The notes under the pieces are model-generated. The model did no database searches, had not been told where the DNA came from, and worked only from the letters and a program-made list of their open reading frames with translations. The position numbers and the translations under genes were made by a program. From IMG/VR virus record IMGVR_UViG_3300044630_005137, positions 1 through 64,000 of that record: 64,000 nucleotides of DNA; one strand, given 5' to 3'. Within the stretch, counting starts at the first letter, position 1, and the number at the start of each line of letters is the position of its first letter. Shown piece by piece: positions 1 to 64,000 of the stretch. The DNA is from a virus.

Positions 1-57
1 TAAGTGTGGGGATCCTCCTCTCTGTGGGAAACGGGAAAGGGGAGGGTCCTCGCTTCA

Positions 58-87
58 TTTACAAATGTCAGTGGTCAATGGTATAAT
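58..87 (+). promoter_or_regulatory. sigma70-type promoter
   Basis: TTTACA-18nt-TATAAT (with TGG extension) upstream of AAAGGCGG RBS and ATG at 109. Confidence 0.6.
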
Positions 88-108
88 CAAAACGAAAGGC
101 GGAACTCA

Positions 109-453
109 ATGGCTAAAGCGAACGAATTCAAAGCAGCAGAAAAACTAACAGACTATCTAAACAATGCTAACTTCTCACCTGCCGTAATGGCAAATGTATT
201 AACAACTGAACATACCTTGTATACCCAAGATAGACTAATGGAACTAGTTAAATACATTATCCAATACAATTCCCTTAGATTAAAGTCAGAATGGGATAAG
301 GGATACACATCCGAAGGATTGCTTATGGCAGATGCTCTCAACGACATCCTCGAAGCAAAATACGGGGCGGTGGATAGAAACCTAACTATTAAATCCCTTG
401 AAGAAACAAGAGTAAGAGATAGCAAATACATAATGGATCTAGATTCATTCTAA
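109..453 (+). CDS. hypothetical phage protein (start moved to MAKANEF)
   Basis: ORF 4..453; promoter and RBS support ATG 109; followed by a terminator. Confidence 0.75.
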   Translation: MAKANEFKAAEKLTDYLNNANFSPAVMANVLTTEHTLYTQDRLMELVKYIIQYNSLRLKSEWDKGYTSEGLLMADALNDILEAKYGAVDRNLTIKSLEETRVRDSKYIMDLDSF

Positions 454-466
454 TATAACTTCCCCT

Positions 467-506
467 ATGGGGCATATGGCTTTAATTAGCTATATGTCCC
501 ATTTTT
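467..506 (+). terminator. rho-independent terminator
   Basis: ATGGGGCATATGGCT/AGCTATATGTCCCAT stem (with G-U pairs) followed by a T run, just after the stop. Confidence 0.7.
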
Positions 507-518
507 GTATGCCCATCT

Positions 519-712
519 TATGGGCCAAATTTCTTCTTTACGACGCATGTAAAAATACGCTGGAATTTGTATGCATATTGAATAAAATCTGTCAAAATCT
601 GTATAGAATATCTCATTATATGAGACAAATTATACAGAATTAGACATAATTTTTTGCCATAAATATGGGCCAAAATTGCTCTTTACGAACAAATAAAAAA
701 ATTTCCTGGAAT
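519..712. repeat. imperfect ~48-bp direct repeat (519-566 and 664-712) in non-coding strand-convergence region
   Basis: TATGGGCCAAA..TCTTTACGA..AAAAAT..CTGGAAT occurs twice. Confidence 0.7.
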
Positions 713-851
713 ATCTATTGACATATATTGGCCAATATGCTAAGCCTTGGCCATATATTACGATTACGATTATGAATGCCCTTGTTCCATTACACTAGTA
801 TATTTAACTATATATAATGATAGTATTTGGATCTAAATTGATAGTATGATT

Positions 852-877
852 CTCCACTTTACTCCACAATACTCCAC
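852..877. repeat. CTCCAC x3 at 10-bp period
   Basis: tCTCCACtttaCTCCACaataCTCCACt. Confidence 0.7.
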
Positions 878-928
878 TAAATAAGCCTCTAGGAGGCTCA
901 TACAAGGGAGATAAAGGGAGGGGGGATA

Positions 929-1510
929 TTATAGGTAGCGCTTAAATTCTTTTGGCATTTGGGCAAAATCAGCCTCATCACAAAGTCTCTTTGGATTAGC
1001 TGGATCTTCGCCAATACAGCCACATGCTCCAGGTTTATCGCTATATGATGTATTAGATCTAATGTCTTTATTAAACTTTTCACCAAATGAGGAAGATGAT
1101 CTTATATCTCTTAGTTCTGATACAGATACTGGATACTGAGCTATATTCCCTTTATCAAAGATAGTTGTAAGTATAAATGTACCTAGTGATATATTGAACC
1201 AGAAGAATACCTTACCCATACTAGTACTTATCTCACCCTTAGCTTTTGGCATCCCGCCCAATTCCATCAAGTAGACTTTTTCTTCTTCGTTAAAAGACAG
1301 ATATGCTTCAACCATGTCGTCATCAACATCTATTATACCTACACCGTATAGCTCAGCAGTTCCTTCTACATCAGGCCAAGCAGACTCATTTGGGTAATTA
1401 TCGACAAATTCTTCTGCATCGCCTTTGGATAGTCCATATTCTTCCATGGCTCTCATAATCTTATCTTTATTTAGATCCTTTACTAGATCCGCAACCATGT
1501 ATTTTTTCAT
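929..1510 (-). CDS. hypothetical protein with possible C-terminal KTSC-like domain
   Basis: start moved to MKKYMV because an upstream ORF occupies 1515-1679; FDKGNIAQY..SSSFGEKFNKDIR resembles KTSC. Confidence 0.55.
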   Translation of the reverse strand: MKKYMVADLVKDLNKDKIMRAMEEYGLSKGDAEEFVDNYPNESAWPDVEGTAELYGVGIIDVDDDMVEAYLSFNEEEKVYLMELGGMPKAKGEISTSMGKVFFWFNISLGTFILTTIFDKGNIAQYPVSVSELRDIRSSSSFGEKFNKDIRSNTSYSDKPGACGCIGEDPANPKRLCDEADFAQMPKEFKRYL

Positions 1511-1514
1511 AACC

Positions 1515-1679
1515 CTATTGTACCCTGCTTTTGTTTTTAGATGGTCTTCTAGACCAAGATGAAGCCTTATTTGCATTAGTTCCTCTAGATGTAGACTCTA
1601 TTAGGGCTTTATTCTTATCTAATGCTTCTTGGGCATATTGAAGCTGTTGATCCCAATTGAACTTCCGTTTTTTTGCCAT
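1515..1679 (-). CDS. 54-aa basic hypothetical protein (MAKKRKFNWDQQLQ...)
   Basis: hand-translated; fills the gap co-directionally. Confidence 0.6.
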   Translation of the reverse strand: MAKKRKFNWDQQLQYAQEALDKNKALIESTSRGTNANKASSWSRRPSKNKSRVQ

Positions 1680-1681
1680 AC

Positions 1682-1840
1682 CTATTTGCCACCCCGCCTT
1701 TTATTGCGTATTATTCTGGCTATGACTACTATTGATATTGTGATACCAAAGAGTAACAACCATCTATCTGAATAGTCATAATTCCAGCAGTCACCGCCTG
1801 TATAGCAATTGGGATCTCTACCTATAATCTTATCTATCAT
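1682..1840 (-). CDS. 52-aa single-TM membrane protein (MIDKIIGRDPNC...)
   Basis: hand-translated; hydrophobic stretch then basic tail; TGATG overlap with upstream gene. Confidence 0.65.
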   Translation of the reverse strand: MIDKIIGRDPNCYTGGDCWNYDYSDRWLLLFGITISIVVIARIIRNKRRGGK

Positions 1841-2049
1841 CAGTATCCCCCAAGACATTCATTACGAGTATGATATAGTCTGATCTTAGTCAATATCTTC
1901 TTAGTTGGAGCGTTTAATGGCTCTTGGCATGCACCGCATGCCATATCCCATTCACCGCTAAAGAAGTCATATTTAGCTCCCTTAAAATTGGCATATTTGT
2001 GTGCCACAAAAGTAGCAAATGGATCAGGTATCTCTAAGCTCTGTAACAT
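1840..2049 (-). CDS. small Cys/His zinc-binding hypothetical protein
   Basis: CGAC...H..NEC; promoter directly upstream. Confidence 0.7.
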   Translation of the reverse strand: MLQSLEIPDPFATFVAHKYANFKGAKYDFFSGEWDMACGACQEPLNAPTKKILTKIRLYHTRNECLGGY

Positions 2050-2055
2050 ATATTT

Positions 2056-2084
2056 ATTATAGCATTTATGTCAGGTACTGACAA
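2056..2084 (-). promoter_or_regulatory. sigma70-type promoter, leaderless
   Basis: TTGTCA-17-TATAAT, ATG 6 nt downstream. Confidence 0.75.
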
Positions 2085-2140
2085 GGGGTCTCTACTTTTC
2101 GACTTCACTTTTTCGATCAAATATGATATGATTATGACAT

Positions 2141-2680
2141 ATGATTACTACAAGTATATTGGAAACTATTGAGAATTGCAAAAAAGAGTCTAAAATTGCT
2201 GTTCTTAAGGACTTCTGCACCAACACTCCATCATGGCAAGAGTTTATAGATTACATAGATAAAACCTCTAATGCAGAAAACCCTATAATGGGTCAGCCAA
2301 ACGAAAGAGATAAGAAGTTTGGCGCTGTAACAATTAATAACCTTATGATTAAAGAAAACTTTTATTTTTACATGTCAGGCAGTGGTCTTTTAGGGGAATC
2401 TAGCGAAAAGATAGAAAAATATTTTACTGATGTATTTAATGTTCCAGGTGGAATAAGCACTGTTTATGTCACTTTATCTAGTAATTTAAACCCTGTAGAA
2501 TCTCATTGTGACACCCAAGAAGTTTTATACTGGCAATGTATAGGATCAACCACATGGAATTCTCAAGGTGAGACATATACAGTAAATCCAGGAGACATGG
2601 TGTATGTACCGTGTGGTGTATATCACGCAGTAAATTTTCCTATGCCTAGAGCTGCTATAGGGTTTAGCTGGAAATTATGA
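2141..2680 (+). CDS. JmjC/cupin-fold Fe(II)/2OG oxygenase
   Basis: SHCD (HxD), LYWQCIG, PGDMVYVPCGVYHAV. Confidence 0.75.
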   Translation: MITTSILETIENCKKESKIAVLKDFCTNTPSWQEFIDYIDKTSNAENPIMGQPNERDKKFGAVTINNLMIKENFYFYMSGSGLLGESSEKIEKYFTDVFNVPGGISTVYVTLSSNLNPVESHCDTQEVLYWQCIGSTTWNSQGETYTVNPGDMVYVPCGVYHAVNFPMPRAAIGFSWKL

Positions 2681-2842
2681 AGATAATCCTTTAAATGAAT
2701 GACATGCACATACGCCTACTACCTTATATGTTTGATCTACTTCAGCTAAATCATTGTATGTAGCTACAGCTTGGCAGTAATGACATCTGTCTGTCTTCTC
2801 CGCCTTTTCTAGATATGCTTCAAGGTTATCTAGTATACCCAT
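2675..2842 (-). CDS. 55-aa Cys/His micro-protein (MGILDNLEAY...CHYC...CACH)
   Basis: hand-translated. Confidence 0.65.
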   Translation of the reverse strand: MGILDNLEAYLEKAEKTDRCHYCQAVATYNDLAEVDQTYKVVGVCACHSFKGLSS

Positions 2843-2843
2843 A

Positions 2844-3065
2844 TTACTTGTTCCTTGGTATGAGGTTCTGAGGGCCTTCTGTGCCGAATAGAGACTTCTT
2901 TACAGGTACGCAGTTAGGGACTCTTCTTCCGCCCTTGTCCTTCATACCCACCTGCTTGTATCCGCTCCAGCAAGCCTTCTCAATGTTGTCCCACTTATCT
3001 TCATCTGGGTTCTCTGATTGATACCCTTTTGAGATCTCTTCATCTGTTAATTCAATATTATCCAT
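2844..3065 (-). CDS. hypothetical protein with CWxGY...GxxVPNCVP motif
   Basis: ACWSGYKQVGMKDKGGRRVPNCVP, a motif I recall from aquatic phage proteins. Confidence 0.7.
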   Translation of the reverse strand: MDNIELTDEEISKGYQSENPDEDKWDNIEKACWSGYKQVGMKDKGGRRVPNCVPVKKSLFGTEGPQNLIPRNK

Positions 3066-3067
3066 AT

Positions 3068-3316
3068 CTATAGTTTACCATATCTATCATTATCTGCAAG
3101 TATCTCCATAAGCAATCCTTGGGGTACATCGTGGCCTGCTTTAATATGCTCTCTCACATGGGTAATCAAATGCCCATCATCGTGGATCTCTTCTGACATT
3201 GAGAATAAGGAATACTCATCTGAACTTTCATTTAGCCAACATGCAGCACACTCTATCCATCCGCCTACATGAGCGTATATATAAATGTCGCTGTCTGTAA
3301 ATCTAGAGTATGCCAT
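3068..3316 (-). CDS. hypothetical protein (CxxC, HxxxH..GH; probable Zn binding)
   Basis: ORF track; GGGGAA RBS. Confidence 0.7.
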   Translation of the reverse strand: MAYSRFTDSDIYIYAHVGGWIECAACWLNESSDEYSLFSMSEEIHDDGHLITHVREHIKAGHDVPQGLLMEILADNDRYGKL

Positions 3317-3328
3317 CGGTTCCCCCTA

Positions 3329-3574
3329 TTAATGTATCTTGTTTATTCCCTTTTTAGACCAGTGTAAATAAGATTTAACACCTACTATCCCATAAAGGAT
3401 AGCGCCAAGAATAAAACCGTACTGCTTTGTTATCAAAGCATATGCAGTCCACATAAATTCATTAAATATGAACCAGAGCCAACCAAATCTTTTCTTCCTG
3501 CCAATTACAAACATAGCTGCTGCACCGCTTAAAACAAGCACGTATGAGGCGTAGCTATTTACCCACTGTTCCAT
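3329..3574 (-). CDS. small membrane protein, PnuC/NMN-transporter-like half module
   Basis: 3 TM helices; GWLWFIFNEFMW..YALITKQYG. Confidence 0.55.
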   Translation of the reverse strand: MEQWVNSYASYVLVLSGAAAMFVIGRKKRFGWLWFIFNEFMWTAYALITKQYGFILGAILYGIVGVKSYLHWSKKGINKIH

Positions 3575-3593
3575 ATTTAATATACCCTTATCG

Positions 3594-3785
3594 TTAGATA
3601 TCTATTATACCATCAGTTGTGTCAACGTAGTTGACTGGAAGCTCTATATTTTCGGCGGGCTCACTAATTGGGATCTTATTTTCATGATATTGTAAATGAA
3701 AATCTAATAATTGATGTGTAGTTGCACAAAAACATATTGGGCAATGTGTGATCCATTGAGATTTATCTTCCCAATGTTTAGGCAT
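3594..3785 (-). CDS. small C2H2-like zinc-finger protein
   Basis: CPIC...HLQYH. Confidence 0.6.
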   Translation of the reverse strand: MPKHWEDKSQWITHCPICFCATTHQLLDFHLQYHENKIPISEPAENIELPVNYVDTTDGIIDI

Positions 3786-3823
3786 TAAGCTCCAGGTGAG
3801 GGAGTCGGGCCATCTGTTCCACC

Positions 3824-4489
3824 TTAGTCCTTATCCATTTCTTTGTATAGTTGCTTTAAACCATTAAGGGTCCCCACATCCATATATTTACCACCAGCAC
3901 TTACGGACCTAATATTCAAATTCATATCAATCCACTCTTGTATTTGCTTCCCTGGGTGTTCCAACTCTGGGTCTATATATCGTACCAGGTTTTTTCTAAA
4001 CAACATTGTGCCCCACATATGCTTATAGTCACAGTCAGCAGACTTATCCTTTGATCCAATAACTTTATTGCCAGAAATTAGTACTTGTCCTACCTTGCCT
4101 TTTATATCATCAGTGCATTCCCACGTTCCTAAAATAAGATCTCCATCAACCGCAAGCATTTCTTTATAAATATTTTTGTGTGTTTTATGTATGTAAGTGT
4201 CTGGCATACCAACAAGAACAGTATCGTTACAATCTCCTACCATAAATTTTATAGCATCAGACATTGTTGATGGCTCAAGAACAATAATCTTGACATTCAT
4301 GTCCATATTTTGTACTATTGGAACCCACTCAGGCCTTGTTGCAACTCTTACTTCATCACAAACCTCGAGCATCTGTTCAACATGCCACTGCAACAAAGAC
4401 CTTTCATCAGATATTGGCAAACAAAATTTAGGTATCCCACCAATTCTTGAGGATCTTCCAGAAGCTGGTAAAACTCCTATTATAGCCAT
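3824..4489 (-). CDS. sugar-1-phosphate nucleotidyltransferase (RmlA-like NTP_transferase)
   Basis: LPASGRSSR..PKFCLP, GMPD, YMDVGT motifs. Confidence 0.8.
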   Translation of the reverse strand: MAIIGVLPASGRSSRIGGIPKFCLPISDERSLLQWHVEQMLEVCDEVRVATRPEWVPIVQNMDMNVKIIVLEPSTMSDAIKFMVGDCNDTVLVGMPDTYIHKTHKNIYKEMLAVDGDLILGTWECTDDIKGKVGQVLISGNKVIGSKDKSADCDYKHMWGTMLFRKNLVRYIDPELEHPGKQIQEWIDMNLNIRSVSAGGKYMDVGTLNGLKQLYKEMDKD

Positions 4490-5145
4490 TCTTGATTCCT
4501 TCTTACATCTATGTCCCAGGTTCCCATTATTTTAAATTCTTGAGATTTTTTTAATTCTAAGTACTCTTTATTTTTAACATATGTCTCTTTAGATTTTTGG
4601 AAAAGAAGTTCATCACTTAAAACTGTTTGTGATGCTCCATGTGGAACAGAAACATCTACTGCTCTATTAAGAAAATGTAGTTGTGGCAACTTTTTTTTAC
4701 TATTATGTATAAATAATCTTTCACGATAATCGTCATCTTCGTATACATATGGATAAAAGTATTCGTCAAATAGTCCTATATGTCTAACAACATCTTCACC
4801 AACAGAAAAACAACTAAACCCCTCACTGCTGCAAATTATTTTTGACTCACCACTCATCTCATGCATTTGTTGTAGAGACTCTGGCATCCAGTGGGTATCT
4901 GCAGAAGAAAACATCCAATATTTTTCATGAGGATAAAGTTTAATTGTAAGGTTCCAAGATCCCGACATTCCGAGGTTGGATGGAAGATTAAGAACCCTTA
5001 TGTTTAAATCTTTTCTTTTAGGTTCATATATTTCTTTACCATTGTTAATAATTAATATTTCTTTGATAGGGTAGTTTATCAATCTTAAATTTTCATCTAA
5101 CAGATCATATCTGTTTAAAACTGGTATTGATAGGATTGGTATCAT
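4480..5145 (-). CDS. GT2-like glycosyltransferase
   Basis: IPVLNRYDLL, IINNG, NLGMSGSWN, IGLFDEYFYP.YEDDDY; start moved to MIPILS. Confidence 0.8.
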   Translation of the reverse strand: MIPILSIPVLNRYDLLDENLRLINYPIKEILIINNGKEIYEPKRKDLNIRVLNLPSNLGMSGSWNLTIKLYPHEKYWMFSSADTHWMPESLQQMHEMSGESKIICSSEGFSCFSVGEDVVRHIGLFDEYFYPYVYEDDDYRERLFIHNSKKKLPQLHFLNRAVDVSVPHGASQTVLSDELLFQKSKETYVKNKEYLELKKSQEFKIMGTWDIDVRRNQEWL

Positions 5146-5405
5146 AGGGCTTCTTTTAGCCAATTGTCTTCCCATAATCCAACCAGGGATTTGTTACCAA
5201 TGTCATTAAAATAGTAACGATTTAGTTCACTATCATATTCCCAACCGTACCAAGTGTCGCCTTCCATCCAGCTGCATGAGGCTATATCTGTTAAGTCTGA
5301 ATTAGTAAATACATCAGACAAATGATCATACATATGCACTTCTTCAAATATAGCTTTTCTAAGTGGTGCCCACCAAAACAATTTATGAACTAACCAATCA
5401 ATCAT
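5142..5405 (-). CDS. hypothetical protein (start MIDWLVH)
   Basis: ORF track; start corrected for upstream micro-ORF. Confidence 0.65.
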   Translation of the reverse strand: MIDWLVHKLFWWAPLRKAIFEEVHMYDHLSDVFTNSDLTDIASCSWMEGDTWYGWEYDSELNRYYFNDIGNKSLVGLWEDNWLKEAL

Positions 5406-5505
5406 TATTTTCTGGATCCTTTTCCCATGTAAGTTTTCCATCTTTGTAGACTGGCCAATATCCTAATGAACGCCAGTCCATCTTCATTATTTTAGGCTCT
5501 TTCAT
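5398..5505 (-). CDS. 35-aa hypothetical protein (MKEPKIMKMDWRSLGYWP...)
   Basis: hand-translated; ATGA overlap with upstream gene. Confidence 0.6.
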   Translation of the reverse strand: MKEPKIMKMDWRSLGYWPVYKDGKLTWEKDPENND

Positions 5506-5633
5506 ACCGCCACCTGGATTGGAATCATTGCAGTGCATCTTTCACAATATTGATATGTTGAGCCAGTATATGGACATGTGCCTGCATCTACAAGGGTGTG
5601 TCCTTTAATCATGCATATAATCTTATTTATCAT
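5502..5633 (-). CDS. 43-aa Cys/His micro-protein (DUF1660-like C..KGH..CERC)
   Basis: hand-translated; promoter TTGACA-17-TATAAT at 5642-5670. Confidence 0.65.
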   Translation of the reverse strand: MINKIICMIKGHTLVDAGTCPYTGSTYQYCERCTAMIPIQVAV

Positions 5634-5666
5634 TATAGTTTATTATATAATATATTACAGTTGCTG

Positions 5667-5849
5667 TCAATAGCTTTTATTTTTGTCGGTTTTTATAACT
5701 GGATCTAATCTATCCCAGTGTCCATTTTTGCTTCCTTGATAGACTTGACCAGTTTCTCTATCAACCAATAGCCATTTTTCTGGAGATTTTGTTTTAACCT
5801 GCAGTATAACTGAGTCAGATAATGATTTAAAAACAAACCCTTTTCTCAA
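5667..5849 (-). CDS. hypothetical protein
   Basis: ORF track; TKSPEKWLLVDRETGQVY. Confidence 0.65.
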   Translation of the reverse strand: MRKGFVFKSLSDSVILQVKTKSPEKWLLVDRETGQVYQGSKNGHWDRLDPVIKTDKNKSY

Positions 5850-5851
5850 CT

Positions 5852-6148
5852 TTACCCCTTAATTGCTAGTACGCTTTTTGTATTCAAAAGCAAATACTTT
5901 TCTCCGTCTTCATCTTCAATATCTGTTCCGCTATTTTGGTTGTAATACACGCTATCACCAATATCTAATCCATTAATTGGTATAAGCTCACCTTTATAGT
6001 TGTGCTCACCATTTCCAAGATCAACTATCTTACCAGTTCTAAGATTAGACTCACTTAGTGAGGCCATAAGCACTATACCAGATGATGTGGTCCTATCTTC
6101 AATTTTATCTTCTTTTACTAACAGAAGGTTACCGAAGGGCTTGATCAT
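5852..6148 (-). CDS. groES: co-chaperonin GroES (Cpn10)
   Basis: IKPFGNLLLVK, mobile loop TTSSGIVL, G..V..G.G, YLLL....VLA. Confidence 0.9.
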   Translation of the reverse strand: MIKPFGNLLLVKEDKIEDRTTSSGIVLMASLSESNLRTGKIVDLGNGEHNYKGELIPINGLDIGDSVYYNQNSGTDIEDEDGEKYLLLNTKSVLAIKG

Positions 6149-6150
6149 TT

Positions 6151-6312
6151 TTACTCCTCAAAAGACTGTTGGCTTGCCCAAAAACGATCCTGTACCGATT
6201 TTTCTTGTATTTTTTTTGCTTCCATAATTGTTGAAATTTCTTGATAAAGTCTATATGAAAGATAGCCGCATACAACTAGAGATAATATAAAAATAATAAT
6301 AAGTGTTTTCAT
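6151..6312 (-). CDS. 53-aa N-terminally anchored membrane protein (MKTLIIIFILSL...)
   Basis: hand-translated; promoter 6 nt upstream. Confidence 0.65.
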   Translation of the reverse strand: MKTLIIIFILSLVVCGYLSYRLYQEISTIMEAKKIQEKSVQDRFWASQQSFEE

Positions 6313-6318
6313 ATATTA

Positions 6319-6347
6319 ATTATACTACAATTAATACGGATAGTCAA
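6319..6347 (-). promoter_or_regulatory. sigma70-type promoter, leaderless
   Basis: TTGACT-17-TATAAT, ATG 6 nt downstream. Confidence 0.7.
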
Positions 6348-6350
6348 TAG

Positions 6351-7115
6351 TTAGCAGGTTTCTCCGCTAGAAATAGCTCTATCATTTAAATCTTGAAAAC
6401 ATGTACCATAAAGAGTATGTCTTTCTCCATTTTTTACTGGAGTTACACGGTGAGTAAATTCTTTTGTCATTGGTATTGATATTAACATCCCAGGCTGTGG
6501 CTTAATAACATATGCCTTGTAAGCAAATTCAAGCTGGCCATCTTCAAAATCATCATTCAGATAAATAGACCAAGCTGCAGTCATTCCAAAATCATTAAAG
6601 TCTGGATCACCAAGCTCTGCGGCCATGCTCTTTTCCCAATGCCACTGATATGCACCGCTATGATCAGAATCATCTAGAGGCCAAAAAGATTGTAGAGTTG
6701 TATCTTCGTTTAATCTATTTGGAAGCACAACTTTCATTCTATCAAATACTCCTTCAGATTTATAGAATAGCTCTGGGTGGTATCTTGAATCAGTTTCTTC
6801 TGGAAATATTGCACTATTACTTAGATCTATTCCGCGTGTTGGGCATATTGTGCCTTCTGGATGTATTCTGTAATTAACGCCAATAAATTTATTTCTAATA
6901 GAACTAGATCTAGAAGTTAAGTACCAGCCAGTTTTCTCATCACAGAATGGCTTAAGATACTCTAACTCTTCTTTTTCTAAAAAGTTAGGTATATACCATA
7001 GTTCCTTATCAATTATAACTTTTCGGTCTTCTAATGTTTGTTTATTTTTTAAAAAATAATCAATAAACTTAATATCTCTTTCAGATCCAGAGTTGCTTAT
7101 CTCATCAAATTCCAT
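6351..7115 (-). CDS. 2OG-Fe(II) oxygenase, prolyl-4-hydroxylase-like (HxE variant)
   Basis: NFLEKEE, HWE, IYLNDDFEDGQLEF, HRVTPVKNGER. Confidence 0.85.
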   Translation of the reverse strand: MEFDEISNSGSERDIKFIDYFLKNKQTLEDRKVIIDKELWYIPNFLEKEELEYLKPFCDEKTGWYLTSRSSSIRNKFIGVNYRIHPEGTICPTRGIDLSNSAIFPEETDSRYHPELFYKSEGVFDRMKVVLPNRLNEDTTLQSFWPLDDSDHSGAYQWHWEKSMAAELGDPDFNDFGMTAAWSIYLNDDFEDGQLEFAYKAYVIKPQPGMLISIPMTKEFTHRVTPVKNGERHTLYGTCFQDLNDRAISSGETC

Positions 7116-7417
7116 TATTCTTTTTCCTCCAATGGTATATCTTTTATATTTTCATTAAAATACTCATCTGATAACTCATAAAACCACTTTGTAAGCTGAT
7201 CCAATGTTATCTTTCTTGTTTCTATCTTATCTAAATGGGTGTTGTTAAGATTAACTAAATAGGTTCCGTCATCTTCTTTATTATAAGAAACCATACCAGT
7301 TTCAGTCATAAAAGAATAATCATATGCATCGCCGTTTTTATCGATCCCCTCGGAATTATCTGGAGATCCAAAGATAAAGGTACCGTGGTGCTTGACAGCC
7401 TTTTCTAAATCAAACAT
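7115..7417 (-). CDS. acidic hypothetical protein between the two oxygenases
   Basis: overlaps both neighbours (translational coupling). Confidence 0.7.
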   Translation of the reverse strand: MFDLEKAVKHHGTFIFGSPDNSEGIDKNGDAYDYSFMTETGMVSYNKEDDGTYLVNLNNTHLDKIETRKITLDQLTKWFYELSDEYFNENIKDIPLEEKE

Positions 7418-8300
7418 CTTCCTCTGTAATTATCTGGTCAACAACTACTCCAGCTGGAACATTACCAGCTTTAATTGCTGCCTCTTGATTTCTTCTAGCA
7501 TTACACTTAATGTCTGCAGAAGTCAAGCTTTCCATTAGTCCTTCTGGTAATTCTTCTGGGTTGTCTACTCCAGCATATGGATTTTCTAGCAAAGGATGTG
7601 CTACTTTGTCTTTCCACTGCTGCTTTAATTGATACTGATGAATTCTTTCCTTAAAAATTAATCTTTCCCACTCTTGCAGCTGTGCTTCAGAGTACCATGC
7701 ATCTGCATAATCCCAGAATATCACTATGGTATATCTAGTTCCTGCAGTAATCTCGGTAACGCTATGAATATTCTCTACGCCTCCAGGAAATGACACAAAA
7801 GATCCAGTAGGTGGAACAACATCTAGATTATGATCTCTAAACTTTAAAACTCCACCATCATAATCTGGCTGGCTGTTTAAGTATATTCCAGAGTATTGCT
7901 TGTTATCAGCCCAACCCATGTCTTCGCCATCAAGGTCTGTGTTATCTGAGTGATCGTTTGCGTAAGCACCAATCTCCCACTTCTGTGCATGCATACTGTT
8001 AATCTTCATAGGCCTTCCAGCAGCATCAGAACAATACTGAATCATTCTTTGTCTTAGGGTTGCCATGTATTCTTCAGTTATTGAAGTACCATGATCTTTG
8101 GTAAATGGAGAAACGACATGCATACCGTAAGATCCGTAGAAGCAAATAAATCTCCACTCTTCCTCATTTGCGTTAAAGAATTTAATTAATTCTTCACACT
8201 CTTCTTTAGAAAGAAAGTTTTCGTACTGCCAAATCCCAGTTCCCCCTCCTCCTAGGAGTTTTCCTCCGAGTTGACTTGTGGTCTGTGATAATGCTTCCAT
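7410..8300 (-). CDS. 2OG-Fe(II) oxygenase, prolyl-4-hydroxylase-like
   Basis: ENFLSKEEC, HSD (HxD), IYLN..DYDGGVLKF, HSVTEITAGTRYT. Confidence 0.9.
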   Translation of the reverse strand: MEALSQTTSQLGGKLLGGGGTGIWQYENFLSKEECEELIKFFNANEEEWRFICFYGSYGMHVVSPFTKDHGTSITEEYMATLRQRMIQYCSDAAGRPMKINSMHAQKWEIGAYANDHSDNTDLDGEDMGWADNKQYSGIYLNSQPDYDGGVLKFRDHNLDVVPPTGSFVSFPGGVENIHSVTEITAGTRYTIVIFWDYADAWYSEAQLQEWERLIFKERIHQYQLKQQWKDKVAHPLLENPYAGVDNPEELPEGLMESLTSADIKCNARRNQEAAIKAGNVPAGVVVDQIITEEDV

Positions 8301-8302
8301 AA

Positions 8303-8479
8303 TTAAACCTTCTTTCTACCAAATTTTTTAGGTGGAACTGCTGGTGTTTCTCTTCTAATTCCATGCTTATTGACATCAATTTTCATTGGTGGTCTTTTTT
8401 CTTGTATACCAGATTTAAATTTACCCTGAGAAGGATTCTTTTTTGTTGCCTCTCCAGAGTTTACAACATTTTCTGACAC
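8303..8479 (-). CDS. 58-aa Lys/Pro-rich peptide (MSENVVNSGEATKK...PAVPPKKFGRKKV)
   Basis: hand-translated; GTG start overlaps upstream TAG; AAGGGAG RBS. Confidence 0.7.
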   Translation of the reverse strand: MSENVVNSGEATKKNPSQGKFKSGIQEKRPPMKIDVNKHGIRRETPAVPPKKFGRKKV

Positions 8480-8586
8480 TATGCTCCCTTAATTTGTGAG
8501 ATGGTCACAACATTGTTACTAGCTGGTGATGGAGCTGATTCATTTTGAATCTGCTCATCTTTTCCACATGAACAATCTTTACACAT
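8479..8586 (-). CDS. 35-aa peptide MCKDCSCGKDEQIQNESAPSPASNNVVTISQIKGA
   Basis: hand-translated; TAATG overlap; GAGGA RBS. Confidence 0.7.
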   Translation of the reverse strand: MCKDCSCGKDEQIQNESAPSPASNNVVTISQIKGA

Positions 8587-8678
8587 TATTGATTCCTCTG
8601 ATCTGATACATCCTGGATACTAACTTCTTTAACTCCAGTCTCGCTGCCTACGCTTTCGCAACCGCATTCAAAGCACAT
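8586..8678 (-). CDS. 30-aa peptide MCFECGCESVGSETGVKEVSIQDVSDQRNQ
   Basis: hand-translated; starts 1 nt after upstream stop. Confidence 0.7.
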   Translation of the reverse strand: MCFECGCESVGSETGVKEVSIQDVSDQRNQ

Positions 8679-8679
8679 A

Positions 8680-8832
8680 TTACTTAGGACCTTGAGCCTG
8701 CGCTTGGTTTGAAACGTCTGTTGATGGGAATGCTGCCTTTGGATCAGCTGCGTACTGCTCGTTGTTTCCCCATACTGTTGAATCGTTTACCTTTGGTGAT
8801 GTAAATCCGTTTAAATCTTTTCCGTCTGACAT
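8680..8832 (-). CDS. 50-aa peptide MSDGKDLNGFTSPKVNDSTVWGNNEQYAADPKAAFPSTDVSNQAQAQGPK
   Basis: hand-translated; AGGAG RBS; promoter TGCTATAAT at 8890-8898. Confidence 0.75.
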   Translation of the reverse strand: MSDGKDLNGFTSPKVNDSTVWGNNEQYAADPKAAFPSTDVSNQAQAQGPK

Positions 8833-8907
8833 TTTATTACTCCTATAGGTTATTTATTTAAGCGGGACTAGTATTCCGCTTATAGGACTATTATAGCATT
8901 TAGTTGA

Positions 8908-9030
8908 TTAGGACTTGTATTGCTTATGCCAGCAATCATCGCATATATCTATGATTGGGCCTTCTTGTTTTCCAGAAAGCCTTGTTGCCTTATTATTACA
9001 GTCTTTTATTTCGCAAAATCCACTAAACAC
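8908..9030 (-). CDS. 40-aa zinc-finger micro-protein (CEIKDC...CDDCW)
   Basis: hand-translated; GTG start overlapping upstream TAG. Confidence 0.65.
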   Translation of the reverse strand: MFSGFCEIKDCNNKATRLSGKQEGPIIDICDDCWHKQYKS

Positions 9031-9170
9031 TACTTAGATCCCTTTGCCTTCTGCCCTCTGTAGCCAGTTTTTTTAATATTCATTGATCCAGGCTTTTTTT
9101 CACCAGGTGAATATGTAGCAGCTTGCCTTTGAGCAAGAGCTCTCTGCATTTTATCTAAATGCTTTCCCAT
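9030..9170 (-). CDS. 46-aa basic peptide ([16 protein letters not shown]...KTGYRGQKAKGSK)
   Basis: hand-translated; TAATG overlap. Confidence 0.7.
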   Translation of the reverse strand: MGKHLDKMQRALAQRQAATYSPGEKKPGSMNIKKTGYRGQKAKGSK

Positions 9171-9388
9171 TAATTAATCTTCCCACCAAATTTTGACCAT
9201 GCTCTTTCATGTAGAAAAAACCCTATCATTTCGCATGCAGTGTAAATAATTGCAAATGCCCCAGCATACTCCCAATGAGCTTCGCCAGTAATAGCCATTT
9301 CAAAGAAGTAAACTAATGTGCCAACAAATCCAATATGAACTGCTGGCCAAGTAATTGATTTATAAAAACTTCTTTTCTTTGATTCCAT
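9170..9388 (-). CDS. DUF2061-like small membrane protein
   Basis: [14 protein letters not shown]...FFLHERAW. Confidence 0.75.
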
Positions 9389-9594
9389 TATTTTGTTTTC
9401 TTAGCCGAAGTTTTTTTAGCCGAAGTTTTCTTGGCTGGTGCCTTCTTGGCTGGTGCCTTCTTGGCTGGTGCCTTCTTGGCTGGTGCCTTCTTGGCTGGTG
9501 CCTTCTTGGCCGAAGTCTTAATTTCTTCTAGCATGGCTTCAACCTGAGATTCAACTGAATTGAATCCTAACCAATTTTTTAAATTCTTTAACAT
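9388..9594 (-). CDS. histone-H1-like/PAKK-repeat basic protein
   Basis: (APAKK)5 plus (TSAKK)3. Confidence 0.75.
9428..9510. repeat. perfect 15-bp tandem repeat (TTCTTGGCTGGTGCC x5 + partial)
   Basis: directly visible. Confidence 0.95.
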
Positions 9595-9740
9595 GATTCC
9601 TCTTTTTCTTTTAATTTTCTTACCACTAATCCCAAAACGTCTTTGGGTCTCCAGTCTGGTGGAAATTCTAAATTTTCCATTTCAATTATTAGATCTCTTA
9701 AAATCTTTTTTTTAATTACGTGAAAATGATCCCATTCCAT
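9588..9740 (-). CDS. 50-aa hypothetical protein (MEWDHFHVIKKK...)
   Basis: hand-translated; TGATAAAAT 6 nt upstream. Confidence 0.65.
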   Translation of the reverse strand: MEWDHFHVIKKKILRDLIIEMENLEFPPDWRPKDVLGLVVRKLKEKEESC

Positions 9741-9763
9741 ATATATATTTTATCATAATAGTA

Positions 9764-9793
9764 AATATGGGGCAGGTTACCCTGCCCCATATT
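9764..9793 (-). terminator. perfect 13-bp hairpin, probable terminator
   Basis: AATATGGGGCAGG-TTAC-CCTGCCCCATATT just after the 9801 stop. Confidence 0.8.
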
Positions 9794-9800
9794 AAACTAA

Positions 9801-11237
9801 TTACTTAAGCAAGGTAACCTTAGCTTTTGGATTCTTCTTGTTCCACTGAGTGGCCAACTTGTTAAATGCAGCCTTCATAGACTTAATTGCTGCAGCATTA
9901 TCTGCAGTCAACTTAGCAATCTGTGCATCCTTAGCGAGTAGAGCAGCATCTGATGCAGTCTTTGCATCTGCAAGTGACTTTGCACCCGCTACCTTCTCTG
10001 TTGCTACAGCATCTGCAACTGCCTTATCTGAAGCAGCCTTTGCATCTGCAAGTGCCTTATCTGATGTAGCCTTTAGATCAGCAAGTGCCTTGGCATGTGA
10101 AGCCTTTAGTTCTGCAAGTTCTGCAGTAAGTGTTGCAAGTGAAGCATTCGCTGCTTCCAAGTCCAACTTGAACTGTGCAATAATCTTATCTGCAGCAACG
10201 CCTGCATCTGCGAGTGCCTTTAGAGCGCTTGCTTCTGCCTTCTTTGCATCAGTTGCTTCTGCGGTAGCCTTTAGTAGCTCAGCATTAGCCTTTGCTAGGC
10301 TTTCTGCTAGAGCTGACTTAGCCTTAACTTCTGCTTCAAGCTGAGCTTTTGTTGAAGCGTGTGCTGCTCTTTCTGCAACGAGTGCTGCTTTTTCAGCAGC
10401 AAGCTCTGATACTAGATCACGAACTGAAATCTCTGCGAATGGAGCAAGTGTTGGAGCAGTCAAACCAACTACTGCTGCTGCAACTGCATCTGTTGATGTT
10501 GTTGGAGCAAATGTAATTAGTGAGCGTGTTCCTGTTGTTGGAAGAGTAGCCTTAAAGGTTGCTGTTCCAAAATCTGTTAGTGTAGCACCAGTTGTTACTG
10601 TTGCTGTATCCATAACTGCTGTTGAAGCAAATACAGTTGCTGTAATTGACTTACCAGATACCTTGTTGCCAAATGCATCTGTTGCAGTTACAACGATGTC
10701 TTGCTTTGTACCAGCAGCACCTGTTGTAGGTGCAGAAACTGATAGATTATTGATTAGACCAGCAGTACCCTGTACATAGTATGTTACCGTTACTGGACCA
10801 TTTGTAACTACAACTGTTCCAATTGCTGTTGTCTTTGTGTATACATAGAATGTTGCTGTTGTTCCTGTACCAGTTGCAACTGTCAAAGATGATGATCCTG
10901 ATGTTGCTCCTACTGGTGCAGCAGTTGAGTGTAGTGCAGATACGATTGTTGCATTTGTTGAAGTTGCAGTAACTGATGTTCCTGCTACTACTGTTGCTAC
11001 GATCTGAACAACGTCTGTATTGTCAACAGTGTTGTCTGCAGGTACTGGACGTACGATTGCAGTCGTTAGCGCTGTTCCAGCAGTTGCTGGCGTGTCATAT
11101 CCTGCGCCACCTGTTTTTGCGGCATTCCATGTGGATGCTACAACTGACATGGTGTTAGCACTTGCAGGTGTTGCTACCATTGTGCCCAAAGTCATGGCTG
11201 CAACCATGGCTAGAGCGATTTTCTTAAATGAGTTCAT
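9801..11237 (-). CDS. secreted/surface protein: signal peptide, Thr/Ala-rich Ig-like region, long Ala/Lys coiled coil
   Basis: MNSFKKIALAMVAA..PASA signal; TATDAFGN Ig-like strand; heptad-like C-terminus; AGGAG RBS. Confidence 0.8.
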   Translation of the reverse strand: MNSFKKIALAMVAAMTLGTMVATPASANTMSVVASTWNAAKTGGAGYDTPATAGTALTTAIVRPVPADNTVDNTDVVQIVATVVAGTSVTATSTNATIVSALHSTAAPVGATSGSSSLTVATGTGTTATFYVYTKTTAIGTVVVTNGPVTVTYYVQGTAGLINNLSVSAPTTGAAGTKQDIVVTATDAFGNKVSGKSITATVFASTAVMDTATVTTGATLTDFGTATFKATLPTTGTRSLITFAPTTSTDAVAAAVVGLTAPTLAPFAEISVRDLVSELAAEKAALVAERAAHASTKAQLEAEVKAKSALAESLAKANAELLKATAEATDAKKAEASALKALADAGVAADKIIAQFKLDLEAANASLATLTAELAELKASHAKALADLKATSDKALADAKAASDKAVADAVATEKVAGAKSLADAKTASDAALLAKDAQIAKLTADNAAAIKSMKAAFNKLATQWNKKNPKAKVTLLK

Positions 11238-11285
11238 TTAATTTATTCTCCTTATTTCCTCTGTCATCTTTGCGATTACAGAAAT

Positions 11286-11480
11286 TTAGTGTAGTGCATT
11301 TACTTTTACATGGAAAGAGCAGGGATCTCCTCCTTCTTCCCATTCTTGCATTTCTTCATCTGTTAAAGGCGGACCATCGTGTGTATCGCAAAATACATCA
11401 GATACCCAGCCTTTATCGTAACCATTTTTGAGCCATATCTCAAACTCTAAATGATTTGAATCTATGTTTTCTAGATCCAT
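11286..11480 (-). CDS. hypothetical protein
   Basis: CDTHDGPP..EWEEGGDPC. Confidence 0.7.
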   Translation of the reverse strand: MDLENIDSNHLEFEIWLKNGYDKGWVSDVFCDTHDGPPLTDEEMQEWEEGGDPCSFHVKVNALH

Positions 11481-11773
11481 TCTGAAAGTTCTTCTAGCAT
11501 TACATGCTTAGGTTTTGCTCCAGTAATAGTCTTTACTGGTTTCCCCGACTTAAATAGTACCATATAAGGGATAGAAGTTACAGAGTATTCTGCTGATTTT
11601 ACAGGATTTTCATCAACATTTATCTTTCCTACCCAGAGCCCGCACTCATTTGATATCTCATCTAATATTGGAGACACCTTTAAGCATGGTCCGCACCATG
11701 GAGCCCAGAAATCAATAAGGACTAGATTGTGAGAATCTAGTACTCTATCAAAGCTTTCATCTGTAACTATCAA
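11471..11773 (-). CDS. trxA: thioredoxin
   Basis: DFWAPWCGPC, SIP, GAKPK. Confidence 0.95.
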   Translation of the reverse strand: MIVTDESFDRVLDSHNLVLIDFWAPWCGPCLKVSPILDEISNECGLWVGKINVDENPVKSAEYSVTSIPYMVLFKSGKPVKTITGAKPKHVMLEELSEWI

Positions 11774-11774
11774 T

Positions 11775-11984
11775 CTATTCTCCTTTTAGTTCGTCCGCTG
11801 CATTATTAAACTTATTCATAAATGTTTGAATAACCCAGAGTGCTGTCTCACCAGCATTTGTAGACATCGCTTTTGAAGCCTCTTCTGTTCTATCTTCAAT
11901 GGCAAGGGCGTTGTACCATTTCTGGTACAACTCCTCACCAATTTCCTTGATTATTTCTTCAAGGATAGTTAACTTGCTATCCAT
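11775..11984 (-). CDS. hypothetical protein
   Basis: ORF track, coupled to neighbours. Confidence 0.7.
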   Translation of the reverse strand: MDSKLTILEEIIKEIGEELYQKWYNALAIEDRTEEASKAMSTNAGETALWVIQTFMNKFNNAADELKGE

Positions 11985-12939
11985 TGATTACTTTACTCAA
12001 CTTAAACAGATAAACATTTTGTCCATAAGAGTTTTCTACTGGATCAGAAGCAGTCTTCATTAATGAAATTAGCTGTGCTGATGTTAGTGTAGGCTTTGTA
12101 GTCTTAAGGTGTACGTACTTTGCAGCAATTACCTGAACGGAAACAGATGTTCCATAAGAATACCCGTTAACATTTCCAGGATAAATAGTTGGCTGCTGGA
12201 TTTCACCCCATAGATCTACAAGGTTTACATCATAGTTACTTGTTAAAGAAACTTGAGGCTTATCTAGATTTAGAGTTTCAACTCCACCAACTGCAATTGA
12301 CTGGCTAATACATGCTGGCCACTCAATCTTGCCCTTCATACTTGGATTTCCAGCACTATTTCCAGAAGGGAAAAATACTGGTACACCAGAGTTATTTAAA
12401 TTAGAAACTACTGTATCAACTGCTGTTGGTAAACAATAAGCAGATGTTGCGCTGCGCTTAATAACTGGAGCATTAGTAGCATGAGATGATGCAACTGCTA
12501 CAATATTGTACTTAGCCTTGTTGTTATTAACCCATGTTAAAGCATTTACAAGGGTGTTTAAACCGTAAGTTTGCTGTCCGCCCTTTGTTGTATTGCCAAC
12601 AATTCTAATAAATACAATATTAATATTTGGATTAGCAGCAATTGCTGCGGAAGCCATTTGTGTTCCATGATTAAAGTTGTTTGTTGATAACATACTAATT
12701 GGAAGAACTGATGCTCCTGCGCCCTCCATAAATTTAGTTTTATTTGGACATGATGGCCAATCTAAAATGCATACCTCAGCAACTAGTCTTGACTTAATTG
12801 ATGGGATTGATGTGTCTAGCGCTGTGTCTAAAATAGCCAATGTTGGGACAACTGTTTTTGGCTTTAGATTTGCCTGTGCAGGCATTGTGGTAATAGCGAG
12901 TGTGCTGGCGATAATTGCCATAGTTATTAGTTTTTTCAT
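11977..12939 (-). CDS. secreted subtilisin-like serine peptidase (S8)
   Basis: ILDT (Asp), NHGTQMA (His), SGN, GTSVS (Ser); signal peptide MKKLITMA..AQA. Confidence 0.9.
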   Translation of the reverse strand: MKKLITMAIIASTLAITTMPAQANLKPKTVVPTLAILDTALDTSIPSIKSRLVAEVCILDWPSCPNKTKFMEGAGASVLPISMLSTNNFNHGTQMASAAIAANPNINIVFIRIVGNTTKGGQQTYGLNTLVNALTWVNNNKAKYNIVAVASSHATNAPVIKRSATSAYCLPTAVDTVVSNLNNSGVPVFFPSGNSAGNPSMKGKIEWPACISQSIAVGGVETLNLDKPQVSLTSNYDVNLVDLWGEIQQPTIYPGNVNGYSYGTSVSVQVIAAKYVHLKTTKPTLTSAQLISLMKTASDPVENSYGQNVYLFKLSKVING

Positions 12940-12946
12940 AAAGCTA

Positions 12947-12975
12947 ATTCTACTAAATGCAGCGATGGTTGTCAA
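12947..12975 (-). promoter_or_regulatory. sigma70-type promoter, leaderless
   Basis: TTGACA-17-TAGAAT, ATG 7 nt downstream. Confidence 0.8.
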
Positions 12976-12979
12976 TAGA

Positions 12980-13159
12980 TTATGAATTTTGTGTTGGGTT
13001 CTTGCGTGGATACCATTTACCAGAATCCATATTTCTTGATTCTGCCGCCTGTTGCTGAGTATTAATAATGTTGCCCATAATCTCATGCATTATATCTAAT
13101 TCAATTCTAAGCTTATATAGCTCAAGCTCTAGCATATCAATTCTTCTTTGTGATCTCAT
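12980..13159 (-). CDS. 59-aa hypothetical protein (MRSQRRIDMLELEL...)
   Basis: hand-translated; TAATG overlap. Confidence 0.7.
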   Translation of the reverse strand: MRSQRRIDMLELELYKLRIELDIMHEIMGNIINTQQQAAESRNMDSGKWYPRKNPTQNS

Positions 13160-13368
13160 TATTCTTCTTCTCTATCCAGTGGCGTTGGTGCTGTTGCCAG
13201 TGTGCCACAATTAGCACACTCCATATCTAAAAAGTAAGTTGCAATTTCAGAGTTATCAAAAATAACTTTAAGGTTCCATATTTCACAACCGCATGGACAC
13301 ACATGTGTCGGTACACCTCTTACGTCCATTGACTTAGAGTAATCTGGTCTTAGGTCATTTATGTCCAT
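13159..13368 (-). CDS. zinc-ribbon protein
   Basis: CPCG...CANCG. Confidence 0.75.
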   Translation of the reverse strand: MDINDLRPDYSKSMDVRGVPTHVCPCGCEIWNLKVIFDNSEIATYFLDMECANCGTLATAPTPLDREEE

Positions 13369-13382
13369 TGTTTAATTATACA

Positions 13383-13940
13383 CTAAACTTGAATGTATGT
13401 ATAGGGGGCAGATACACTCATGTTAAACTCAGTTGCTGCTTCTAATGCTGCCTTTAAGCGTAAGCGTGGGTTCTTTTGATTCTTTGTAGCATGAAGTGCA
13501 CCTAATGCTATCTGTCCGCCGCTTCCTTCCGCCATATAGTTTACTATGTTTTCTCCAACATGGAAGTCTTCATCTATAGTAAAGATTCTACCTTCAAGAC
13601 CTACTATAAAAATTCCACCACTATCTTCCTCAGATGATGATCCGATGCTTCCGTATCCATGCTCTTTAAATGCAGCCTTAACAGAATCAACAAACTTAGT
13701 TCTCATAAACTTATCTAATCCAGAGTTAGTTTTTGTTGGAGTATATTTTGGTGGAGTCCACGAGTATTGAAGAATCTGACCCATTCTAAAAGAATCAGTA
13801 AATGCAATGCCATACTGCCCAACTTTAAAAACTTTAGGCTCTTTTCTTGACAGGATCCAACCAGTTTTATCATCTGAGGCAGCATGATCTGATGCCATAT
13901 AAACGACACCACTCTGGGCAATAGCAACAATACAAGTCAT
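13383..13940 (-). CDS. Ntn-hydrolase, HslV/proteasome-beta-like peptidase
   Basis: N-terminal MTCIVA (Thr nucleophile), ASD, K, AEGSGGQIALGAL; promoter TGGACA-17-TACAAT at 13947-13975. Confidence 0.8.
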   Translation of the reverse strand: MTCIVAIAQSGVVYMASDHAASDDKTGWILSRKEPKVFKVGQYGIAFTDSFRMGQILQYSWTPPKYTPTKTNSGLDKFMRTKFVDSVKAAFKEHGYGSIGSSSEEDSGGIFIVGLEGRIFTIDEDFHVGENIVNYMAEGSGGQIALGALHATKNQKNPRLRLKAALEAATEFNMSVSAPYTYIQV

Positions 13941-13961
13941 ACCTTTATTGTACTATTTTAA

Positions 13962-14276
13962 TTATTCTGTGTCCAGCATCTCATGATATTCTAAGTGATT
14001 TAATTGATTTATTACATTATCTAATTCAGACTTCATTTCAATTAAATCTTGAATGGCCTTATAATATTTGTCTTTCCACTCAGTTAATTCTTTTTCTAAT
14101 TGATATAGTTCAATTTTAAGGTCTTTTATATCTAATCTGAGTTGGTCTTTTTCTTTCTCTTCCCGCCTATTTTTTTCCTTTTTGCCGTCTCTAATGCCAG
14201 CAACAATGGCGGTACCAAAACCACTTAGGCTTGCCGCTAATATTGAAACCACTATGGTTATGTATGATATTTCCAT
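13962..14276 (-). CDS. membrane-anchored coiled-coil protein
   Basis: N-terminal TM then heptad repeats. Confidence 0.7.
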   Translation of the reverse strand: MEISYITIVVSILAASLSGFGTAIVAGIRDGKKEKNRREEKEKDQLRLDIKDLKIELYQLEKELTEWKDKYYKAIQDLIEMKSELDNVINQLNHLEYHEMLDTE

Positions 14277-14305
14277 TATATATCATATTATACCTTATAA
14301 TTAAT

Positions 14306-14545
14306 CTAAACTAATAGCTCAGATGCTGCAATTTCTGCGCCGATATATCTTTTTTTCTGTATAAAATCTTTAACATGCTCATGACCATTTTGTCTACCAG
14401 CAATTAAAACTACCCATCTTGGCTCAAACTTATTATCTATACATGTTTGGCATAAAAACAAATTAATTGTCAATAATGATGATTTTTTTAGGTTCAGCTT
14501 ATTCTTTGTCTTGTTACATGAATAACAAAATATCTTTTCACTCAT
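14306..14545 (-). CDS. CxxC..CxxC zinc-binding protein
   Basis: CYSC...CQTC..FEPRW. Confidence 0.7.
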   Translation of the reverse strand: MSEKIFCYSCNKTKNKLNLKKSSLLTINLFLCQTCIDNKFEPRWVVLIAGRQNGHEHVKDFIQKKRYIGAEIAASELLV

Positions 14546-15006
14546 TCAAAAACCTCTTCGCATTCTGTTGCTTTAAAAAAACGACCTACATCAAATCTGA
14601 TGTTGTCTCTTGAAAATAGCCCAGCAAAATCTTTTACTAGGCTCTTATATTTGTCTTCTTGCATATCACTTTTATATTTTAATATGATACTTTCTGCCTT
14701 TATGTAGTCTTCTCTTACAAAGGTGCAGTCTCCTTGGGTTCCGCCAGATGATCTACGGAGTATTTTTTGCGCTAGCTGGCCACCTGGACCATACATTGTT
14801 ACTGTTAGGTATTCTTTTGCAAATCCCCAATCCGTATATTTATTATAAGCTTCGGTTACATCTAATGGGCCATTATAATGATAAATTGATCTAGCTGGGC
14901 TTTCACCATCCCTTGCAATAGTTAGCATGTAGTGGGTGCTTCCGTTTGAGTTTTCTCTTAAAAAGTTGTCAACAACAGAAAAATGTTCTGATTTTAATTC
15001 GCTCAT
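14542..15006 (-). CDS. hypothetical protein
   Basis: ORF track, ATGA coupling. Confidence 0.7.
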   Translation of the reverse strand: MSELKSEHFSVVDNFLRENSNGSTHYMLTIARDGESPARSIYHYNGPLDVTEAYNKYTDWGFAKEYLTVTMYGPGGQLAQKILRRSSGGTQGDCTFVREDYIKAESIILKYKSDMQEDKYKSLVKDFAGLFSRDNIRFDVGRFFKATECEEVFE

Positions 15007-15308
15007 GCCATTGGCCTTCCCTCTAACTCTACTCTAACTCCATATGACTCAAGTAATTTTTTTGCCTTGGTTACATAGTCTATAACCTTTTCTTTTTCTA
15101 TTCCGTCAAATTGGATAAAGTTATCTTCATATAATCTTAATGCTAAAAATTCTGGATACTCTACAACATCCATTAATAAAAACATAGGCTTCTTTATTTC
15201 TCTAAGTCTTTTTTTCATTTCTGAATTATAAAAAACTGGCTTGTTAGGTTCACCAGTCCATTGATTCATTCCATATTTAAAATGATGATTATCGTAAACA
15301 TTAGACAT
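15003..15308 (-). CDS. hypothetical protein
   Basis: ORF track. Confidence 0.7.
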   Translation of the reverse strand: MSNVYDNHHFKYGMNQWTGEPNKPVFYNSEMKKRLREIKKPMFLLMDVVEYPEFLALRLYEDNFIQFDGIEKEKVIDYVTKAKKLLESYGVRVELEGRPMA

Positions 15309-15612
15309 TTTGTTTTGCCTTTATTTGTTTCCACACTTCTTTTGTTTTGTGTGCATTTTTCATTTTATCCATTAAACCAGATGACAAAAATACACCGCCC
15401 CATACTCCGTACTCATTATTTTTAATTCCCGCATCGCGGCACATCAACATTACTGGGCACGATAAACAACACTGGTCTATAGCCTTAGCCATATTAACAT
15501 CAGACTCATACTGATCAAAAAATAGATTAGTCTCCATGCCATTGCATGCAGCTAAATGCCACCATCTTATTGATTGCTCATCTGAATCTAATTCATTTAA
15601 AATATTTGACAT
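15301..15612 (-). CDS. whiB: WhiB-family Fe-S transcription factor
   Basis: W...AAC, C..CPV...C, GVWGG. Confidence 0.9.
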   Translation of the reverse strand: MSNILNELDSDEQSIRWWHLAACNGMETNLFFDQYESDVNMAKAIDQCCLSCPVMLMCRDAGIKNNEYGVWGGVFLSSGLMDKMKNAHKTKEVWKQIKAKQNV

Positions 15613-15826
15613 ACTTTAGCGGAAGAGTCCATGCCCCTTTTGAATTAACTGGGAACTCATTTGCGATTCCCCAGGAATTATTTTTATAAACTCCTTTGGT
15701 GTCAAAATATCCGCTATTATTTTTCTCCCAAACAATTAAGTTATAATTATTCCAGTATAAATCAAACTTATTCTTAGGAATTTTGTTCCTTAGAATTTCT
15801 ACTCCGTTTTCATATAAATGTAGCAT
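15593..15826 (-). CDS. hypothetical protein
   Basis: ORF track; promoter TTGACA-18-TATAAT at 15860-15889. Confidence 0.65.
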   Translation of the reverse strand: MLHLYENGVEILRNKIPKNKFDLYWNNYNLIVWEKNNSGYFDTKGVYKNNSWGIANEFPVNSKGAWTLPLKYVKYFK

Positions 15827-15898
15827 CTGTCCAATTTGTCTTTTTTATACCTATATATTATTATACAGGAGCAAAACAGTAGTTGTCAACTGTTTTTG

Positions 15899-16786
15899 TT
15901 ATTTATTTGGGTTAATCATTGAAACTTCACCATTTAGCAATTCTTCAATGTGTGAGCATACAACATCCCACTCTTCTTCAAATAGTTTGTACGATCTTCC
16001 ATGTCCTGGTCCTGGTGCAATCTGTTGTCTATGAGAAACCATTAAGATGTGGTCTGATGCAAGCTCTACTCTGCCGCCTTCTCCTACAGCAAGATTAGGT
16101 TCGTGATTTATTCTAGATAGATCTGAACCAAAATCTCCGTAGTCTAGACCTAAATCGTTCATTAGATTTTCTTTTAATGTTTTTTCAACGTCAAGGTTGA
16201 GCACTGAAGGAGAGTAGTGCTTAACAACAAAACCGTCTTTGTCAACTAAGTATTTTTCAAAATTTGCTGCCTGTGTCTGTCCAGAATAAAATCCTTGGCA
16301 TAACCACCATGAGTAGTATTGGTCAAACGGGAATTGTATTCCAAGCTCTAGCGCTTTACCCCATAAATGACTTGAATGCTCAACAATTACATTAAACACT
16401 TCGCTTGGTTCTCCGAATGGCTGATCTATTCCATTTAGATCTCCGACTAATTCTTTATTTGGAATTGAGTTTACTTTTTCGGAAAACCCAAAAGTTGTGC
16501 CATACACGTCGCATCCGTAGTTTTGAGAATCCATTCCTTCAACTAGTCCTTGAGACCATGCACCTTTTGTAACTCCTGGACCACAGTAATCATTTGTTGG
16601 GAGTGCTACAATTTCAAAGCCTCTGTCCTTATATTTTTGATGAAGCCACTCTAGGACCTCCATTTGATTTGCATTTCCACAACCTACTGTTGTGTTTACA
16701 AACATAGTAACCTTACCCTTATACTTTTTTAAAAAGTCTGGTGTACCGTCTGCTGCGTTTAGTTCTAGATCATATAATGATTTCAT
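15899..16786 (-). CDS. glutathione-peroxidase-like (BtuE-like) protein, divergent
   Basis: KGKVTMFVNTTVGCG, KYKDRGFEIVALPTND, NFEKYLVDKDG. Confidence 0.85.
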   Translation of the reverse strand: MKSLYDLELNAADGTPDFLKKYKGKVTMFVNTTVGCGNANQMEVLEWLHQKYKDRGFEIVALPTNDYCGPGVTKGAWSQGLVEGMDSQNYGCDVYGTTFGFSEKVNSIPNKELVGDLNGIDQPFGEPSEVFNVIVEHSSHLWGKALELGIQFPFDQYYSWWLCQGFYSGQTQAANFEKYLVDKDGFVVKHYSPSVLNLDVEKTLKENLMNDLGLDYGDFGSDLSRINHEPNLAVGEGGRVELASDHILMVSHRQQIAPGPGHGRSYKLFEEEWDVVCSHIEELLNGEVSMINPNK

Positions 16787-16938
16787 TTTTTGTCCCCTTT
16801 TATTTTTATTGATGCAATTTTTACAGACTTTACTTCATCGTCTGTGCCAAATACATCCGAGATGTATTCTTTTGCATCATTTTCATCAAAGGCTTCTACC
16901 TCTGCTGAAATTTCTAGCTTAATCAAATATTTATTCAT
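16783..16938 (-). CDS. 51-aa hypothetical protein (MNKYLIKLEISAEVEAFDE...)
   Basis: hand-translated; ATGA overlap with gpx-like gene. Confidence 0.7.
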   Translation of the reverse strand: MNKYLIKLEISAEVEAFDENDAKEYISDVFGTDDEVKSVKIASIKIKGDKK

Positions 16939-17568
16939 TTACTTTGATACAGTATATCCGTTTTTAGTTAATAAATCAATCGCCGCTTTAACTTTAGGAT
17001 CTACCTTTGCTGGTATCTTTTGTGATGTAGATGGCTTTGATGAAGGCTTTGTTTCAATCTTTGCTGATCCACCAAACTTTGGTCTTCCAAATCCTACGAT
17101 TGAAATAAGAACGCCAGCTTTATTTTTCTTGTAAGCACGAAGTTGTTTGCAAACTTCTCCGCCATTTCTTTGGCTTCCAGACTTTTTTGAAGATGTGTTT
17201 CCTTCTATACACCAAACAGTTCCATCCTCATTGTCTTTAACAACAATACCTACGTGAGAAATTCTATCGACGCCATCTGAAGGGAAATCAAAATACGCTA
17301 TATCTCCTGGCTCTGGATCTGCAACATCTACATCAATCCAAGCACCAGCTTTTTTAAATGCTGCTGCACCTCCTGGTGTGTAAACAGTGTTTGGAATCTT
17401 TACGCCAGATTCTGACCCGCACCAGTTTACGAAACTTCCGCACCATGGTTGGAAGTTTGCTTTCATAAAAGCACCGTATTTAGTTTCGTTGTCTTTAGGA
17501 CCTTCAATAGTTCCTAGCTCTGCTGTAGCAACTTCTATTAGACGAGCTGCTGTACCTTGTTCTGCCAT
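16939..17568 (-). CDS. CHAP-domain endolysin
   Basis: PWCGSFV, PGDIAYFDF, HVGIV, IEGNTS, GFGRP. Confidence 0.9.
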   Translation of the reverse strand: MAEQGTAARLIEVATAELGTIEGPKDNETKYGAFMKANFQPWCGSFVNWCGSESGVKIPNTVYTPGGAAAFKKAGAWIDVDVADPEPGDIAYFDFPSDGVDRISHVGIVVKDNEDGTVWCIEGNTSSKKSGSQRNGGEVCKQLRAYKKNKAGVLISIVGFGRPKFGGSAKIETKPSSKPSTSQKIPAKVDPKVKAAIDLLTKNGYTVSK

Positions 17569-17978
17569 TAGTCTTTATCCCAATCTAGATCAACTGGTTG
17601 CTCTTCTGGCATTGCGCCATCTGGCTTTGCTGCCAAACGAGCTGCTGTTGCATCAATTTCTGCTTCTAATTTTTTATCTGCCTGTGTGTTTTTTGCATCT
17701 ACTTCTTTATTTTGTATCTGTGCTGCCATAATATCTTTAGCGCCTGAGTTACCAATTAGAATTCCTGCAAGTGTTCCTGTAATAAATGTTGCAATGCTAC
17801 CTAGAACATTGAAGAACATTTTGTCATTTTCTGACTGAGCTCCAATAGGTTGTGTTACAAACAACAGCCCATAGATAATTCCAAGAGCTGTCATAAAAAG
17901 AATACTTCCAAGAGTTATTCCTAGAATAAACTTTAATCGAGCATCTAAATCTGCGGGCGTTAGTTTTTGTTTAGCCAT
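17568..17978 (-). CDS. 2-TM membrane protein, candidate holin
   Basis: two TM helices; adjacent to endolysin. Confidence 0.6.
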   Translation of the reverse strand: MAKQKLTPADLDARLKFILGITLGSILFMTALGIIYGLLFVTQPIGAQSENDKMFFNVLGSIATFITGTLAGILIGNSGAKDIMAAQIQNKEVDAKNTQADKKLEAEIDATAARLAAKPDGAMPEEQPVDLDWDKD

Positions 17979-18192
17979 TTGTTATTTCCTGTTCTGGTGT
18001 GTTAGGTGTAATTTTTATTACATCTTTTGTGCAAGTCTGCGTAGCTTCGCATTCTGGAGGATTACATTCTGCAATTTCCCAATTTTTAGGATCTTGGCAT
18101 GGATATCGGTATCTATTTAAAGAGTCTGGTGAACATGCACTTAATGATATCATTAGTAAGCCTGCTAAAGCAATAGAAAATATTTTCCTCAT
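17971..18192 (-). CDS. small Cys-rich lipoprotein
   Basis: MRKIFSIALAGLLMISLSAC lipobox; RYPCQDP..C..PEC..C; TATAAT 6 nt upstream. Confidence 0.75.
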   Translation of the reverse strand: MRKIFSIALAGLLMISLSACSPDSLNRYRYPCQDPKNWEIAECNPPECEATQTCTKDVIKITPNTPEQEITNG

Positions 18193-18206
18193 AGTACAAT
18201 TATACA

Positions 18207-18437
18207 CTATTTATCGTCTTTTCTAAGTGGTATAGTTATTAGCCAAATTACAGTAGTTATTAATACTGCAATTCCAACAATATCTCTAGCTGAGCCCGTC
18301 AAAGTTAGCCATGCTATAAAGAAGCCTAAGAGGGTGAATGCCTGGGCAATTAGCTCCATTCCCGCGTCTTTGAACCATTTAGCCAAGCCCTTAATTGCCT
18401 TGCCTGTAAGATTAAACATCTTTTTGATTATCTTCAT
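18207..18437 (-). CDS. 2-TM membrane protein
   Basis: QAFTLLGFFIAW..DIVGIA. Confidence 0.7.
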   Translation of the reverse strand: MKIIKKMFNLTGKAIKGLAKWFKDAGMELIAQAFTLLGFFIAWLTLTGSARDIVGIAVLITTVIWLITIPLRKDDK

Positions 18438-20635
18438 TTGTTCCTCCTTATCATTGCCCCTGCAATTTGTGATGCAATGACCACTGGGACAATTACTTCC
18501 TGCGCTTTTTCTCTTTGATCATCTGTCATATCCATACCTAACTCAGAGAAATTAGATAGCAGTTCTACTGGGTCCACCGCAAATACCGCTCCAAGTGGGT
18601 CTGCTAAGAATGCTTCTGTTTGTACTTCTGTTACTGCATCTGCTAATGTAAATGGCATTGGAGTTTCTCCTGCCTCCGCCTCTCTATCTGTAAACTCAAC
18701 GAATGCTTCTGCCAGTGCTGGGTTAGACTTCATCTGCTCAGCAATTTGTGCAACCTCTGAAGGCTTAATCCCAAGGTCTTCTGCAACCTCAGCCTTTGCT
18801 TCTTGAGTCAAGGCTCTAAGTGTTTGGCTAACTGCTGTTACTTGTTCAGGGGAAAGAGTAACTAACTTATTATCCTTGCTTGTAAGGTTAGCAATAACTC
18901 CAGATAAATCTTCTACTGTTCCTGTACCCTTTTCAGGAATAAGTTCTGCTAAAACCTCATCTTTAACTTCTACATCTGGCTCAGTCCATGGGTTTTCTTC
19001 AGGCTCAGGATCTGGTCCTGGTTCTGGTGAGGGTTCAGGCGTAGGCTCTTCTGTGGGTTCCTCAGTAGGCTCTGTAGTTGGTTCTGTAGTTGGTTCTGGG
19101 TCTGGTGTAGGTTCTACTGTAGGTTCAGGAGTTGGTTCCTCTGTAGGCTCTGCTGTAGGCTCAGTAGATGGCTTTGGTGTAGGAGTGGGCTTTGGCGTAG
19201 GAGTGGGCTTTGGTTCCTCAGTAGACTCTTCTGTAGGCTCAGGGCTTGGCTCCTCTGTTGGCTCACCTGTAGGTTCCTCTGTAGGCTTTGGAGATGGATC
19301 ATCTGTAGGTTCATCTGTAGGTTCAGTACTTGGTTCTGGGGTAGGTTCTGGAGTTGGTTCTGGAGTTGGTTCTGGAGTAGGCTGATTGGCTGCAGCGTTA
19401 GCTGCTGCCTGAGCAATAGCAGACTGAATCTCTCTTTGTAATTGTTCTTCATAGTAACGCCATGCGTTATCAATCGCAATATTAAGATTATTTATTGACT
19501 GCTCGTATGCATCTTCAGCATTATTTTTATTTTGCAATGCAGTGGCAACATTTAAAACTGAGTTGTTATATTCATTTGTTTTATTAGTTAGTGTTTGATT
19601 GTAACCATTTAATGTTGAAACTGCTTGATTATAAACATTTAGTTTGTCATTATATACATCTTGTGCTGAGTTCTTTGCAGCAAGTGCGTTGTTGTAGGCG
19701 TTTGTTTGTTCTTGAGTTGCTCCAGATCCATGAGAAAATGTATTAAGATTGCAACTAAAGTCTTGTCCCCATACTCTTGGGTTGCCAGCATAGTCACAAC
19801 CTGCACCAGTCCATCCTCCAGGGATAGCCCAGCCAAGATGATAAGATCCAGGTCCTCCACCGTTGTACCACCAAATCTCTACATCAAATGTTTTGTTTGT
19901 AGTTACATCATATACAGGAGAGTAATTACTCCAAGTTGTTCCTTGCTCTACCCAGTTGTCTATGGCCAATGATCCGTCAATATACATTCTAAAACCATCA
20001 TCTGTATAACCAGCAAAGTAGGTTTGAGTAAACCATGACGGTACTGTTATTTTTCCAGTAAATTTAACTATAAAGTTTTCATATCTATTACCACAAACTG
20101 GGCGAGTCATATAGTTTCCATTTAGTGTTCCACTACATAAGAATTCATCTGTGGCTGCAAGTCCATTAACCCTAATTAAACTATAAACATCATATGCCAG
20201 ACCAGCAGAACCAGCACTGTCTAATGCTTGCTGAGCGTTTGACAGATTGATGTTTGCTACTCCAAGGGCATCGTAGGCATCATTCTTATTGTCTAAAGCA
20301 GTGGCTACTGTTACTGTTTGTCCGTCTACTGCTGATTGGGCTAAGTCTTTTTCTTCAAGTGCTGTGGTTTCTGCGTCAAGGGAGTCATCATATAGGACAG
20401 AGGTTTGTGTCCTGGCTTCTTCTGCAGATACGGCAAGATCATATTTGTCTTCTGCTTCTTGGATTAAGGATATAAATTCATCCTTGTAACCAAGGTCGTC
20501 AACGCTATTGTTTAGCTCTTCAATTTCTTGAGCTGCTAAGCTTAGTGGATCATCAGAATAAGCGGGTGACATAAAGAGCCAACCAAATGCAAGCATTGTG
20601 GCTGCTGTTATTCTAAATAATTTATTCCTTGTCAA
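18434..20635 (-). CDS. surface protein: signal peptide, coiled coil, PA14 domain, Pro/Glu/Thr-rich linker, C-terminal hydrophobic tail
   Basis: FTGKI..YTDDGFRMYIDG..IDNW..WYNGGG (PA14); EPTP repeats. Confidence 0.85.
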   Translation of the reverse strand: MTRNKLFRITAATMLAFGWLFMSPAYSDDPLSLAAQEIEELNNSVDDLGYKDEFISLIQEAEDKYDLAVSAEEARTQTSVLYDDSLDAETTALEEKDLAQSAVDGQTVTVATALDNKNDAYDALGVANINLSNAQQALDSAGSAGLAYDVYSLIRVNGLAATDEFLCSGTLNGNYMTRPVCGNRYENFIVKFTGKITVPSWFTQTYFAGYTDDGFRMYIDGSLAIDNWVEQGTTWSNYSPVYDVTTNKTFDVEIWWYNGGGPGSYHLGWAIPGGWTGAGCDYAGNPRVWGQDFSCNLNTFSHGSGATQEQTNAYNNALAAKNSAQDVYNDKLNVYNQAVSTLNGYNQTLTNKTNEYNNSVLNVATALQNKNNAEDAYEQSINNLNIAIDNAWRYYEEQLQREIQSAIAQAAANAAANQPTPEPTPEPTPEPTPEPSTEPTDEPTDDPSPKPTEEPTGEPTEEPSPEPTEESTEEPKPTPTPKPTPTPKPSTEPTAEPTEEPTPEPTVEPTPDPEPTTEPTTEPTEEPTEEPTPEPSPEPGPDPEPEENPWTEPDVEVKDEVLAELIPEKGTGTVEDLSGVIANLTSKDNKLVTLSPEQVTAVSQTLRALTQEAKAEVAEDLGIKPSEVAQIAEQMKSNPALAEAFVEFTDREAEAGETPMPFTLADAVTEVQTEAFLADPLGAVFAVDPVELLSNFSELGMDMTDDQREKAQEVIVPVVIASQIAGAMIRRNK
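18985..19385 (-). repeat. degenerate 12-bp repeat encoding EPTP/EPTE/KPTP
   Basis: visible in translation; synonymous codons diverged. Confidence 0.85.
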
Positions 20636-20686
20636 GTAGGGCCCCTAAGTAAACAATATGTCTACATAGTAATTATACCACTTTAA

Positions 20687-20875
20687 CTATTTAGGATTAT
20701 CTGTTTTGTAAAAGCCATTACCTTTAAACTGTATACCAAAAGGCGTAAAGTGTCTCATCATATCGGATTCACATTCAACACATGTATATCCTGGATCATT
20801 ATCTGTAATTGATCTATTAATTGACATCAGTGGGTGTGCTTCATCATATGAGCACTTGTATTCGTAAACTGGCAT
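20687..20875 (-). CDS. FmdB-family zinc-ribbon protein
   Basis: MPVYEYKC..CVEC..FKGNGFYKTD. Confidence 0.9.
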   Translation of the reverse strand: MPVYEYKCSYDEAHPLMSINRSITDNDPGYTCVECESDMMRHFTPFGIQFKGNGFYKTDNPK

Positions 20876-20894
20876 TAATATCCCTTAATATTAG

Positions 20895-20921
20895 TGGGCA
20901 GTTTTAGGACATACCCAGGTC
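20895..20921 (-). ncRNA. possible compact H-type pseudoknot RNA element
   Basis: GAC-CTGGGTAT-GTC-CTAAAAC-TGCCCA: GAC/GTC stem, and loop TGGGTA pairs with TGCCCA. Confidence 0.4.
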
Positions 20922-20929
20922 TCATTTTG

Positions 20930-21346
20930 TTATTTAATTTTTAGGACTTTTGGTTGCTTTTCCTTTGGGATGTTTCTTACTACATTAATGTGTAGCATTC
21001 CATCCTTCAGCTCGACATTGGATACTTCCATGTATTCACTAAGCTCAAAGATTCTTGTAAACTTACGTGCAGCTATTCCTTTATGAACAACTTCTGCGTC
21101 TATTACCTCTTTGATTTCACCTGTAATCCATAGACTTCCGTCTTCAATAGATACAGTTAGATTATCTCTTGTGAATCCAGCAACTGCTAGTGACAGCTGA
21201 TAGTTATCCTCGTCAAGCTTTAGCAAATCATACGGCGGGAATGCTGTATTGTTTACTTTACTTAGACTGTTAAATCGTTCCAACTCTCGGTTGAAACCAA
21301 TAAAAAATGGATCCTTGAAAAGATCCATGGCGAAATTTGTTACCAT
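20930..21346 (-). CDS. small heat-shock protein Hsp20 (IbpA-like)
   Basis: FPPYD, LAVAGF, HKGIAARKFTRIFEL, LKDGML; start MVTNF with AGGAG RBS. Confidence 0.95.
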   Translation of the reverse strand: MVTNFAMDLFKDPFFIGFNRELERFNSLSKVNNTAFPPYDLLKLDEDNYQLSLAVAGFTRDNLTVSIEDGSLWITGEIKEVIDAEVVHKGIAARKFTRIFELSEYMEVSNVELKDGMLHINVVRNIPKEKQPKVLKIK

Positions 21347-21351
21347 TTTTG

Positions 21352-21395
21352 CTCCTTTTAAGCGAGTTAAATTAGTGACCCCATTTGGCGGACAC
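21352..21395 (-). promoter_or_regulatory. structured hsp20 5'UTR, ROSE-like thermometer candidate
   Basis: CUC(G)CU pairs with SD AGGAG leaving a bulged G; upstream hairpin; promoter TTGCAA-18-TATAAT at 21402-21431. Confidence 0.5.
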
Positions 21396-21432
21396 CAATA
21401 TATTATATCATTTTGCAAACTATAATTGCAAG

Positions 21433-21840
21433 TTATTTTTTAGATTTAGCCCTAGCTCTTGCCAATTCATCAAAGTCTTTAACCTTTGTTTCTCCCATAT
21501 AACCCCAGGCATGACCATCTTCAATCATCTTTTGATTAATAGATTTATCTGATCCGTCCAAAAATACCCATCCTAAAATACGACCATATTTTTCTGATGA
21601 GTCCATCTTTTCTGTTTTAATAACAACAGTTTTAGCTGAGTCAATTGCATTCTTTAAGTATGCTTTGGCTTCAAGGCCCAATGCTTTTTCCATTTTATCT
21701 GTAGTACGGCTTTCTGGGGTGTCTATACCAGCCAGTCTTACCCTTGAAGTAAATGATATATCAAATCCAAGATCGATATCTACATCAATAGTATCCCCAT
21801 CTACAACCTTGCTTACTTTCTTTACATAATATTCAAACAT
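21433..21840 (-). CDS. thermonuclease (SNase-like) family nuclease
   Basis: VVDGDTI, RVRLAGIDTPE, KYGRILG. Confidence 0.9.
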   Translation of the reverse strand: MFEYYVKKVSKVVDGDTIDVDIDLGFDISFTSRVRLAGIDTPESRTTDKMEKALGLEAKAYLKNAIDSAKTVVIKTEKMDSSEKYGRILGWVFLDGSDKSINQKMIEDGHAWGYMGETKVKDFDELARARAKSKK

Positions 21841-21850
21841 ATAGTCCTCC

Positions 21851-22135
21851 TTAGACCCAATACTTAATTATAGCAGCTGCGGCGAGCAAAGACCACAGTA
21901 TGTTAAACCAAATAATTGTTGGCAATGTTTTGACTGTTGATGACCAAATAAGCGATAGGCTTGTTATCAAAGCAATAATATAAAGCCACCATATCTGTGT
22001 ATTAAATAAAAGGCCTGGAATAATAATTGCTGCTTTTGTCATAAAAGCAAAGAACTCTACAGTATTAGGCTTATTCCAATAAGACTTATTGCCCATGCTA
22101 CGAAGGGCGAGTATCCATTGTGTTCTAAATTTCAT
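21851..22135 (-). CDS. small multi-TM membrane protein
   Basis: hydrophobic; KTLPTIIWFN. Confidence 0.7.
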   Translation of the reverse strand: MKFRTQWILALRSMGNKSYWNKPNTVEFFAFMTKAAIIIPGLLFNTQIWWLYIIALITSLSLIWSSTVKTLPTIIWFNILWSLLAAAAIIKYWV

Positions 22136-23655
22136 TTAAGCCCATCCAAAAATTCTCTATGGCTCACACATTCTGAAACCTTGTGATTACGATATGTACT
22201 ATAGTAGTCATACAAATCAATAGCCTTTTTGTACTCATTATAAATTTCTACGTATTCTTTGGCAAGTTCTTTATTTATTTTGTCTATAGCAGATCCTACC
22301 ACAAACCAGCTCTTGGACTTCCAATACTCTCCATTGTCTAGTTTCCCTGGCATTCTGCTTTCCCAAATTTTTATCTTATTCCTTAGTTCTTCTGGGGCGT
22401 TTTCATAAGAAAATTTTTCCCAAAATGGTGTGTCTTTCCTTAAAGACATGTAGTGAAAGTATATAAAGTTAAGTATATCGTCATTCATTCTTACAATCTT
22501 TTTATTAAACTCATCTCTTATTTGCTGAGTGTTGCTAACAAATAGGCTTGGTGCGCCAAATATTTCTGTCAGCTGAACCATGCTGACCCAAAGAGAAGTT
22601 GCCTCTAGGGGCTCTACAAAGTTTGCTGCAAGCCCAACGGCAACACAGTTGTTTTGCCAAGGCTCTTCGAATGACCCTGGACTAAAACTAAATCCGCCTT
22701 TATCTTTTCTTGGATATGTTGGAACAAATCCTAGTAATTCTTCTATCTCTTCAATGGCAGATTGCTCTGATATTAAAGAAGAGTCATACACATAGCCACA
22801 GCCAAACCTTGATTGCAATGGGATTTTCCACATCCAACCATATTTCATTGCAATTGCTTCTGTGTATGGAGGAATTGTATCTGTCATTTCAATAAAAAAT
22901 GGGACGGCAGAGTTTGTTGGCAAAAATTCTTTATAGCTTTTCCATTTTGAGTTAAATGTTTTTCCAATAATAAGCCTATGAAATCCACTGCAATCAAAAA
23001 CAAAATCGGAAGGAATGCTATTTCCGTTATCAAGATCTAAGCTTGTTACATTGCTTGACTCATCTAAAGACACTTTGATTATTGTATCTTCAAAAACTTT
23101 AATTCCTCTTTCTATTCCTATCTCTTTAAGCCTTGCTGCAAGTTTTGTAGCATTAAAATGAAAAGAAACAAGACCTATCTGTTTATAGTCTGATATAGAT
23201 TTTCCATCTTTATTTTTTTCAATAATGAAAGGAACTTTGTTATTTTCTGAAACTATTTCTGTAAAGTCTACATTTTTTAAGCTATTGTTTAGTGCAATAC
23301 TTGAAACAAGGATGGGGCTTGAAGACAAAAACATAGAAGAAAGTCCTTCTGTTCCAACAGTTGGGTCTGTAAAGTCAAATCCGTGGTAGTAAAAATCATC
23401 TTGGTTGTTCCATCTAGTAAACTTAATTCCATTTTTTATAGTTAAATCACAATTTTTTACTAAATCCTCTACCCCTATATCCAATGTTTTTAAGAATGCA
23501 GGAAGATACGGAGTAGATCCTTCTCCTGCACCAAGTATGCCAATATCTTTTGATTCTATGACAGTAACATTTAGTTTTGGATAATTCTTCTTTGCTGTTA
23601 AAGCAGTAAGCCAGCCAGCACTACCTCCACCAACAACAACTATATTTTTTGACAT
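22132..23655 (-). CDS. flavin-dependent (tryptophan-halogenase family) halogenase
   Basis: GGGSAGW, GAGEGS, TIKNGIKF (catalytic Lys), DCSGF, GWMWKIPL, FVEPLEATS. Confidence 0.9.
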   Translation of the reverse strand: MSKNIVVVGGGSAGWLTALTAKKNYPKLNVTVIESKDIGILGAGEGSTPYLPAFLKTLDIGVEDLVKNCDLTIKNGIKFTRWNNQDDFYYHGFDFTDPTVGTEGLSSMFLSSSPILVSSIALNNSLKNVDFTEIVSENNKVPFIIEKNKDGKSISDYKQIGLVSFHFNATKLAARLKEIGIERGIKVFEDTIIKVSLDESSNVTSLDLDNGNSIPSDFVFDCSGFHRLIIGKTFNSKWKSYKEFLPTNSAVPFFIEMTDTIPPYTEAIAMKYGWMWKIPLQSRFGCGYVYDSSLISEQSAIEEIEELLGFVPTYPRKDKGGFSFSPGSFEEPWQNNCVAVGLAANFVEPLEATSLWVSMVQLTEIFGAPSLFVSNTQQIRDEFNKKIVRMNDDILNFIYFHYMSLRKDTPFWEKFSYENAPEELRNKIKIWESRMPGKLDNGEYWKSKSWFVVGSAIDKINKELAKEYVEIYNEYKKAIDLYDYYSTYRNHKVSECVSHREFLDGLK

Positions 23656-23701
23656 TATTTTCTACCCCATCGACTTAATAAGTATATCAGATTAAAATAA
23701 A

Positions 23702-24853
23702 TTAATCCAGGCCCATCTTGCCCTTTGCTATTTTTAATGAGTCCATATCTGGGGCTCCCCAATAACCCAAATACTTGCCAGAAAAAATATCTTCACATCT
23801 TTTTTTAGAGTTAATTAAAATTGATCCATAAAGTCTTTGCCCTGATTTTGATTTTGATTCAAAGTCTCTCCAGTTACTATCTGTATCTAAAGACTTTACC
23901 CTTCCAGGCTCGCCAACAACATCTTTTAGTCCATATTCATCTGACTTATTTAAAGATCCAAGTACTGGTTTTTTTACAGAGAATATTCTGTATCCTCTAG
24001 ATAGCAGCCTTAAACTATAATTTGTTTGATCCCCACTAAAACTATCCTGGGGATCATGCATGATATCCCTTAACATTGAATATTCTCCAAACATAAATGA
24101 TGCATGTACGCAATTTGTTTCCTTATAATCTTTATCATCAAAACCCTCGCCACCAATAACAATTGGAACACCTATATTTTCAGATAAAAATGTTGATCCG
24201 CTATGACTTGGTGCCCAGCCATTTAATGATATCTTAGGAATGCCATTAAAAAAATCAAAATTTAGATTATTGTAATTATTCTCGTAAGGATTTAAAAATT
24301 TAATACCATTCTCATTTAGTAACTCTTGATAGCTATACACATCATTTCTATTTTTGGGGTCATATGTCCAGATGATTCCTGGAATGCAGCTCAATATGAT
24401 ACTATCAATCTCTTCTTCTCGCTTAATTGTGTTGTAATTTTCTATTATTATTTTATCCCAATCATTAGAAAATATTGTGTGGGCATCAATTTGAAAAAAA
24501 TAATCATATCTTTCTTCTGAAGATAAAAGAGCTGCGTTAAATCTTCCATGACCGACCCCCATAGGAACACTAGTTGTCAATTCTGCATAAACTATTTGTT
24601 CATTATTAGTAAAAAATGGATTTGAAAGCATGGAAAGATCTTCTTTTGATTTAAAAGATTTATCTCTATTTGCATCCCAATATGATACTAAATTTTTGTC
24701 TAATATGTTGTTAAAAACTCCAAAGTATAAACGATTTGGATTACTGGCTAAAGACATTGCACTTCTTATAGTCTGCTCTAAAAAAAATTCTCCGCATGCA
24801 GCTATAGTTATAAAAATTGTTTTTTCATCATCATGATTAGTTATGGTATTCAT
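23702..24853 (-). CDS. GT60/Gnt1-like glycosyltransferase (Skp1-hydroxyproline GlcNAc-transferase-like, Pfam GlcNAc)
   Basis: TIFITIAA, LEQTIRSA..ASNPNRLYFGV, GVGHGR, YFFQIDAHTIFSNDWD, FSGDQ..SLRLLSRGY; start MNTITNH. Confidence 0.8.
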   Translation of the reverse strand: MNTITNHDDEKTIFITIAACGEFFLEQTIRSAMSLASNPNRLYFGVFNNILDKNLVSYWDANRDKSFKSKEDLSMLSNPFFTNNEQIVYAELTTSVPMGVGHGRFNAALLSSEERYDYFFQIDAHTIFSNDWDKIIIENYNTIKREEEIDSIILSCIPGIIWTYDPKNRNDVYSYQELLNENGIKFLNPYENNYNNLNFDFFNGIPKISLNGWAPSHSGSTFLSENIGVPIVIGGEGFDDKDYKETNCVHASFMFGEYSMLRDIMHDPQDSFSGDQTNYSLRLLSRGYRIFSVKKPVLGSLNKSDEYGLKDVVGEPGRVKSLDTDSNWRDFESKSKSGQRLYGSILINSKKRCEDIFSGKYLGYWGAPDMDSLKIAKGKMGLD

Positions 24854-24854
24854 T

Positions 24855-25523
24855 TTATCCCTGTGCCGCGTTTGACGGGGATATCTCAATAAGATCAATA
24901 TTACATCTCTGAGGCAATTTACTTACCCACAATATAGCATTTGCTATATCTTCTGCTTCCAATGCCCCATGATTATGCTGGTGGGTATTAATTGCTGCTG
25001 GACATACCTCTGTAACCTTTACCTTAAAATGAGATAGCTCTAGCCTAAATAATTTTGCAAGTCCAGATATTGATAGCTTTGAGGTCGCATAGTTTCCTCC
25101 ACCATCATAGAAATGTTTTTTTGCAAATGAAGATATAAAAATAATGGTGGCATTTTCAGATTTTTTAAGGTTTGGTATAAAAAGTTTTGACAAATACATT
25201 GGGCCAGCAACATTAACCATATATGAATGCATAAAGTTATCAGTAGTTTCATTGCTCAGCGCTTTAGCCCCATCTAAGCCAGCACAGGAAGCATTATTTA
25301 CAATTAGGTCTATTGTTTCATCTTTATATCTGTTATAAAAATTATTAATGCTTGTCTCATCTGATAGGTCCAAGTGTTCAATTTTTACATTTTCAATGCT
25401 TAGATTAGTTATTCCTTCTGGATGTCTTGATGTTCCAATTACAAGGTATCCGTTATTAGATAGTGTATAAGCTAATAGGTTACCTACCCCACCGCTTACT
25501 CCCGTAATGATTGCTTTTTTCAT
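24855..25523 (-). CDS. short-chain dehydrogenase/reductase
   Basis: ITGVSGGVG, NNA, S..YATSK. Confidence 0.9.
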   Translation of the reverse strand: MKKAIITGVSGGVGNLLAYTLSNNGYLVIGTSRHPEGITNLSIENVKIEHLDLSDETSINNFYNRYKDETIDLIVNNASCAGLDGAKALSNETTDNFMHSYMVNVAGPMYLSKLFIPNLKKSENATIIFISSFAKKHFYDGGGNYATSKLSISGLAKLFRLELSHFKVKVTEVCPAAINTHQHNHGALEAEDIANAILWVSKLPQRCNIDLIEISPSNAAQG

Positions 25524-25542
25524 AACACCCTCCAATTTTTTG

Positions 25543-25615
25543 TGTCCCCAGATGGTATCGAACCATCGACCCGCAGATTAAAAGTCTGCTGCTCTACCAG
25601 CTGAGCTATAGGAAC
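25543..25615 (-). tRNA. tRNA-Lys(UUU)
   Basis: full cloverleaf; anticodon loop CTTTTAA; GTTCGAT T-loop; CCA not encoded. Confidence 0.95.
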
Positions 25616-25619
25616 ATAG

Positions 25620-25691
25620 TACCCCTGGCTGGAATCGAACCAGCGGCCAACAGATTAGAAGTCTGTTGCTCTTCCTCTGAGCTACAGAGGT
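25620..25691 (-). tRNA. tRNA-Arg(UCU)
   Basis: full cloverleaf; anticodon loop CTTCTAA; acceptor ACCTCTG/CAGGGGT. Confidence 0.95.
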
Positions 25692-25708
25692 ATAATTAAA
25701 TTATACTA

Positions 25709-26047
25709 TTAAAAATCAAAATCTTCAATAGCCTCTAATGGAATTATTCCCTTTTGCTTTGCTATATTATATCCTTCTTCTGTAAAGTTATATGTTACCC
25801 GAAGATTTTCATCATACTCAACCTGCATTAAATCACTATTTAATAGATCTATTAGTTCGGATTCTACATAATGCTCATGAGCTTCCCACAAATCTGGTGC
25901 AAGTAATGGAGTTACATTTTCATTTAACTCAAAAATTGCTTCTCCGTCTTTTGAGAATCCAACAATTTTAATTGCACCAATATCTAGATAGTGCTGAATC
26001 TTAATCATTAGATCTTCTTCATCTTCTTCATCAAATGGTTTTGACAT
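25709..26047 (-). CDS. acidic hypothetical protein (start MSKPFDE)
   Basis: GAAAGGT RBS; longer start would overlap the tRNA. Confidence 0.75.
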   Translation of the reverse strand: MSKPFDEEDEEDLMIKIQHYLDIGAIKIVGFSKDGEAIFELNENVTPLLAPDLWEAHEHYVESELIDLLNSDLMQVEYDENLRVTYNFTEEGYNIAKQKGIIPLEAIEDFDF

Positions 26048-26060
26048 TGCTACCTTTCTG

Positions 26061-26134
26061 TGCAACAAGTAGGACTTGAACCTACGATTACCGAATTATG
26101 AGTTCGGGGCTTTAACCAACTAAGCTATTGTTGC
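26061..26134 (-). tRNA. tRNA-CAU, probably Ile2 (lysidine) rather than Met
   Basis: cloverleaf; loop CTCATAA; lacks initiator GGG/CCC stem; resembles trnI-CAU-type sequences; promoter TTGACA-18-TATAAT at 26143-26172. Confidence 0.85.
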
Positions 26135-26152
26135 TTAGCCTAATTATATTAT

Positions 26153-26392
26153 TTAGTTACCGATTTTGTCAATAGACTGCTCTACTATTTGTTGAACATA
26201 CTCTGAAAAATGTTTTCTTATGCTGCCAGGCGGTCTTTTGCCAATATCAGACCACACTCTTTTATATTCATGAATGTTGTCAAATGTTGTTGGGCATACA
26301 AGTATGCCATCATAATCCTTTAGTCTTGTTGGCAAAGGGACGTGCTTGCTACAGCACTTGCACTCTTTAGCTTTTTCTTGATATATACTCAT
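26153..26392 (-). CDS. hypothetical protein
   Basis: CKCC.KHVPLP..CPTT. Confidence 0.7.
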   Translation of the reverse strand: MSIYQEKAKECKCCSKHVPLPTRLKDYDGILVCPTTFDNIHEYKRVWSDIGKRPPGSIRKHFSEYVQQIVEQSIDKIGN

Positions 26393-28191
26393 AGTATTTC
26401 CATTCCACTTAATGCATCAGAAAGATCTCTTGGCATAGGAGATGGTGCTCTAATTAGATTAGGACTATCTACGACCAAAGACTCTCTATATTGTTTCTTA
26501 ACAGATGAATAGTCGTGTACTTCTATATCGCCAAACGCTGCTCTAGTTAAACTAATTGCATTGTAGATGGATCCACATACTGCATCAGCCAAGTCCTTAG
26601 AACCTTTTCTGGGGTGGTCGACCTTATCTCTCATAATTCTTAGCTCCAGCAATTCATCGACAAGGAGAGGTATGTGTGGCCCATTTAATCTTTCTTCCAG
26701 AACAACCATGGCCATATCATCGTAATGTTTTTTAGCTACAGATAAAGTTTCCGTGTTAATTCCATATTGCTTCAGCTGTTGCATCATGTCGTGGGAGTTC
26801 CATCTGTCAAATGTACATACCCTAATATTAAACCCTCTTGATCTTAAAGACAATATGTAATCTCTTACTTCGCTAAAGTCAACCGACTTGTCTGAAGTAG
26901 GAGTCCAATACATAACGGCATCCACTTTAACAATTGGTGCTGGCTGAGAATATGTGTCAGTAACCTTAACACTAACAAACTTTTCAATGTGAGCCATAGA
27001 CACAGCACAATGGTCATGCTTTTGAGCTAAGTCAACATGTATAAAATATTCTGTGTCATCTTTTGGCAAGAACCACTCTTCAAATCTTCCAAAGCTATCT
27101 ACCGCTACAGAAAGATCGTTAAAGGCCATTTCAATCTTTTCACGAGACTTAAAGAAGGCATCTATTGCTTCTGGTGGCATGCATGCAAATCTTCCTAGCG
27201 CATCAGTAACATCTCTATAGAAAGCAATTTTAAAATCTTCAATACTTCTTGTGGGATTAACTTCCCATGTTGGTCTACGAATTGCATATACTCTAGGATA
27301 CTTATAAGAAATTATTTGGTCTTCATCCCAAAATATATCAAACTCGTTGCCTACTGTGTTATCTGGCAAATCTGGATCTAACTTAAACCTATGTGACCTA
27401 GATATGACTTCTTTTTCAGATATGATGTCGTCATATCTTTGCTGAATATAATCATTTTTAAATCTTGGGAAAGAAAGAAGTATTACCTTGCCATAATCTG
27501 GAAAACGAGAATCTACAGATGCCCTGTACATATCATATATTCCGCTTCCTGTTTTTGCTTGATCATGACCGCTTGTGCTATCTAGTGCAAAGCCAGAAAT
27601 TTCATCGAGCACCGCAACCAATACGTTATATCCCTCGAAGGCTTCTCTTTCTGAGTGTCCAGAATACACTGTAACATTTTTATCAAACTTAATCTCTGAT
27701 GCTTTTTCAAAATACTTACCAGTAAACCAGGGTGAGTGAGTAACCCTGTTCTTAAATCCTTTAAAGAATACATTGTTTGCCTGTTGAGCGTTAATAGCAA
27801 TGTTAATAATATCTATTGAGTCTCCAGGTGGCTTTCCATAATATGACGCTGGGTCTCTTAAGCATAATAGTAAATATACTATATATGCAACTGATATGGT
27901 AGAACAATAATCTTTTCCACTGCCCTTACCTAATTGAGCAACAACTTCATTGGCTGTTTGCTTAAATCTTATAGATCCTTCTTTTTCACCAAATAATTTT
28001 ATTAATGTAGACTCTTTGTATATCTGAGATGATTTTTCAATAAGTGTGTATTGGTGTTCTGATAGATCGGGCAGACCTAAGTAATTTTTGTCTGTTACAA
28101 AAGTTCTTAAATCTACTGGTCTTTCATCAAACTCTTCGCCATCCAAGATATCGATGAGATCATTAAAATCAAATTCCACTGACTTCCTCAA
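26389..28191 (-). CDS. terL: terminase large subunit
   Basis: GKGSGKD Walker A, VAVLDE Walker B, HVDLA nuclease Asp, DHP..GSKDLADA. Confidence 0.9.
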   Translation of the reverse strand: MRKSVEFDFNDLIDILDGEEFDERPVDLRTFVTDKNYLGLPDLSEHQYTLIEKSSQIYKESTLIKLFGEKEGSIRFKQTANEVVAQLGKGSGKDYCSTISVAYIVYLLLCLRDPASYYGKPPGDSIDIINIAINAQQANNVFFKGFKNRVTHSPWFTGKYFEKASEIKFDKNVTVYSGHSEREAFEGYNVLVAVLDEISGFALDSTSGHDQAKTGSGIYDMYRASVDSRFPDYGKVILLSFPRFKNDYIQQRYDDIISEKEVISRSHRFKLDPDLPDNTVGNEFDIFWDEDQIISYKYPRVYAIRRPTWEVNPTRSIEDFKIAFYRDVTDALGRFACMPPEAIDAFFKSREKIEMAFNDLSVAVDSFGRFEEWFLPKDDTEYFIHVDLAQKHDHCAVSMAHIEKFVSVKVTDTYSQPAPIVKVDAVMYWTPTSDKSVDFSEVRDYILSLRSRGFNIRVCTFDRWNSHDMMQQLKQYGINTETLSVAKKHYDDMAMVVLEERLNGPHIPLLVDELLELRIMRDKVDHPRKGSKDLADAVCGSIYNAISLTRAAFGDIEVHDYSSVKKQYRESLVVDSPNLIRAPSPMPRDLSDALSGMEIL

Positions 28192-28705
28192 TAATCTCTA
28201 TTGGCTCAACAATTCCAGTAATTTGAGATAAACGTTTTGCAACTTCTAGCTTACATTTTGGGCAAGTCGCAGTTACTTCTTTTAATATCTTTACGAGCAG
28301 TTCTTGCTTTCTTTCTGACTCTGCTATTTGAGAAGCAATCTCGTTGTTTTCAAGCAGCCCAACATCTTGAAGCATGGCAACTTTTTTACCCTGTATGTCT
28401 GCTATTAATTTAAGTGTTGAGTTCTGTACATTTAACTGGCCCTGCATCTTTGCTTCTTTTGCTAGATCCCAAGCTTCGCTAATAAGCATTGCATAGTGTT
28501 GATCAGCCGCAGATATGGCTTCCTTTGCCTTGTCACGAGCACCAGAGTCGTTCTTTACAAACTCTTTCCATTCGTCAATATGCTCTAGAACCTCTGCTCT
28601 TTTAAGTCCAGTAGTTGTAGCAATTTGAGTTGGAGTACTTCCCTTAAGAAGTTCTTCAACTACCATGTTCATGCGATCAAAATGATCAGCTAATTCAATT
28701 TCCAT
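28169..28705 (-). CDS. HTH/coiled-coil protein, candidate terminase small subunit
   Basis: N-terminal HTH-like segment; immediately upstream of terL; promoter TTGCTA-17-TATAAT at 28714-28742. Confidence 0.6.
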   Translation of the reverse strand: MEIELADHFDRMNMVVEELLKGSTPTQIATTTGLKRAEVLEHIDEWKEFVKNDSGARDKAKEAISAADQHYAMLISEAWDLAKEAKMQGQLNVQNSTLKLIADIQGKKVAMLQDVGLLENNEIASQIAESERKQELLVKILKEVTATCPKCKLEVAKRLSQITGIVEPIEIIEEVSGI

Positions 28706-28722
28706 ATAGGTACATTATACTT

Positions 28723-29064
28723 CTAGTCGACTGAAATAGCAAATTCCTTGGCAACCTTTAATAGGATTAAATATCCAATTAGATCATCAATATCATTATC
28801 TCCTGGGTATTCTTCACCCTTAATAAGTCTATTTAATTTATCATCAATTCTAACGTATAGTTGTTCTTTTGGTCCCGCCTTAGAAAATATACGAACTGGG
28901 TCTAGGGCTGAATTTCCATACGATATATTCTTTTTAATTAGCATATGAGCAATGTCAAGACAGGTTGTTAAAATCTCATGCCCTGCTTCAGTTCCAACTG
29001 TAAGCAAATAAAGGTCATCGTATCTAAATTCTTTTGAGTCTTCAAAAATTGGTGCTGGTTTCAT
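28723..29064 (-). CDS. nucleotide-modification-associated domain 1 (DUF1599-like) protein
   Basis: KKNISYG..VRIDDKLNRL..DDLIGY. Confidence 0.7.
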   Translation of the reverse strand: MKPAPIFEDSKEFRYDDLYLLTVGTEAGHEILTTCLDIAHMLIKKNISYGNSALDPVRIFSKAGPKEQLYVRIDDKLNRLIKGEEYPGDNDIDDLIGYLILLKVAKEFAISVD

Positions 29065-29201
29065 TTTATTAATCCCTTTTCTTTTAAAGCTCTATATATG
29101 GTCATAACGGTTACGCCACACTCTTGCGCTATATTTTCCATAGTTTTTTTCTGTACTACATATCTTCTATAAAGCCAGTCTTTATTTTTATATAATTTCA
29201 T
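29061..29201 (-). CDS. 46-aa HTH protein (MKLYKNKDWLYRRY..IAQECGVTVMTIYRAL)
   Basis: hand-translated; ATGA overlaps on both sides. Confidence 0.75.
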   Translation of the reverse strand: MKLYKNKDWLYRRYVVQKKTMENIAQECGVTVMTIYRALKEKGLIK

Positions 29202-29788
29202 AGGTGATCCCATTTGAAATGCTTTCGATATGACTCTAAATCAATAACGTTTGGATCAACCCACCAATCTTCTGATTCTGTTCTAACAACAATTGAATAC
29301 CCAAGTGAGTCTAGTATTTCTCTTTGAACATCTCGCATTACAATATTTCTCCAATACATATTGGCATCATGCTCAAATGTTATAACCGTAAATCTATATG
29401 AGTTTAGCGGGACAGCCAAAAGTCCATGAAGGCTTGTGTATGCACTTCCGATGGATCTCCCGTTTCCCTGATACCCAGAATCAATATCCACCTGCAAATA
29501 ATCTATTTGTTTTGGGAATAAATTTTCTTCAAAGTAGGATATATAATTAAAATCTAAAGCGTCGCCCATACAAGGATTGGATCTATTTTCATTAAATTCT
29601 TTTCTAAAGTCTTCTCTTATTTCAAAAGAAACACCTTTCCAATCAAATTGCTTTTCTAATTTATTTGTGTTGCTTCCATTTTCTGAATGGAATGCTCCCA
29701 GCTCAACATAGTAGCCACCCTTTTTATTTTCAAGGAGGTCTAAAACAAACTCTTCCTGTGCGCTTATATCATTCCATATTTGTGTCAT
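29198..29788 (-). CDS. FkbM-like SAM methyltransferase
   Basis: YYVELGA..GSNT..LE..WKG, IDYLQVDID, ITFEHD, EDWWV. Confidence 0.8.
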   Translation of the reverse strand: MTQIWNDISAQEEFVLDLLENKKGGYYVELGAFHSENGSNTNKLEKQFDWKGVSFEIREDFRKEFNENRSNPCMGDALDFNYISYFEENLFPKQIDYLQVDIDSGYQGNGRSIGSAYTSLHGLLAVPLNSYRFTVITFEHDANMYWRNIVMRDVQREILDSLGYSIVVRTESEDWWVDPNVIDLESYRKHFKWDHL

Positions 29789-30351
29789 TTGTTTGTTAGG
29801 ACCTCTCTAGCGTAGTAAGCTATGCCAAATGCATCAGCCACATCAAAATCTTTTATATCTAATCCATGCTTTTTATTAAAGTAATCTGCCGTTCTTTGCT
29901 TTCTCATATTTCTTAATTGATTTTTATACCATGAATCTGCATATCCTGGATTTAGCAACCTTATAGATGCCTTCTCTTCCTTGGTTGGATTCTTATTTCC
30001 AATAAAGGCTTGCCAGGAACTTGGTGATATGGTTATAACAGAAGCTCCAGTAGACATTAGTTCAGCAATGACAACTCCATAAACATAAGATAATTTTATC
30101 ACAGCATCAGGTGATCTGACAAGTATCGCACCTTCAATTGCAATATAATCACTTTTTAGTTCATCTAGCATCATTGCTACTCTAGTTTTAGCATTATATA
30201 TTTTTTCATATATATCATTGCCTACTAAGTTAATCTTTCCCCACTTGACTGGCTTATCTCCTTCAATAAGACAAAAGGCGACAGAAGATGTTGATGCGTC
30301 TATTCCGAGAACCCTGCTTGCCTTAGTCCTAGATAGCTTCGCTAGCGTCAT
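29785..30351 (-). CDS. RuvC-like Holliday junction resolvase
   Basis: VLGIDAST, IAIE, DVADAFGIA. Confidence 0.85.
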   Translation of the reverse strand: MTLAKLSRTKASRVLGIDASTSSVAFCLIEGDKPVKWGKINLVGNDIYEKIYNAKTRVAMMLDELKSDYIAIEGAILVRSPDAVIKLSYVYGVVIAELMSTGASVITISPSSWQAFIGNKNPTKEEKASIRLLNPGYADSWYKNQLRNMRKQRTADYFNKKHGLDIKDFDVADAFGIAYYAREVLTNK

Positions 30352-30622
30352 TTATCATCCTCAATATTTTGTTTCTATCAGATTTAGAATTATCTTTTTC
30401 ACACTTAGAGCATATATCTAAAGTATTATATCTACTTAAAGATGCTTTGCATGACTTGCAGTATCTTTTTTGGCCAGATCTAATTGCTTTTTTCTCATAG
30501 TATTTTTCCATGATTTTTTTATTTGTTGCAACTCTGCAGCAATCATCACCACAATATTTTTGGTTATGAGTCTTTGGAGTAAACTCTTTACCATTTGGGC
30601 AATCTGAATTAGCGCATATCAT
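30329..30622 (-). CDS. Cys-rich zinc-finger protein
   Basis: multiple CxxC; QKYC. Confidence 0.75.
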   Translation of the reverse strand: MICANSDCPNGKEFTPKTHNQKYCGDDCCRVATNKKIMEKYYEKKAIRSGQKRYCKSCKASLSRYNTLDICSKCEKDNSKSDRNKILRMINDASEAI

Positions 30623-31410
30623 TATAAAGGCACCTTAAATCTTTCTATCTGAACTGTTCCAGTAGGTGTATCCTTTGAATAGCATTCCTTTTTAATTGGA
30701 CAATAAGTGCATGGCATTTTAGTTTTTGTTGCACCTTCTGGCTTCATAGGAAGGTCGCCATCTTTAAAATTATCCCAAACCTCTCTCATCCAAAGGAATG
30801 TGTCTTCAATAATCTTTGTGTTTCTTTCGTTCATTGATACTGGAATTATCAGTATCTCTTGAGTATTTTTATTCTCATACAGAAAAAATCCTTCTTTAGC
30901 ATTCTTAAGCTTCATGTAAGTTAACAGCTGAAGTAAGTGATTTGGCGATGGGCTCATCTCTGCCTGCCTTGTATCCCACACCTCTTGCTTTGCAGTCTTT
31001 ATTTCACCAATTACTGTTTCATTGTCATATTCCATTATTAGATCAATGAACCCACGGATTGGTGGATATTCGTTAACGATTTCTTCTTCTTCTGCAATCC
31101 ATTGCGGCATAGTTTTAATTAAGTTTTGAAGTCTTTCATGAGCTTGAGTTCCCTGAGCCATGTTTGCAACTGCAACTGCATCATTATTGTCAATAAATAC
31201 AGCACCCGAAAAAGCCATATACCAATACCTAGGGCATGTTCCATGACCATAACCTAAAGAGCTTGGGCTAAAAGACTTCTTAGTCATTTCTCCATCTGCC
31301 CTTTTAGTATTTTTATATGACTCGTCAAGCATTGATGCAAAAAGCTCTGGGTCAAAGAACTTACCAGTGTGCTTCTTAAACTTTAAATTTTTAACTATGT
31401 TTCTACCCAT
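30622..31410 (-). CDS. Cas4-like PD-(D/E)xK exonuclease
   Basis: CPR, GT.AH, GFIDL, EIKT, QLLTY, C.YCP...C Fe-S motif. Confidence 0.85.
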   Translation of the reverse strand: MGRNIVKNLKFKKHTGKFFDPELFASMLDESYKNTKRADGEMTKKSFSPSSLGYGHGTCPRYWYMAFSGAVFIDNNDAVAVANMAQGTQAHERLQNLIKTMPQWIAEEEEIVNEYPPIRGFIDLIMEYDNETVIGEIKTAKQEVWDTRQAEMSPSPNHLLQLLTYMKLKNAKEGFFLYENKNTQEILIIPVSMNERNTKIIEDTFLWMREVWDNFKDGDLPMKPEGATKTKMPCTYCPIKKECYSKDTPTGTVQIERFKVPL

Positions 31411-31748
31411 TACAAATTATACCTAACGACATACTTAAGTGCATCTACAAGTTTGTCTATGGACTCCTTTGCTGAATAATATATATTTTTCTTATTGTTA
31501 TTCGTGGTTCCCGCTTTATCTTTTGCTATTGTTGAATAGTAAGAAGCCATCATGGCAAACTTAGTTGACATTGCCTGCAACTCAATAATAAGCTGTGGGG
31601 CTTTAGCCGCAGGAACATCTGGGTTCAACAAAAGCTTTACGATAACAGCCAATGCTCTATCTAGCTGAGCATCATTCATGTACTCATGCAGATCATTGAA
31701 CTCGGTTATAGAGTTAATCAACTCTAATGTGTTTTTATCCTCTGTCAT
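31410..31748 (-). CDS. hypothetical protein
   Basis: ORF track. Confidence 0.75.
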   Translation of the reverse strand: MTEDKNTLELINSITEFNDLHEYMNDAQLDRALAVIVKLLLNPDVPAAKAPQLIIELQAMSTKFAMMASYYSTIAKDKAGTTNNNKKNIYYSAKESIDKLVDALKYVVRYNL

Positions 31749-31839
31749 TTTTAATCTTTTTATCCCATTTATCCATTAGTAAACCTACCCCATACCCAAC
31801 AACAAAGCCAAGCAGGGTGCCATATACAAAGTATATCAC
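31735..31839 (-). CDS. 34-aa membrane micro-protein
   Basis: hand-translated; GTG start overlapping ssb stop. Confidence 0.55.
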   Translation of the reverse strand: MIYFVYGTLLGFVVGYGVGLLMDKWDKKIKNDRG

Positions 31840-32231
31840 TAGAATGGAACCTCAGCATATGTTTTATATGAAGGGAAATCGTTGCTGCTTGGAGCCTTAT
31901 CTTTAGATAGTGTGTATGCTGTTACAGAAATAGAATCAGCATTGATCTCATATGAGGTTCGCTTTGTTCCTTCTTTATCTGTCCAGCTTTCTTCATAAAT
32001 CTTTCCTACAATAATAACTTCCATGCCCTTTTTAATTACAGACTTTGATTGCTCTGCAAGTGTGCGCCAAGCCTTTACTGTCCACCAAGAGGTGTTCTTA
32101 TCTTCCCACTCACCAGTAGTATCATTCTTAACACGATCATTTGTTGCAACTCTAAAACGAAGACCATTAGATCCTACAGTTTCTGGTTCGCTGCCAACTC
32201 TGCCTACGATTGTAATAATTGGATTAGCCAT
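31839..32231 (-). CDS. ssb: bacterial-type single-stranded DNA-binding protein
   Basis: ITIVGRVGSEP, FRVA, WEDK.TSWWTVKAW, C-terminal EVPF. Confidence 0.9.
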   Translation of the reverse strand: MANPIITIVGRVGSEPETVGSNGLRFRVATNDRVKNDTTGEWEDKNTSWWTVKAWRTLAEQSKSVIKKGMEVIIVGKIYEESWTDKEGTKRTSYEINADSISVTAYTLSKDKAPSSNDFPSYKTYAEVPF

Positions 32232-32532
32232 TTTTATTTTCCTCCCAAAATGTAATCAGTTCTTCTAAGACTGACCACTCTATGATTCCAAGACGGACCT
32301 TGGAATCCCCTCCTATAATAATTTTAAGAGCAGGATGCATGTCCCTGCTTACCTTAAAAGTATCTGTACAGATTTTAGCCCATACATCTTTGTTTAAAGT
32401 AAATGATGCTTTGGCCTCTTTGTAGTCTACTACAAAATTTTTCCATTTAGCATCACCTTTTTGATATTCACCGCGACCACTATTTTTTTGTGCCTTGGCG
32501 CCATCTCGTTTTACTTCTGCTCTCTCCGACAT
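32224..32532 (-). CDS. small PD-(D/E)xK endonuclease/resolvase-like protein
   Basis: NSGRG..KGDA..VDYKE. Confidence 0.65.
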   Translation of the reverse strand: MSERAEVKRDGAKAQKNSGRGEYQKGDAKWKNFVVDYKEAKASFTLNKDVWAKICTDTFKVSRDMHPALKIIIGGDSKVRLGIIEWSVLEELITFWEENKNG

Positions 32533-32723
32533 TAATTAAGCTTATGCTTTGTTTCATGTCCATTAGAGCATGTCCAATACATTTCTAATGTAGCTTGATT
32601 AAAATTATAAAATGGAGCAGACAACTCACATTTGCTACACGGTCTTTCTTGCTCTATTTTCTCAATCCTTTGATCTTGAACATCTTTAGGTTGAGAAGCA
32701 AAAAATTCATTAAGATTTGGCAT
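32532..32723 (-). CDS. small zinc-binding protein
   Basis: CSKC..WTCSNGH. Confidence 0.7.
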   Translation of the reverse strand: MPNLNEFFASQPKDVQDQRIEKIEQERPCSKCELSAPFYNFNQATLEMYWTCSNGHETKHKLN

Positions 32724-33714
32724 TTATTTCTCCTATTAATTTGTCTACAACATCTGGATTTTCCTTTAAATATGCCACAGCCTTTGCACGTCCTTGAAAA
32801 CGTTCTCCATTTACTGTATACCATGCTCCACCTTTTTCTATTATCCCGCACATTTCTGCAACGTCAAGGGTTTCTCCAACAAGATCTATGCCAAGTGACT
32901 CTCCTTGATAGTAGAAGTCGTATTGGCCAGAGAGGTTAGGGGGACCGAGTTTGTTATAATCAACAATCCAGTTAACGGGCCTTCCAACTCTTTGTTCAAT
33001 AATCTTGTCGCCAACCTTAACACCTGCTTTAATAGCATTAGCCTCAGCCTCTGAAGACCAGAGCTTGATAACGGTAGAGGAGAAGAACTTAACAGCCATT
33101 CCTCCTGTTGGGATGTGGCTGGCATGCATAGATCCAAACTGATTTCTTTGCTGCGATATAAGAACGAGTAGCGTATTTTTGTTTGCATAATTTAACATTT
33201 TGACTGCGTGGGTCATGTCCTTAGCTTCTGCGCCAATTTGCTTTGTGTCTTGCAAATCCTTCATTTCATTTCCATCTTTTTCAAAGTATATGGCTGGAAG
33301 AAGTGCTGAGATTGAATCAACTACAATTAGATCTACACCAGCCTCCATAAGTTTTGTTGCAACATCCACCATGTCATTAACAGTTTTAGCTGGTGAGTAT
33401 ATCAATTCTTTTGAGTCAACTCCCAGTTTCTCTGCCCATTCTGGATCATAAGAATGCTCTGCATCAATCCAAGCACAAGTCTTTCCTTCTTTTTGTGCAA
33501 GTGCAATCATTTGTAGACAGAACGAAGATTTTCCTGCTGACTTGTTTCCCCAAACTAATATCTGTCGACCATAGGCAAAGCCGCCATTTAAAGCAAAGGT
33601 TAATCCTATGCTTGGTGTTGGCTGCTTGTCTACTTGAATATCAACTGCAGACTGTACCCTTGCTCTAGTCTTAGGGTCAAGCTTTGCTAAAATATCATTT
33701 AGGTTCATTTCCAT
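32710..33714 (-). CDS. recA: RecA/UvsX-like recombinase
   Basis: GNKSAGKS, IDAEH, IVVDS, SQQR, TGG.A.KF. Confidence 0.95.
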   Translation of the reverse strand: MEMNLNDILAKLDPKTRARVQSAVDIQVDKQPTPSIGLTFALNGGFAYGRQILVWGNKSAGKSSFCLQMIALAQKEGKTCAWIDAEHSYDPEWAEKLGVDSKELIYSPAKTVNDMVDVATKLMEAGVDLIVVDSISALLPAIYFEKDGNEMKDLQDTKQIGAEAKDMTHAVKMLNYANKNTLLVLISQQRNQFGSMHASHIPTGGMAVKFFSSTVIKLWSSEAEANAIKAGVKVGDKIIEQRVGRPVNWIVDYNKLGPPNLSGQYDFYYQGESLGIDLVGETLDVAEMCGIIEKGGAWYTVNGERFQGRAKAVAYLKENPDVVDKLIGEINAKS

Positions 33715-33718
33715 TTAT

Positions 33719-33943
33719 TTATTCGTTAGCCAATTCGTAGTCAGATTTAAATCCTAGTGGCTCTAGCTTAAATTCAAATGACAAGCCTTCATCATTATAT
33801 GTAACTGAAAGTTGCATATCATCATTGGTTGTCTTCATAAAGTCTTCCGTTGATATTTCAACAGAACCTATTTTACTTAATATAGCCACTAAAACCCTAG
33901 AGGCGTTCATTGTTTTAAATACATCTTCTGCATTATATGTCAT
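33719..33943 (-). CDS. hypothetical protein
   Basis: ORF track. Confidence 0.7.
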   Translation of the reverse strand: MTYNAEDVFKTMNASRVLVAILSKIGSVEISTEDFMKTTNDDMQLSVTYNDEGLSFEFKLEPLGFKSDYELANE

Positions 33944-36900
33944 TTTACTTCCTTAACCATAAGTGTTCCATCTTCTAAAGTTTTTAGAACTGGCTCGCAT
34001 ATCATTCCTTCTCGCATTTTTGCCAAAGAAATTGGATACATGCTTGAAAATACAATTGCTCTATTTAGATTCTTATCTTTATCTGACATTACAAGGTGAG
34101 CCATGGTTTTGCCAGCTTTTGTTTTATATGGAGTATAGCTTATCACAAACCTTTGATTTTCGTCAATGGGGTAAGACTTTGCATATAAATACTTTACAAA
34201 TGGATCATCTGAATCTTTGGTAATAGAATCTACATCTATATATCTAGATATTCGATTGTCTCCAACTAAAACAAAATACATTTTGTTTGTTTCTATTTTT
34301 GTCTGCTCGATATCAAACAGTCCAACAGATCCACTTTCATCGACTAACTCTATTCGTGACCAGCCATTCCCACGCTTTATACTTTTAGCCATCCCAAACA
34401 TAACAAAAGATCCTAGCTCTTCAAACTCATCAATAGGTCTAGCTTGTGCCTTTACTCTTGGCTCTAAGTTGGAGAGGTTAAAGGAAGGTATTCCTAAAAA
34501 CTCGTAATAAGACTCTGCTTCTTTACCGCTTCTAGGGTTATCATCAAAAGCAGCGCCCCCAATAGCATTAAGAGAATTAACGGCCCTAGAGTTAATGCCG
34601 CTACCCTTTTTGGATGCTTTGTCAACAAAATCTTTATAGTTTTCATAAGGTCTCTTTTCAATAATTTTATTTGCAATGCTGTCTGAAATAAATTTAACTT
34701 CAGCTAAACCAAATCTAATTGAATCTTTTTGTAGTGAAAAATTTACATCTGATTCATTTACATGTGGCAGCTTAACTTTAATCCCAAGCCTCTTAGCCTC
34801 AATCAAATAGCCTGTTCTGGCGTCTTTGTCCCCTTCATTTTTAAGGATCGAGAATAAAAATTCCAAAGGATAATAGCACTTAAGCCAAGCGGTATAATAA
34901 GAAAGCATAGAATAAGCGACAGCGTGACTACGATTGAATGAGTATCCAGCGTGAGCTTCGAATGTTTTCCAGAGATTGTCTGCTTCTTCTGCGCTGATAT
35001 GCTTTTTAGCGCCCTGAATAAATTTATCTTTGAATGGACTGAGTTCTTTTGCATCTTGCTTTTTACCAATAACCTTTCTAACCTTGTCAGCCTCTGACCA
35101 AGTCATTCCTCCTAGGTGTACGCATGCTTGCATAACCTGCTCTTGATATATAATCACCCCGTATGTATTTTCTGTAAAAGGTTTCATAATTGGATGGATA
35201 TAATTAACTGCTTCATTACCGTGCTTACGCTTGATGTAAGAGGCTCCAACTGTATTCATAGCTCCTGGTCTAACCAAAGCATTTGATGCAGCTAAGTCTT
35301 CAAATTTATCGACACGCATTTTTATAAGTAAGTTTGTATATGGTGTTGCTTCTGCCTGGAATATTCCCTTTGTGTATCCATCGTTAAAAATCTTATAAAC
35401 ATTCTCATCATCTAAAGCAATGTCATAAAGATTAATGTCTTTGTCATATCTACTCTTAATTGATTTTAAAGTATCAGAGATCACAGATAAAGTCTTAAGA
35501 CCTAGGGCATCTAGCTTAATAAGACCTATATCTGCAACCGTATCCATATCGTATGCCACGACTGGAATTCTTCCAGAGACTTCATCATTTGCATCAGCTC
35601 TGGACTCTATTGGTGCGTACTTTCTTAAATCATCTTTTGCAACTACAACACCTGCAGCATGGACTCCAACACTTCGAATCTTTCCACGAAGTCTTTCTGC
35701 AAGCCAAGTTACTTCTGGATACTTTGCTCTAAACTCTTTTGTATTTGGCGAATCCATAAAGTCTTCAAATGTATCAATCGATTTCATTGCACGATTAACA
35801 TCTGAAAGTGGAACCATGAATACACGAGCAGCATCTCTAATTACACCCTTATCTTTAAAATAAGTATATGTAGAAATAGAAGCAACGTGCTTAAACTTTT
35901 TCTTTAGATAATCCTTTACCTCTTTGCGACGTCGGTCTTCAAAGTCTGTATCTATATCTGGGAAGTCATTGCGCTCTGGGTTAATAAATCGGAAGAATAG
36001 AAGATCATATTTAATTGGATCCACATCTGTAATTCCAAGGGCATAGCAAACTAATGATCCAGCTGCAGAGCCACGTCCTGGGCCAACCATAATATTATTT
36101 GACTTAGCCCATGTAATCATATCTGCTACAACTAGGAAATATGAAGCAAATGCCTTATCTTTAATTATAGATAATTCTTCTGCAATTCTATCCAGGTAGA
36201 CCTGATCTTTGTCTAGGGATAGTCTTTTAAGGCCTTCTAAGGCCATATCAGACAGTTTCTTGTCAGCATTGGTCTTTGGGATAGGTAGCAGATCTAGCCC
36301 CTCATGGAAGTCATACTCGCCAATTTTATCAGCAATCTCCATTGTATTATCATATATATCTGTACGAGTAATGCCTGACTTATTAAAGTCCGCCTCAATT
36401 TCAGACCTACTCTGAATAAATAGATTATAGTCTTGAAATGATATTCTACGGTCTGGATATAAGTAATTAAATCTATCAATCATGTCTGGCATTTGTCTGG
36501 ACATTTCAAAGTCTGCATCTTTATCTGACTTAGGAGATGTTGATAGAATAAGCATTGCTTCTTCTAATACTCTATCTTCTTCTTTAGCAAAGTGAGCATC
36601 TCCTGTTGCCACCGCTTTTATCTTGAGTTGATCAGCCAGCTCCAAAAGCTTTGAGTTGATTTCTGTCGGGTTATGAGATTGGACCTCAACGTAAAAGTCT
36701 TCACCAAAAGTTTTCTTAAAGTCTTGAAGTACAAGTTTTGCTTCTGAGAATTCCTGGCGTTCAATAGCCTTACTAATAAGCCCGTTAAGGCATCCAGACA
36801 ATACAATAATACCTTCTGCATACTCTTTCAATACCTCTCTATCAATACGTGGCTTATGATAAAAGCCTTCTGTCCATGCAAGCTCCTGAAGGGTGTTGAT

Positions 36901-37209
36901 ATTCTCTAGACCCTTTTTATTCTTAGCTAAAAGAATAATATGGTTATAGGCCTGAATTGATTTATCTGTCTTTGAAGACCTATCAAATCTATCTGTTGGA
37001 GAAATGTATGCTTCCACTCCAAGAATTGGCTTGATTCCTTGCTCTTTACATGCAATTTGCATTTCACGGTGTGAAGATAATGTTCCGTGGTCAGTAATAG
37101 CCAGAGAAGTCTGACCAGCTTCTTTCGCAGCCTTTACAAGTTCGGCAGGAGAATTAAGCCCATCCATTAATGAATAGAAAGAATGCACATGCAAATGTGT
37201 AAAGTTCAA
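33940..37209 (-). CDS. dnaE: DNA polymerase III alpha subunit (family C)
   Basis: HLHVHS..SLMDG PHP, GRGSAAGS, PDIDTDF, KLDALGL, YSFNRSH. Confidence 0.97.
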   Translation of the reverse strand: MNFTHLHVHSFYSLMDGLNSPAELVKAAKEAGQTSLAITDHGTLSSHREMQIACKEQGIKPILGVEAYISPTDRFDRSSKTDKSIQAYNHIILLAKNKKGLENINTLQELAWTEGFYHKPRIDREVLKEYAEGIIVLSGCLNGLISKAIERQEFSEAKLVLQDFKKTFGEDFYVEVQSHNPTEINSKLLELADQLKIKAVATGDAHFAKEEDRVLEEAMLILSTSPKSDKDADFEMSRQMPDMIDRFNYLYPDRRISFQDYNLFIQSRSEIEADFNKSGITRTDIYDNTMEIADKIGEYDFHEGLDLLPIPKTNADKKLSDMALEGLKRLSLDKDQVYLDRIAEELSIIKDKAFASYFLVVADMITWAKSNNIMVGPGRGSAAGSLVCYALGITDVDPIKYDLLFFRFINPERNDFPDIDTDFEDRRRKEVKDYLKKKFKHVASISTYTYFKDKGVIRDAARVFMVPLSDVNRAMKSIDTFEDFMDSPNTKEFRAKYPEVTWLAERLRGKIRSVGVHAAGVVVAKDDLRKYAPIESRADANDEVSGRIPVVAYDMDTVADIGLIKLDALGLKTLSVISDTLKSIKSRYDKDINLYDIALDDENVYKIFNDGYTKGIFQAEATPYTNLLIKMRVDKFEDLAASNALVRPGAMNTVGASYIKRKHGNEAVNYIHPIMKPFTENTYGVIIYQEQVMQACVHLGGMTWSEADKVRKVIGKKQDAKELSPFKDKFIQGAKKHISAEEADNLWKTFEAHAGYSFNRSHAVAYSMLSYYTAWLKCYYPLEFLFSILKNEGDKDARTGYLIEAKRLGIKVKLPHVNESDVNFSLQKDSIRFGLAEVKFISDSIANKIIEKRPYENYKDFVDKASKKGSGINSRAVNSLNAIGGAAFDDNPRSGKEAESYYEFLGIPSFNLSNLEPRVKAQARPIDEFEELGSFVMFGMAKSIKRGNGWSRIELVDESGSVGLFDIEQTKIETNKMYFVLVGDNRISRYIDVDSITKDSDDPFVKYLYAKSYPIDENQRFVISYTPYKTKAGKTMAHLVMSDKDKNLNRAIVFSSMYPISLAKMREGMICEPVLKTLEDGTLMVKEVK

Positions 37210-37234
37210 CTTAATTCTCCGCCTATACTCTCTC

Positions 37235-37909
37235 TTACCAGTCTACGCTGCTACTTGTTGAGGATGACTCTCGTTCTTCTGGAGATGACTCACCAGTATA
37301 GAATGCTTCCTGCTCTGCGTATGGAACGCTACGCACTGCTGTTTTTTCTAAATCAAACAGCTCAACAGCAGAAAAGTCGAATGGCTTTTCATCTTTAGCC
37401 AACGGTATAATTGTGTAGCTTGTGTCTGTCTTAAGACCACTACGCTTTACACGCCACATTAGATTTGTGATGCTTCCCATTTCATTTGCATATTCAATCA
37501 GTGTTGGTGTAATTGTTTTACCGCTTACTCCTTGAGAAAGAATTGCTACATATGGCTCAGTCTTTCCGTCATCAACTAGGACATTAATATATAGGCGCTT
37601 TCTTGCACCCCAGCCAGCCTTTGGATCTTTACGGTGCTGTTCTTGAGCCCAGTCACGGCCTTCATCTTCCATTGTGTCTAGTGCCTTACGGCGATAATCT
37701 TTAGGGTTTGTGTGCTCAATTGCAAAAAATCCGCAACCCATTTTTTCATTATAGTGTGGTGAATCTGGATCTAATTCTTGCAGAAAGCGAATCTTGACTG
37801 CTTCTCCGTCTTCAATCTTTAACCACTTTGCCTTGCTATCTTCTGAACTAGTATACGTAACCTTGTCCATTGCCTTTGTCATTCCTGACAAACCTTTTAC
37901 TATTCCCAT
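37235..37909 (-). CDS. phage-type (gp32-like) ssDNA-binding protein
   Basis: KWLKIEDGE.VKIRFL, R.G..TDTSY, acidic Ser-rich tail ending DW; lies between primase and polymerase. Confidence 0.7.
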   Translation of the reverse strand: MGIVKGLSGMTKAMDKVTYTSSEDSKAKWLKIEDGEAVKIRFLQELDPDSPHYNEKMGCGFFAIEHTNPKDYRRKALDTMEDEGRDWAQEQHRKDPKAGWGARKRLYINVLVDDGKTEPYVAILSQGVSGKTITPTLIEYANEMGSITNLMWRVKRSGLKTDTSYTIIPLAKDEKPFDFSAVELFDLEKTAVRSVPYAEQEAFYTGESSPEERESSSTSSSVDW

Positions 37910-37967
37910 TTTATTCTCCTTATGTATGTAACGGTATATATCCGTTTGTAATCACTTATATTATTGT

Positions 37968-38957
37968 TTAATTTTTATATTCGAAATTAGATATGGCATT
38001 TGTTATACAGGCTTTAATGTCTTCATCAGACATGTCACCTGCATCTTTTACACCCTCTGGATATATTCTACCATAAGAATGCGATGCCCACAAGATGTTT
38101 TTATTACTTAGTTTATATGCAATTGTTGAGCCTAAATCTCTTCCCGCCTTATCTGCATCAGTCATAATAATAACTGTATTGAAGTATCTATTTAACAGGT
38201 TAAGGTTTTGTCCAGATATGTGACCCCCCAGGGTGGCAACAACATTCGGGAAGCCAGCCTGATGAACACGAATCGCATCAAAGCTAGACTCTACAACTAT
38301 AACCCTATCTCCAATTTTTTTAGCACGATGGATATTAAACATAGTTTTGCTTCTTGGCAAGTCTTTGCTATTCTTAAATCTTTTATCAGAAATAGATCTC
38401 CCAACAACTCCGACTGGTATTCCATCTGGACTATGAACTGGGACAGTTATCATGTCCATGTTTTCAGAATACCCTAATGAGAAATGGTCAATTGATTGCA
38501 AATTAATACCACGTGATTTTAAGTACTCCTTTGCTTTATCATTTACAATTAATCCATTATATAAACTCTTTAATTTTTCTTCTGAAAATTCAACAAAGTC
38601 TGGCTTGTCTTCTAGAATATCCTTAAGCGATTCATCAAAGTTTTCTAGGGCCTGAGACTGTTTTGATTCAATATACCTCAAGGATTGAAACTCATTTTTA
38701 TTTAAAATCTTTTTTACTAGATCGCTCATTGTTCCAGATTCACCGCATGAAGGATTAAAACAAATATAAGCACCCTTTGTTTTACTTATGCTAAAGCTTG
38801 ATGTATGTCTGTTTGAATGGAATGGGCAATACGCAAGGAAGTCGTTGGATGTTTCTCCAACCATATCTATACCTAGACTTTGGACTATTGATTTTATGTG
38901 GGCAGAGGAGTATTCCGATGTATCAACTTTCCTTGTGTCATACCCTCTAATTGCCAT
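37968..38957 (-). CDS. dnaG: DNA primase (CHC2 zinc finger + TOPRIM)
   Basis: CPFH..C, VVESSFD, DADKAG; start MAIRGYD. Confidence 0.92.
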   Translation of the reverse strand: MAIRGYDTRKVDTSEYSSAHIKSIVQSLGIDMVGETSNDFLAYCPFHSNRHTSSFSISKTKGAYICFNPSCGESGTMSDLVKKILNKNEFQSLRYIESKQSQALENFDESLKDILEDKPDFVEFSEEKLKSLYNGLIVNDKAKEYLKSRGINLQSIDHFSLGYSENMDMITVPVHSPDGIPVGVVGRSISDKRFKNSKDLPRSKTMFNIHRAKKIGDRVIVVESSFDAIRVHQAGFPNVVATLGGHISGQNLNLLNRYFNTVIIMTDADKAGRDLGSTIAYKLSNKNILWASHSYGRIYPEGVKDAGDMSDEDIKACITNAISNFEYKN

Positions 38958-39184
38958 GCCTTCTTCTTTCCTACATAAACTCCATGGAGGGTCATTAAGA
39001 ACTTCCATGTTTGTCCGTCAAATTCTACCGAAAAAGCTGGGTCTATGTCAAGTGCCCTAGCGTATCCAGAATCTTTCATTTGTCCTACAAGCAAATCTTC
39101 GTATTGTTTTTTTATCCTGATCATATCAGAATCATCTAAAAACTCAACTCTTATTTGAAACCTTTTAATATTTTGATGAGTCAC
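38894..39184 (-). CDS. hypothetical protein
   Basis: ORF track, ATGA coupling to helicase. Confidence 0.7.
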   Translation of the reverse strand: MTHQNIKRFQIRVEFLDDSDMIRIKKQYEDLLVGQMKDSGYARALDIDPAFSVEFDGQTWKFLMTLHGVYVGKKKAWQLEGMTQGKLIHRNTPLPT

Positions 39185-40416
39185 TTGCTCAACTCTGGCA
39201 AGTCTTCATAGATCGGAGTGATAACTCCTCTATTTATATCCCAGTCAAGGAAGAATCTAAAGTCATGTCCATGCCTATTCTTTCTAGACACAACCTCAAT
39301 TAAATCTGTATTGGCATGCTTATGAATAGCAATAGCCATATCAGCATCATACTCAATAGCCTTTGACCATGCAACTTGGCTCATCATTGGAGGTTCTTTT
39401 TGATCTGAAATATCATCTGCCGTAGCAGCGGTAATATCAATAATAGGAATTCCATTTGTTACAGCCAACAACTTAAAATCTCTTGAAATATTTCTATTTC
39501 TTTCAACTTCAGAATTGCTTCTCTTATTATCATTAAACAATTGATGGTAATCAAGAATAACTAAGTCTGGCTTATGCTGATCAATCTTTCCCTGAATAGT
39601 TGCTGGAGTTACTTCTCCTGCACCTTCATTTGAAACAAGAATGAAACTGTTTTTGCCTTCAGTTTTTTTCTTTCCCCATGTTTTAAAATCGTCAATGTTA
39701 ATGTCGCCCTTAGACAGGTCACTTGCTCTAAATAAACCAGAGCCAAGCATAGTATAAATTCTATCTCGCATATTCTCTGGTGCCATTTCAAGAGACACAA
39801 TCATAGGCTTAAAGCCTTGCTCCCAAGCTTTGCATGCAAGATACGATGTAAACCAAGTCTTACCACGTCCTGGCCAGCCAATTGCCACAATGAGGTGTCC
39901 TGGAGCCATTCCAGTTGGGTATGCCTTATCAATTGCATCAAACCCTGTTAGGATTCCTGGACTTCCACCCATCGCTAAAGATCTAGTTCTTACTGACTCA
40001 TAGTGTCTTTCTGCTGAATCTAAATCTGTTATATCTAGGTCTTTAACATTGTTTGTGTACCTACTCAAATTTGCAAGTTGCGATTGCATTGTTCCAAGCA
40101 CTCTAGATGGAGCATCTTCTTTTAAAGATGAACCAGCCTGCATAAGAATTGTCTTTAACTTATTGCCTACAAATTCATTCTTTAGTTTATCTAGATAATA
40201 TCCCGTCTCACCTTTTGTTTCAACTGGCTCAAAGTCTTTAAATTTATCTTGTAGGATTCCAGCCTCTGGTACTGCTCTAAACTTATAGTAGTATGACTTA
40301 AGGCCTTCCCAGATATCCTTATGGGATACAAACAGGTCGTCCGAATTGTCTGCAAGAATGGTGCTGATATCTTTGTTTTTACAAACTGCCGAAATGAGTT
40401 CTGCTTCTGTATTCAT
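39181..40416 (-). CDS. dnaB: DnaB-like replicative helicase
   Basis: GWPGRGKT, SLEM, ILDY, IEYDAD, KNRHG. Confidence 0.95.
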   Translation of the reverse strand: MNTEAELISAVCKNKDISTILADNSDDLFVSHKDIWEGLKSYYYKFRAVPEAGILQDKFKDFEPVETKGETGYYLDKLKNEFVGNKLKTILMQAGSSLKEDAPSRVLGTMQSQLANLSRYTNNVKDLDITDLDSAERHYESVRTRSLAMGGSPGILTGFDAIDKAYPTGMAPGHLIVAIGWPGRGKTWFTSYLACKAWEQGFKPMIVSLEMAPENMRDRIYTMLGSGLFRASDLSKGDINIDDFKTWGKKKTEGKNSFILVSNEGAGEVTPATIQGKIDQHKPDLVILDYHQLFNDNKRSNSEVERNRNISRDFKLLAVTNGIPIIDITAATADDISDQKEPPMMSQVAWSKAIEYDADMAIAIHKHANTDLIEVVSRKNRHGHDFRFFLDWDINRGVITPIYEDLPELSK

Positions 40417-40730
40417 TAGTTATCCTCAACCATTCTTTTAGTCTCCTGCAACAGACGGCTTCTGTTAATTTTATCTTCTTTAATCTGAATCATCATGTCC
40501 TCTATTCGATCAAAGTTGTTGTAAAAGAAATTAAGCGGGTGCCTATTCTTTCCAGTTTTAAAGTAATACTCTAACACATCTTTAGATCGATCAAACCCTA
40601 TGCTGTCTATTACATCTTGCATTGCCCACTTTTCCTTATACCTATTGATAGTTGGCTTTGTTTTATAAGCCTCCTCATATAGATTAGAATACAAAGAAAG
40701 TAGGATGTAGGGTTCTTTATTTACTGCCAC
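40416..40730 (-). CDS. hypothetical protein
   Basis: ORF track. Confidence 0.7.
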   Translation of the reverse strand: MAVNKEPYILLSLYSNLYEEAYKTKPTINRYKEKWAMQDVIDSIGFDRSKDVLEYYFKTGKNRHPLNFFYNNFDRIEDMMIQIKEDKINRSRLLQETKRMVEDN

Positions 40731-40926
40731 GCAATTCCTCTTCTACTTCTTGTGTCTTTTGAATTAGCTTATCTTCAACAAACTTATATACTCTATCTGC
40801 TGCGGCATCAACTGTTTCGCCTTCTCTAACAAAATCGTCTACGCCAATACCAATCTTGATGCTTTCAAAATTACCCAGATTGCGTGTAAAAGATAAGTCT
40901 ACTCTAACTTGAGTTCCTTTTTCCAT
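40717..40926 (-). CDS. hypothetical protein
   Basis: TRNLGNFES motif. Confidence 0.75.
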   Translation of the reverse strand: MEKGTQVRVDLSFTRNLGNFESIKIGIGVDDFVREGETVDAAADRVYKFVEDKLIQKTQEVEEELRGSK

Positions 40927-41033
40927 TAGTGCTCAGCCTTTCTATGCCTGCTTAAACTGTCATGAGCAAAAATGCCCCAACGTAATTCTATTTCTTTTTT
41001 ACATATATCACATACCACTACTCTGCTTGACAT
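40926..41033 (-). CDS. 35-aa C2H2-type zinc-finger micro-protein (MSSRVVVCDICKK...RHRKAEH)
   Basis: hand-translated; TAATG overlaps on both sides. Confidence 0.7.
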   Translation of the reverse strand: MSSRVVVCDICKKEIELRWGIFAHDSLSRHRKAEH

Positions 41034-41515
41034 TATTCTGCTTTCCATACTGGTACAAATTTTCCTTCAGTGGTCTTAGTATACAATATAGTGTTGTGTT
41101 TGAGAAGAGCTTTCATCTCATTTTTTGAAGGCATATTATTAGAGTATCCTGATTCTAATATAAACTCATGAATGTCCATAATGTCCGATTCGCTATACAT
41201 AAACTTATACCATGTGCTATCTGGATTACCTATTGGATATACTTTTTGAGGATATCTTATCTTCCCGTCCAAAATATAATCTTCTATTGTAACCTTATGC
41301 TTGCCAAGCATCTGGGCTACCTGACTAGTTGAATATGCATTCTCCATAGTTTTTAAAACTTGTGAATAAGAATATAGCAATCTTTTTTTATCTGGGTAGC
41401 ACCAGGCAACCATTTGATCTTTAGATCTTGAATGACTTAATACTTTATGTATCTTGTTATTTAAGAAGAAATACCGAATGCTTTTAGCTGACTGTTTTCT
41501 CTTTTTTCTATCCAT
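41033..41515 (-). CDS. MerR-like HTH DNA-binding protein
   Basis: YSTSQVAQMLGKHKVTI..GKI..YSESDI. Confidence 0.7.
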   Translation of the reverse strand: MDRKKRKQSAKSIRYFFLNNKIHKVLSHSRSKDQMVAWCYPDKKRLLYSYSQVLKTMENAYSTSQVAQMLGKHKVTIEDYILDGKIRYPQKVYPIGNPDSTWYKFMYSESDIMDIHEFILESGYSNNMPSKNEMKALLKHNTILYTKTTEGKFVPVWKAE

Positions 41516-41649
41516 TTACCTAGTGCACTCGTATCCTTATTAATCATCCATCTTTTACCGCACATCATGCAGAAAAGCTCTACGTGTAGTTTTTGCGAAA
41601 ACACTCTATCAACAAAAACTCTTCCTTGACACTTATTGCATTTCATCAT
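41461..41649 (-). CDS. zinc-ribbon protein
   Basis: CNKC..CMMCG. Confidence 0.75.
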   Translation of the reverse strand: MMKCNKCQGRVFVDRVFSQKLHVELFCMMCGKRWMINKDTSALGKWIEKRENSQLKAFGISS

Positions 41650-42446
41650 AGTGTAAATAGCTTCCCATCAACAACACATGAGTAATCTGGAGCCACATGT
41701 ATCATCTGAATATGTGGATAATCATTTACAATATGTGCAATAGCAAAACCTTTTTGCCAATCGTGGTGCTGCATATATTTCATTCCTGGACCTTTTTCAT
41801 CACACATGTGGCCAAGCTCATAACCACGAAGAGTTTCTCCTTCTCCGCCATTTCTTAGTTCGTATGTTACAAGGTGGGAGGCAATTCTGTGCGAGTGTCC
41901 TCTAATTAAAGATACCTGCAGGTCTTCCATGTCTTTACGAACAGATCCAGTTGCTGCAATTGAAAGTCCATGGTGAACATGTATATCTCCAAAGCGGCGC
42001 TTAGGTAATTCATTATAATGAATATACTCGTAACCCAATGAGTCTAAGCCCCACAATGCTTCTGGAGTAACTTCATTAATATAATCAGGAAGCTTTGCGT
42101 CTACATAATTAAAAATTCTAACATCATGGTTGCCTAAAGCAGAAAATAATTGTGCTTCTGGTAGCATCTCTCGTGTTTTTGTGTAAAAATCTCTAGCGCC
42201 TTTTGCTTCATGACGCATCATTGGAACAATCAGGTCTCTACTATCAGTCTTGTGAAGGTTTAAAAACTCTGCTGATCTTCCTTCTGTGTACTTGCTATAA
42301 CATGCTTGGTCATCTGTATCTCCAAGATAATCTACAACATCTGGTTTAAACCACTTCATGACTTTGAACCAAAGTGCTATCATCTTATCATCCTGATATG
42401 GAAATTGTTGGTCGGATGAAATCATCCACTTTAAATCGTTAGTCAT
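41646..42446 (-). CDS. calcineurin-like metallophosphoesterase
   Basis: SDQQ, LGD, GNHD, HHG, GHSHR. Confidence 0.9.
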   Translation of the reverse strand: MTNDLKWMISSDQQFPYQDDKMIALWFKVMKWFKPDVVDYLGDTDDQACYSKYTEGRSAEFLNLHKTDSRDLIVPMMRHEAKGARDFYTKTREMLPEAQLFSALGNHDVRIFNYVDAKLPDYINEVTPEALWGLDSLGYEYIHYNELPKRRFGDIHVHHGLSIAATGSVRKDMEDLQVSLIRGHSHRIASHLVTYELRNGGEGETLRGYELGHMCDEKGPGMKYMQHHDWQKGFAIAHIVNDYPHIQMIHVAPDYSCVVDGKLFTL

Positions 42447-42465
42447 TAAAACCCTTAATATATAT

Positions 42466-42491
42466 ATTAAGCCACGATATCGTGGCTTAAT
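42466..42491. promoter_or_regulatory. perfect 26-bp palindrome (operator or hairpin) just downstream of promoter 42501-42528
   Basis: ATTAAGCCACGAT|ATCGTGGCTTAAT; TTGACA-16-TACAAT upstream on minus strand. Confidence 0.75.
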
Positions 42492-42536
42492 GTTATAGTA
42501 ATTGTAACATATTGGTGCAGTGTGTCAATAGCAATT

Positions 42537-42974
42537 CTATGAAGATGAATCTGAAACAGGCTTTCTACCAGCGCTTAGCCAATGAAATTCAACTTTTCCA
42601 GCTATACCTGTACTAGAATAAACATGCAGCGTTGTAGTTCCACCTGAAGTTCCAGTACCAGTAATAGAATACCTAAGATCATTTTTTGATGGGTCCTGAA
42701 ATCTTGGTGTTGCAACTACAAATACTGCTTCGTATTCTGGCTCCCACGCAAGTGGTATGTTTCTTGAGTTTGATTTACCCTTACCTATGCCATTGTCAAA
42801 GCTAACAAAGCCCGCTCTTAAGTGCATCACGGCAAGTTTTGAAACATCGCCTGCGGTAGCCTTACTCAAGTCATAAGACTCATCAGATCTCATCTTGATG
42901 GCATCTATCTGATTTTGTAGGTTCTCTAATTTTTTTGGATCTACTGGCTCTCCGTCTGCAAACGTTTCACCCAT
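42537..42974 (-). CDS. hypothetical tail-module protein (start MGETFAD)
   Basis: ORF track; beta-rich C-terminus. Confidence 0.65.
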   Translation of the reverse strand: MGETFADGEPVDPKKLENLQNQIDAIKMRSDESYDLSKATAGDVSKLAVMHLRAGFVSFDNGIGKGKSNSRNIPLAWEPEYEAVFVVATPRFQDPSKNDLRYSITGTGTSGGTTTLHVYSSTGIAGKVEFHWLSAGRKPVSDSSS

Positions 42975-42975
42975 A

Positions 42976-43164
42976 TTATGAATCCCCCATCTTTGCTGCA
43001 ATTTCTTCTGAATAAGAATCTAAAGCTTTTTGCTTATCATCTGATTGATTAGATAGAACTGTTAGCTCTGCTCTTAGCATTGCAATTTGTAACTCATAAT
43101 TAGCAGCAAGCTGGCCAATTCTTTCTTGCATAGCAGATATTACTAGCTGAGATTTTTCTTCCAT
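42976..43164 (-). CDS. coiled-coil hypothetical protein
   Basis: ORF track. Confidence 0.7.
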   Translation of the reverse strand: MEEKSQLVISAMQERIGQLAANYELQIAMLRAELTVLSNQSDDKQKALDSYSEEIAAKMGDS

Positions 43165-43173
43165 TTGTTTACC

Positions 43174-43392
43174 TTATTCTGCGATTAATGTTAATTCTGC
43201 GGCGAGAACAACTAGCTTTGCATTTATATCTGCAAGCTGTGTATTTAGATCAGCAATTGTTGTTGTGTTTGGTGTGGACACAGCATTTTCAACCTTCAAA
43301 GATACCTGAACATTATACTTTGCATATTCTAGTGATCTTGAATGCTGATTTATTACTGCTTCTTTTTCTTCATTTGTTAATTCATATGTCAT
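43174..43392 (-). CDS. small helical protein downstream of tail fibre
   Basis: AGGAGG RBS; TGGTATAAT promoter. Confidence 0.75.
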   Translation of the reverse strand: MTYELTNEEKEAVINQHSRSLEYAKYNVQVSLKVENAVSTPNTTTIADLNTQLADINAKLVVLAAELTLIAE

Positions 43393-43473
43393 TTTGTGCC
43401 TCCTTTCATATTATACCATTATCATATACCATTTAGCAATATGATCAAAATTTAATTACAGATTAACTATTTA

Positions 43474-46400
43474 TTAAGATGGCCCTATTGCAGATGTGAA
43501 AGCCCCATTAGACCAGCCGCTAACCCCAGCAGAATTCCTTGCTCTAATAAACCAATAATATTGATTAGATATTGGAGCAGTAAATACTTCTGATGTGATA
43601 AGAGGCTGTCCAGGTTGTGGATAATCTATAGTCGCTGAGCTTGAAGGTTTTGTTGCACTTGTTCCCCAATACAACTCATAGCTAGTTGCTCCAGATACTG
43701 CATTCCAGGAAAGCTGTGTATTAGAACCAGATAGGTAAGCTGTTAAACCTGTTGGAACTGCTGGTGTTGTAGACGGGAAGTGTGGTGGGAAGAACGGTGG
43801 GAAGTGTGGTGGGAAGAACGGTGGGAAGAACGGTGGGAAGTGTGGTGGGAAGAACGGTGGGAAGTGTGGTGGGAAGAACGGTGGGAAGAACGGTGGGAAG
43901 TGTGGTGGGAAGAACGGTGGGAAGTGTGGTGGGAAGAACGGTGGGAAGAACGGTGGGAAGTGTGGTGGGAAGAACGGTGGTGTATTTGCAGCTGTTGCAG
44001 TAATAGTATTTGTTGAAGAAACATAAGAAGATGTACCAGAAGAGTTAGTTGCTCTGGCAAAAGATCTGAATATATTTTCTGGCGAAATTGCATCATTTGA
44101 TGTAATTGTATAAGAAGCAGATGTTGTTCCAGTTGCAACAACTGTACTTAAATCTGTTGGTATAGTAGGATAAAGCGCAGTTGTAATAATTGTTTCATAC
44201 GAAGTTGGCGTTGGAGACCATCCAGAAGTTGCTGCGGATATAATACTTCCAACGGTTGATGTTCCAGTTAAAGTAACCGATCCTCCAGAAGGTATTGCCA
44301 CTGTTGGATTTTGAACTGTAAACGTTGCAGTTGCTGTTCCGTTAGGAGAAATTCCATTTGATGCTGTTACAAAAAGTCTCCAGGAAAGTGCTGTGGTCCC
44401 TTGAGCTACAGTTGGAGAAAATGTAGATCCTGTCGCAACTTCTTGCCAAGACCCATTGCTTAAAAATCTCTGCCAAGAATATGCATAAGTTATAGTTTGA
44501 GATCCACTCCATCCTGAAGTTGATGCAGTAAATGTTGTGGATCCGTATGTTCCGCTAGCTGGGCTAACCGATGCTGAGCCTCCAGTTGGTGCAAGTGCTG
44601 GGGGTACGTATGGCGTAGAGGTAATAATATTTGAAGAATATGTTGGTGAGGTTCCACCTGAATTTGAAGCATATGCAAATGCAATAAACCGATCTGGAGT
44701 ACCAGAAGCTTCAGAGTCTGTAATTGTATGTGAAACTTGAGTAGATGCAGACGAAGTGACTAGTGTGCTTGACTGTGTTGGGTTTGCACCAGTTGCCTTT
44801 CTTATTTCAATGTAAGATGAGGTTGGAGAATTTGTAAATGAAGAAGTTGCAGTTATTTGAGTACGTGCTTGAACTGTACCAGATGGAGAAATAGATACAG
44901 AACCTACTGGTGCAGATACTGGAGCAGAAACGGTTACGTCATTTGAATTAGCTGGTGTTGATCCCCCACCATTAATTGCTGTAACAACGCATCTTAATGT
45001 GTTTCCGTACAAGGAAACAAAATTTGCAGGTGGAGTATACGTACTTTGATTATTTGTGCCAGGTGCAGCTGGGTATATAACGCTTGTCTCCCTGTATCTC
45101 CATGAATACGTGTATCCAGTTGGGCTTCCACTCCATGAACCATTTGTCGTTGAGTATTGAGTAGAACCTGCAGTACCAGAACTAGGGGTTACCTCTGGTG
45201 CAGAAATAAGTGATGGTGCATTTACAAGACCAACAGTAATAGTATTTGAATCAACCGTTCCTTGATCATTTGATGCTCTTATAAAAACAGTATAGTCGTA
45301 TCCAGCTGTTAATCCAGTAATTGTTGAAGGAGATGTTGTAACCTGTTTAGATGTAGGTCCTAAGATTGATGATGTTCTTAGGTAGTATATAACATCACTG
45401 CCTCCAGTATTTTTTGTTCCTCCGTATATAATACTTGGAGTAAAAGTTGTTGCAATAGATGTTGAAGATGATTTTGTTGCAGTCAAAAGGCTAGGTGCTT
45501 CTGCTTTTGTGTTTATGTACGCTCCTGGTGCTGGTGAAACTTCACTAACAGAATATCCCTGTGCATTGTGTGCAAAAACTTTTGCCCTAATTGTATATGA
45601 ATCTGGAAATGGGCCAGCCGTCATTGATGTTGCTGCCCAAGTATCTGATAGAGTGTACCATGTACTTAAATCATAATCATAAGCATACTGAACCCTATAG
45701 TAATCTATCGCAGATCCTCCATTGTTTAATGGAGCTTCCCAGGATATAGATATCTGACCTTCACCATAACTTCTGAAAGCAACGTTTTGTATTGAAACAT
45801 TTCTTGCTGGCCCAGGAGCAGTTAATATAACTTGTGTAGTTACTGATCCAGTTATTGAATCTCCAGGAGAAGATGAATTAAATGGTGTGATTCTATAGTA
45901 ATATGTTGTATTACTAGGAAATGGTCCTACTGGTGTAAATGTTCTAGAAGATGTAAGTGTTGCAATTGTTCCATAATTTATAGTTGATCCATATTCAATT
46001 TCAACCGATGTTGTGTTTGCTCCAAATACGACCCCAATAGACCAGCTTGATGTAGTTGAAGATGTTGTTATTGTTGGATCAGAAGGTTTATATTTAAGCA
46101 CAGGAACAGATGTTGATGTATAAACTCCAGCGCTTGTTGCATAAATATTTCTTGCATAAACGATACCAGATAAGGTGTTTGATGTCTCGGTTAAAAAAGT
46201 GTAATCCCAATAGCTATTAGATATCCACCCACTGTTAACATAGCTATTCGCACCTTGATTATTTACTTCATATTGAAAATAATATTCAGTTGGTAAATTC
46301 GTAAATGATGGAGCTGTAATTCTATATGTAGATCCAGGACGCCCTGCAGGCCCCGCCTGTAAAGATAGTACTGCAGATACAGGAGTTGCTACTGGCGTTC

Positions 46401-47943
46401 TATCTGTTATGTCTAAAATAAATCCATCTGAATATTCATCTCCTTCGTTATTGGTAGCTTTTATTTTTAGCTCATAAGATTTATTTGCCGTAAGTCCCGT
46501 AATTGTAGTTGGAGATGTTGTAATCAGTTTATTAAATTGGCCTGTGTCTGATGTGGCGTAAAGACGGTAGGTTGTTACAGACCCGCCATCTCCCTTATTG
46601 CCACCATAGTCCCACAGTGGGTCAAAGTATACAGAGATTGAGGTATTAGAAGCTTTTGTTGCATTAAGAATTACTGGTTTTTCCGCTTTAGTAGATGTAA
46701 GAATTTCGTTTGAAGTTACGCTTGTTAGGGTATAGCCAGCTGAGTTATGAGACCAAATCTTATGAGTAACAAAATACCCTCCATAATTTGCTGCATATGG
46801 GGAGCTAGTAATACTTGTATTTGGCCATGTATCAGACAAAGTGTTCCATGTTACTCCGCCATAATTTCCAGAAGAATTAACGTAAGCATACTGAACTCTA
46901 TAGTAATCAACTGCTTGAGGGTCTAAAAGTGGAGGGCTCCATGTTACAGTAATCTCTGCATTATTATAAGGTCTTCCCGAAGTTTGTGTTGCTACAACAT
47001 TTCTTACTGGTCCTGGCAAAGAAACTCCTGTTGTAAAATCTACTCTCATAAAATCTTGTGTAGGATTGGCTGTTGATGACCAACCATCTTGACATATAAC
47101 TGTAATTTCTGCAGTATACGTTACTCCAGTTTCTAAAAGAGTTGGTTCGTTTATAGTTATAGTTTGCTGATTAATTAACACATCATCGTCATATATAAGC
47201 TCATCAGTTTCATAATCATAAATTCTAATTGTTTGTTTAAATAAATCTTCAACTGGTGAATCTACAACATTTCCATCTAATGTCCAAGAAAACTTAGCTC
47301 CATATGAAGTCTCATTACTTACAGTAAATGTATTTATTATTGGGCCATGCGTCATTCTTGGCATTATTGCTTCTGTTATATATGTACCTTCAAGATTTTG
47401 TGCATTTGTTGCAACATGCTTAGTTCTATATGAGTATCCTTGCCTAACTCTTGATTTTGGTATAGTATATCTATTAGAGGCAAGTGGTGGGAATTGATCT
47501 AAACCATCTGAGGATAAGTATTCATCATAATTTTTTATGTGTGTCTGTATCGCAGACCATGATCCGCCTGGAGGCTTTTCTTGTATTTGAATATTAAAGT
47601 TAATTGGCTCTTCCGCCCAGTATCCACGAGTTGTATACAGCTTAGTATTTGGCTGGAGCATAGGGTTGTCTGGGTCTGTATTAACTGCAACAAGGTACGG
47701 GTATGGAACTAATGGTGCTGGTACAGATAAGGAAGTAAATATTAAATCCCATAGTCCTGCGCCAGCATACCTCCAAGCAGTTTTTATTCTTAGCCAACCA
47801 TCTACAATCCATGGATTTGAGCTCGATGCAGAAGATATGGTATCCGAAATAGAAGCCTTTCTCCATATGCTTTGAATTTTGATCCAGCCATTAATATTAT
47901 GAGAACCGTTATCTACTGCACTTGCTTTTCTCCACCAAGACAT
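43474..47943 (-). CDS. tail fibre/adhesin with multiple FN3/Ig-like domains and a PPFF/PPHF array
   Basis: repeated W..P..YRVQY..A.N..G FN3 motifs; position in tail module. Confidence 0.85.
43777..43980 (-). repeat. perfect 12-bp minisatellite, 17 units (10 PPFF + 7 PPHF), with a 60-bp higher-order period
   Basis: CCACCGTTCTTC (A) / CCACCACACTTC (B) in order (ABAAB)3AB. Confidence 0.97.
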
Positions 47944-50900
47944 TAAGCTTTCCTACTTAATACTATGTCTCCAACAGAAAACGCTTTAGTTCCTTGCTCT
48001 TTTCCAGGGAATGAAGGAATATCGCCTCTAGTTAGTGCGTTTCCAGGATAATTATTTCCAGCATAAAAGAATGCTCTGCCAACTGTCAATGTTCCGTCCG
48101 CAGCCTGTACTATTGTTGGATCTCCAGCAGTTCCATCTCCATTATCTTGGACATTCATCTTAATTCTAAATTTAGATATAGCTTCGGCACCTGGATTAAA
48201 TGTTAATGTAGATCCATCATAAGTAATCATTCCTCCTGCTAGTCTAAAAGACCCCGCTGGTTTTGTTATTCCGTTTACAGATGGCAACATTTTGCTTGCA
48301 CCTAATATAAAATCATTTGAAAAACTTTCTCCTGTTCCTAAAAATATATTAGATGCAACTAAATCTGTTTGAACATTAAAGGTTCCATTTGGATTTTGTG
48401 TAGTAGGTGTTGCATAAGTTATTTTTCCTCCTGCTAATCTAAATGCTCCAGTAGAAGATATGTAATCAACGCCTCCTGGGTTTCCGCTTCCTTCACCAGG
48501 GTAAGTTGTGTTCCAAACTGCAGGGTCCATAAAATAATGATTTGATCCAACTATGTTTCCACCAATAATAGATCCCTGGAGGCCATCAAGTTTTACTTTT
48601 GGAGTAGCATTTGGATTTTCATCAGAGTCCATAAAAGACTGTATGGATGGTCCATTTATCTTCCATCCGCTAGTTATCTTTTTGCTTGTTGTATTATATA
48701 ATCCAAAATACCCAGCGCGGGCTTGGATTACTCCATATATTGTTGCTTCCTTTGCAATTAAAGAACCACCATATGTTACTGAGAAATTAGGACCAGGTGT
48801 TCCTGTTCTACTTCCGCCTGCCCAAATAGCAATATCTGATAAAGTTGTTGTATTATAAAAGCCAATATCTTCTCCATTATTAATTGAATTAGCATCAATA
48901 GTCCATCCGCCGATGCTTCCCTTCTTGGCTATAATTCCGTTAATAGGATCTAGTTGTGCGTAAACACCATTTGTTGTATTTGTTACTTGGATACCAGCCC
49001 CAACTGTGGCTCCAAGGCTTTGTGAAGATAATGTTCCTACCTCTATCTTTCCACCTGTTGTACCAGGAACGGTAACTCTTAACTGACCAGCCACTAGAGT
49101 ATCCTGTCCATTAACTTTAATGGTTCCACCAATATCCATTGATCCCAAAATACCAGATGAAGCTTTTATTGTTCCACTAAGCTCTGCATCTATAGCTTTG
49201 ACTAGTCCGTTTGTATTAACTTCAAAATTAGATCCAACTTTTATAGTTCCGCCTAAAACATTTATATTTCTTGCTATAACAGATCCATCTGGCTTTACAG
49301 AAAATTTTGCATCTTGATTAGCATTAACAGAATATCCTCCAGGTACTCCTGCGCCCGCCCAAAAAGAATAAGTACCACTAGGAGATAAACCAGTAAATGT
49401 TCCAGCGACTGCTCCAACGTTTGCTATAGCGTTACCAGTATTTTCAATTTTACTAGTAGATATAATCCAATCTGCTATCTTAGCTTTTTGTGTAATAAAT
49501 GTAGCAGGCGTTAGGTTTGGATATGCAGGATCATACTTTCCAATAATTTGGGTTGTTGGATTTGTTCCATTTAAATCGTTATCGTCATACAAGAATAAAC
49601 CACGTTTGTTTATTAACATTCTTGCTCCAGATAAAACTGGATCATCATTTTCATCTAGCGTTCCCGCAAATATAGAACCCTCTGTTTTTATCTTGATTGG
49701 ATTTTCAATTAAAGAAAGTGCTCCTACATCAATTGGGGTTACTGCATGTGCGATAGATAGTGCTGATATACCTTCTTCGCAATTCCATAGTCCCTTTACC
49801 CAAACTTCAGTACCAGCATTTAGGTCATCATAAATTGCTACGGGGCTTGAATTTGAAGAGCCAACTTGTGAATATGTACCATTTTCAGATGAGCTTTGAT
49901 AGATTATAATTCCAGTAGCAGCTGCATTAAAATTTGAAGAAACAGTATATCCATTAGCTGCTGGAGTAACAGATATTGTTGTAATAATTCCAGTAAGTGG
50001 GTTTGGTTTTACTTGAGTTGCTATATTAGATATGGCAACCTGTGTTGTATTTTCATTTCTATATATATCTAAATCAGTTACGTAGCCGCCTGAAAAAGAG
50101 CTTGGGCTTTCTCCGAAAGATTCAATAAGTTTAGCTCTGGTAATTTTAACTGAGGTAGAAGCAGAAGCTGCTGCAGAAACTGGATACTCAAAGGATCTGG
50201 TTTTTGTTCCAGATGTTAGGTGCACCTTTACATATGATGGAAGATTAATTGCTGGCATAGTAAATGAAACATCTAGGTCTCTTACGTTCCATGCTGCTAA
50301 TGGATTTATAACTGGGTCTGGTGGAATGTCATCAAAAACTATCTGGTCGTAGGCTTTTGCCTCAACAATAGCCGAGTCAACAGACTGGCAACCAGAATCC
50401 GACAAATGATTTAATTTAACATATACAGTATTCAATGTGTATAAAGTTATAGATGCTGGTCCAAAGCCTGTGTATCTACGAACCCAATTATATGGAGATG
50501 CTGTTTCTGAAACATAAACTCTAGTTTCTCTATATGTTCCAAGCTTGGTTGCTGGGTCTTGCCATGAAACAATTATTCCGCTATCAGCGCTTATAACAGT
50601 TGGTGTAGCTGTTGCAGATACACATACTGGATCAGTATAAACTGGTATAACAAATGGGCAATCATCAGATGAACCGTCTCCATATATACTTGTTATCTTT
50701 CCAGTTATTGTTGTTTGAAATACTCCGCCAAAGTTAGCCATGTTATTTGCTTGGCTAAGCGTATAACTATATTCATTAACGCCAGATTTTGCAGCGAAAG
50801 GAATAAAGATTGGCTCTTCACCAGCTGCCGTTAAGGTAAGTTGAAAAAGTTTTATCCTGTTGTCACGAGTTACATTGTCTGCTAAAAATGGTTTCTCCCA

Positions 50901-51149
50901 GGAAACCTTTAAGTCTGCAGTTGCATCATTCCATACTGCAACAACATTGATTGGGCATGTTCTTCTTGGTCCAGGAGTTCTAAAGTTAAACCTATCAGAA
51001 AATTCGCTTGTTCCAGAAGACTTGTCACTAAATATCCATGCTATTTGAAGGGCGTAGTCAGTACTACAATCTAAGTCTGGGATTACAACATCCCAGTAAT
51101 CTCCATCTTGCTTTTGAGTTATTCCTAGATCTTCATATTGTTCTGACAT
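47943..51149 (-). CDS. minor tail protein (FN3-like N-terminus, GxIGGW beta-repeat C-terminus)
   Basis: tail module synteny; KGSIGGWTI, AKIADWII repeats. Confidence 0.75.
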   Translation of the reverse strand: MSEQYEDLGITQKQDGDYWDVVIPDLDCSTDYALQIAWIFSDKSSGTSEFSDRFNFRTPGPRRTCPINVVAVWNDATADLKVSWEKPFLADNVTRDNRIKLFQLTLTAAGEEPIFIPFAAKSGVNEYSYTLSQANNMANFGGVFQTTITGKITSIYGDGSSDDCPFVIPVYTDPVCVSATATPTVISADSGIIVSWQDPATKLGTYRETRVYVSETASPYNWVRRYTGFGPASITLYTLNTVYVKLNHLSDSGCQSVDSAIVEAKAYDQIVFDDIPPDPVINPLAAWNVRDLDVSFTMPAINLPSYVKVHLTSGTKTRSFEYPVSAAASASTSVKITRAKLIESFGESPSSFSGGYVTDLDIYRNENTTQVAISNIATQVKPNPLTGIITTISVTPAANGYTVSSNFNAAATGIIIYQSSSENGTYSQVGSSNSSPVAIYDDLNAGTEVWVKGLWNCEEGISALSIAHAVTPIDVGALSLIENPIKIKTEGSIFAGTLDENDDPVLSGARMLINKRGLFLYDDNDLNGTNPTTQIIGKYDPAYPNLTPATFITQKAKIADWIISTSKIENTGNAIANVGAVAGTFTGLSPSGTYSFWAGAGVPGGYSVNANQDAKFSVKPDGSVIARNINVLGGTIKVGSNFEVNTNGLVKAIDAELSGTIKASSGILGSMDIGGTIKVNGQDTLVAGQLRVTVPGTTGGKIEVGTLSSQSLGATVGAGIQVTNTTNGVYAQLDPINGIIAKKGSIGGWTIDANSINNGEDIGFYNTTTLSDIAIWAGGSRTGTPGPNFSVTYGGSLIAKEATIYGVIQARAGYFGLYNTTSKKITSGWKINGPSIQSFMDSDENPNATPKVKLDGLQGSIIGGNIVGSNHYFMDPAVWNTTYPGEGSGNPGGVDYISSTGAFRLAGGKITYATPTTQNPNGTFNVQTDLVASNIFLGTGESFSNDFILGASKMLPSVNGITKPAGSFRLAGGMITYDGSTLTFNPGAEAISKFRIKMNVQDNGDGTAGDPTIVQAADGTLTVGRAFFYAGNNYPGNALTRGDIPSFPGKEQGTKAFSVGDIVLSRKA

Positions 51150-51150
51150 A

Positions 51151-52011
51151 CTAAACTCCGAACGATAGGTCTAGTTTAAATTCTATTGATGCTTCTCTTC
51201 CAATTACTTTGATCATGGTTGAATCTAAAATAGATCTAGCAATTAATCCGTATGCTGGATCAAAGGTGTCCTCATCATTGATTCTAAGACCATCCATTGA
51301 TACAGATGTTTGAGCAGTTGTTGGTGTAACAACAATACCTAGCTTAACAACACTTTGTGGATTAAATGTTCCTGTTGATACTCCAGTAGACATATTTAAA
51401 TTCTTTATATTATATCCAAGTGAATGTCCAGTAAATGTGAATTGCAAGTAATCCGTATCTGAGCTATACAACTTAACCTTTAATGATGAAAGATTTGCAT
51501 CGTTTACCTTATAAGAAAATGATAATGTATCTGATGGATTGTATCCAGATACATCCATTGTTCCAAGATCATATGTGTATTCTTTTGGCAACGCCGCATT
51601 TGATGTAAATATTAATGAGCTATCTCCAACTCTATAATCAGTTTGATCTAATGCTGGCTCTGGGCTCCATTTGTATGGCAATTCAAAATCAGACAAGAAC
51701 TTGCTATCATATAAATTTCTTGTATAAGATTGCCCAGAGTATATTCCAATCTCATTAATTTTGCCTGCAATGTTTGTAGGAAGTGTAGCTGAATATATGA
51801 CTGTATACTTTACTGGTGATACAGATGTGTCTATATCTATTCCGCCTTGTCTAATTGGAACTCTATAAAATTCAAATCCTAATCTTGAGTTTGTATCAGA
51901 TAAAGCATACTCGGCATTTGTTGAAATTCCTAATGCCATCTCTTTTGAACTAAAAGAGGAATTGCCAGCAACAAAGTTGGTTAAGAATCTTTTTCCAAAC
52001 TTAGTTATCAT
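51151..52011 (-). CDS. tail/baseplate structural protein
   Basis: MITKFGKRFL..LGFEFYR..INEIGIY. Confidence 0.7.
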   Translation of the reverse strand: MITKFGKRFLTNFVAGNSSFSSKEMALGISTNAEYALSDTNSRLGFEFYRVPIRQGGIDIDTSVSPVKYTVIYSATLPTNIAGKINEIGIYSGQSYTRNLYDSKFLSDFELPYKWSPEPALDQTDYRVGDSSLIFTSNAALPKEYTYDLGTMDVSGYNPSDTLSFSYKVNDANLSSLKVKLYSSDTDYLQFTFTGHSLGYNIKNLNMSTGVSTGTFNPQSVVKLGIVVTPTTAQTSVSMDGLRINDEDTFDPAYGLIARSILDSTMIKVIGREASIEFKLDLSFGV

Positions 52012-52346
52012 TCTGTTCCCCCTTGAGCATCTGCTATTGTTATTGCATAAAGGAAGCCATCTATTGCTTCTTCACTTGAATTATAAATTCTAAACTTTGC
52101 TTTTGCTCTTTGCATTCCAGATGAATCTTCATACAACTCAAAACCTTTTAGAACTATGTCCGAAAGCTGTGGCCTTTTGCCTTCCTTTGGGTCTGGATCT
52201 CCACCGTTGTCGCCCTCTGAATTTCCAGTTGAAAATGGAAATGGCCTGGAAAGTGTTCTTGTTTCTCCGACCTTACCCTTCCATACTGTAGCAAGGCGTG
52301 GGTCATCGTCAAATATGACCGCAATTTTTCCTACTTCAATTCCCAT
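52008..52346 (-). CDS. hypothetical tail-module protein
   Basis: ORF track; TGGTATAAT 6 nt upstream. Confidence 0.65.
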   Translation of the reverse strand: MGIEVGKIAVIFDDDPRLATVWKGKVGETRTLSRPFPFSTGNSEGDNGGDPDPKEGKRPQLSDIVLKGFELYEDSSGMQRAKAKFRIYNSSEEAIDGFLYAITIADAQGGTE

Positions 52347-52369
52347 TTATTTATTATACCATTACGTTA

Positions 52370-55300
52370 TTAGATTGCTCTACACGAAATTGAGGTACTT
52401 AGCCCCTCCCTATACTCTAAAGTACATTTAGTTATTACATACTTATTGCTAGACTGAGTCATTCCTAATATCGGATAATTTATGCTAACAATATCCCCAG
52501 CAGATAAAATTGGATTTCCAAAGACTGTCATATCAACAAATCTACCTTTATTTAAAGAGTTTGATTTAATCCAATTTGCAAGCTTTTCTGCGTCCTGTTC
52601 ATTTTGAATCCATGAGGAATCAAATATTACAGACTCTTTATTTTTAGGGTCATCTGACTGATCTGTATTATAATCTATGGCGGAGGATCTACTAATACTA
52701 TTTCCAAGTATATAGAAGGTTGTATAATTACTATCGTGTAAAACAACTGAAGTAGAGGTGTTGTTTAAAACGTATGCCTCAGCTGTAAATGGCTGCAACC
52801 TTTTATCAAGTACTGTGACGTAAGGATTATTGGGAGTTCTAACCATAATAGGCAGGGCTGGCCTGTCGTCATAAGGAACTTTTATTTTTCTTATTTCTCT
52901 TGCAGTTGTTCCAAACTCCATAAGGCCCACCTCCTGTTCAGGAGTAGTGTCCGCATCATTATAAATTATATCTCCATATAACATAGAAATTGTATCGTCA
53001 GAATAATTTCCATTGTGCCTGTATGACTGCAAACTACTATTTTTTTTATAAAGATCTTCATTGATACTTTTCCCGTATAAGAAATCAAAGAAGGCAATTC
53101 CCTGCCCACAATGCAGCGCTAAATTTTTTGTTATACCAATTGGTGGGATATATTGATTAAAAGAATCATTTCCCTGATCAACTGCTACTATCTTAAACCC
53201 ATTAATAAAAACAGTAATTGTATTTTTAACTAATTGCCCCGACGTGGTTTGCGCCTTAACAAGCACGTCTATGCTGTAAGAACTACCTGCCATTATTCCA
53301 CTCAGCTTTGTTGAATCAGATTGTTGACTATCTTTTAAAACAGTAAGTTTATTATTTTGAATCTTGACAATCATTATATCTTTTTCTAATTTTGCAAAAG
53401 CTGATGTACGAACTATTACATAATAACCATTTTTGCCAGTTGAGTCTAGGCAAAATCCTATGCCTCCAACCTGTTCTGGGCTCATAGCCTGACTATCAAA
53501 AAACATTCTAGTACCGCAAGCCATGTATAAAGATCCTGTATTAATTGAATTAAATGGCTTCAACACCAAGCTATACATTTTTTTATCTCTGTCTAAATTT
53601 GATACCATAAGAAAGCTTTTGGACAGTGTATCAAATTTTGAATTTGCTGGTGCAGTTATATACCCTTCACGAACTTTTAATTGTGCAACATCTGGAGTCG
53701 CTAACGTAACTGTGTACCTGTTAAATTTATTCGCATCTGTTTCGCCTGGATTATTAATGTAAGAGGATAAACTTTTTTTGTGATTCTTTTTAGATGTTTT
53801 AAAAGCTTCCCTTGTTTTAATATTATACTCCCCAGTTGGATAAAAATTTTTATATCCTGGTTTTGCCAAAGCTTGATACTTCCAAAAATCTGACTGGGTT
53901 TTCATTAGAACTCTAACTGGAGGCTTGTCACGTGCTGGAGTAAAAGAGTAATCTTTTTCTGCGGGAACATATTGATACCAAAGTCCGTCGTACTCAATGA
54001 TCTCGTCATTAATTAAAACGTATCCGCTAAAAGCATCAAGGACCTTGTCAATTCTTGCTGAATTTATTGTGTTTGGAGTTAGCTTAAATGTTGTACTATT
54101 GTCATTAATATCTTCATCAAGTTTTCCAGCTCCAAGAAAAGAATCTGCTGAAGTCCAAAGTGGCGAGCTAGAATTACTATTTACAGCAACAGATGCCGAA
54201 GAGTATCTAACTGTAACTTGATTTGCAGAAAATATTTCTCTAGATGATAAATCAATTATATTTGGGGCATAGTCAAGAACATTTGCAGTTTTAACTTCTT
54301 CGCTTGTAAACACCCATTTAGGAGCAATTGTGTTGTCGTATATAACATTTCTGCTGTAAAAATTTAAAACATTATTTTCATCTACAAATGCATTCATTTG
54401 AATATCTCTGCATAGCTCTTGCAATGTTTCCCAAACCGTTTTGTCTCCGTCACACCACCAGTAAAGTAAAGATGTAATTGAATCATCATCAGCTTTTCCA
54501 TCGGTCATTTTTATATTAAATTTATATGTGGAAAAACCAATCGAGTCAAGTATTCTTTTTATTACTGAAGTTACTGGTGAATCTTGAACTAATAATTGTG
54601 GGCACATAGTATCTTGTAATATTTTTGCTGCATCAGTTGCATCAATAGATACGTCTCCAAACTCAGAAATTGTCCAGGAGTTAGCATAAAATACACCTTG
54701 TTTTATTTGTTCTAGCGATACGCCTTCTCCAAGATATACGTATGGTTCTATGATGGTGTTTTTAAATAGATAAACCTTAGTATCGTCTATAATGGGATCT
54801 TTTATGTTATATTCTAAAATTGATCTAGATGTAGGAGAATGAGGTTTAAACAAAGCTAAGCTCAAGTAGTTTGCTGTAATCACTCCAACTGGAACAATTG
54901 AATTATCATCTGCTGTTGTTTCTTTATTAACAGAAAATGATACTATGTCTGAGTCTATTGGTTTTACCCATCTTGGACTAAATTCGATTACCCCTAATAG
55001 TTTACCCGCTTTTGAATTAACTGCAGTTAATGTTATCTTCTTTAAATATTCCGTTGTTGTATATGTAGGAGGCTTGCTTGTTGACCATCCAGTTCCATTA
55101 TAATATATTATTGCTTCCCCGTTAACAAGTGTGGTTCCAGTGACAGATATAGTTGTATTATCTGCCCTAACCCCAGTTATGGTCCATGAAGTTGGGCTGG
55201 AGTGATTAGTTTCAAACCTTGCAATAATTTTATTTGCAGGAACTAGCTTTACTGTAGTCTTTGCTTCATCTAAAAAATATTCTAAAGAAACACTAATGTC

Positions 55301-55681
55301 TTCATCTTTAGGTGCCAGCCAATATTTATACACCATGCTTGGGCCAGGATAATATAGTCTTGGCTTGTCTCCAATAGCTACGTCTCTAGGCTTTTCATAA
55401 AAACTCTGGTCTGGTGTGTCTGTCTGCTTGCCAGTTATAGGATCTTTTGTATAAACTAAATATTTAATTCCTGGGGCTAGAGGTCTAAATGGCTTATAGA
55501 TTGTATCGATTGGAAATAGTTTTTTATATGCATCTGTATAAGTATGTTTTGCAGCTGTAGATGTTGCTTTTATATATTCAACCATAGAGTTTAAGTTATA
55601 CTCCATTGTTGCACCTGCTGAAGTTTTTATAGATGACCCCTTTTTAAGCAAGTCTTTATTTGAAGCGTTTATGGATATCAT
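52370..55681 (-). CDS. large minor tail (hub/Tal-like) protein
   Basis: second gene after tape measure; WETLQELC, FGNPILSAGDIV. Confidence 0.75.
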   Translation of the reverse strand: MISINASNKDLLKKGSSIKTSAGATMEYNLNSMVEYIKATSTAAKHTYTDAYKKLFPIDTIYKPFRPLAPGIKYLVYTKDPITGKQTDTPDQSFYEKPRDVAIGDKPRLYYPGPSMVYKYWLAPKDEDISVSLEYFLDEAKTTVKLVPANKIIARFETNHSSPTSWTITGVRADNTTISVTGTTLVNGEAIIYYNGTGWSTSKPPTYTTTEYLKKITLTAVNSKAGKLLGVIEFSPRWVKPIDSDIVSFSVNKETTADDNSIVPVGVITANYLSLALFKPHSPTSRSILEYNIKDPIIDDTKVYLFKNTIIEPYVYLGEGVSLEQIKQGVFYANSWTISEFGDVSIDATDAAKILQDTMCPQLLVQDSPVTSVIKRILDSIGFSTYKFNIKMTDGKADDDSITSLLYWWCDGDKTVWETLQELCRDIQMNAFVDENNVLNFYSRNVIYDNTIAPKWVFTSEEVKTANVLDYAPNIIDLSSREIFSANQVTVRYSSASVAVNSNSSSPLWTSADSFLGAGKLDEDINDNSTTFKLTPNTINSARIDKVLDAFSGYVLINDEIIEYDGLWYQYVPAEKDYSFTPARDKPPVRVLMKTQSDFWKYQALAKPGYKNFYPTGEYNIKTREAFKTSKKNHKKSLSSYINNPGETDANKFNRYTVTLATPDVAQLKVREGYITAPANSKFDTLSKSFLMVSNLDRDKKMYSLVLKPFNSINTGSLYMACGTRMFFDSQAMSPEQVGGIGFCLDSTGKNGYYVIVRTSAFAKLEKDIMIVKIQNNKLTVLKDSQQSDSTKLSGIMAGSSYSIDVLVKAQTTSGQLVKNTITVFINGFKIVAVDQGNDSFNQYIPPIGITKNLALHCGQGIAFFDFLYGKSINEDLYKKNSSLQSYRHNGNYSDDTISMLYGDIIYNDADTTPEQEVGLMEFGTTAREIRKIKVPYDDRPALPIMVRTPNNPYVTVLDKRLQPFTAEAYVLNNTSTSVVLHDSNYTTFYILGNSISRSSAIDYNTDQSDDPKNKESVIFDSSWIQNEQDAEKLANWIKSNSLNKGRFVDMTVFGNPILSAGDIVSINYPILGMTQSSNKYVITKCTLEYREGLSTSISCRAI

Positions 55682-56283
55682 ACTTGCTCCAGGCTTATGT
55701 TAACACTCCAAAAGGGTTGTATGCCTCTTTTTATTACAGTAAAGTCGCATGAGGTAAACATCATATTGTAAGTATATTTATTTGCCAAGAGGCCAGATGA
55801 TTCCTCTATCATATCTACTGGAAATACTGTTGGGTTTAATTTAATTAAAAATGCACCTTGACCAGCTGCGCTTTCATAAAAAGTTTTTAAATCTTCTGCT
55901 CCCCATCCACCATCAACTGTTTCATTTCTAAATGACGGTATCATTGCCCAAGATATGGATAGGTTTAGTTTATCAGCAATAAAATACTTTCTTAATGTTC
56001 CATTTGACATTCTTTGGCTATTTTCAATTCTATTTGTACTTATAGAAAGAGGATCTCTATTGTGCTCTGTAACTCTTCTAAATTTTGTTGCAGTTGTTTT
56101 ATCGCTAGTTGCAAGACCGTTTTTAGCTGCTGTATGAAAATCATATATATTTCCTGGTGCTGGAATATTTACTCCCTTATAATCAAAAGTGTTGTTAGCT
56201 GTATCAATTGCAAGTGGGTCGGGTGCTTGTATATAGAGAATTGATCCCTTTGATAAATTTTGAAACAATGGGCTCTGTGTCAT
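55678..56283 (-). CDS. distal-tail (Dit-like) protein
   Basis: directly after tape measure; RMSNGTLRKYFIADK, WSVNISLEQV. Confidence 0.7.
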   Translation of the reverse strand: MTQSPLFQNLSKGSILYIQAPDPLAIDTANNTFDYKGVNIPAPGNIYDFHTAAKNGLATSDKTTATKFRRVTEHNRDPLSISTNRIENSQRMSNGTLRKYFIADKLNLSISWAMIPSFRNETVDGGWGAEDLKTFYESAAGQGAFLIKLNPTVFPVDMIEESSGLLANKYTYNMMFTSCDFTVIKRGIQPFWSVNISLEQV

Positions 56284-59200
56284 TATCCATTACCTACTCT
56301 TCTATTTACTCCCGCTGCCATTTCTTTTAATCTCATTTCTTTATGTATTTGAGTTGCAACATCTTGTGCTGTTACATTAGTTCCATTTAATTCTACACTA
56401 ATATTATATACTGAACCTGATACAGCCGCCGATGCATTTGGATTAAATGGGTTCATATTGGCTGGAATTACTGCTTCATTTTTATGAAGCATTGCCAGCA
56501 TATTTGCAGGAACCATATTGATTCCATTTTCAAACATTGGAACACCTAGATTTGAAAGAGAATTAACCATTCCACCATTTGCAAATTTTGGTCTAATTGA
56601 ACCAAACTCAAGCAATTTTTTAAAAGTATTATTAATAGCATCCATGAATGGAAGGTTCCTGCTATGTAAATCCGTTTTCATTAATCGGGATAAATCATGT
56701 GGGTAAATTCCTTGGGGCAAAGCCGCGCCTCTAACTACAGAGTAGAATTCATCTGCAGTGTTAGCTCTTTGTGGTCCAGGTGTTCCCCTCTTGTCCCCTC
56801 TTACAGTAAATTTTTTGCCCCCAACTGCAATTCTTTGTCCTCCGCCAAGTAATTCTACTAATTCTGGGGGTAAGGTTGATGTAAATTCATCATACATTCC
56901 ACCAATAGAAAGTGGTGTCGGAACTTGTTCTGGGAGTACGTCTATCTTATAAAGACCAGCATTGCTTCCACCCATCCAGTTTCCTGCTTTATCTCCTGTA
57001 AGGTTTAAATGAGCATCGCTAGCATAGTGTGCTGCCATTTTTGAAGACAAACTCCAGTATCCACCAAGCTTGCTATGTGCTTCGGTAGCTTTATACATTG
57101 CAAGGGGTTGATTTGGATCTAGTCCGTGGGCTGCGGCGTATGCTTTATTTGCAGCTTTAGAAAACTCCGTGGTGACTGTTTCTGCAGTTTCAGCTCTGCT
57201 AATTTGTCCTTTACCCATTAAGCCTAGCATTGTCATAAAATATTCTTTTGACACGTCTTTAATTGCTGGGTCTCCGTTTTTGTTTAATATTTCCCACGCT
57301 TCTCCCCAATAATAATTGTAAGCTCTAGACAAATCTGTTCCTGGCGGACTAAAAAATGTAGTTGGGGCATCAGTTAGTGCACGATCTCCAGATAAAACCA
57401 TCTCTGGAATAGAAGCTCCCCTTGCTTCAGCATACTCCATTGCTTTTTTCTGTAAGTTTCTAATAATTGTTTTACTTGCTTTAGAGGATTTCATTGATGA
57501 GACAGCAGGTCCGCCAGCACCAGTTGTAGCATTTGCCAAACGTGCAGAGTTTGCTACACCAGTAGCTCCCATTCCAACTCTTGCGCCGAGACCAAATCCC
57601 ATAAAATTAAATGGCAGCAATGATGCAGATAAGTTATCTCCCTCTCTGCTTTGGCCAGTAGCTTTTCTTAAAGCAGCAACTGCTCCAAGTGGGTCTGAGG
57701 CCATCCATGAAGTAAGTGGTGATCTAGAAAGAATTGCTTGAGCTTCATCTTGTGATTCAGTTAATCCAGATACATATCTTTGTAGCCAATTTTGTTTTTT
57801 AGATGTTGGCTCTCCATACTTATGCTTATGTCCTACTGGACCACCTTTGTGGAATCGCTTAGCGTTCATTTCAATAATCTTGGCTCGCATTGCGGTCTTA
57901 GATAAATCGTTAAGGATTTGGCTTGCTACCTCACTTGCAGAACCCATGCCAGCATCTACGTACTTATACTTATCGTGTCTACTATAGCCTATAGTTCCAT
58001 CGCTACCTAGCCACGAGTATGCAGGACCGTCAGAAACTTTTATTGGCTTAGTAAGTTTAGCAGCAGTCTTTGCTGCCCCTCCGTAGTTCCTAGCCATTTC
58101 GTATGCGTACTTAGCATAGGCAGTAGTACCTTTACGAGGTGCTTGTATTAGTGTATTTGTAAGAGCGTCATGAGGATGTGGATGGACATAGCCACCGTCG
58201 TGCATACCAACCGTAAATCCTCCGCCGCCGCCTAACAATCCGCCAGACCATGCAGATGCGCCAGAGCCAATTAGTGGAGGAGTATACTTGTCTATACCCA
58301 TTCCTGGAGACTTGAATTTCTTTCTCTTCTTAGGCCAAGAAGGAATGCCTGGTCCGCCACCTTCGCCAAAGGCTTGAACCATTCCTCCACCTGCAAACTT
58401 TTTAGGGATATTTATCCTACTGCCTTTGTAAACTGTATTGCCTAAAAGATAATCAGGATTTAATTCAGCAAGTACTTTTGAATCAATATTAAGACTTTTT
58501 GCAATTTGTGATAAAGTTTGATCTTTTTCTACCACATGAGTTGTTCGTTGATTTACAGCTGCAGATATAGCATCTTCAATTGCTGTAAGTGGAGAAGGCA
58601 TAAAGTTGGGTCTTGCATAGGCTACTAGGGCATTGTCCCCTACAGATTCTTTTGTTAAGTAATACCCACTTTGGCTAACTCTGTCTCTTATATTTCCATC
58701 AACAGTAGATATACTAAATTGTTCTACGCCGCTATAACTCTTTTCTCTTTTAACTTCAGTTGCAATTGCGGCATGTCTTATTCTATTCGTATCAGAATCA
58801 GAACTTTGCTGAGCCCAATTTAAATACATAATGTCGCCAGGCTTTGGAGGATTTTTTAAAATCCTAGCCCAGCCAGCTTTTGCTTTATCCTGTTTAGATT
58901 TTTCTCTTTTTGCTTGATAGGCATGATATTTTTTATAATACTCATCCGCAGCTTTTTCATACCTTTCAATATCTTTTGGATTCCCATAGTATTTTCCAGT
59001 ATCATAATTTACTCCAACGTTAAAGTCAGAAGCTCTTGGCGATTCGCCTACATCATCCGAAGCAGATCGATCATCTATTTTTGTTGGTATTGTTGTAGCA
59101 ACATCTACAAGCTGACCTAATCCTGCAAAACTTTTAGCACCGTCTGCTGTATAAAAAGTATCTGGTATTTTAACGCCAGACATGTGTGCGGCCCACTGAA

Positions 59201-62200
59201 CAAATGTTCCACACCATGCAAATGCTTTTGCTCCAAGGTCTTTTATGCTATTGAGCCATCTTGAATATTTTGTTATATTATTACCCTCTGCGCCATATGT
59301 TTTGCCCATTACTTCTTCTTCAGTTCCAAGTTGAGAAATTGCTGTATCTATAAATCTTTTAGCAGTACCAAGTGGTGATTTAACATCTTTTAATGTTGGA
59401 TCTTTACCTATTTCTTTTAGTAATGCTTGTCCGCCAGTTGAAAATTTTTGAACTTGGCCTCCATTTGCAAACCGACCAGCATTTATATCATCCATTGCTT
59501 TTACGCCATACTTTGCAACAGAAGATGCCTTGATCACATATTCTCCATGTGAAAGCATCGCTGGAATAGAGTCTGATGTTGCAGTTCCTGGACCTCTAAC
59601 CTTACCTCCGCTAGCATATGTTGGACTGATATCTCTTTGGTACTGAATACTTCCATCATTTAAAACTAAGAATTGTTTTTTAACTCCATTAGCTTCTTCT
59701 AAAGTAAATTGTTGTCCTGGTTTATATCCCTTTTTTGCTGCAAAGTACTTTACTGCGCTTCTATCATTAAATAATGGTGTGTTCCAATCAATATATTTTT
59801 TACCTACCGCGTCCTTTGCGGTTCCAGCATTTATTGGATCTTTATAAGTTCCGCCACCACGAATTGCTGCAACTATTTCTTCGGTCATTTTCTTTATTGA
59901 GTACCCCTTGCCACCAGTAATCTGATCAGCAAACTTTGTTACTGCGGCAACATCTCTATCAAATATAGAAAGTGTGTCTTTATTTACAGATACTCTTGGA
60001 ACTATTCCTGCAGTGCCAGCGTCTGGCAATCCAGCAGGTTTAGATTCTACATATACTTTCTTTACAGTTCCATCTTTATTAAAATATTCAGCAAAGGCTG
60101 ATCTTATGTCCTTTGCAGTTTGGCTATTTCCAGTTCCTGCCACACCAATTTGTTTAAGCAAATTATCAAGTCTGCCCAGAAGTTGTACCTCTGAATCTCT
60201 TTTTGCTTTGCTATCTGGTAACAGATTATTTGTTATTCTTAGTGTAGTTATCTCATCATAAGTATCTTTAAAGCCTTTAATTAGATCTGCAATTTTAGTT
60301 GCGCTTGCTGCGCCATCTTGCGCTCCCTCGAACTTTTGGGCTGCTGCATCGGCTTTTGCTTGTTTTGCATCTATTTTCTTTTGCTCAATAGCCTTTAGTC
60401 TAGCTGCTTCGTCCTCTATTGCTTTTTGAGTTAGGTCAAACTGTCTATTACTAGTAAGTTGATCTATTTCTATTCTTGCTCTAGCTGCGCCAGCCTGATC
60501 TCCACGAGATATAGCGTCTGCATATTCTATTTGAAGCTTTTGTAATTCTAACGCATAGTTTGATGCATCTTGAGTTGCTCTTAAAGACTCTAATTTTTTA
60601 TTTTTTTCATCTTCAATAAGACTAATTTTTTTAGCAATTAATTTTAATTCTTCTTGAATATTTTTCTGTGTGGCAGCAGCAGCTTTTTGTGATGCGGCGG
60701 AAGTAGCTGCAATTGATTTTTGTAGCTTATTTAATATCTTTCCAACAGATCCATATGTGCTTCCGTCCCCAGCGGCTTTAGTTAATCCATCAATTCCTTC
60801 TCCAACTGCTGCAGTAAATCCAGCTAGCTTTATAGCTAATTCGCCATCAAGGTACTTAAGGTCTAGACCGATTCCAGAAGTAGATAGTTTTATTTTTGCT
60901 AAAATTGATTTTATTGAATCAAATTTATTTGTAATTTTTGCTAACTCTGGACTCATATCTTGTATTACTTTAAAAGTTTCTTCTCCTATTGCAGCATTAA
61001 AATTAGGAACATCTTTTTCTAGATTTGCTAAAGATATTTGATATGCCTCATACTCATCAATGACTTCACCAGTTGCATTCTTTGTTCCAATAAGTGCTTT
61101 AGTACTAGAGTCAAATGTACTTATAACACTTTCAAGACCAGATATAACACCCTTCTTGTATGCATTAGTATCTGCAAAAGCATTGGCATATCTATCAATT
61201 AGGCCAATGAATGTTAAATCTACGCCTCTTTCAAATAAGTTATTTTCTTCCTTCCATTGCTTAGTAAACCACATTGGTTGTTTTGCAAGATTATACTCAA
61301 AAGATCCCTTTGACCAACCAGTTTTTGGTTCAGGCTTTAATGTTTCTAGTAAATTTTTAACAGCAAACTCAGCCGCTGTGGCTTTATCTGTAATTGCACC
61401 AAATCCGCTATTGGCCAACAATTCATAAGATTTTGTGGCTTTCTCGCTATTAGCAATTGCTCCGTAAATCATTCTATTTGCTTGCTCTACACTCAAGCCT
61501 CCTGCAATAAATTGTGCTTTTTGGTTGTTTATTAAAGTTTGAAGCTCTCCAGTGCTTGAAGTTCTATTAATTGATTCAATTAAATCTTTAAGAGCCGCGC
61601 CTTCTTCTTTTGCTTTCTTCATGTCTTCTACTGATTGTGGTATACCAGGCATTCCTATGGAGCTGCTTCTTCCTCCTTGTGCCGCAGCATTTGCCAATTT
61701 TTGTTTTTCAATATACTCTGTAAGGTAGTTATTAAGATTAAAGTATGATATTCCAGCTTGTTCAGCACCGTCTTTAGTAATGCCCAAAGACATTGCGGCA
61801 TCCTGTTGAGCATTATTATATTTCTTCCAAACATCAAAGCCAATTAAAAGAACTGATATGACTACACCAACACCTTTAAGAATTTTAATATATTTACCTA
61901 ATTGTGCTCCTAACTTAGATATTGCATCTTTAAAGCCTTTAGCAGCTTTAATTGCAGCCATAGTTGCACTAGTGGTTGTTTTTATTTTGTTTCCAACTGT
62001 TAACCATGGGACCATAGGGATTATAGTTGATGCGGCCATAATACCTAATCCAGCATTCATTCCAGACATTTCCATGCCAAGCATATTAACTTTTTCCTGC
62101 TGCATCATGTACATTCCGCCCATGTTGCCAGCCATACCGATACCCATCTGGGCACCCATTCCCATTCCGCCTCTTATTTTGGTATCAAGCCCTGCTGCTT

Positions 62201-64000
62201 GTGCAGACTTTTTATCATGGATATATCCGTCGGCGTCCATGTACTCACGTTTTCTGTAGCCCAAGGTTCCAACTTTACGGCTCTTTGTTCCATCTTGCCC
62301 AGTCTCTTTCCAATCGCCAACCATTCCAGGACCAGACATAGATATTGGCATAATTTGGCCAGGTCCCATTAGATAGTTTGCACCTGGATATGCAGCCGAA
62401 TAGCTTCTAGCTTGATGTCTTAATATACCGTCCTTAATATCTCTTGTATTTGTTTTTACCCAATTAGAAAGGAATGAAGCATTTAGTCTTGCAGATGCTA
62501 CTTGGGATTTTGCAAAATCTCTATATGCGCTATTAATGTGAGTTGCTGATGTTGCAATTCCATATCTTAAACCTACTGTGCCGACCTTAATTGATTTAGT
62601 TAAAGAATCAAACGCTCTAGTTACTCCTGCTGGTAGCTGACCTATTTGAGAAAGCTTTAAGGTATCTATAATCTGTTGAGATTGACCAGTTGCTACTGAA
62701 CCAAAAGCGTTACCAGCAACTCCAGATCCTCCAACATAAGGAACTCGGATGACCTGCATTTGAGGGTTTCCTGAAGATGTGTATCCAGATCCAGATGGAG
62801 GATTATAAGATGCAGTTCTTGCTGCTCTTAATCTATCATCTTCAGCTCTTTTTGCTGGGTTTCCTGATCTCTGTGACCCTTTTTTATTCTTAGCGCCATA
62901 TGCATATCTTCCTGATCTAACTGGGCCTCCGCCGATTGGGCCACCACTATTTCTTTTAGCTGCAACATGAACTGCATGCAGCGGACCAAAATCAGTTGCA
63001 TCATCCATTCCATTTTCAAATCTTTGTAGCAATTTGATATATGGGGCTCTGTCTTCTCTCGGCAACGTTGCAACAAACTTAATAAGTTTTGGATGCATCT
63101 TTTTCATTGCGGCTTTTATTTTTCTGTTATACTGCTTAGATGTCATTCCTGCAGCAATTGGTGCTGTGTTTACTGCAAAGTCTTTCCTGGCTCCGCCTTT
63201 AACTCCAAGCAGATTTATCATAGCTTGATCTATCATAGAAGGAAGAGACTCTGCGTGTGCGGTATTGCGTGAAGCTTTAGGGAATACTCCTGCTGCTCCG
63301 ACATCTGCCAAAACATTTCCATAAACATTGCTTGGAGATAAATCCTTATTATTCATAACTAAAGATGCAATTGTTTGTCTAATCATTTCATCTTCGGTAA
63401 AGACTGTTCCTCCAGTAGTAAACCTTTTATCAAACGGTGACTCAACACCGAGCAACTTTGATTTGCCACTTGGGTCTAATGGATTTGATATTGTTTTAAT
63501 TGTTTGCTCAGGAGCATCAAGCCCAAACACTTCTCTAGCCATTCTAGTTCCGTATACCTCAGCTTTAGCAGATATTTCATTTGGAACACCCTTAAAGAAC
63601 TTAAGTCTACCTTCGGAGTCTCTGTATAATCCAGAAACACCAGGTATTGGATAACTCATTCCAGAGCTTGGTGAAACCATGTGTCCATATTTAACGGGAG
63701 GCAAATCTTTAAACGATCCAGTTGCTGTAGCCCTTGACATTTCACGAGATTGCTCTAAAATATCAAGTTGCTTACCTGGCGGTAATAATTTTAACAATGG
63801 GGATATGCTAGTCCCTCTATCTCTGCCCGCTACTGCTTCTTTAATCCACGGGTACTTAATCATATCGGCTTCACGCTTTTTAGCATATTGAGCTTGCTGA
63901 GCCAATCTAATAGACTCTAGTCTTGCAGAGAGTGGAGGAACCACTCCGTATGAAAATCTACCTGGAGATACAGATCCACCTGGAATCATACCTCCCATGT
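56283..64000 (-). CDS. tape measure protein, multidomain, probably 5'-truncated by the window edge
   Basis: at least 2571 aa; Ala/Gly helical core; ASGG.V.GPGT.TSDSIPAMLS.GEYV motif; embedded kinase-like, CHAP, LysM and ART-like segments. Confidence 0.88.
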   Translation of the reverse strand, partial: MGGMIPGGSVSPGRFSYGVVPPLSARLESIRLAQQAQYAKKREADMIKYPWIKEAVAGRDRGTSISPLLKLLPPGKQLDILEQSREMSRATATGSFKDLPPVKYGHMVSPSSGMSYPIPGVSGLYRDSEGRLKFFKGVPNEISAKAEVYGTRMAREVFGLDAPEQTIKTISNPLDPSGKSKLLGVESPFDKRFTTGGTVFTEDEMIRQTIASLVMNNKDLSPSNVYGNVLADVGAAGVFPKASRNTAHAESLPSMIDQAMINLLGVKGGARKDFAVNTAPIAAGMTSKQYNRKIKAAMKKMHPKLIKFVATLPREDRAPYIKLLQRFENGMDDATDFGPLHAVHVAAKRNSGGPIGGGPVRSGRYAYGAKNKKGSQRSGNPAKRAEDDRLRAARTASYNPPSGSGYTSSGNPQMQVIRVPYVGGSGVAGNAFGSVATGQSQQIIDTLKLSQIGQLPAGVTRAFDSLTKSIKVGTVGLRYGIATSATHINSAYRDFAKSQVASARLNASFLSNWVKTNTRDIKDGILRHQARSYSAAYPGANYLMGPGQIMPISMSGPGMVGDWKETGQDGTKSRKVGTLGYRKREYMDADGYIHDKKSAQAAGLDTKIRGGMGMGAQMGIGMAGNMGGMYMMQQEKVNMLGMEMSGMNAGLGIMAASTIIPMVPWLTVGNKIKTTTSATMAAIKAAKGFKDAISKLGAQLGKYIKILKGVGVVISVLLIGFDVWKKYNNAQQDAAMSLGITKDGAEQAGISYFNLNNYLTEYIEKQKLANAAAQGGRSSSIGMPGIPQSVEDMKKAKEEGAALKDLIESINRTSSTGELQTLINNQKAQFIAGGLSVEQANRMIYGAIANSEKATKSYELLANSGFGAITDKATAAEFAVKNLLETLKPEPKTGWSKGSFEYNLAKQPMWFTKQWKEENNLFERGVDLTFIGLIDRYANAFADTNAYKKGVISGLESVISTFDSSTKALIGTKNATGEVIDEYEAYQISLANLEKDVPNFNAAIGEETFKVIQDMSPELAKITNKFDSIKSILAKIKLSTSGIGLDLKYLDGELAIKLAGFTAAVGEGIDGLTKAAGDGSTYGSVGKILNKLQKSIAATSAASQKAAAATQKNIQEELKLIAKKISLIEDEKNKKLESLRATQDASNYALELQKLQIEYADAISRGDQAGAARARIEIDQLTSNRQFDLTQKAIEDEAARLKAIEQKKIDAKQAKADAAAQKFEGAQDGAASATKIADLIKGFKDTYDEITTLRITNNLLPDSKAKRDSEVQLLGRLDNLLKQIGVAGTGNSQTAKDIRSAFAEYFNKDGTVKKVYVESKPAGLPDAGTAGIVPRVSVNKDTLSIFDRDVAAVTKFADQITGGKGYSIKKMTEEIVAAIRGGGTYKDPINAGTAKDAVGKKYIDWNTPLFNDRSAVKYFAAKKGYKPGQQFTLEEANGVKKQFLVLNDGSIQYQRDISPTYASGGKVRGPGTATSDSIPAMLSHGEYVIKASSVAKYGVKAMDDINAGRFANGGQVQKFSTGGQALLKEIGKDPTLKDVKSPLGTAKRFIDTAISQLGTEEEVMGKTYGAEGNNITKYSRWLNSIKDLGAKAFAWCGTFVQWAAHMSGVKIPDTFYTADGAKSFAGLGQLVDVATTIPTKIDDRSASDDVGESPRASDFNVGVNYDTGKYYGNPKDIERYEKAADEYYKKYHAYQAKREKSKQDKAKAGWARILKNPPKPGDIMYLNWAQQSSDSDTNRIRHAAIATEVKREKSYSGVEQFSISTVDGNIRDRVSQSGYYLTKESVGDNALVAYARPNFMPSPLTAIEDAISAAVNQRTTHVVEKDQTLSQIAKSLNIDSKVLAELNPDYLLGNTVYKGSRINIPKKFAGGGMVQAFGEGGGPGIPSWPKKRKKFKSPGMGIDKYTPPLIGSGASAWSGGLLGGGGGFTVGMHDGGYVHPHPHDALTNTLIQAPRKGTTAYAKYAYEMARNYGGAAKTAAKLTKPIKVSDGPAYSWLGSDGTIGYSRHDKYKYVDAGMGSASEVASQILNDLSKTAMRAKIIEMNAKRFHKGGPVGHKHKYGEPTSKKQNWLQRYVSGLTESQDEAQAILSRSPLTSWMASDPLGAVAALRKATGQSREGDNLSASLLPFNFMGFGLGARVGMGATGVANSARLANATTGAGGPAVSSMKSSKASKTIIRNLQKKAMEYAEARGASIPEMVLSGDRALTDAPTTFFSPPGTDLSRAYNYYWGEAWEILNKNGDPAIKDVSKEYFMTMLGLMGKGQISRAETAETVTTEFSKAANKAYAAAHGLDPNQPLAMYKATEAHSKLGGYWSLSSKMAAHYASDAHLNLTGDKAGNWMGGSNAGLYKIDVLPEQVPTPLSIGGMYDEFTSTLPPELVELLGGGQRIAVGGKKFTVRGDKRGTPGPQRANTADEFYSVVRGAALPQGIYPHDLSRLMKTDLHSRNLPFMDAINNTFKKLLEFGSIRPKFANGGMVNSLSNLGVPMFENGINMVPANMLAMLHKNEAVIPANMNPFNPNASAAVSGSVYNISVELNGTNVTAQDVATQIHKEMRLKEMAAGVNRRVGNG

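Follow-up and report, generated by a model that had tools for sequence, protein, structure and literature searches.

The 64-kb stretch of DNA analysed here (the window) is part of the 106-kb genome of a freshwater (lake) siphophage that encodes WhiB, and this gene suggests that the host is an actinobacterium. The window contains two P4H-type 2OG-Fe(II) oxygenase genes separated by a short gene that overlaps both, a GT60 glycosyltransferase gene with an SDR gene on one side and a tryptophan-halogenase-family gene on the other, and genes for two proteins with proline-rich repeats (Table 1). The pair of GT2 and sugar-nucleotidyltransferase genes and the SDR gene named in the original prediction were both recovered, whereas no FkbM/Methyltransf_21 match was found across the whole 106-kb genome and the supposed JmjC oxygenase gave only a marginal 19-residue match to JmjC_2/cupin. 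The halogenase-family gene directly beside GT60 had not been listed before, and small Cys-rich MCxxCxC peptides are encoded upstream of the HxD-type window oxygenase.

Table 1. Features discussed in the text (window positions unless given as genome positions).
Feature	Position	Strand	Remarks
JmjC_2/cupin match	2141..2680	+	marginal
NTP_transf_3 sugar-nucleotidyltransferase-like gene	3824..4489	-	overlaps GT2
GT2 glycosyltransferase	4480..5175	-	overlaps NTP_transf_3 gene
P4H-type 2OG-Fe(II) oxygenase paralog	6351..7115	-	PF13640; HxE for HxD
100-aa protein, no assigned function	7115..7417	-	between both window oxygenases, overlapping each
P4H-type 2OG-Fe(II) oxygenase paralog	7410..8300	-	PF13640; HxD...H...R
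WhiB-family gene	15301..15612	-	context; marks actinobacterial host
PA14 protein, 733 aa, EPTP-type repeats	18434..20635	-	candidate Thr-type GT60 acceptor
Flavin-dependent Trp-halogenase-family protein	22132..23655	-	E 2e-103; 46 nt downstream of GT60
GT60 glycosyltransferase	23702..24853 from ATG; to 24898 from upstream TTG	-	PF11397; 383/398 aa
Classical short-chain dehydrogenase (SDR)	24855..25535	-	1 nt upstream of GT60 start
Fn3-rich structural protein, 1489 aa, PP(F/H)F x17	43474..47943	-	candidate hydroxylation substrate
17-unit array within the 1489-aa protein	about 43777-43980		residues 1322-1389
Oxygenase paralog with degenerate triad	genome 79013-79558		outside window
Cassette of seven oxygenases, DUF6171 and DUF6065	genome 79013-85514		outside window
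Second Fn3 protein, 357 aa, PP(F/H)F x31	genome 86322-87395		outside window

Oxygenases and Pro-Pro-aromatic arrays

The proline-rich arrays that had been predicted in two exposed proteins are both present. The 1489-aa Fn3 protein, whose gene follows the tape-measure and tail genes downstream, carries exactly 17 PP(F/H)F units (10 PPFF and 7 PPHF) between Fn3-like domains. The N-terminus of the PA14 protein resembles a signal peptide and its C-terminus is a hydrophobic anchor; besides the PA14 domain, the protein has a 133-residue E/P/T region of EPTP-type repeats (residues 417-549; 48 P, 29 T and 34 E). Sites downstream of tail-fibre genes are common locations of accessory genes. A collagen-type P4H substrate system was also considered and was rejected on repeat counts: no ORF with at least eight GXY units was found in genome G000, and genome G100 has collagen-like ORFs yet no oxygenase, so that collagen-like repeats do not track oxygenases.

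Both window oxygenases match PF13640 (2OG-FeII_Oxy_3) above the cut-off, with E values of 2e-6 and 2e-7, as proposed originally; however, instead of two such genes the genome has 10 matches, nine of them above the cut-off. The HxD...H facial triad and the Arg/Lys 2OG anchor align across the paralogs, with the exceptions of the HxE window paralog and a degenerate paralog in the cassette. Seven of the oxygenases form one cassette with DUF6171 and DUF6065, directly downstream of the gene for the 357-aa array protein, and this stretch (genome 79-87.4 kb) provides the decisive pairing of array and oxygenases.

Fold prediction was carried out for the array-proximal paralog alone (pLDDT 91). The top PDB matches of this model were all peptidyl-prolyl 4-hydroxylases, namely Pseudomonas PPHD (4iw3), PBCV-1 vCPH (5c5t, TM 0.72-0.74), PHD2, Chlamydomonas P4H (3gze), Dictyostelium PhyA (6t8m), B. 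anthracis P4H (5hv0) and human C-P4H-II (7zsc); its double-stranded beta-helix is thus nearest to those of known peptidyl-prolyl hydroxylases. When an oxygenase ortholog profile was compared with PDB sequences, B. anthracis P4H (6e-6), LH3 (4e-5) and vCPH ranked first, and for the HxD-type window oxygenase the best PDB sequence matches were PiuC and prolyl 3-hydroxylase 1. From the fold and from the adjacency to Pro-Pro-aromatic arrays, we infer that the oxygenases hydroxylate peptidyl proline. Enzymes with the P4H fold have other targets as well, among them EF-Tu and ribosomal proteins, and no protein substrate is known for the PiuC-like paralog in the window. The array gene and three of the oxygenases are represented in RNA-library contigs, which may stem from carried-over DNA.

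The association of arrays with oxygenases recurs well beyond this phage. At least 115 IMG/VR contigs hold such arrays ([12 protein letters not shown]), although many of them are related and the counts are not independent events. PF13640 is present in 47 of 50 whole array-selected records, mostly in 4-9 copies, compared with 311 of 50,697 GenBank phages (0.6%). The median gap at the 84 loci with both array and oxygenase is 713 bp (77 within 2 kb, 82 on the same strand). Among 11 near-complete genomes, the array ORF lies directly upstream of the cassette in nine of the 10 that have one, and the eleventh (G100) lacks both oxygenase and array. The co-occurrence of P4H and Pro arrays on which the original prediction depended is supported by these comparisons. 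Synteny is kept down to ~35-40% oxygenase identity, over two GC classes and several architectures, and loci picked through GT60 rather than through arrays have other motifs beside the cassette (PPTFTA, PPSFTA, PPGFF, PPVYYA and PPMFT). This recurrent partnership suggests what the substrates of abundant and so far unexplained viral prolyl hydroxylases may be.

A different explanation is that the oxygenases are auxiliary metabolic genes or serve host takeover, with host proteins (for instance EF-Tu or ribosomal proteins), nucleic acids or small molecules as targets, and that they adjoin the arrays only through the build-up of accessory genes behind tail-fibre genes, the arrays being unmodified flexible linkers whose length varies by slippage. 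Related multi-copy oxygenases in cyanophages and Methylophilales phages, the PiuC match, the EF-Tu hydroxylase PPHD among the top fold matches, array lengths of 4 to 38 units among close relatives and the description of viral P4H as cryptic (PMC9301287) would all be consistent with this explanation. We nevertheless regard it as quite unlikely, because arrays and oxygenases track each other in presence and absence, including the double absence in G100, because synteny persists at low oxygenase identity, because differently spelled PP-aromatic arrays accompany cassettes at loci picked through GT60, because collagen-like repeats do not track oxygenases, and because DUF6171 stays with the array genes even where these lie apart from the cassette (G063, G030 and G025).

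Small Cys-rich ORFs (DUF6171 in the cassette, MCxxCxC in the window) directly precede oxygenases, and GT60 has a halogenase-family gene and an SDR as neighbours, so that a RiPP-like pathway could be envisaged in which such peptides are the true substrates and are turned into a bioactive product by hydroxylation, halogenation or glycosylation. This seems very improbable, since neither a leader/core pattern nor a protease/exporter set could be recognised, since the conservation of DUF6171 is that of a folded zinc-ribbon-type protein and not of a hypervariable core, and since the Pro-rich arrays are the sole obvious proline-dense substrates.

The GT60 gene and its neighbourhoods

The sequence pattern that had pointed to GT60 was corroborated by a match to PF11397 ('GlcNAc'; E 2e-19; 70.7 bits against a cut-off of 21; profile positions 1-265 of 352), which was recovered again by a six-frame search and is shared by all 116 homologs. 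The QIDAH (DxH) motif, which we take to be the metal-binding motif of the family, is invariant in 28 homologs. The model (pLDDT 86.6) agrees with a GT-A fold, its top PDB matches being GT27 polypeptide GalNAc-transferases (probability 1.0, TM 0.42-0.47), and by analogy the enzyme may transfer alpha-GlcNAc from UDP-GlcNAc to peptidyl Hyp or Thr.

Among dereplicated viral loci, cassette genes are found within 1 kb of GT60 in 19 of 34 clusters at 70% identity and in 12 of 20 at 50%, with operon orders such as array>DUF6171>OX>GT60 (L162) and array>GT60>OX... (G080). In fifteen bacterial loci the distance between GT60 and an oxygenase is at most 29 bp, and in three bacterial ORFs (L287, L224 and L273) the two are fused. 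SDR homologs occur inside the oxygenase cassettes of G056, G063 and G065. The GT2 and NTP-transferase pair lies 1.2 kb from the two window oxygenases, adjoins an oxygenase in G065 and is found 2.3-6 kb from GT60 in other loci; in several loci, a Trp-halogenase-family gene is again present 1-2 kb from GT60.

GT60 is absent, however, from all 50 array-selected records, including the complete G025 and G030, and thus is not required. The complete genome G100 has a GT60 flanked by DUF6065 and neither oxygenase nor array, which indicates that GT60 need not always have hydroxyproline. The neighbours of GT60 in this phage and in its nearest GT60 relatives are SNase, HSP20 and Trp-halogenase genes, and the cassette lies 55 kb away. 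The predicted co-occurrence of GT60, P4H and PPxF arrays held for the GT60-P4H pair but not for GT60 in array-selected records, and the proposal that the phage hydroxylates and then glycosylates its linkers gained support for each pairwise link, whereas the full chain in this phage was weakened by the 0 of 50 count, the solitary GT60 of G100 and the 55-kb distance.

These exceptions would be expected if there were two separate systems, in which the cassette hydroxylates the arrays without adding sugar and GT60 with the SDR, and perhaps GT2 and the NTP-transferase, O-glycosylates Thr of the EPTP repeats or another target, as T. cruzi-type GT60 does on mucins. Consistent with this, the EPTP-bearing PA14 gene is only 3 kb from GT60, GT60 adjoins (E/A)PTP repeat proteins in eight bacterial loci (all within 3.2 kb), seven of which lack an oxygenase, and the family has a Thr-specific enzyme (PMC6939170). 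On the other hand, many viral and bacterial lineages have a GT60 that is embedded among P4H-type oxygenase genes or fused to one, in L162 and G080 GT60 lies between the array gene and oxygenases, and PT-repeat proteins are present in relatives that lack GT60, for example G030. We consider two separate systems unlikely, though credible.

A candidate modification module

Building on the demonstrated domain identities, catalytic motifs, folds, gene neighbourhoods and their recurrence, we favour a module for post-translational modification of the phage's own Fn3 fibre or decoration proteins; its substrates, reaction order, sugar and structural effect are predicted from sequence. The arrays of the 1489-aa and 357-aa proteins would be hydroxylated in the host cytoplasm by the paralogous prolyl-4-hydroxylase-type oxygenases. 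GT60, the coupled SDR and possibly GT2 with the NTP-transferase would form an optional glycosylating arm, with GT60 adding a sugar (GlcNAc by analogy) to Hyp and/or to Thr of the EPTP repeats in the secreted PA14 protein. The product could be a rod of polyproline-II type, stiff and similar to extensins or mucins. That the oxygenases act on the arrays is probable; that GT60 belongs to the same pathway within this phage is doubtful, if quite conceivable, and we hold the module as a whole tentatively, at slightly below an even chance.

A broader proposal, somewhat unlikely at present, is that this phage exemplifies a widespread and so far undescribed class of phage and bacterial system in which batteries of diverged P4H-fold enzymes, each paralog specific for its own position or residue (for instance Pro C4, Pro C3 or aromatic side chains), turn the Pro-Pro-aromatic repeats of fibre proteins into heavily hydroxylated and sometimes GT60-glycosylated rods resembling extensins or mussel adhesives, with DUF6171 and DUF6065 as new partner enzymes or chaperones. 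If true, this would account for the 'cryptic' P4H genes, which in aquatic viromes rank with the most abundant auxiliary genes of viruses, and would give the PhyA-Gnt1 pairing a prokaryotic and viral counterpart, gene fusions included.

Comparison with known systems

Viral P4HA auxiliary genes have been counted in viromes, where their function was described as cryptic (PMC9301287). The multi-copy 2OG-Fe(II) oxygenases of marine cyanophages belong to the same Pfam family and are the sole GenBank phage proteins that the cassette oxygenase matches, but they are only ~27-30% identical, and no link to Pro-Pro-aromatic arrays has been reported. PBCV-1 vCPH (A085R), likewise a small virus-encoded P4H and the nearest fold match by TM-score, hydroxylates Pro-containing repeat peptides sequence-specifically (Eriksson 1999, as cited in PMC7019647), and PBCV-1 has Pro-rich repeat ORFs, but Hyp was not detected in the virions (PMC7019647). 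Unlike the phage, this giant virus of eukaryotes has one enzyme only, no substrate gene next to it and no GT60.

In plant extensins, P4H-hydroxylated repeats are O-glycosylated on Hyp and form rigid polyproline-II rods. Plant extensins and other Hyp-rich glycoproteins have, in the account of PMC5371791, Pro-rich repeats with interspersed aromatic Tyr. They differ from the phage system in using arabinosyl- and galactosyltransferases instead of GT60, the secretory pathway, and Ser-Hyp4 instead of PP-aromatic repeats. The T. cruzi-type GT60 member acts on Thr/Pro-rich mucin-like repeats (PMC6939170), a likeness to the (E/A)PTP proteins beside bacterial GT60 and to the EPTP protein in the window, although it is a eukaryotic Golgi enzyme.

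A close parallel is the Skp1 pathway of Dictyostelium and Toxoplasma, in which the cytoplasmic P4H PhyA makes 4-Hyp and Gnt1 (GT60) adds alpha-GlcNAc in a PhyA-dependent manner (PMC6939170). GT60 and P4H-type genes also lie side by side or form fusions in phages and bacteria, and PhyA is itself among the top fold matches of the phage oxygenase. In contrast to PhyA-Gnt1, the proposed phage module has between 6 and 13 oxygenase paralogs, candidate tandem-repeat substrates within virion-type proteins, DUF6171 and DUF6065 partners and an optional GT60, with presumably no Skp1 and no single-site regulatory target. Skp1 is known from eukaryotes, as are the SCF ubiquitin ligases of which it is part, and neither would be expected in a phage of bacteria. 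We treat the phage system as working like the PhyA-Gnt1 pathway, with P4H acting before GT60, and not as a member of the Skp1 pathway.

Arrays and the oxygenase cassette

The array of the 1489-aa protein contains exactly 17 PP(F/H)F units, as the original prediction had counted, and its reading frame is real, with Fn3-type sequence running on at either side. The protein has three Fn3 matches, and the copies of its 60-nt super-repeat match each other at 100% identity. A second array, free of Lys and Arg and located in a 357-aa protein encoded beyond the window, is built from the identical pair of 12-nt units and is followed, in minus-strand order, by a cassette of DUF6171, DUF6065 and oxygenase genes. 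Ten genes of the whole genome belong to PF13640, the family of the P4H-type 2OG-Fe(II) oxygenases, and Pfam places there both window oxygenases that had been described as P4H-like (E 2e-6 and 2e-7). The HxD...H...R/K residues are kept in the paralogs, except in 6351-7115, which has HxE, and in the degenerate copy at 79013-79558. The oxygenase at 7410-8300 is preceded by a tight run of four small ORFs (50, 30, 35 and 58 aa) leading directly into it; two of them start with MCxxCxC, and the peptides are not Pro-rich.

Features of the window (bases 1-64000 of the source record) and of the whole genome record
Feature	Location	Strand	Basis or remark
Cpn10/GroES	window 5852-6148		
Oxygenase	window 6351-7115		PF13640
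Oxygenase	window 7410-8300		PF13640
Four small ORFs	window 8303-8898	-	
(AKKAP)n ORF, 68 aa	window 9388-9594	-	
Subtilase S8	window 11977-13086		
WhiB gene	window 15301-15612		
Glutathione-peroxidase-domain protein	window 15899-16786		
CHAP endolysin-type protein	window 16939-17568		
HSP20	window 20930-21418		
Trp-halogenase-family gene	window 22132-23655	-	
GT60 glycosyltransferase	window 23702-24853	-	PF11397
Tape-measure ORF, >2571 aa	window 56283-63998	-	continues past window end
Tail fibre with Mtd_N domain	genome 87424-90006		
357-aa Fn3 protein, 31 PP(F/H)F units, Cys-rich tail	genome 86322-87395		
162-aa ORF	directly after 357-aa Fn3 protein gene		
DUF6171 Cys-rich protein	after 162-aa ORF, before oxygenase 84873-85514		
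Oxygenase	genome 84873-85514		
DUF6065	after oxygenase 84873-85514		
Second DUF6065-like protein	after DUF6065 gene		
Five oxygenases	after second DUF6065-like gene; cassette oxygenases together genome 79571-85514		
One degenerate oxygenase	after five oxygenases		
LamG protein	after degenerate oxygenase		

A model of the array-proximal oxygenase (pLDDT 91) found as its best PDB matches peptidyl-prolyl 4-hydroxylases throughout, including a chlorovirus enzyme and Dictyostelium PhyA, and a profile of its orthologs placed B. anthracis P4H, LH3 and vCPH in the top ranks. By sequence, the paralog at 7410-8300 is closer to PiuC and P3H1. DUF6065 emerged from a profile search of the PDB, hhalign against the oxygenase profile and the protein atlas as a mostly viral, uncharacterised family, possibly a distinct family of enzymes. 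A dUTPase fold for DUF6065 was rejected, its sole basis being a non-significant match (Wsv112, E 0.71).

The source record (IMG/VR; 106,226 bp, 91% complete by CheckV) has nearly all of its window genes on the minus strand, at a GC content of ∼37%. It encodes RecA, DnaB, primase, SSB and RuvC, together with a DnaE 57% identical to that of Streptomyces phage BillNye-type siphophages, and near-identical copies of the cassette DNA turned up in numerous metagenome runs on lake water, dated 2020-2024; we read the phage as a freshwater actinophage. Megablast with 12 kb of the window gave no match among GenBank phages. The (AKKAP)n repeat, which fills the C-terminal two thirds of its ORF, may be akin to the basic tails found on histone-like proteins of actinobacteria. 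The array gene and the oxygenases at genome 79.4-81.5 kb are covered, at 90-99% identity, by contigs of four RNA libraries from fresh water, a weak hint of expression from contigs in which strand, transcript ends and expression level are not readable and uncovered parts carry no meaning.

Co-occurrence of arrays and oxygenases

At least 115 IMG/VR contigs match a back-translated 12-residue pattern. The original prediction expected arrays, oxygenases and GT60 to co-occur in relatives. This held for the oxygenases, with PF13640 present in 47 of the first 50 whole array-bearing records, usually in 4-9 copies even on fragments of 4-20 kb, but, in this array-selected sample, not for GT60: PF11397 occurred in 0 of the 50 records, the complete genomes G025 and G030 included, in a search identical to the one that finds the GT60 of our phage. 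Among GenBank phages, the array-proximal oxygenase matches 311 of 50,697 records (0.6%), almost all of them cyanophages and none an actinophage.

Array and oxygenase were found together in 84 of the fetched loci, with a median gap of 713 bp (<2 kb in 77 of 84) and on the same strand in 82, and the array-proximal position is kept by oxygenase orthologs as low as ∼35% in identity. Comparison of 11 near-complete genomes (83-154 kb; GC classes 0.36-0.38 and 0.45-0.46) showed an array ORF directly upstream of the cassette in nine of the ten that bear one; in the tenth (G067) the cassette meets the contig end. A 108-kb viral genome rated 100% complete, G100, has neither a P4H-type oxygenase nor a PP-aromatic array. 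DUF6171 also directly follows secondary array genes away from the cassette (G063, G030 and G025). We conclude that the coupling of oxygenases to arrays is strongly supported.

We considered whether collagen-like (GXY)n proteins might be the true substrates and rejected this possibility because our phage genome is without any and G100 has them without oxygenases. Proteins of the (G-P-Q/T)n type were seen near the array genes and cassettes in several relatives (G080 134170-141778, G065 68001-68720 and G030 77286-78266), their Pro standing at the X position and not the canonical Y. Array length ranges from 4 to 38 units among loci (L015-L129) whose adjoining oxygenases are 70-98% identical, a spread that fits rapid gain and loss of 12-nt repeats.

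GT60 neighbourhoods in viruses and bacteria

The glycosyltransferase proposed to be GT60-like was confirmed as PF11397 by Pfam (E 2e-19), and its QIDAH motif is invariant in GT60 homologs. Searches of PDB sequences with the single sequence and with a profile gave nothing meaningful; the informative search was by fold only, in which GT27 polypeptide GalNAc-transferases were the best matches to the model (pLDDT 86.6). Since tblastn at 1e-5 found no match in GenBank phages, no cultured phage can be named for this GT60. On viral contigs the family is common (340 IMG/VR stretches), and cellular homologs are only 20-27% identical.

Pfam also recovered the GT2, the sugar nucleotidyltransferase (NTP_transf_3) and the SDR (classical) of the original prediction; the FkbM methyltransferase, however, occurs nowhere in the genome, and the supposed JmjC oxygenase reduces to a plus-strand match to cupin that is marginal and 19 residues long. 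The SDR stop codon lies 1 nt from the GT60 start, and 46 nt downstream of GT60 is a flavin-dependent Trp-halogenase-family gene (E 2e-103); the original prediction had neither point. GT60 in this phage and its closest GT60 relatives (38-45% identity) is set beside SNase, HSP20 and Trp-halogenase genes. A Trp-halogenase-family gene was again seen 1-2 kb from GT60 in G063, G100 and the loci L204-L207. As pure speculation, the enzyme might act on aromatic residues of the arrays.

PF13640 was present in 29 of 50 GT60-bearing viral records. The share was 6 of 7 among records with a completeness of 90% or more, and 15 of 16 among those above 50 kb. Within 1 kb of GT60, 19 of 34 clusters formed at 70% identity and 12 of 20 formed at 50% have a gene for an oxygenase, DUF6065 or DUF6171. 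As immediate neighbours (cases, then clusters at 70% identity), we counted DUF6065-oxygenase (125, 25), GT60-oxygenase (27, 17), DUF6065-GT60 (17, 10), DUF6171-oxygenase (29, 5), array-oxygenase (10, 5) and oxygenase-SDR pairs (5, 4). Locus L162 runs from a PPSFTA-repeat Cys-rich protein through a small ORF, DUF6171 and an oxygenase to GT60 (4-nt overlap) and further oxygenases, and the viral genome G080 has an array, GT60, two oxygenases, two DUF6065 genes and ten more oxygenases in that order. Array spellings at GT60-selected loci include PPTFTA, PPSFTA, PPGFF, PPVYYA, PPMFT and PPFF/PPYF. In G100, DUF6065 stands on either side of GT60 in a genome without an oxygenase; about ten DUF6065-family ORFs, these two among them, are scattered over that genome (L307-L312).

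A P4H-type oxygenase was also found in 18 of 80 cellular GT60 loci, at most 29 bp from GT60 in 15, and three loci of bacterial MAGs hold GT60 and oxygenase domains in a single stop-free ORF (L287:2819-6394, L224:6102-12278 and L273:3936-7853). In the L224 fusion, one oxygenase comes after about four GT60 repeats. The coupling of oxygenases to GT60 in general is well supported. The absence of GT60 from the 50 array-selected records, its presence without an oxygenase in G100 and its SNase, HSP20 and Trp-halogenase neighbours in this phage speak against its membership in the same system.

In the high-GC bacterial loci, permissive scanning for Pro-rich ORFs picked up mostly spurious frames, so strict criteria were used instead. 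These yielded eight bacterial GT60 loci with an (E/A)PTP-type repeat protein of at least 300 aa, from Massilia, Cyanobium, Halomonas (two loci), Hyphomicrobium, Noviherbaspirillum and two MAGs. In all eight the repeat protein is within 3.2 kb of GT60, with none in the 3.2-8-kb zone, and seven are without an oxygenase nearby. The large (E/A)PTP or TTKPP Thr/Pro-repeat proteins that adjoin GT60 at L227, L233, L247, L220, L210, L265, L221 and L212 suggest that mucin-like O-glycosylation occurs in Proteobacteria and Cyanobium. The window's PA14 protein, encoded 3 kb from GT60 and on its strand, does contain the EPTP-type region ascribed to it, whose 133 residues include 48 P, 29 T and 34 E; the region lies between a signal-peptide-like N-terminus and a hydrophobic C-terminal anchor. 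The bacterial pairings provide independent, moderate support for this protein as a candidate GT60 acceptor.

A putative pathway and its relation to known enzymes

Beyond gene identities and neighbourhoods, we infer a pathway in which the cassette enzymes would hydroxylate prolines of the array proteins in the cytoplasm. The many conserved, diverged oxygenase paralogs suggest that each may serve distinct positions or sequence contexts, with DUF6171 and DUF6065 as putative partners in array modification. GT60, where encoded, would put sugar on Hyp and/or on Thr of PT repeats; extending or altering the modification may be the role of the SDR, GT2/NTP-transferase and halogenase-family enzyme. The sequence observation behind the original prediction was largely real, and its interpretation, that the phage hydroxylates its own Pro-rich linkers and then glycosylates them, is partly supported: support is strong for the link of oxygenases to arrays and good for a general link of oxygenases to GT60, and action of GT60 on the arrays of this particular phage is only moderately supported.

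In aquatic viromes, few 'auxiliary' genes are as abundant as those for P4H, and their use by viruses was called cryptic in a 2022 survey (PMC9301287); the PBCV-1 P4H is the one characterised viral P4H, with an unknown role in vivo (PMC7019647). In the present locus and more than 100 relatives, Pro-Pro-aromatic fibre arrays directly beside the enzymes provide a concrete candidate P4H substrate, so that the question of viral P4H becomes directly testable with recombinant proteins. We did not find the array, oxygenase and GT60 module described in the literature, although reports in other journals are possible. Among known GT60 enzymes are the Skp1 GlcNAc-transferase, which is Hyp-specific, and the polypeptide GlcNAc-transferase of T. 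cruzi (PMC6939170). If the chemistry holds, phage virions would have a new structural material in Hyp-based, glycosylated polyproline rods, and in a freshwater host group that is dominant this would matter for how fibres bind receptors, resist proteases and behave mechanically. To our knowledge, GT60 had been described only for the glycosylation of Skp1 in protists and of mucins in trypanosomes; it now appears as a family common on phage contigs, repeatedly beside P4H-type oxygenases and with Thr/Pro-repeat proteins as a second recurrent partner.

What the first reader, a model, noticed from the sequence alone, without database searches (positions are those of the whole stretch)
56283..64000. 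Tape measure as a cargo polyprotein punctuated by recurrent xxGG boundary motifs
Seen: a short motif recurs at apparent domain junctions: MGGMI, RNSGGPI, YASGGKV, FANGGQV, FSTGGQ, FAGGGMV, FGEGGG, MHDGGYV, FHKGGPV, FANGGMV. The segments between them look like discrete modules (kinase-like, CHAP+LysM, ART-like, unknown). The kinase-like module is bracketed by a longer repeat: GGMIPGGSVSPGRFSYG and GGPIGGGPVRSGRYAYG. Established: tape measures are ejected into the host, are often proteolysed and can carry muralytic domains. Inference: the motifs are cleavage signals and/or recombination joints of a swappable effector-delivery system that acts before phage gene expression.
Basis: partly seen in the sequence, partly recalled or inferred. 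Interest (0 to 1): 0.82.

Follow-up and report, generated by a model that had tools for sequence, protein, structure and literature searches.

The report
Giant modular phage tape measure protein
A 3,890-residue phage tail tape measure is built from separate domains (a kinase-like fold, a cell-wall hydrolase, several unknown ones) joined by a short conserved [F/Y]xxGG motif; related phages have gained, lost and swapped domains at these joints, and the motif lies close to where the T5 tape measure is known to be cut.

Summary
The window holds the C-terminal 2,571 residues of a 3,890-residue tape measure protein (TMP) gene that runs past the window end. All ten listed motifs are present. [FYWM]xxGGx[VIAL] occurs 12 times against 1.2 expected.

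In 23 distinct full-length relatives (2,794-4,710 aa) the N-terminal ~2,835 residues and the last ~100 are collinear. The stretch between two FANGG joints is replaced wholesale or is absent. Homology breakpoints fall within 8 residues of the motif three times more often than expected; GG without the aromatic residue shows no excess.

Predicted structures put the joints in disordered linkers between folded domains. The kinase-like label holds: PI4K-II, CtkA and HipA-like fold, Z about 10. CHAP+LysM is plausible. The ART label found no support.

The motif flanks a module also found in lambda-type, TM4 and Rhodococcus phage TMPs. T5 pb2 is cut two residues before its own GG, but that likeness is by eye only.

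Cleavage here is untested, and the motif DNA is not conserved beyond what the protein requires. Verdict: a new, extreme variant of known cargo-bearing TMPs. Other first-reader notes of this scan flagged the same stretch, untested.

The parts
56283..63998 (-). Window part of the tape measure gene: residues 1320-3890 plus the stop. The gene continues to 67955 of the record, outside the window.
   Evidence: The N-terminal core (residues 55-683) is 32-35% identical to annotated TMPs, E 1e-73 to 2e-79. TMP PHROG families match.
63945..63998 (-). First long GG joint (residues 1320-1337), upstream bracket of the kinase-like module
   Evidence: Nearly invariant in 24 relatives. pLDDT below 50 in the model. 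L023 loses collinear homology at residue 1337.
63810..63944 (-). 45-residue helical insert present in only 4 of 24 relatives; it begins directly after the first joint
   Evidence: alignment A1, columns 21-65
62964..63701 (-). Kinase-like domain (residues ~1419-1664): PI4K type II, CtkA and HipA-like fold, with invariant K, E, DxxxxN and DVG positions
   Evidence: AF2 core pLDDT 70-97. Foldseek: PI4KIIalpha at E 1e-5, and every listed hit a kinase. VIA Z 10.4 over 197-199 residues, rmsd 4.4-4.5. The Atlas's nearest named clusters are PI3_PI4_kinase, LepB_N and HipA_2.
62895..62951 (-). Second long GG joint (residues 1669-1687), downstream bracket of the kinase-like module
   Evidence: N, GG, P, G, Y and G positions invariant. 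pLDDT below 50.
61926..62171 (-). Met/Gly-rich hydrophobic stretch (residues ~1929-2010), probably membrane-active
   Evidence: read from the translation; inference
60006..61508 (-). Long Ala/Lys/Glu-rich region (residues ~2150-2650), read as helical; collinear in all relatives
   Evidence: PHROG TMP family 3547 matches P0001 1152-1528, which is residues 2471-2847 of the full protein.
59445..59621 (-). Lambda-type TMP end module (residues 2779-2837): opening joint, IPAxLSxGEYVI core, closing FANGG joint. In relatives, homology to this protein most often ends here.
   Evidence: Homology ends at residue 2835 with 10 of 22 distinct partners. tblastn hits TMPs in 158 phage records, best E 3e-10. 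In the shortest relatives this module is the one next to the C-terminal tail.
58701..59390 (-). CHAP-like cysteine peptidase cassette (residues ~2856-3085) with a long charged insert
   Evidence: PHROG endolysin family, 3e-10. Pfam CHAP 17.5 bits, below the cut-off of 26. The equivalent cassettes of relatives score 46-50 bits.
58404..58538 (-). LysM domain (residues 3140-3184); it ends 3 residues before the next joint
   Evidence: Pfam 20.8 bits against a cut-off of 20.9. Relatives score 48 bits.
58182..58397 (-). Cluster of three joints and a Gly run (residues 3187-3258)
   Evidence: Q and L009 resume homology at residue 3189.
57852..58148 (-). Domain E (residues ~3270-3368): a small alpha/beta domain that also exists as stand-alone, very basic phage proteins of 109-182 aa
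   Evidence: AF2 pLDDT about 90 for model residues 16-118. Eight stand-alone homologues end where the TMP carries its RFHKGG joint.
57828..57857 (-). RFHKGG joint (residues 3367-3376) between domain E and the next cassette
   Evidence: The disordered linker starts here. By my reading of the table, about 16 of the 63 best matched stretches start within some 14 residues of it and 8 end within 5.
56820..57794 (-). Two cassettes of unknown fold (residues ~3388-3447 and ~3490-3712) separated by a Gly/Ala-rich stretch.
   Evidence: AF2 partly confident. No fold or HMM match. Homologues occur in other giant TMPs.
56286..56588 (-). Terminal unit (residues 3790-3890): FANGG joint, a degenerate core and a C-terminal helix; conserved in all relatives
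   Evidence: Homology resumes at residue 3791. Helix at model residues 610-633. About the same size as T5 pb2C: 99 against 92 residues.

Best explanation
This is the tape measure protein of a roughly 106-kb siphophage known only from metagenomes, grown to 3,890 residues by adding domains.

Shown:
- A conserved scaffold is shared by all relatives: a classical TMP core, a kinase-like domain bracketed by two long GG joints, a hydrophobic stretch, a long Ala/Lys/Glu-rich region read as helical, and a lambda-type end module.
- A variable array of cargo cassettes follows. Here it is CHAP+LysM, a small basic domain and two unknown cassettes. It sits between the closing joint of the end module and the conserved ~100-residue C-terminal tail.
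- Each cassette carries its own N-terminal [KG][FY]xxGGx[VI] joint.
- The joints lie in predicted disordered linkers.
- The joints are conserved as protein, not as DNA.
- The joints are where relatives differ by whole cassettes.

Inferred:
- The joint is a functional inter-module signal.
- It lets the chain lie extended in the tail tube.
- At least at the module-type joints (904, 2783, 3794) it marks proteolytic processing during tail assembly, as in T5 pb2 and lambda gpH. The C-terminal tail would then stay docked in the hub while the cassettes are released into the cell envelope or cytoplasm when the TMP is ejected ahead of the DNA.
- I put cleavage at some joints at about 0.4.
For: - Motif enrichment is about tenfold over shuffles.
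- 51 related loci were found, giving 23 distinct full-length proteins of 2,794-4,710 aa, collinear except for the cargo region.
- The commonest breakpoints in this protein are residues 2835 and 3791, both in FANGG joints. Others are at 3368 and 3189.
- 93-99 of 386 distinct HSP ends in the variable region lie within 8 residues of a joint, against 30-32 expected. Starts peak at -7 to -2 and ends at +3/+4 of the first G. GG without the aromatic residue gives 47 against 42.
- Close relatives P0004 and P0005 carry an extra cassette of about 110 residues between two joints at residue 3794.
- Stand-alone homologues of domain E end where the joint starts.
- AF2 gives low confidence to every joint it covered, next to confident domains.
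- The shortest relatives have the end module followed directly by the tail, as in the lambda-type Burkholderia phage SBP33 and in lambda itself.
- Module-then-enzyme order recurs in cultured phages: in TM4 gp17 the Mt3 hydrolase motif follows, and in Rhodococcus phage GuyFagieri an SLT domain lies between two joints.
- T5 pb2 is cut after R1127, two residues before its GG (PMC10038345).
- A cut near lambda gpH residue 729 would leave a 79-kDa N-terminal fragment and a 13-kDa C-terminal one, close to the reported ~14-kDa peptide (PMC12617516).
Against: - There is no direct evidence of cleavage for this phage, which is not cultured.
- T5 pb2 does not match an HMM of the module, so that parallel is a resemblance, not shown homology. 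Lambda gpH itself scores only 14 bits.
- About three quarters of BLAST breakpoints are not at joints. Some matches to the motif lie inside conserved regions (for example residue 2152) and are probably chance.
- One exchanged segment (about residues 1100-1309) has no clear joint at its upstream edge.
- Breakpoint counts are not independent, because relatives share ancestry.
- No protease candidate was found apart from the CHAP cassette, and there is no JAB domain.
- In TM4, deleting the embedded motif shortens the tail (PMC1796659). Cargo there is part of the ruler at assembly, so any cleavage must come later.
Confidence: 0.5

Rival explanations
1. Hinge only. The joints are conserved flexible linkers or packing elements that let folded or foldable domains lie in line within the tube lumen and refold after ejection. 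The protein stays in one piece except perhaps for one terminal cut, and the joints are not protease signals.
For: All covered joints are predicted disordered. In TM4 the embedded domain counts towards tail length, so it is part of a continuous ruler at assembly (PMC1796659). No dedicated protease was found. The literature maps only one TMP cut site, in T5.
Against: Ordinary linkers are not this conserved: an aromatic residue at -3, the GG pair and V/I at +3 hold across 332 distinct contexts, and positions are invariant in A1. The T5 cut lies next to its GG pair, and the lambda cut lies in the glycine-rich region that holds the same module.
Confidence: 0.33
2. Historical scars. Each cassette arrived by recombination between TMP genes within the conserved end module. 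The repeated motifs would be leftovers of duplicated module ends, without a function of their own.
For: Residues 2781-2850 and 3786-3888 are paralogous; both align to the single end of the short relatives. Four full modules exist, at 904, 963, 2783 and 3794. DNA identity decays just upstream of the joint, and the motif variant travels with the downstream cassette.
Against: Bare joints that lack the rest of the module (1321, 1671, 3254, 3371) are kept nearly invariant in relatives only 45% identical, and recur in distant giant TMPs. Scars would decay.
Confidence: 0.12
3. Artefact: a chimeric assembly or a low-complexity chance pattern.
For: The record is a metagenome contig.
Against: 34 independent full-length uninterrupted ORFs come from different metagenomes. 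No shuffle of 2,000 reaches the observed counts. The same module occurs in cultured phages.
Confidence: 0.01

Closest known systems
Lambda gpH and T5 pb2: tape measures processed near the C terminus
   Same: The end module has the same layout in lambda gpH: joint at 733-737, GEFV core at 753-756, second joint at 778-782, then about 70 residues of tail. A lambda-type TMP, Burkholderia phage SBP33, carries Pfam TMP_2 and Tape_meas_lam_C and matches the module here at 46% identity, E 5e-8. T5 pb2 is cut after R1127, two residues before its GG, and the 92-residue fragment stays in the hub (PMC10038345). The terminal unit here is 99 residues.
   Different: Lambda and T5 have one such site and no cassettes behind it. 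The lambda cut site is unmapped (PMC12617516). T5 shows no statistical sequence match to the module. No Pfam family covers the module.
Actinophage tape measures with embedded cell-wall hydrolase motifs (TM4 gp17 Mt3; Rhodococcus phage GuyFagieri)
   Same: The order is the same: end module, closing joint, enzyme domain. In GuyFagieri another joint follows before the tail. Embedded enzymes in TMPs and their role in infection are established (PMC1796659).
   Different: Those carry one or two muralytic domains in 1,200-1,700 residues. This family carries up to about 1,900 residues of mostly unknown cassettes, plus a kinase-like domain in the conserved part. I found no paper that describes the flanking motif.
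Polymorphic toxin systems, whose conserved short motif (VENN in CdiA, PxxxxDPxGL in Rhs) marks the start of a swappable C-terminal domain (my own knowledge, not checked here)
   Same: A short conserved peptide marks the boundary between constant and variable parts, and relatives differ by whole cassettes behind it.
   Different: Here several cassettes are strung in series inside a virion protein. The joint is not conserved as DNA. The cargo is not shown to be toxic.
Tape-measure-related effectors of contractile injection systems (Streptomyces Tme and Sle1)
   Same: TMP-like proteins held in a tube lumen and ejected as cargo with modular C-terminal domains (PMC11126660; PMC13277306).
   Different: Those belong to non-phage injection systems. 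The paper I read (PMC13277306) mentions no cleavage and no GG joint.

Membership tests
Phage tail tape measure protein | Homology of the N-terminal core to known TMPs | tested here: met
   Residues 55-683 are 32-35% identical to annotated Streptomyces phage TMPs, E 1e-73 to 2e-79. PHROG TMP families match.
Phage tail tape measure protein | Gene position between tail tube/chaperone genes and distal tail genes | tested here: met
   Upstream: a tail-tube-like protein with an Ig domain, and a 110-aa ORF. Downstream: a 201-aa ORF and a 1,103-aa minor tail protein at E 9e-83.
Lambda gpH-type C-terminal end module | Sequence similarity to the module of lambda-family TMPs | tested here: met
   46% identity, E 5e-8, to Burkholderia phage SBP33, whose TMP has Pfam TMP_2 and Tape_meas_lam_C directly upstream of the module.
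Lambda gpH-type C-terminal end module | Significant match to lambda gpH itself | tested here: inconclusive
   The alignment is in register over residues 711-803, but scores only 14 bits, E 0.015 at Z = 10,000.
Proteolytically processed polyprotein | Cleavage products with termini at the joints | not testable with these tools
   No isolate and no proteomics. There is only the analogy with T5 pb2 and lambda gpH.
PI3/PI4-kinase, HipA and CtkA-like kinases | Protein-kinase-like fold | tested here: met
   VIA Z 10.4 (PI4KII beta/alpha, 197-199 residues aligned, rmsd 4.4-4.5), CtkA 10.2, MavQ 9.7, HipA 9.4, LepB 9.2. Foldseek E 1e-5. The model's mean pLDDT is only 63, but the core scores 70-97.
PI3/PI4-kinase, HipA and CtkA-like kinases | Catalytic Lys, Glu, DxxxxN and DxG residues in place | tested here: inconclusive
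   K138, E149, D221, N226 and D234-V-G (A1 numbering) are invariant in 24 sequences. No residue-level superposition was available, and the His usually found in the catalytic loop is absent.
PI3/PI4-kinase, HipA and CtkA-like kinases | Match to a family profile | tested here: not met
   No Pfam or PDB sequence match. I therefore call it a kinase-like fold, not a member of a named family.
CHAP / NlpC-P60 peptidase | Pfam profile above the cut-off | tested here: inconclusive
   17.5 bits against a cut-off of 26, on the C-terminal half only. PHROG endolysin 3e-10 on the N-terminal half. Relatives' cassettes score 46-50 bits.
LysM | Pfam profile above the cut-off | tested here: inconclusive
   20.8 bits against a cut-off of 20.9. 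48 bits in relatives L015 and L045.
ADP-ribosyltransferase | ART fold or profile match | tested here: inconclusive
   No Pfam or PDB sequence hit for this protein or its homologues. Foldseek found nothing below E 1. The VIA wide search barely tested this part. The Atlas gave Tox-ART-HYD1 only at 0.80. Homologues do share an [FY][RK]A ... SxSS ... xE[FY] pattern.
Polymorphic-toxin-like cassette system | Boundary motif conserved as DNA so that homologous recombination can use it | tested here: not met
   Codons differ between the copies; the longest shared run is 11 nt. Identity between relatives decays about 15 codons before the joint.

The most novel reading that the evidence does not exclude
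The [FY]xxGGx[VI] joint, with the IPAxLxxGExV core behind it, is a general and so far undescribed processing and junction signal of long-tailed phage tape measures. It would mark where lambda gpH, and perhaps TM4 gp17 and others, are cut. It would also be the slot at which phages load arbitrary protein cargo, including a kinase, for delivery into the cell ahead of the DNA.
Probability: 0.25. Interest if true: 0.85.

Novelty: new variant of a known kind. Interest (0 to 1): 0.68.

Why it matters
TMP cleavage has been known since 1974 and is now suspected to be general. PMC12617516 and PMC11972413 say so, and PMC12617516 adds that the lambda site and the protease are unknown. A conserved motif next to the only mapped site (T5), and in the right place in lambda, gives a concrete and cheap hypothesis to test in model phages.

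The family also shows that a tape measure can carry far more than muralytic domains. A conserved kinase-like fold and about ten unknown cassette types would be protein cargo that reaches the cell before any phage gene is expressed. This bears on anti-defence biology and on engineering phage or tailocin cargo.

It also predicts that tail length changes with cargo load among close relatives.

Tried and rejected
- **T5 link.** HMMs of the module, one narrow and one built from 88 diverse copies, did not find T5 pb2. I treat T5 as an analogy only.
- **ART-like label.** Tested with Pfam, PDB sequences, Foldseek, VIA wide and the Atlas. None supports it.
- **Protease for GG sites.** No Prok-JAB domain in the genome. 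Tail-gene neighbours show no protease.
- **DNA-level recombination signal.** Rejected.
- **Pfam scan of cargo in 13 relatives.** Named only CHAP, NlpC/P60 and LysM above threshold.
- **The look-up of encoding contigs.** Context of the stand-alone domain E homologues came from the search for related loci instead.
- **Literature searches** for a described TMP junction motif, a TMP polyprotein, or a TMP-borne kinase or ART found nothing.
Full report
**What is there.** The finding's ORF (minus strand, 56283-63998) is cut by the window end. The window is the first 64 kb of a 106,226-bp virus record judged 91% complete. In that record the ORF runs to 67955 and encodes 3,890 residues. Residues 55-683 are a classical TMP core, 32-35% identical to annotated Streptomyces phage TMPs with E down to 2e-79. 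The gene sits between a tail-tube-like gene with a small ORF and distal tail genes. Pfam sees only a borderline LysM in the window part. PHROGs add TMP families and an endolysin family.

**The motif.**
- [FYWM]xxGGx[VIAL] occurs 12 times against 1.2 in composition-preserving shuffles, and no shuffle of 2,000 reaches that count. Plain GG is barely enriched.
- Over 332 distinct contexts from this family and 19 other giant proteins, the consensus is G/K at -4, F/Y/M at -3, A/N/H at -2, then GG, with V/I at +3.
- Four copies (904, 963, 2783, 3794) open a fuller unit. In it the joint is followed by an IPAxLxxGExVI-like core, about 20 more residues and a closing joint.

**Relatives.**
- One scan of IMG/VR gave 51 related loci. 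34 hold full-length uninterrupted ORFs, 23 of them distinct, of 2,794-4,710 residues.
- All are collinear with this protein over about residues 1-2835 and over the last ~100 residues. The part between is replaced by unrelated sequence or is missing.
- In this protein the commonest homology end is residue 2835, just past the FANGG at 2832 (10 of 22 partners). The commonest restart is 3791, the F of the last FANGG. Others fall at 3368 and 3189, also joints.
- The shortest relatives have no cargo. Their end module is followed directly by the C-terminal tail, and residues 2781-2850 and 3786-3888 of this protein both align to that single end. Cargo is therefore inserted at the closing joint of the end module.

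**Statistics of the breakpoints.**
- In the variable region, 99 of 386 distinct HSP ends lie within 8 residues of a joint, against 31.6 expected. Starts peak at -7 to -2 and ends at +3/+4 of the first G.
- Controls show that this is specific. [FYWM]xxGG gives 93 against 29.5. GG without the aromatic residue gives 47 against 42.4. Other patterns give 0.4-1.8 times expectation.
- These counts are inflated by shared ancestry, and three quarters of the ends are not at joints. I take them as support, not proof.

**Independent cases.**
- A search of 1.84 billion representative proteins with the cargo region found 63 relatives, many of them other giant TMP-like proteins. By my reading of that table, about 16 matched stretches start within some 14 residues of the RFHKGG joint at 3371, and 8 end within 5 residues of it.
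- Eight stand-alone basic proteins of 109-182 residues match domain E and end where the TMP has that joint.
- Two close relatives (about 78% identical) have an extra cassette of roughly 110 residues lying between two joints at position 3794.
- A 45-residue insert present in 4 of 24 relatives starts directly after the first long joint.

**Structure.**
- An AF2 model of residues 1318-1700, built on 24 sequences, has a confident core and low confidence at both bracketing joints.
- The core matches only kinases. Foldseek gives PI4KIIalpha at 1e-5, then CtkA and HipA. VIA gives Z 10.4 for PI4KII, 10.2 for CtkA, 9.7 for MavQ, 9.4 for HipA and 9.2 for LepB, with about 180-200 residues aligned at rmsd about 4-4.5.
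- The invariant K, E, DxxxxN and DVG positions fit an active site, but I could not superpose residues. No sequence profile matches.
- A model of residues 3254-3890 shows a confident domain E ending at the joint, then a disordered linker, a partly confident later cassette, a long low-confidence stretch around the last joint, and a C-terminal helix.
- Nothing in the PDB matches these cassettes. The ART reading stays unsupported.

**Not a DNA site.** The thirteen copies use different codons; the longest shared run is 11 nt. Between relatives, DNA identity is high until about 15 codons before the joint at 2832 and then decays. The motif variant goes with the downstream cassette. The joint is therefore kept by selection on the protein, and each cassette brings its own.

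**Link to known tape measures.**
- The end module matches TMPs in 158 phage records from Gordonia, Burkholderia, Vibrio, Rhodococcus, Mycobacterium and other hosts.
- In the lambda-type Burkholderia phage SBP33 the module lies right after Pfam Tape_meas_lam_C and about 65 residues from the end.
- Lambda gpH has the same layout at 729-790, though its score against a module HMM is marginal. No Pfam family covers it.
- In TM4 gp17 the module precedes the Mt3 hydrolase motif. In Rhodococcus phage GuyFagieri an SLT domain lies between two joints.
- T5 pb2 is cut after R1127 (PMC10038345), which is two residues before its only C-terminal GG. T5 does not match the HMM, however.
[quoted passage not shown] A cut near residue 729 would give 79 and 13 kDa.
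- TMP cleavage is now thought to be widespread (PMC11972413).
- In TM4, deleting the embedded motif shortens the tail by about 20 nm (PMC1796659). Cargo there is part of the ruler during assembly.

**Reading.**
- Shown: a modular TMP whose cassettes are bounded by a conserved, disordered, protein-level joint, and exchange of cassettes at those joints.
- Inferred: the joints are hinge and processing signals, and the cassettes are delivered when the TMP is ejected.
- I put cleavage at some joints at about 0.4, a hinge-only role at about 0.33, and scars of module duplication at about 0.12.

**Novelty.** TMPs with embedded enzymes and C-terminal processing are known. New here are the scale, the serial cassette array, the joint as a common boundary shared with lambda-type and actinophage TMPs, and a conserved kinase-like domain.

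Noticed in passing
window 62964-63701 (-): A kinase-like fold (PI4K type II, CtkA and HipA-like) is conserved inside the tape measure of all 24 relatives aligned. My literature searches turned up no tape measure with a kinase domain.
   Followed up: yes
L061:3771-4319 (+), L063:5902-6279 (+): Stand-alone homologues of cargo domain E are very basic small proteins with poly-Lys tails. In other IMG/VR phages they are encoded between the large terminase and a roughly 585-aa gene, that is, in the head/packaging block. Their function is unknown.
   Followed up: partly
window 17197-17457 (-): A stand-alone CHAP domain protein (211-aa ORF, 45 bits), probably the endolysin. The tape measure carries a second, divergent CHAP. 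A third weak match lies at 79658-79726 of the record, outside the window.
   Followed up: partly
record 64001-67955 (outside the window), protein residues 904-1005: Two further full end modules lie about 1,000 residues from the N terminus. The protein therefore reads like three TMP-like units in series (1-1005, 1006-2850, 2851-3890).
   Followed up: partly
L054 (T5 pb2 residues ~1128-1160): The 'metallopeptidase motif' of T5 pb2 lies where the GExV core of the end module would lie. The likeness is by eye only; an HMM does not confirm it.
   Followed up: partly
window 57495-57614 (-) and 61926-62171 (-): Gly/Met/Ala-rich hydrophobic stretches recur in the second and third units. They recall the hydrophobic stretch that lies N-terminal to the cut site in T5 pb2.
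   Followed up: no
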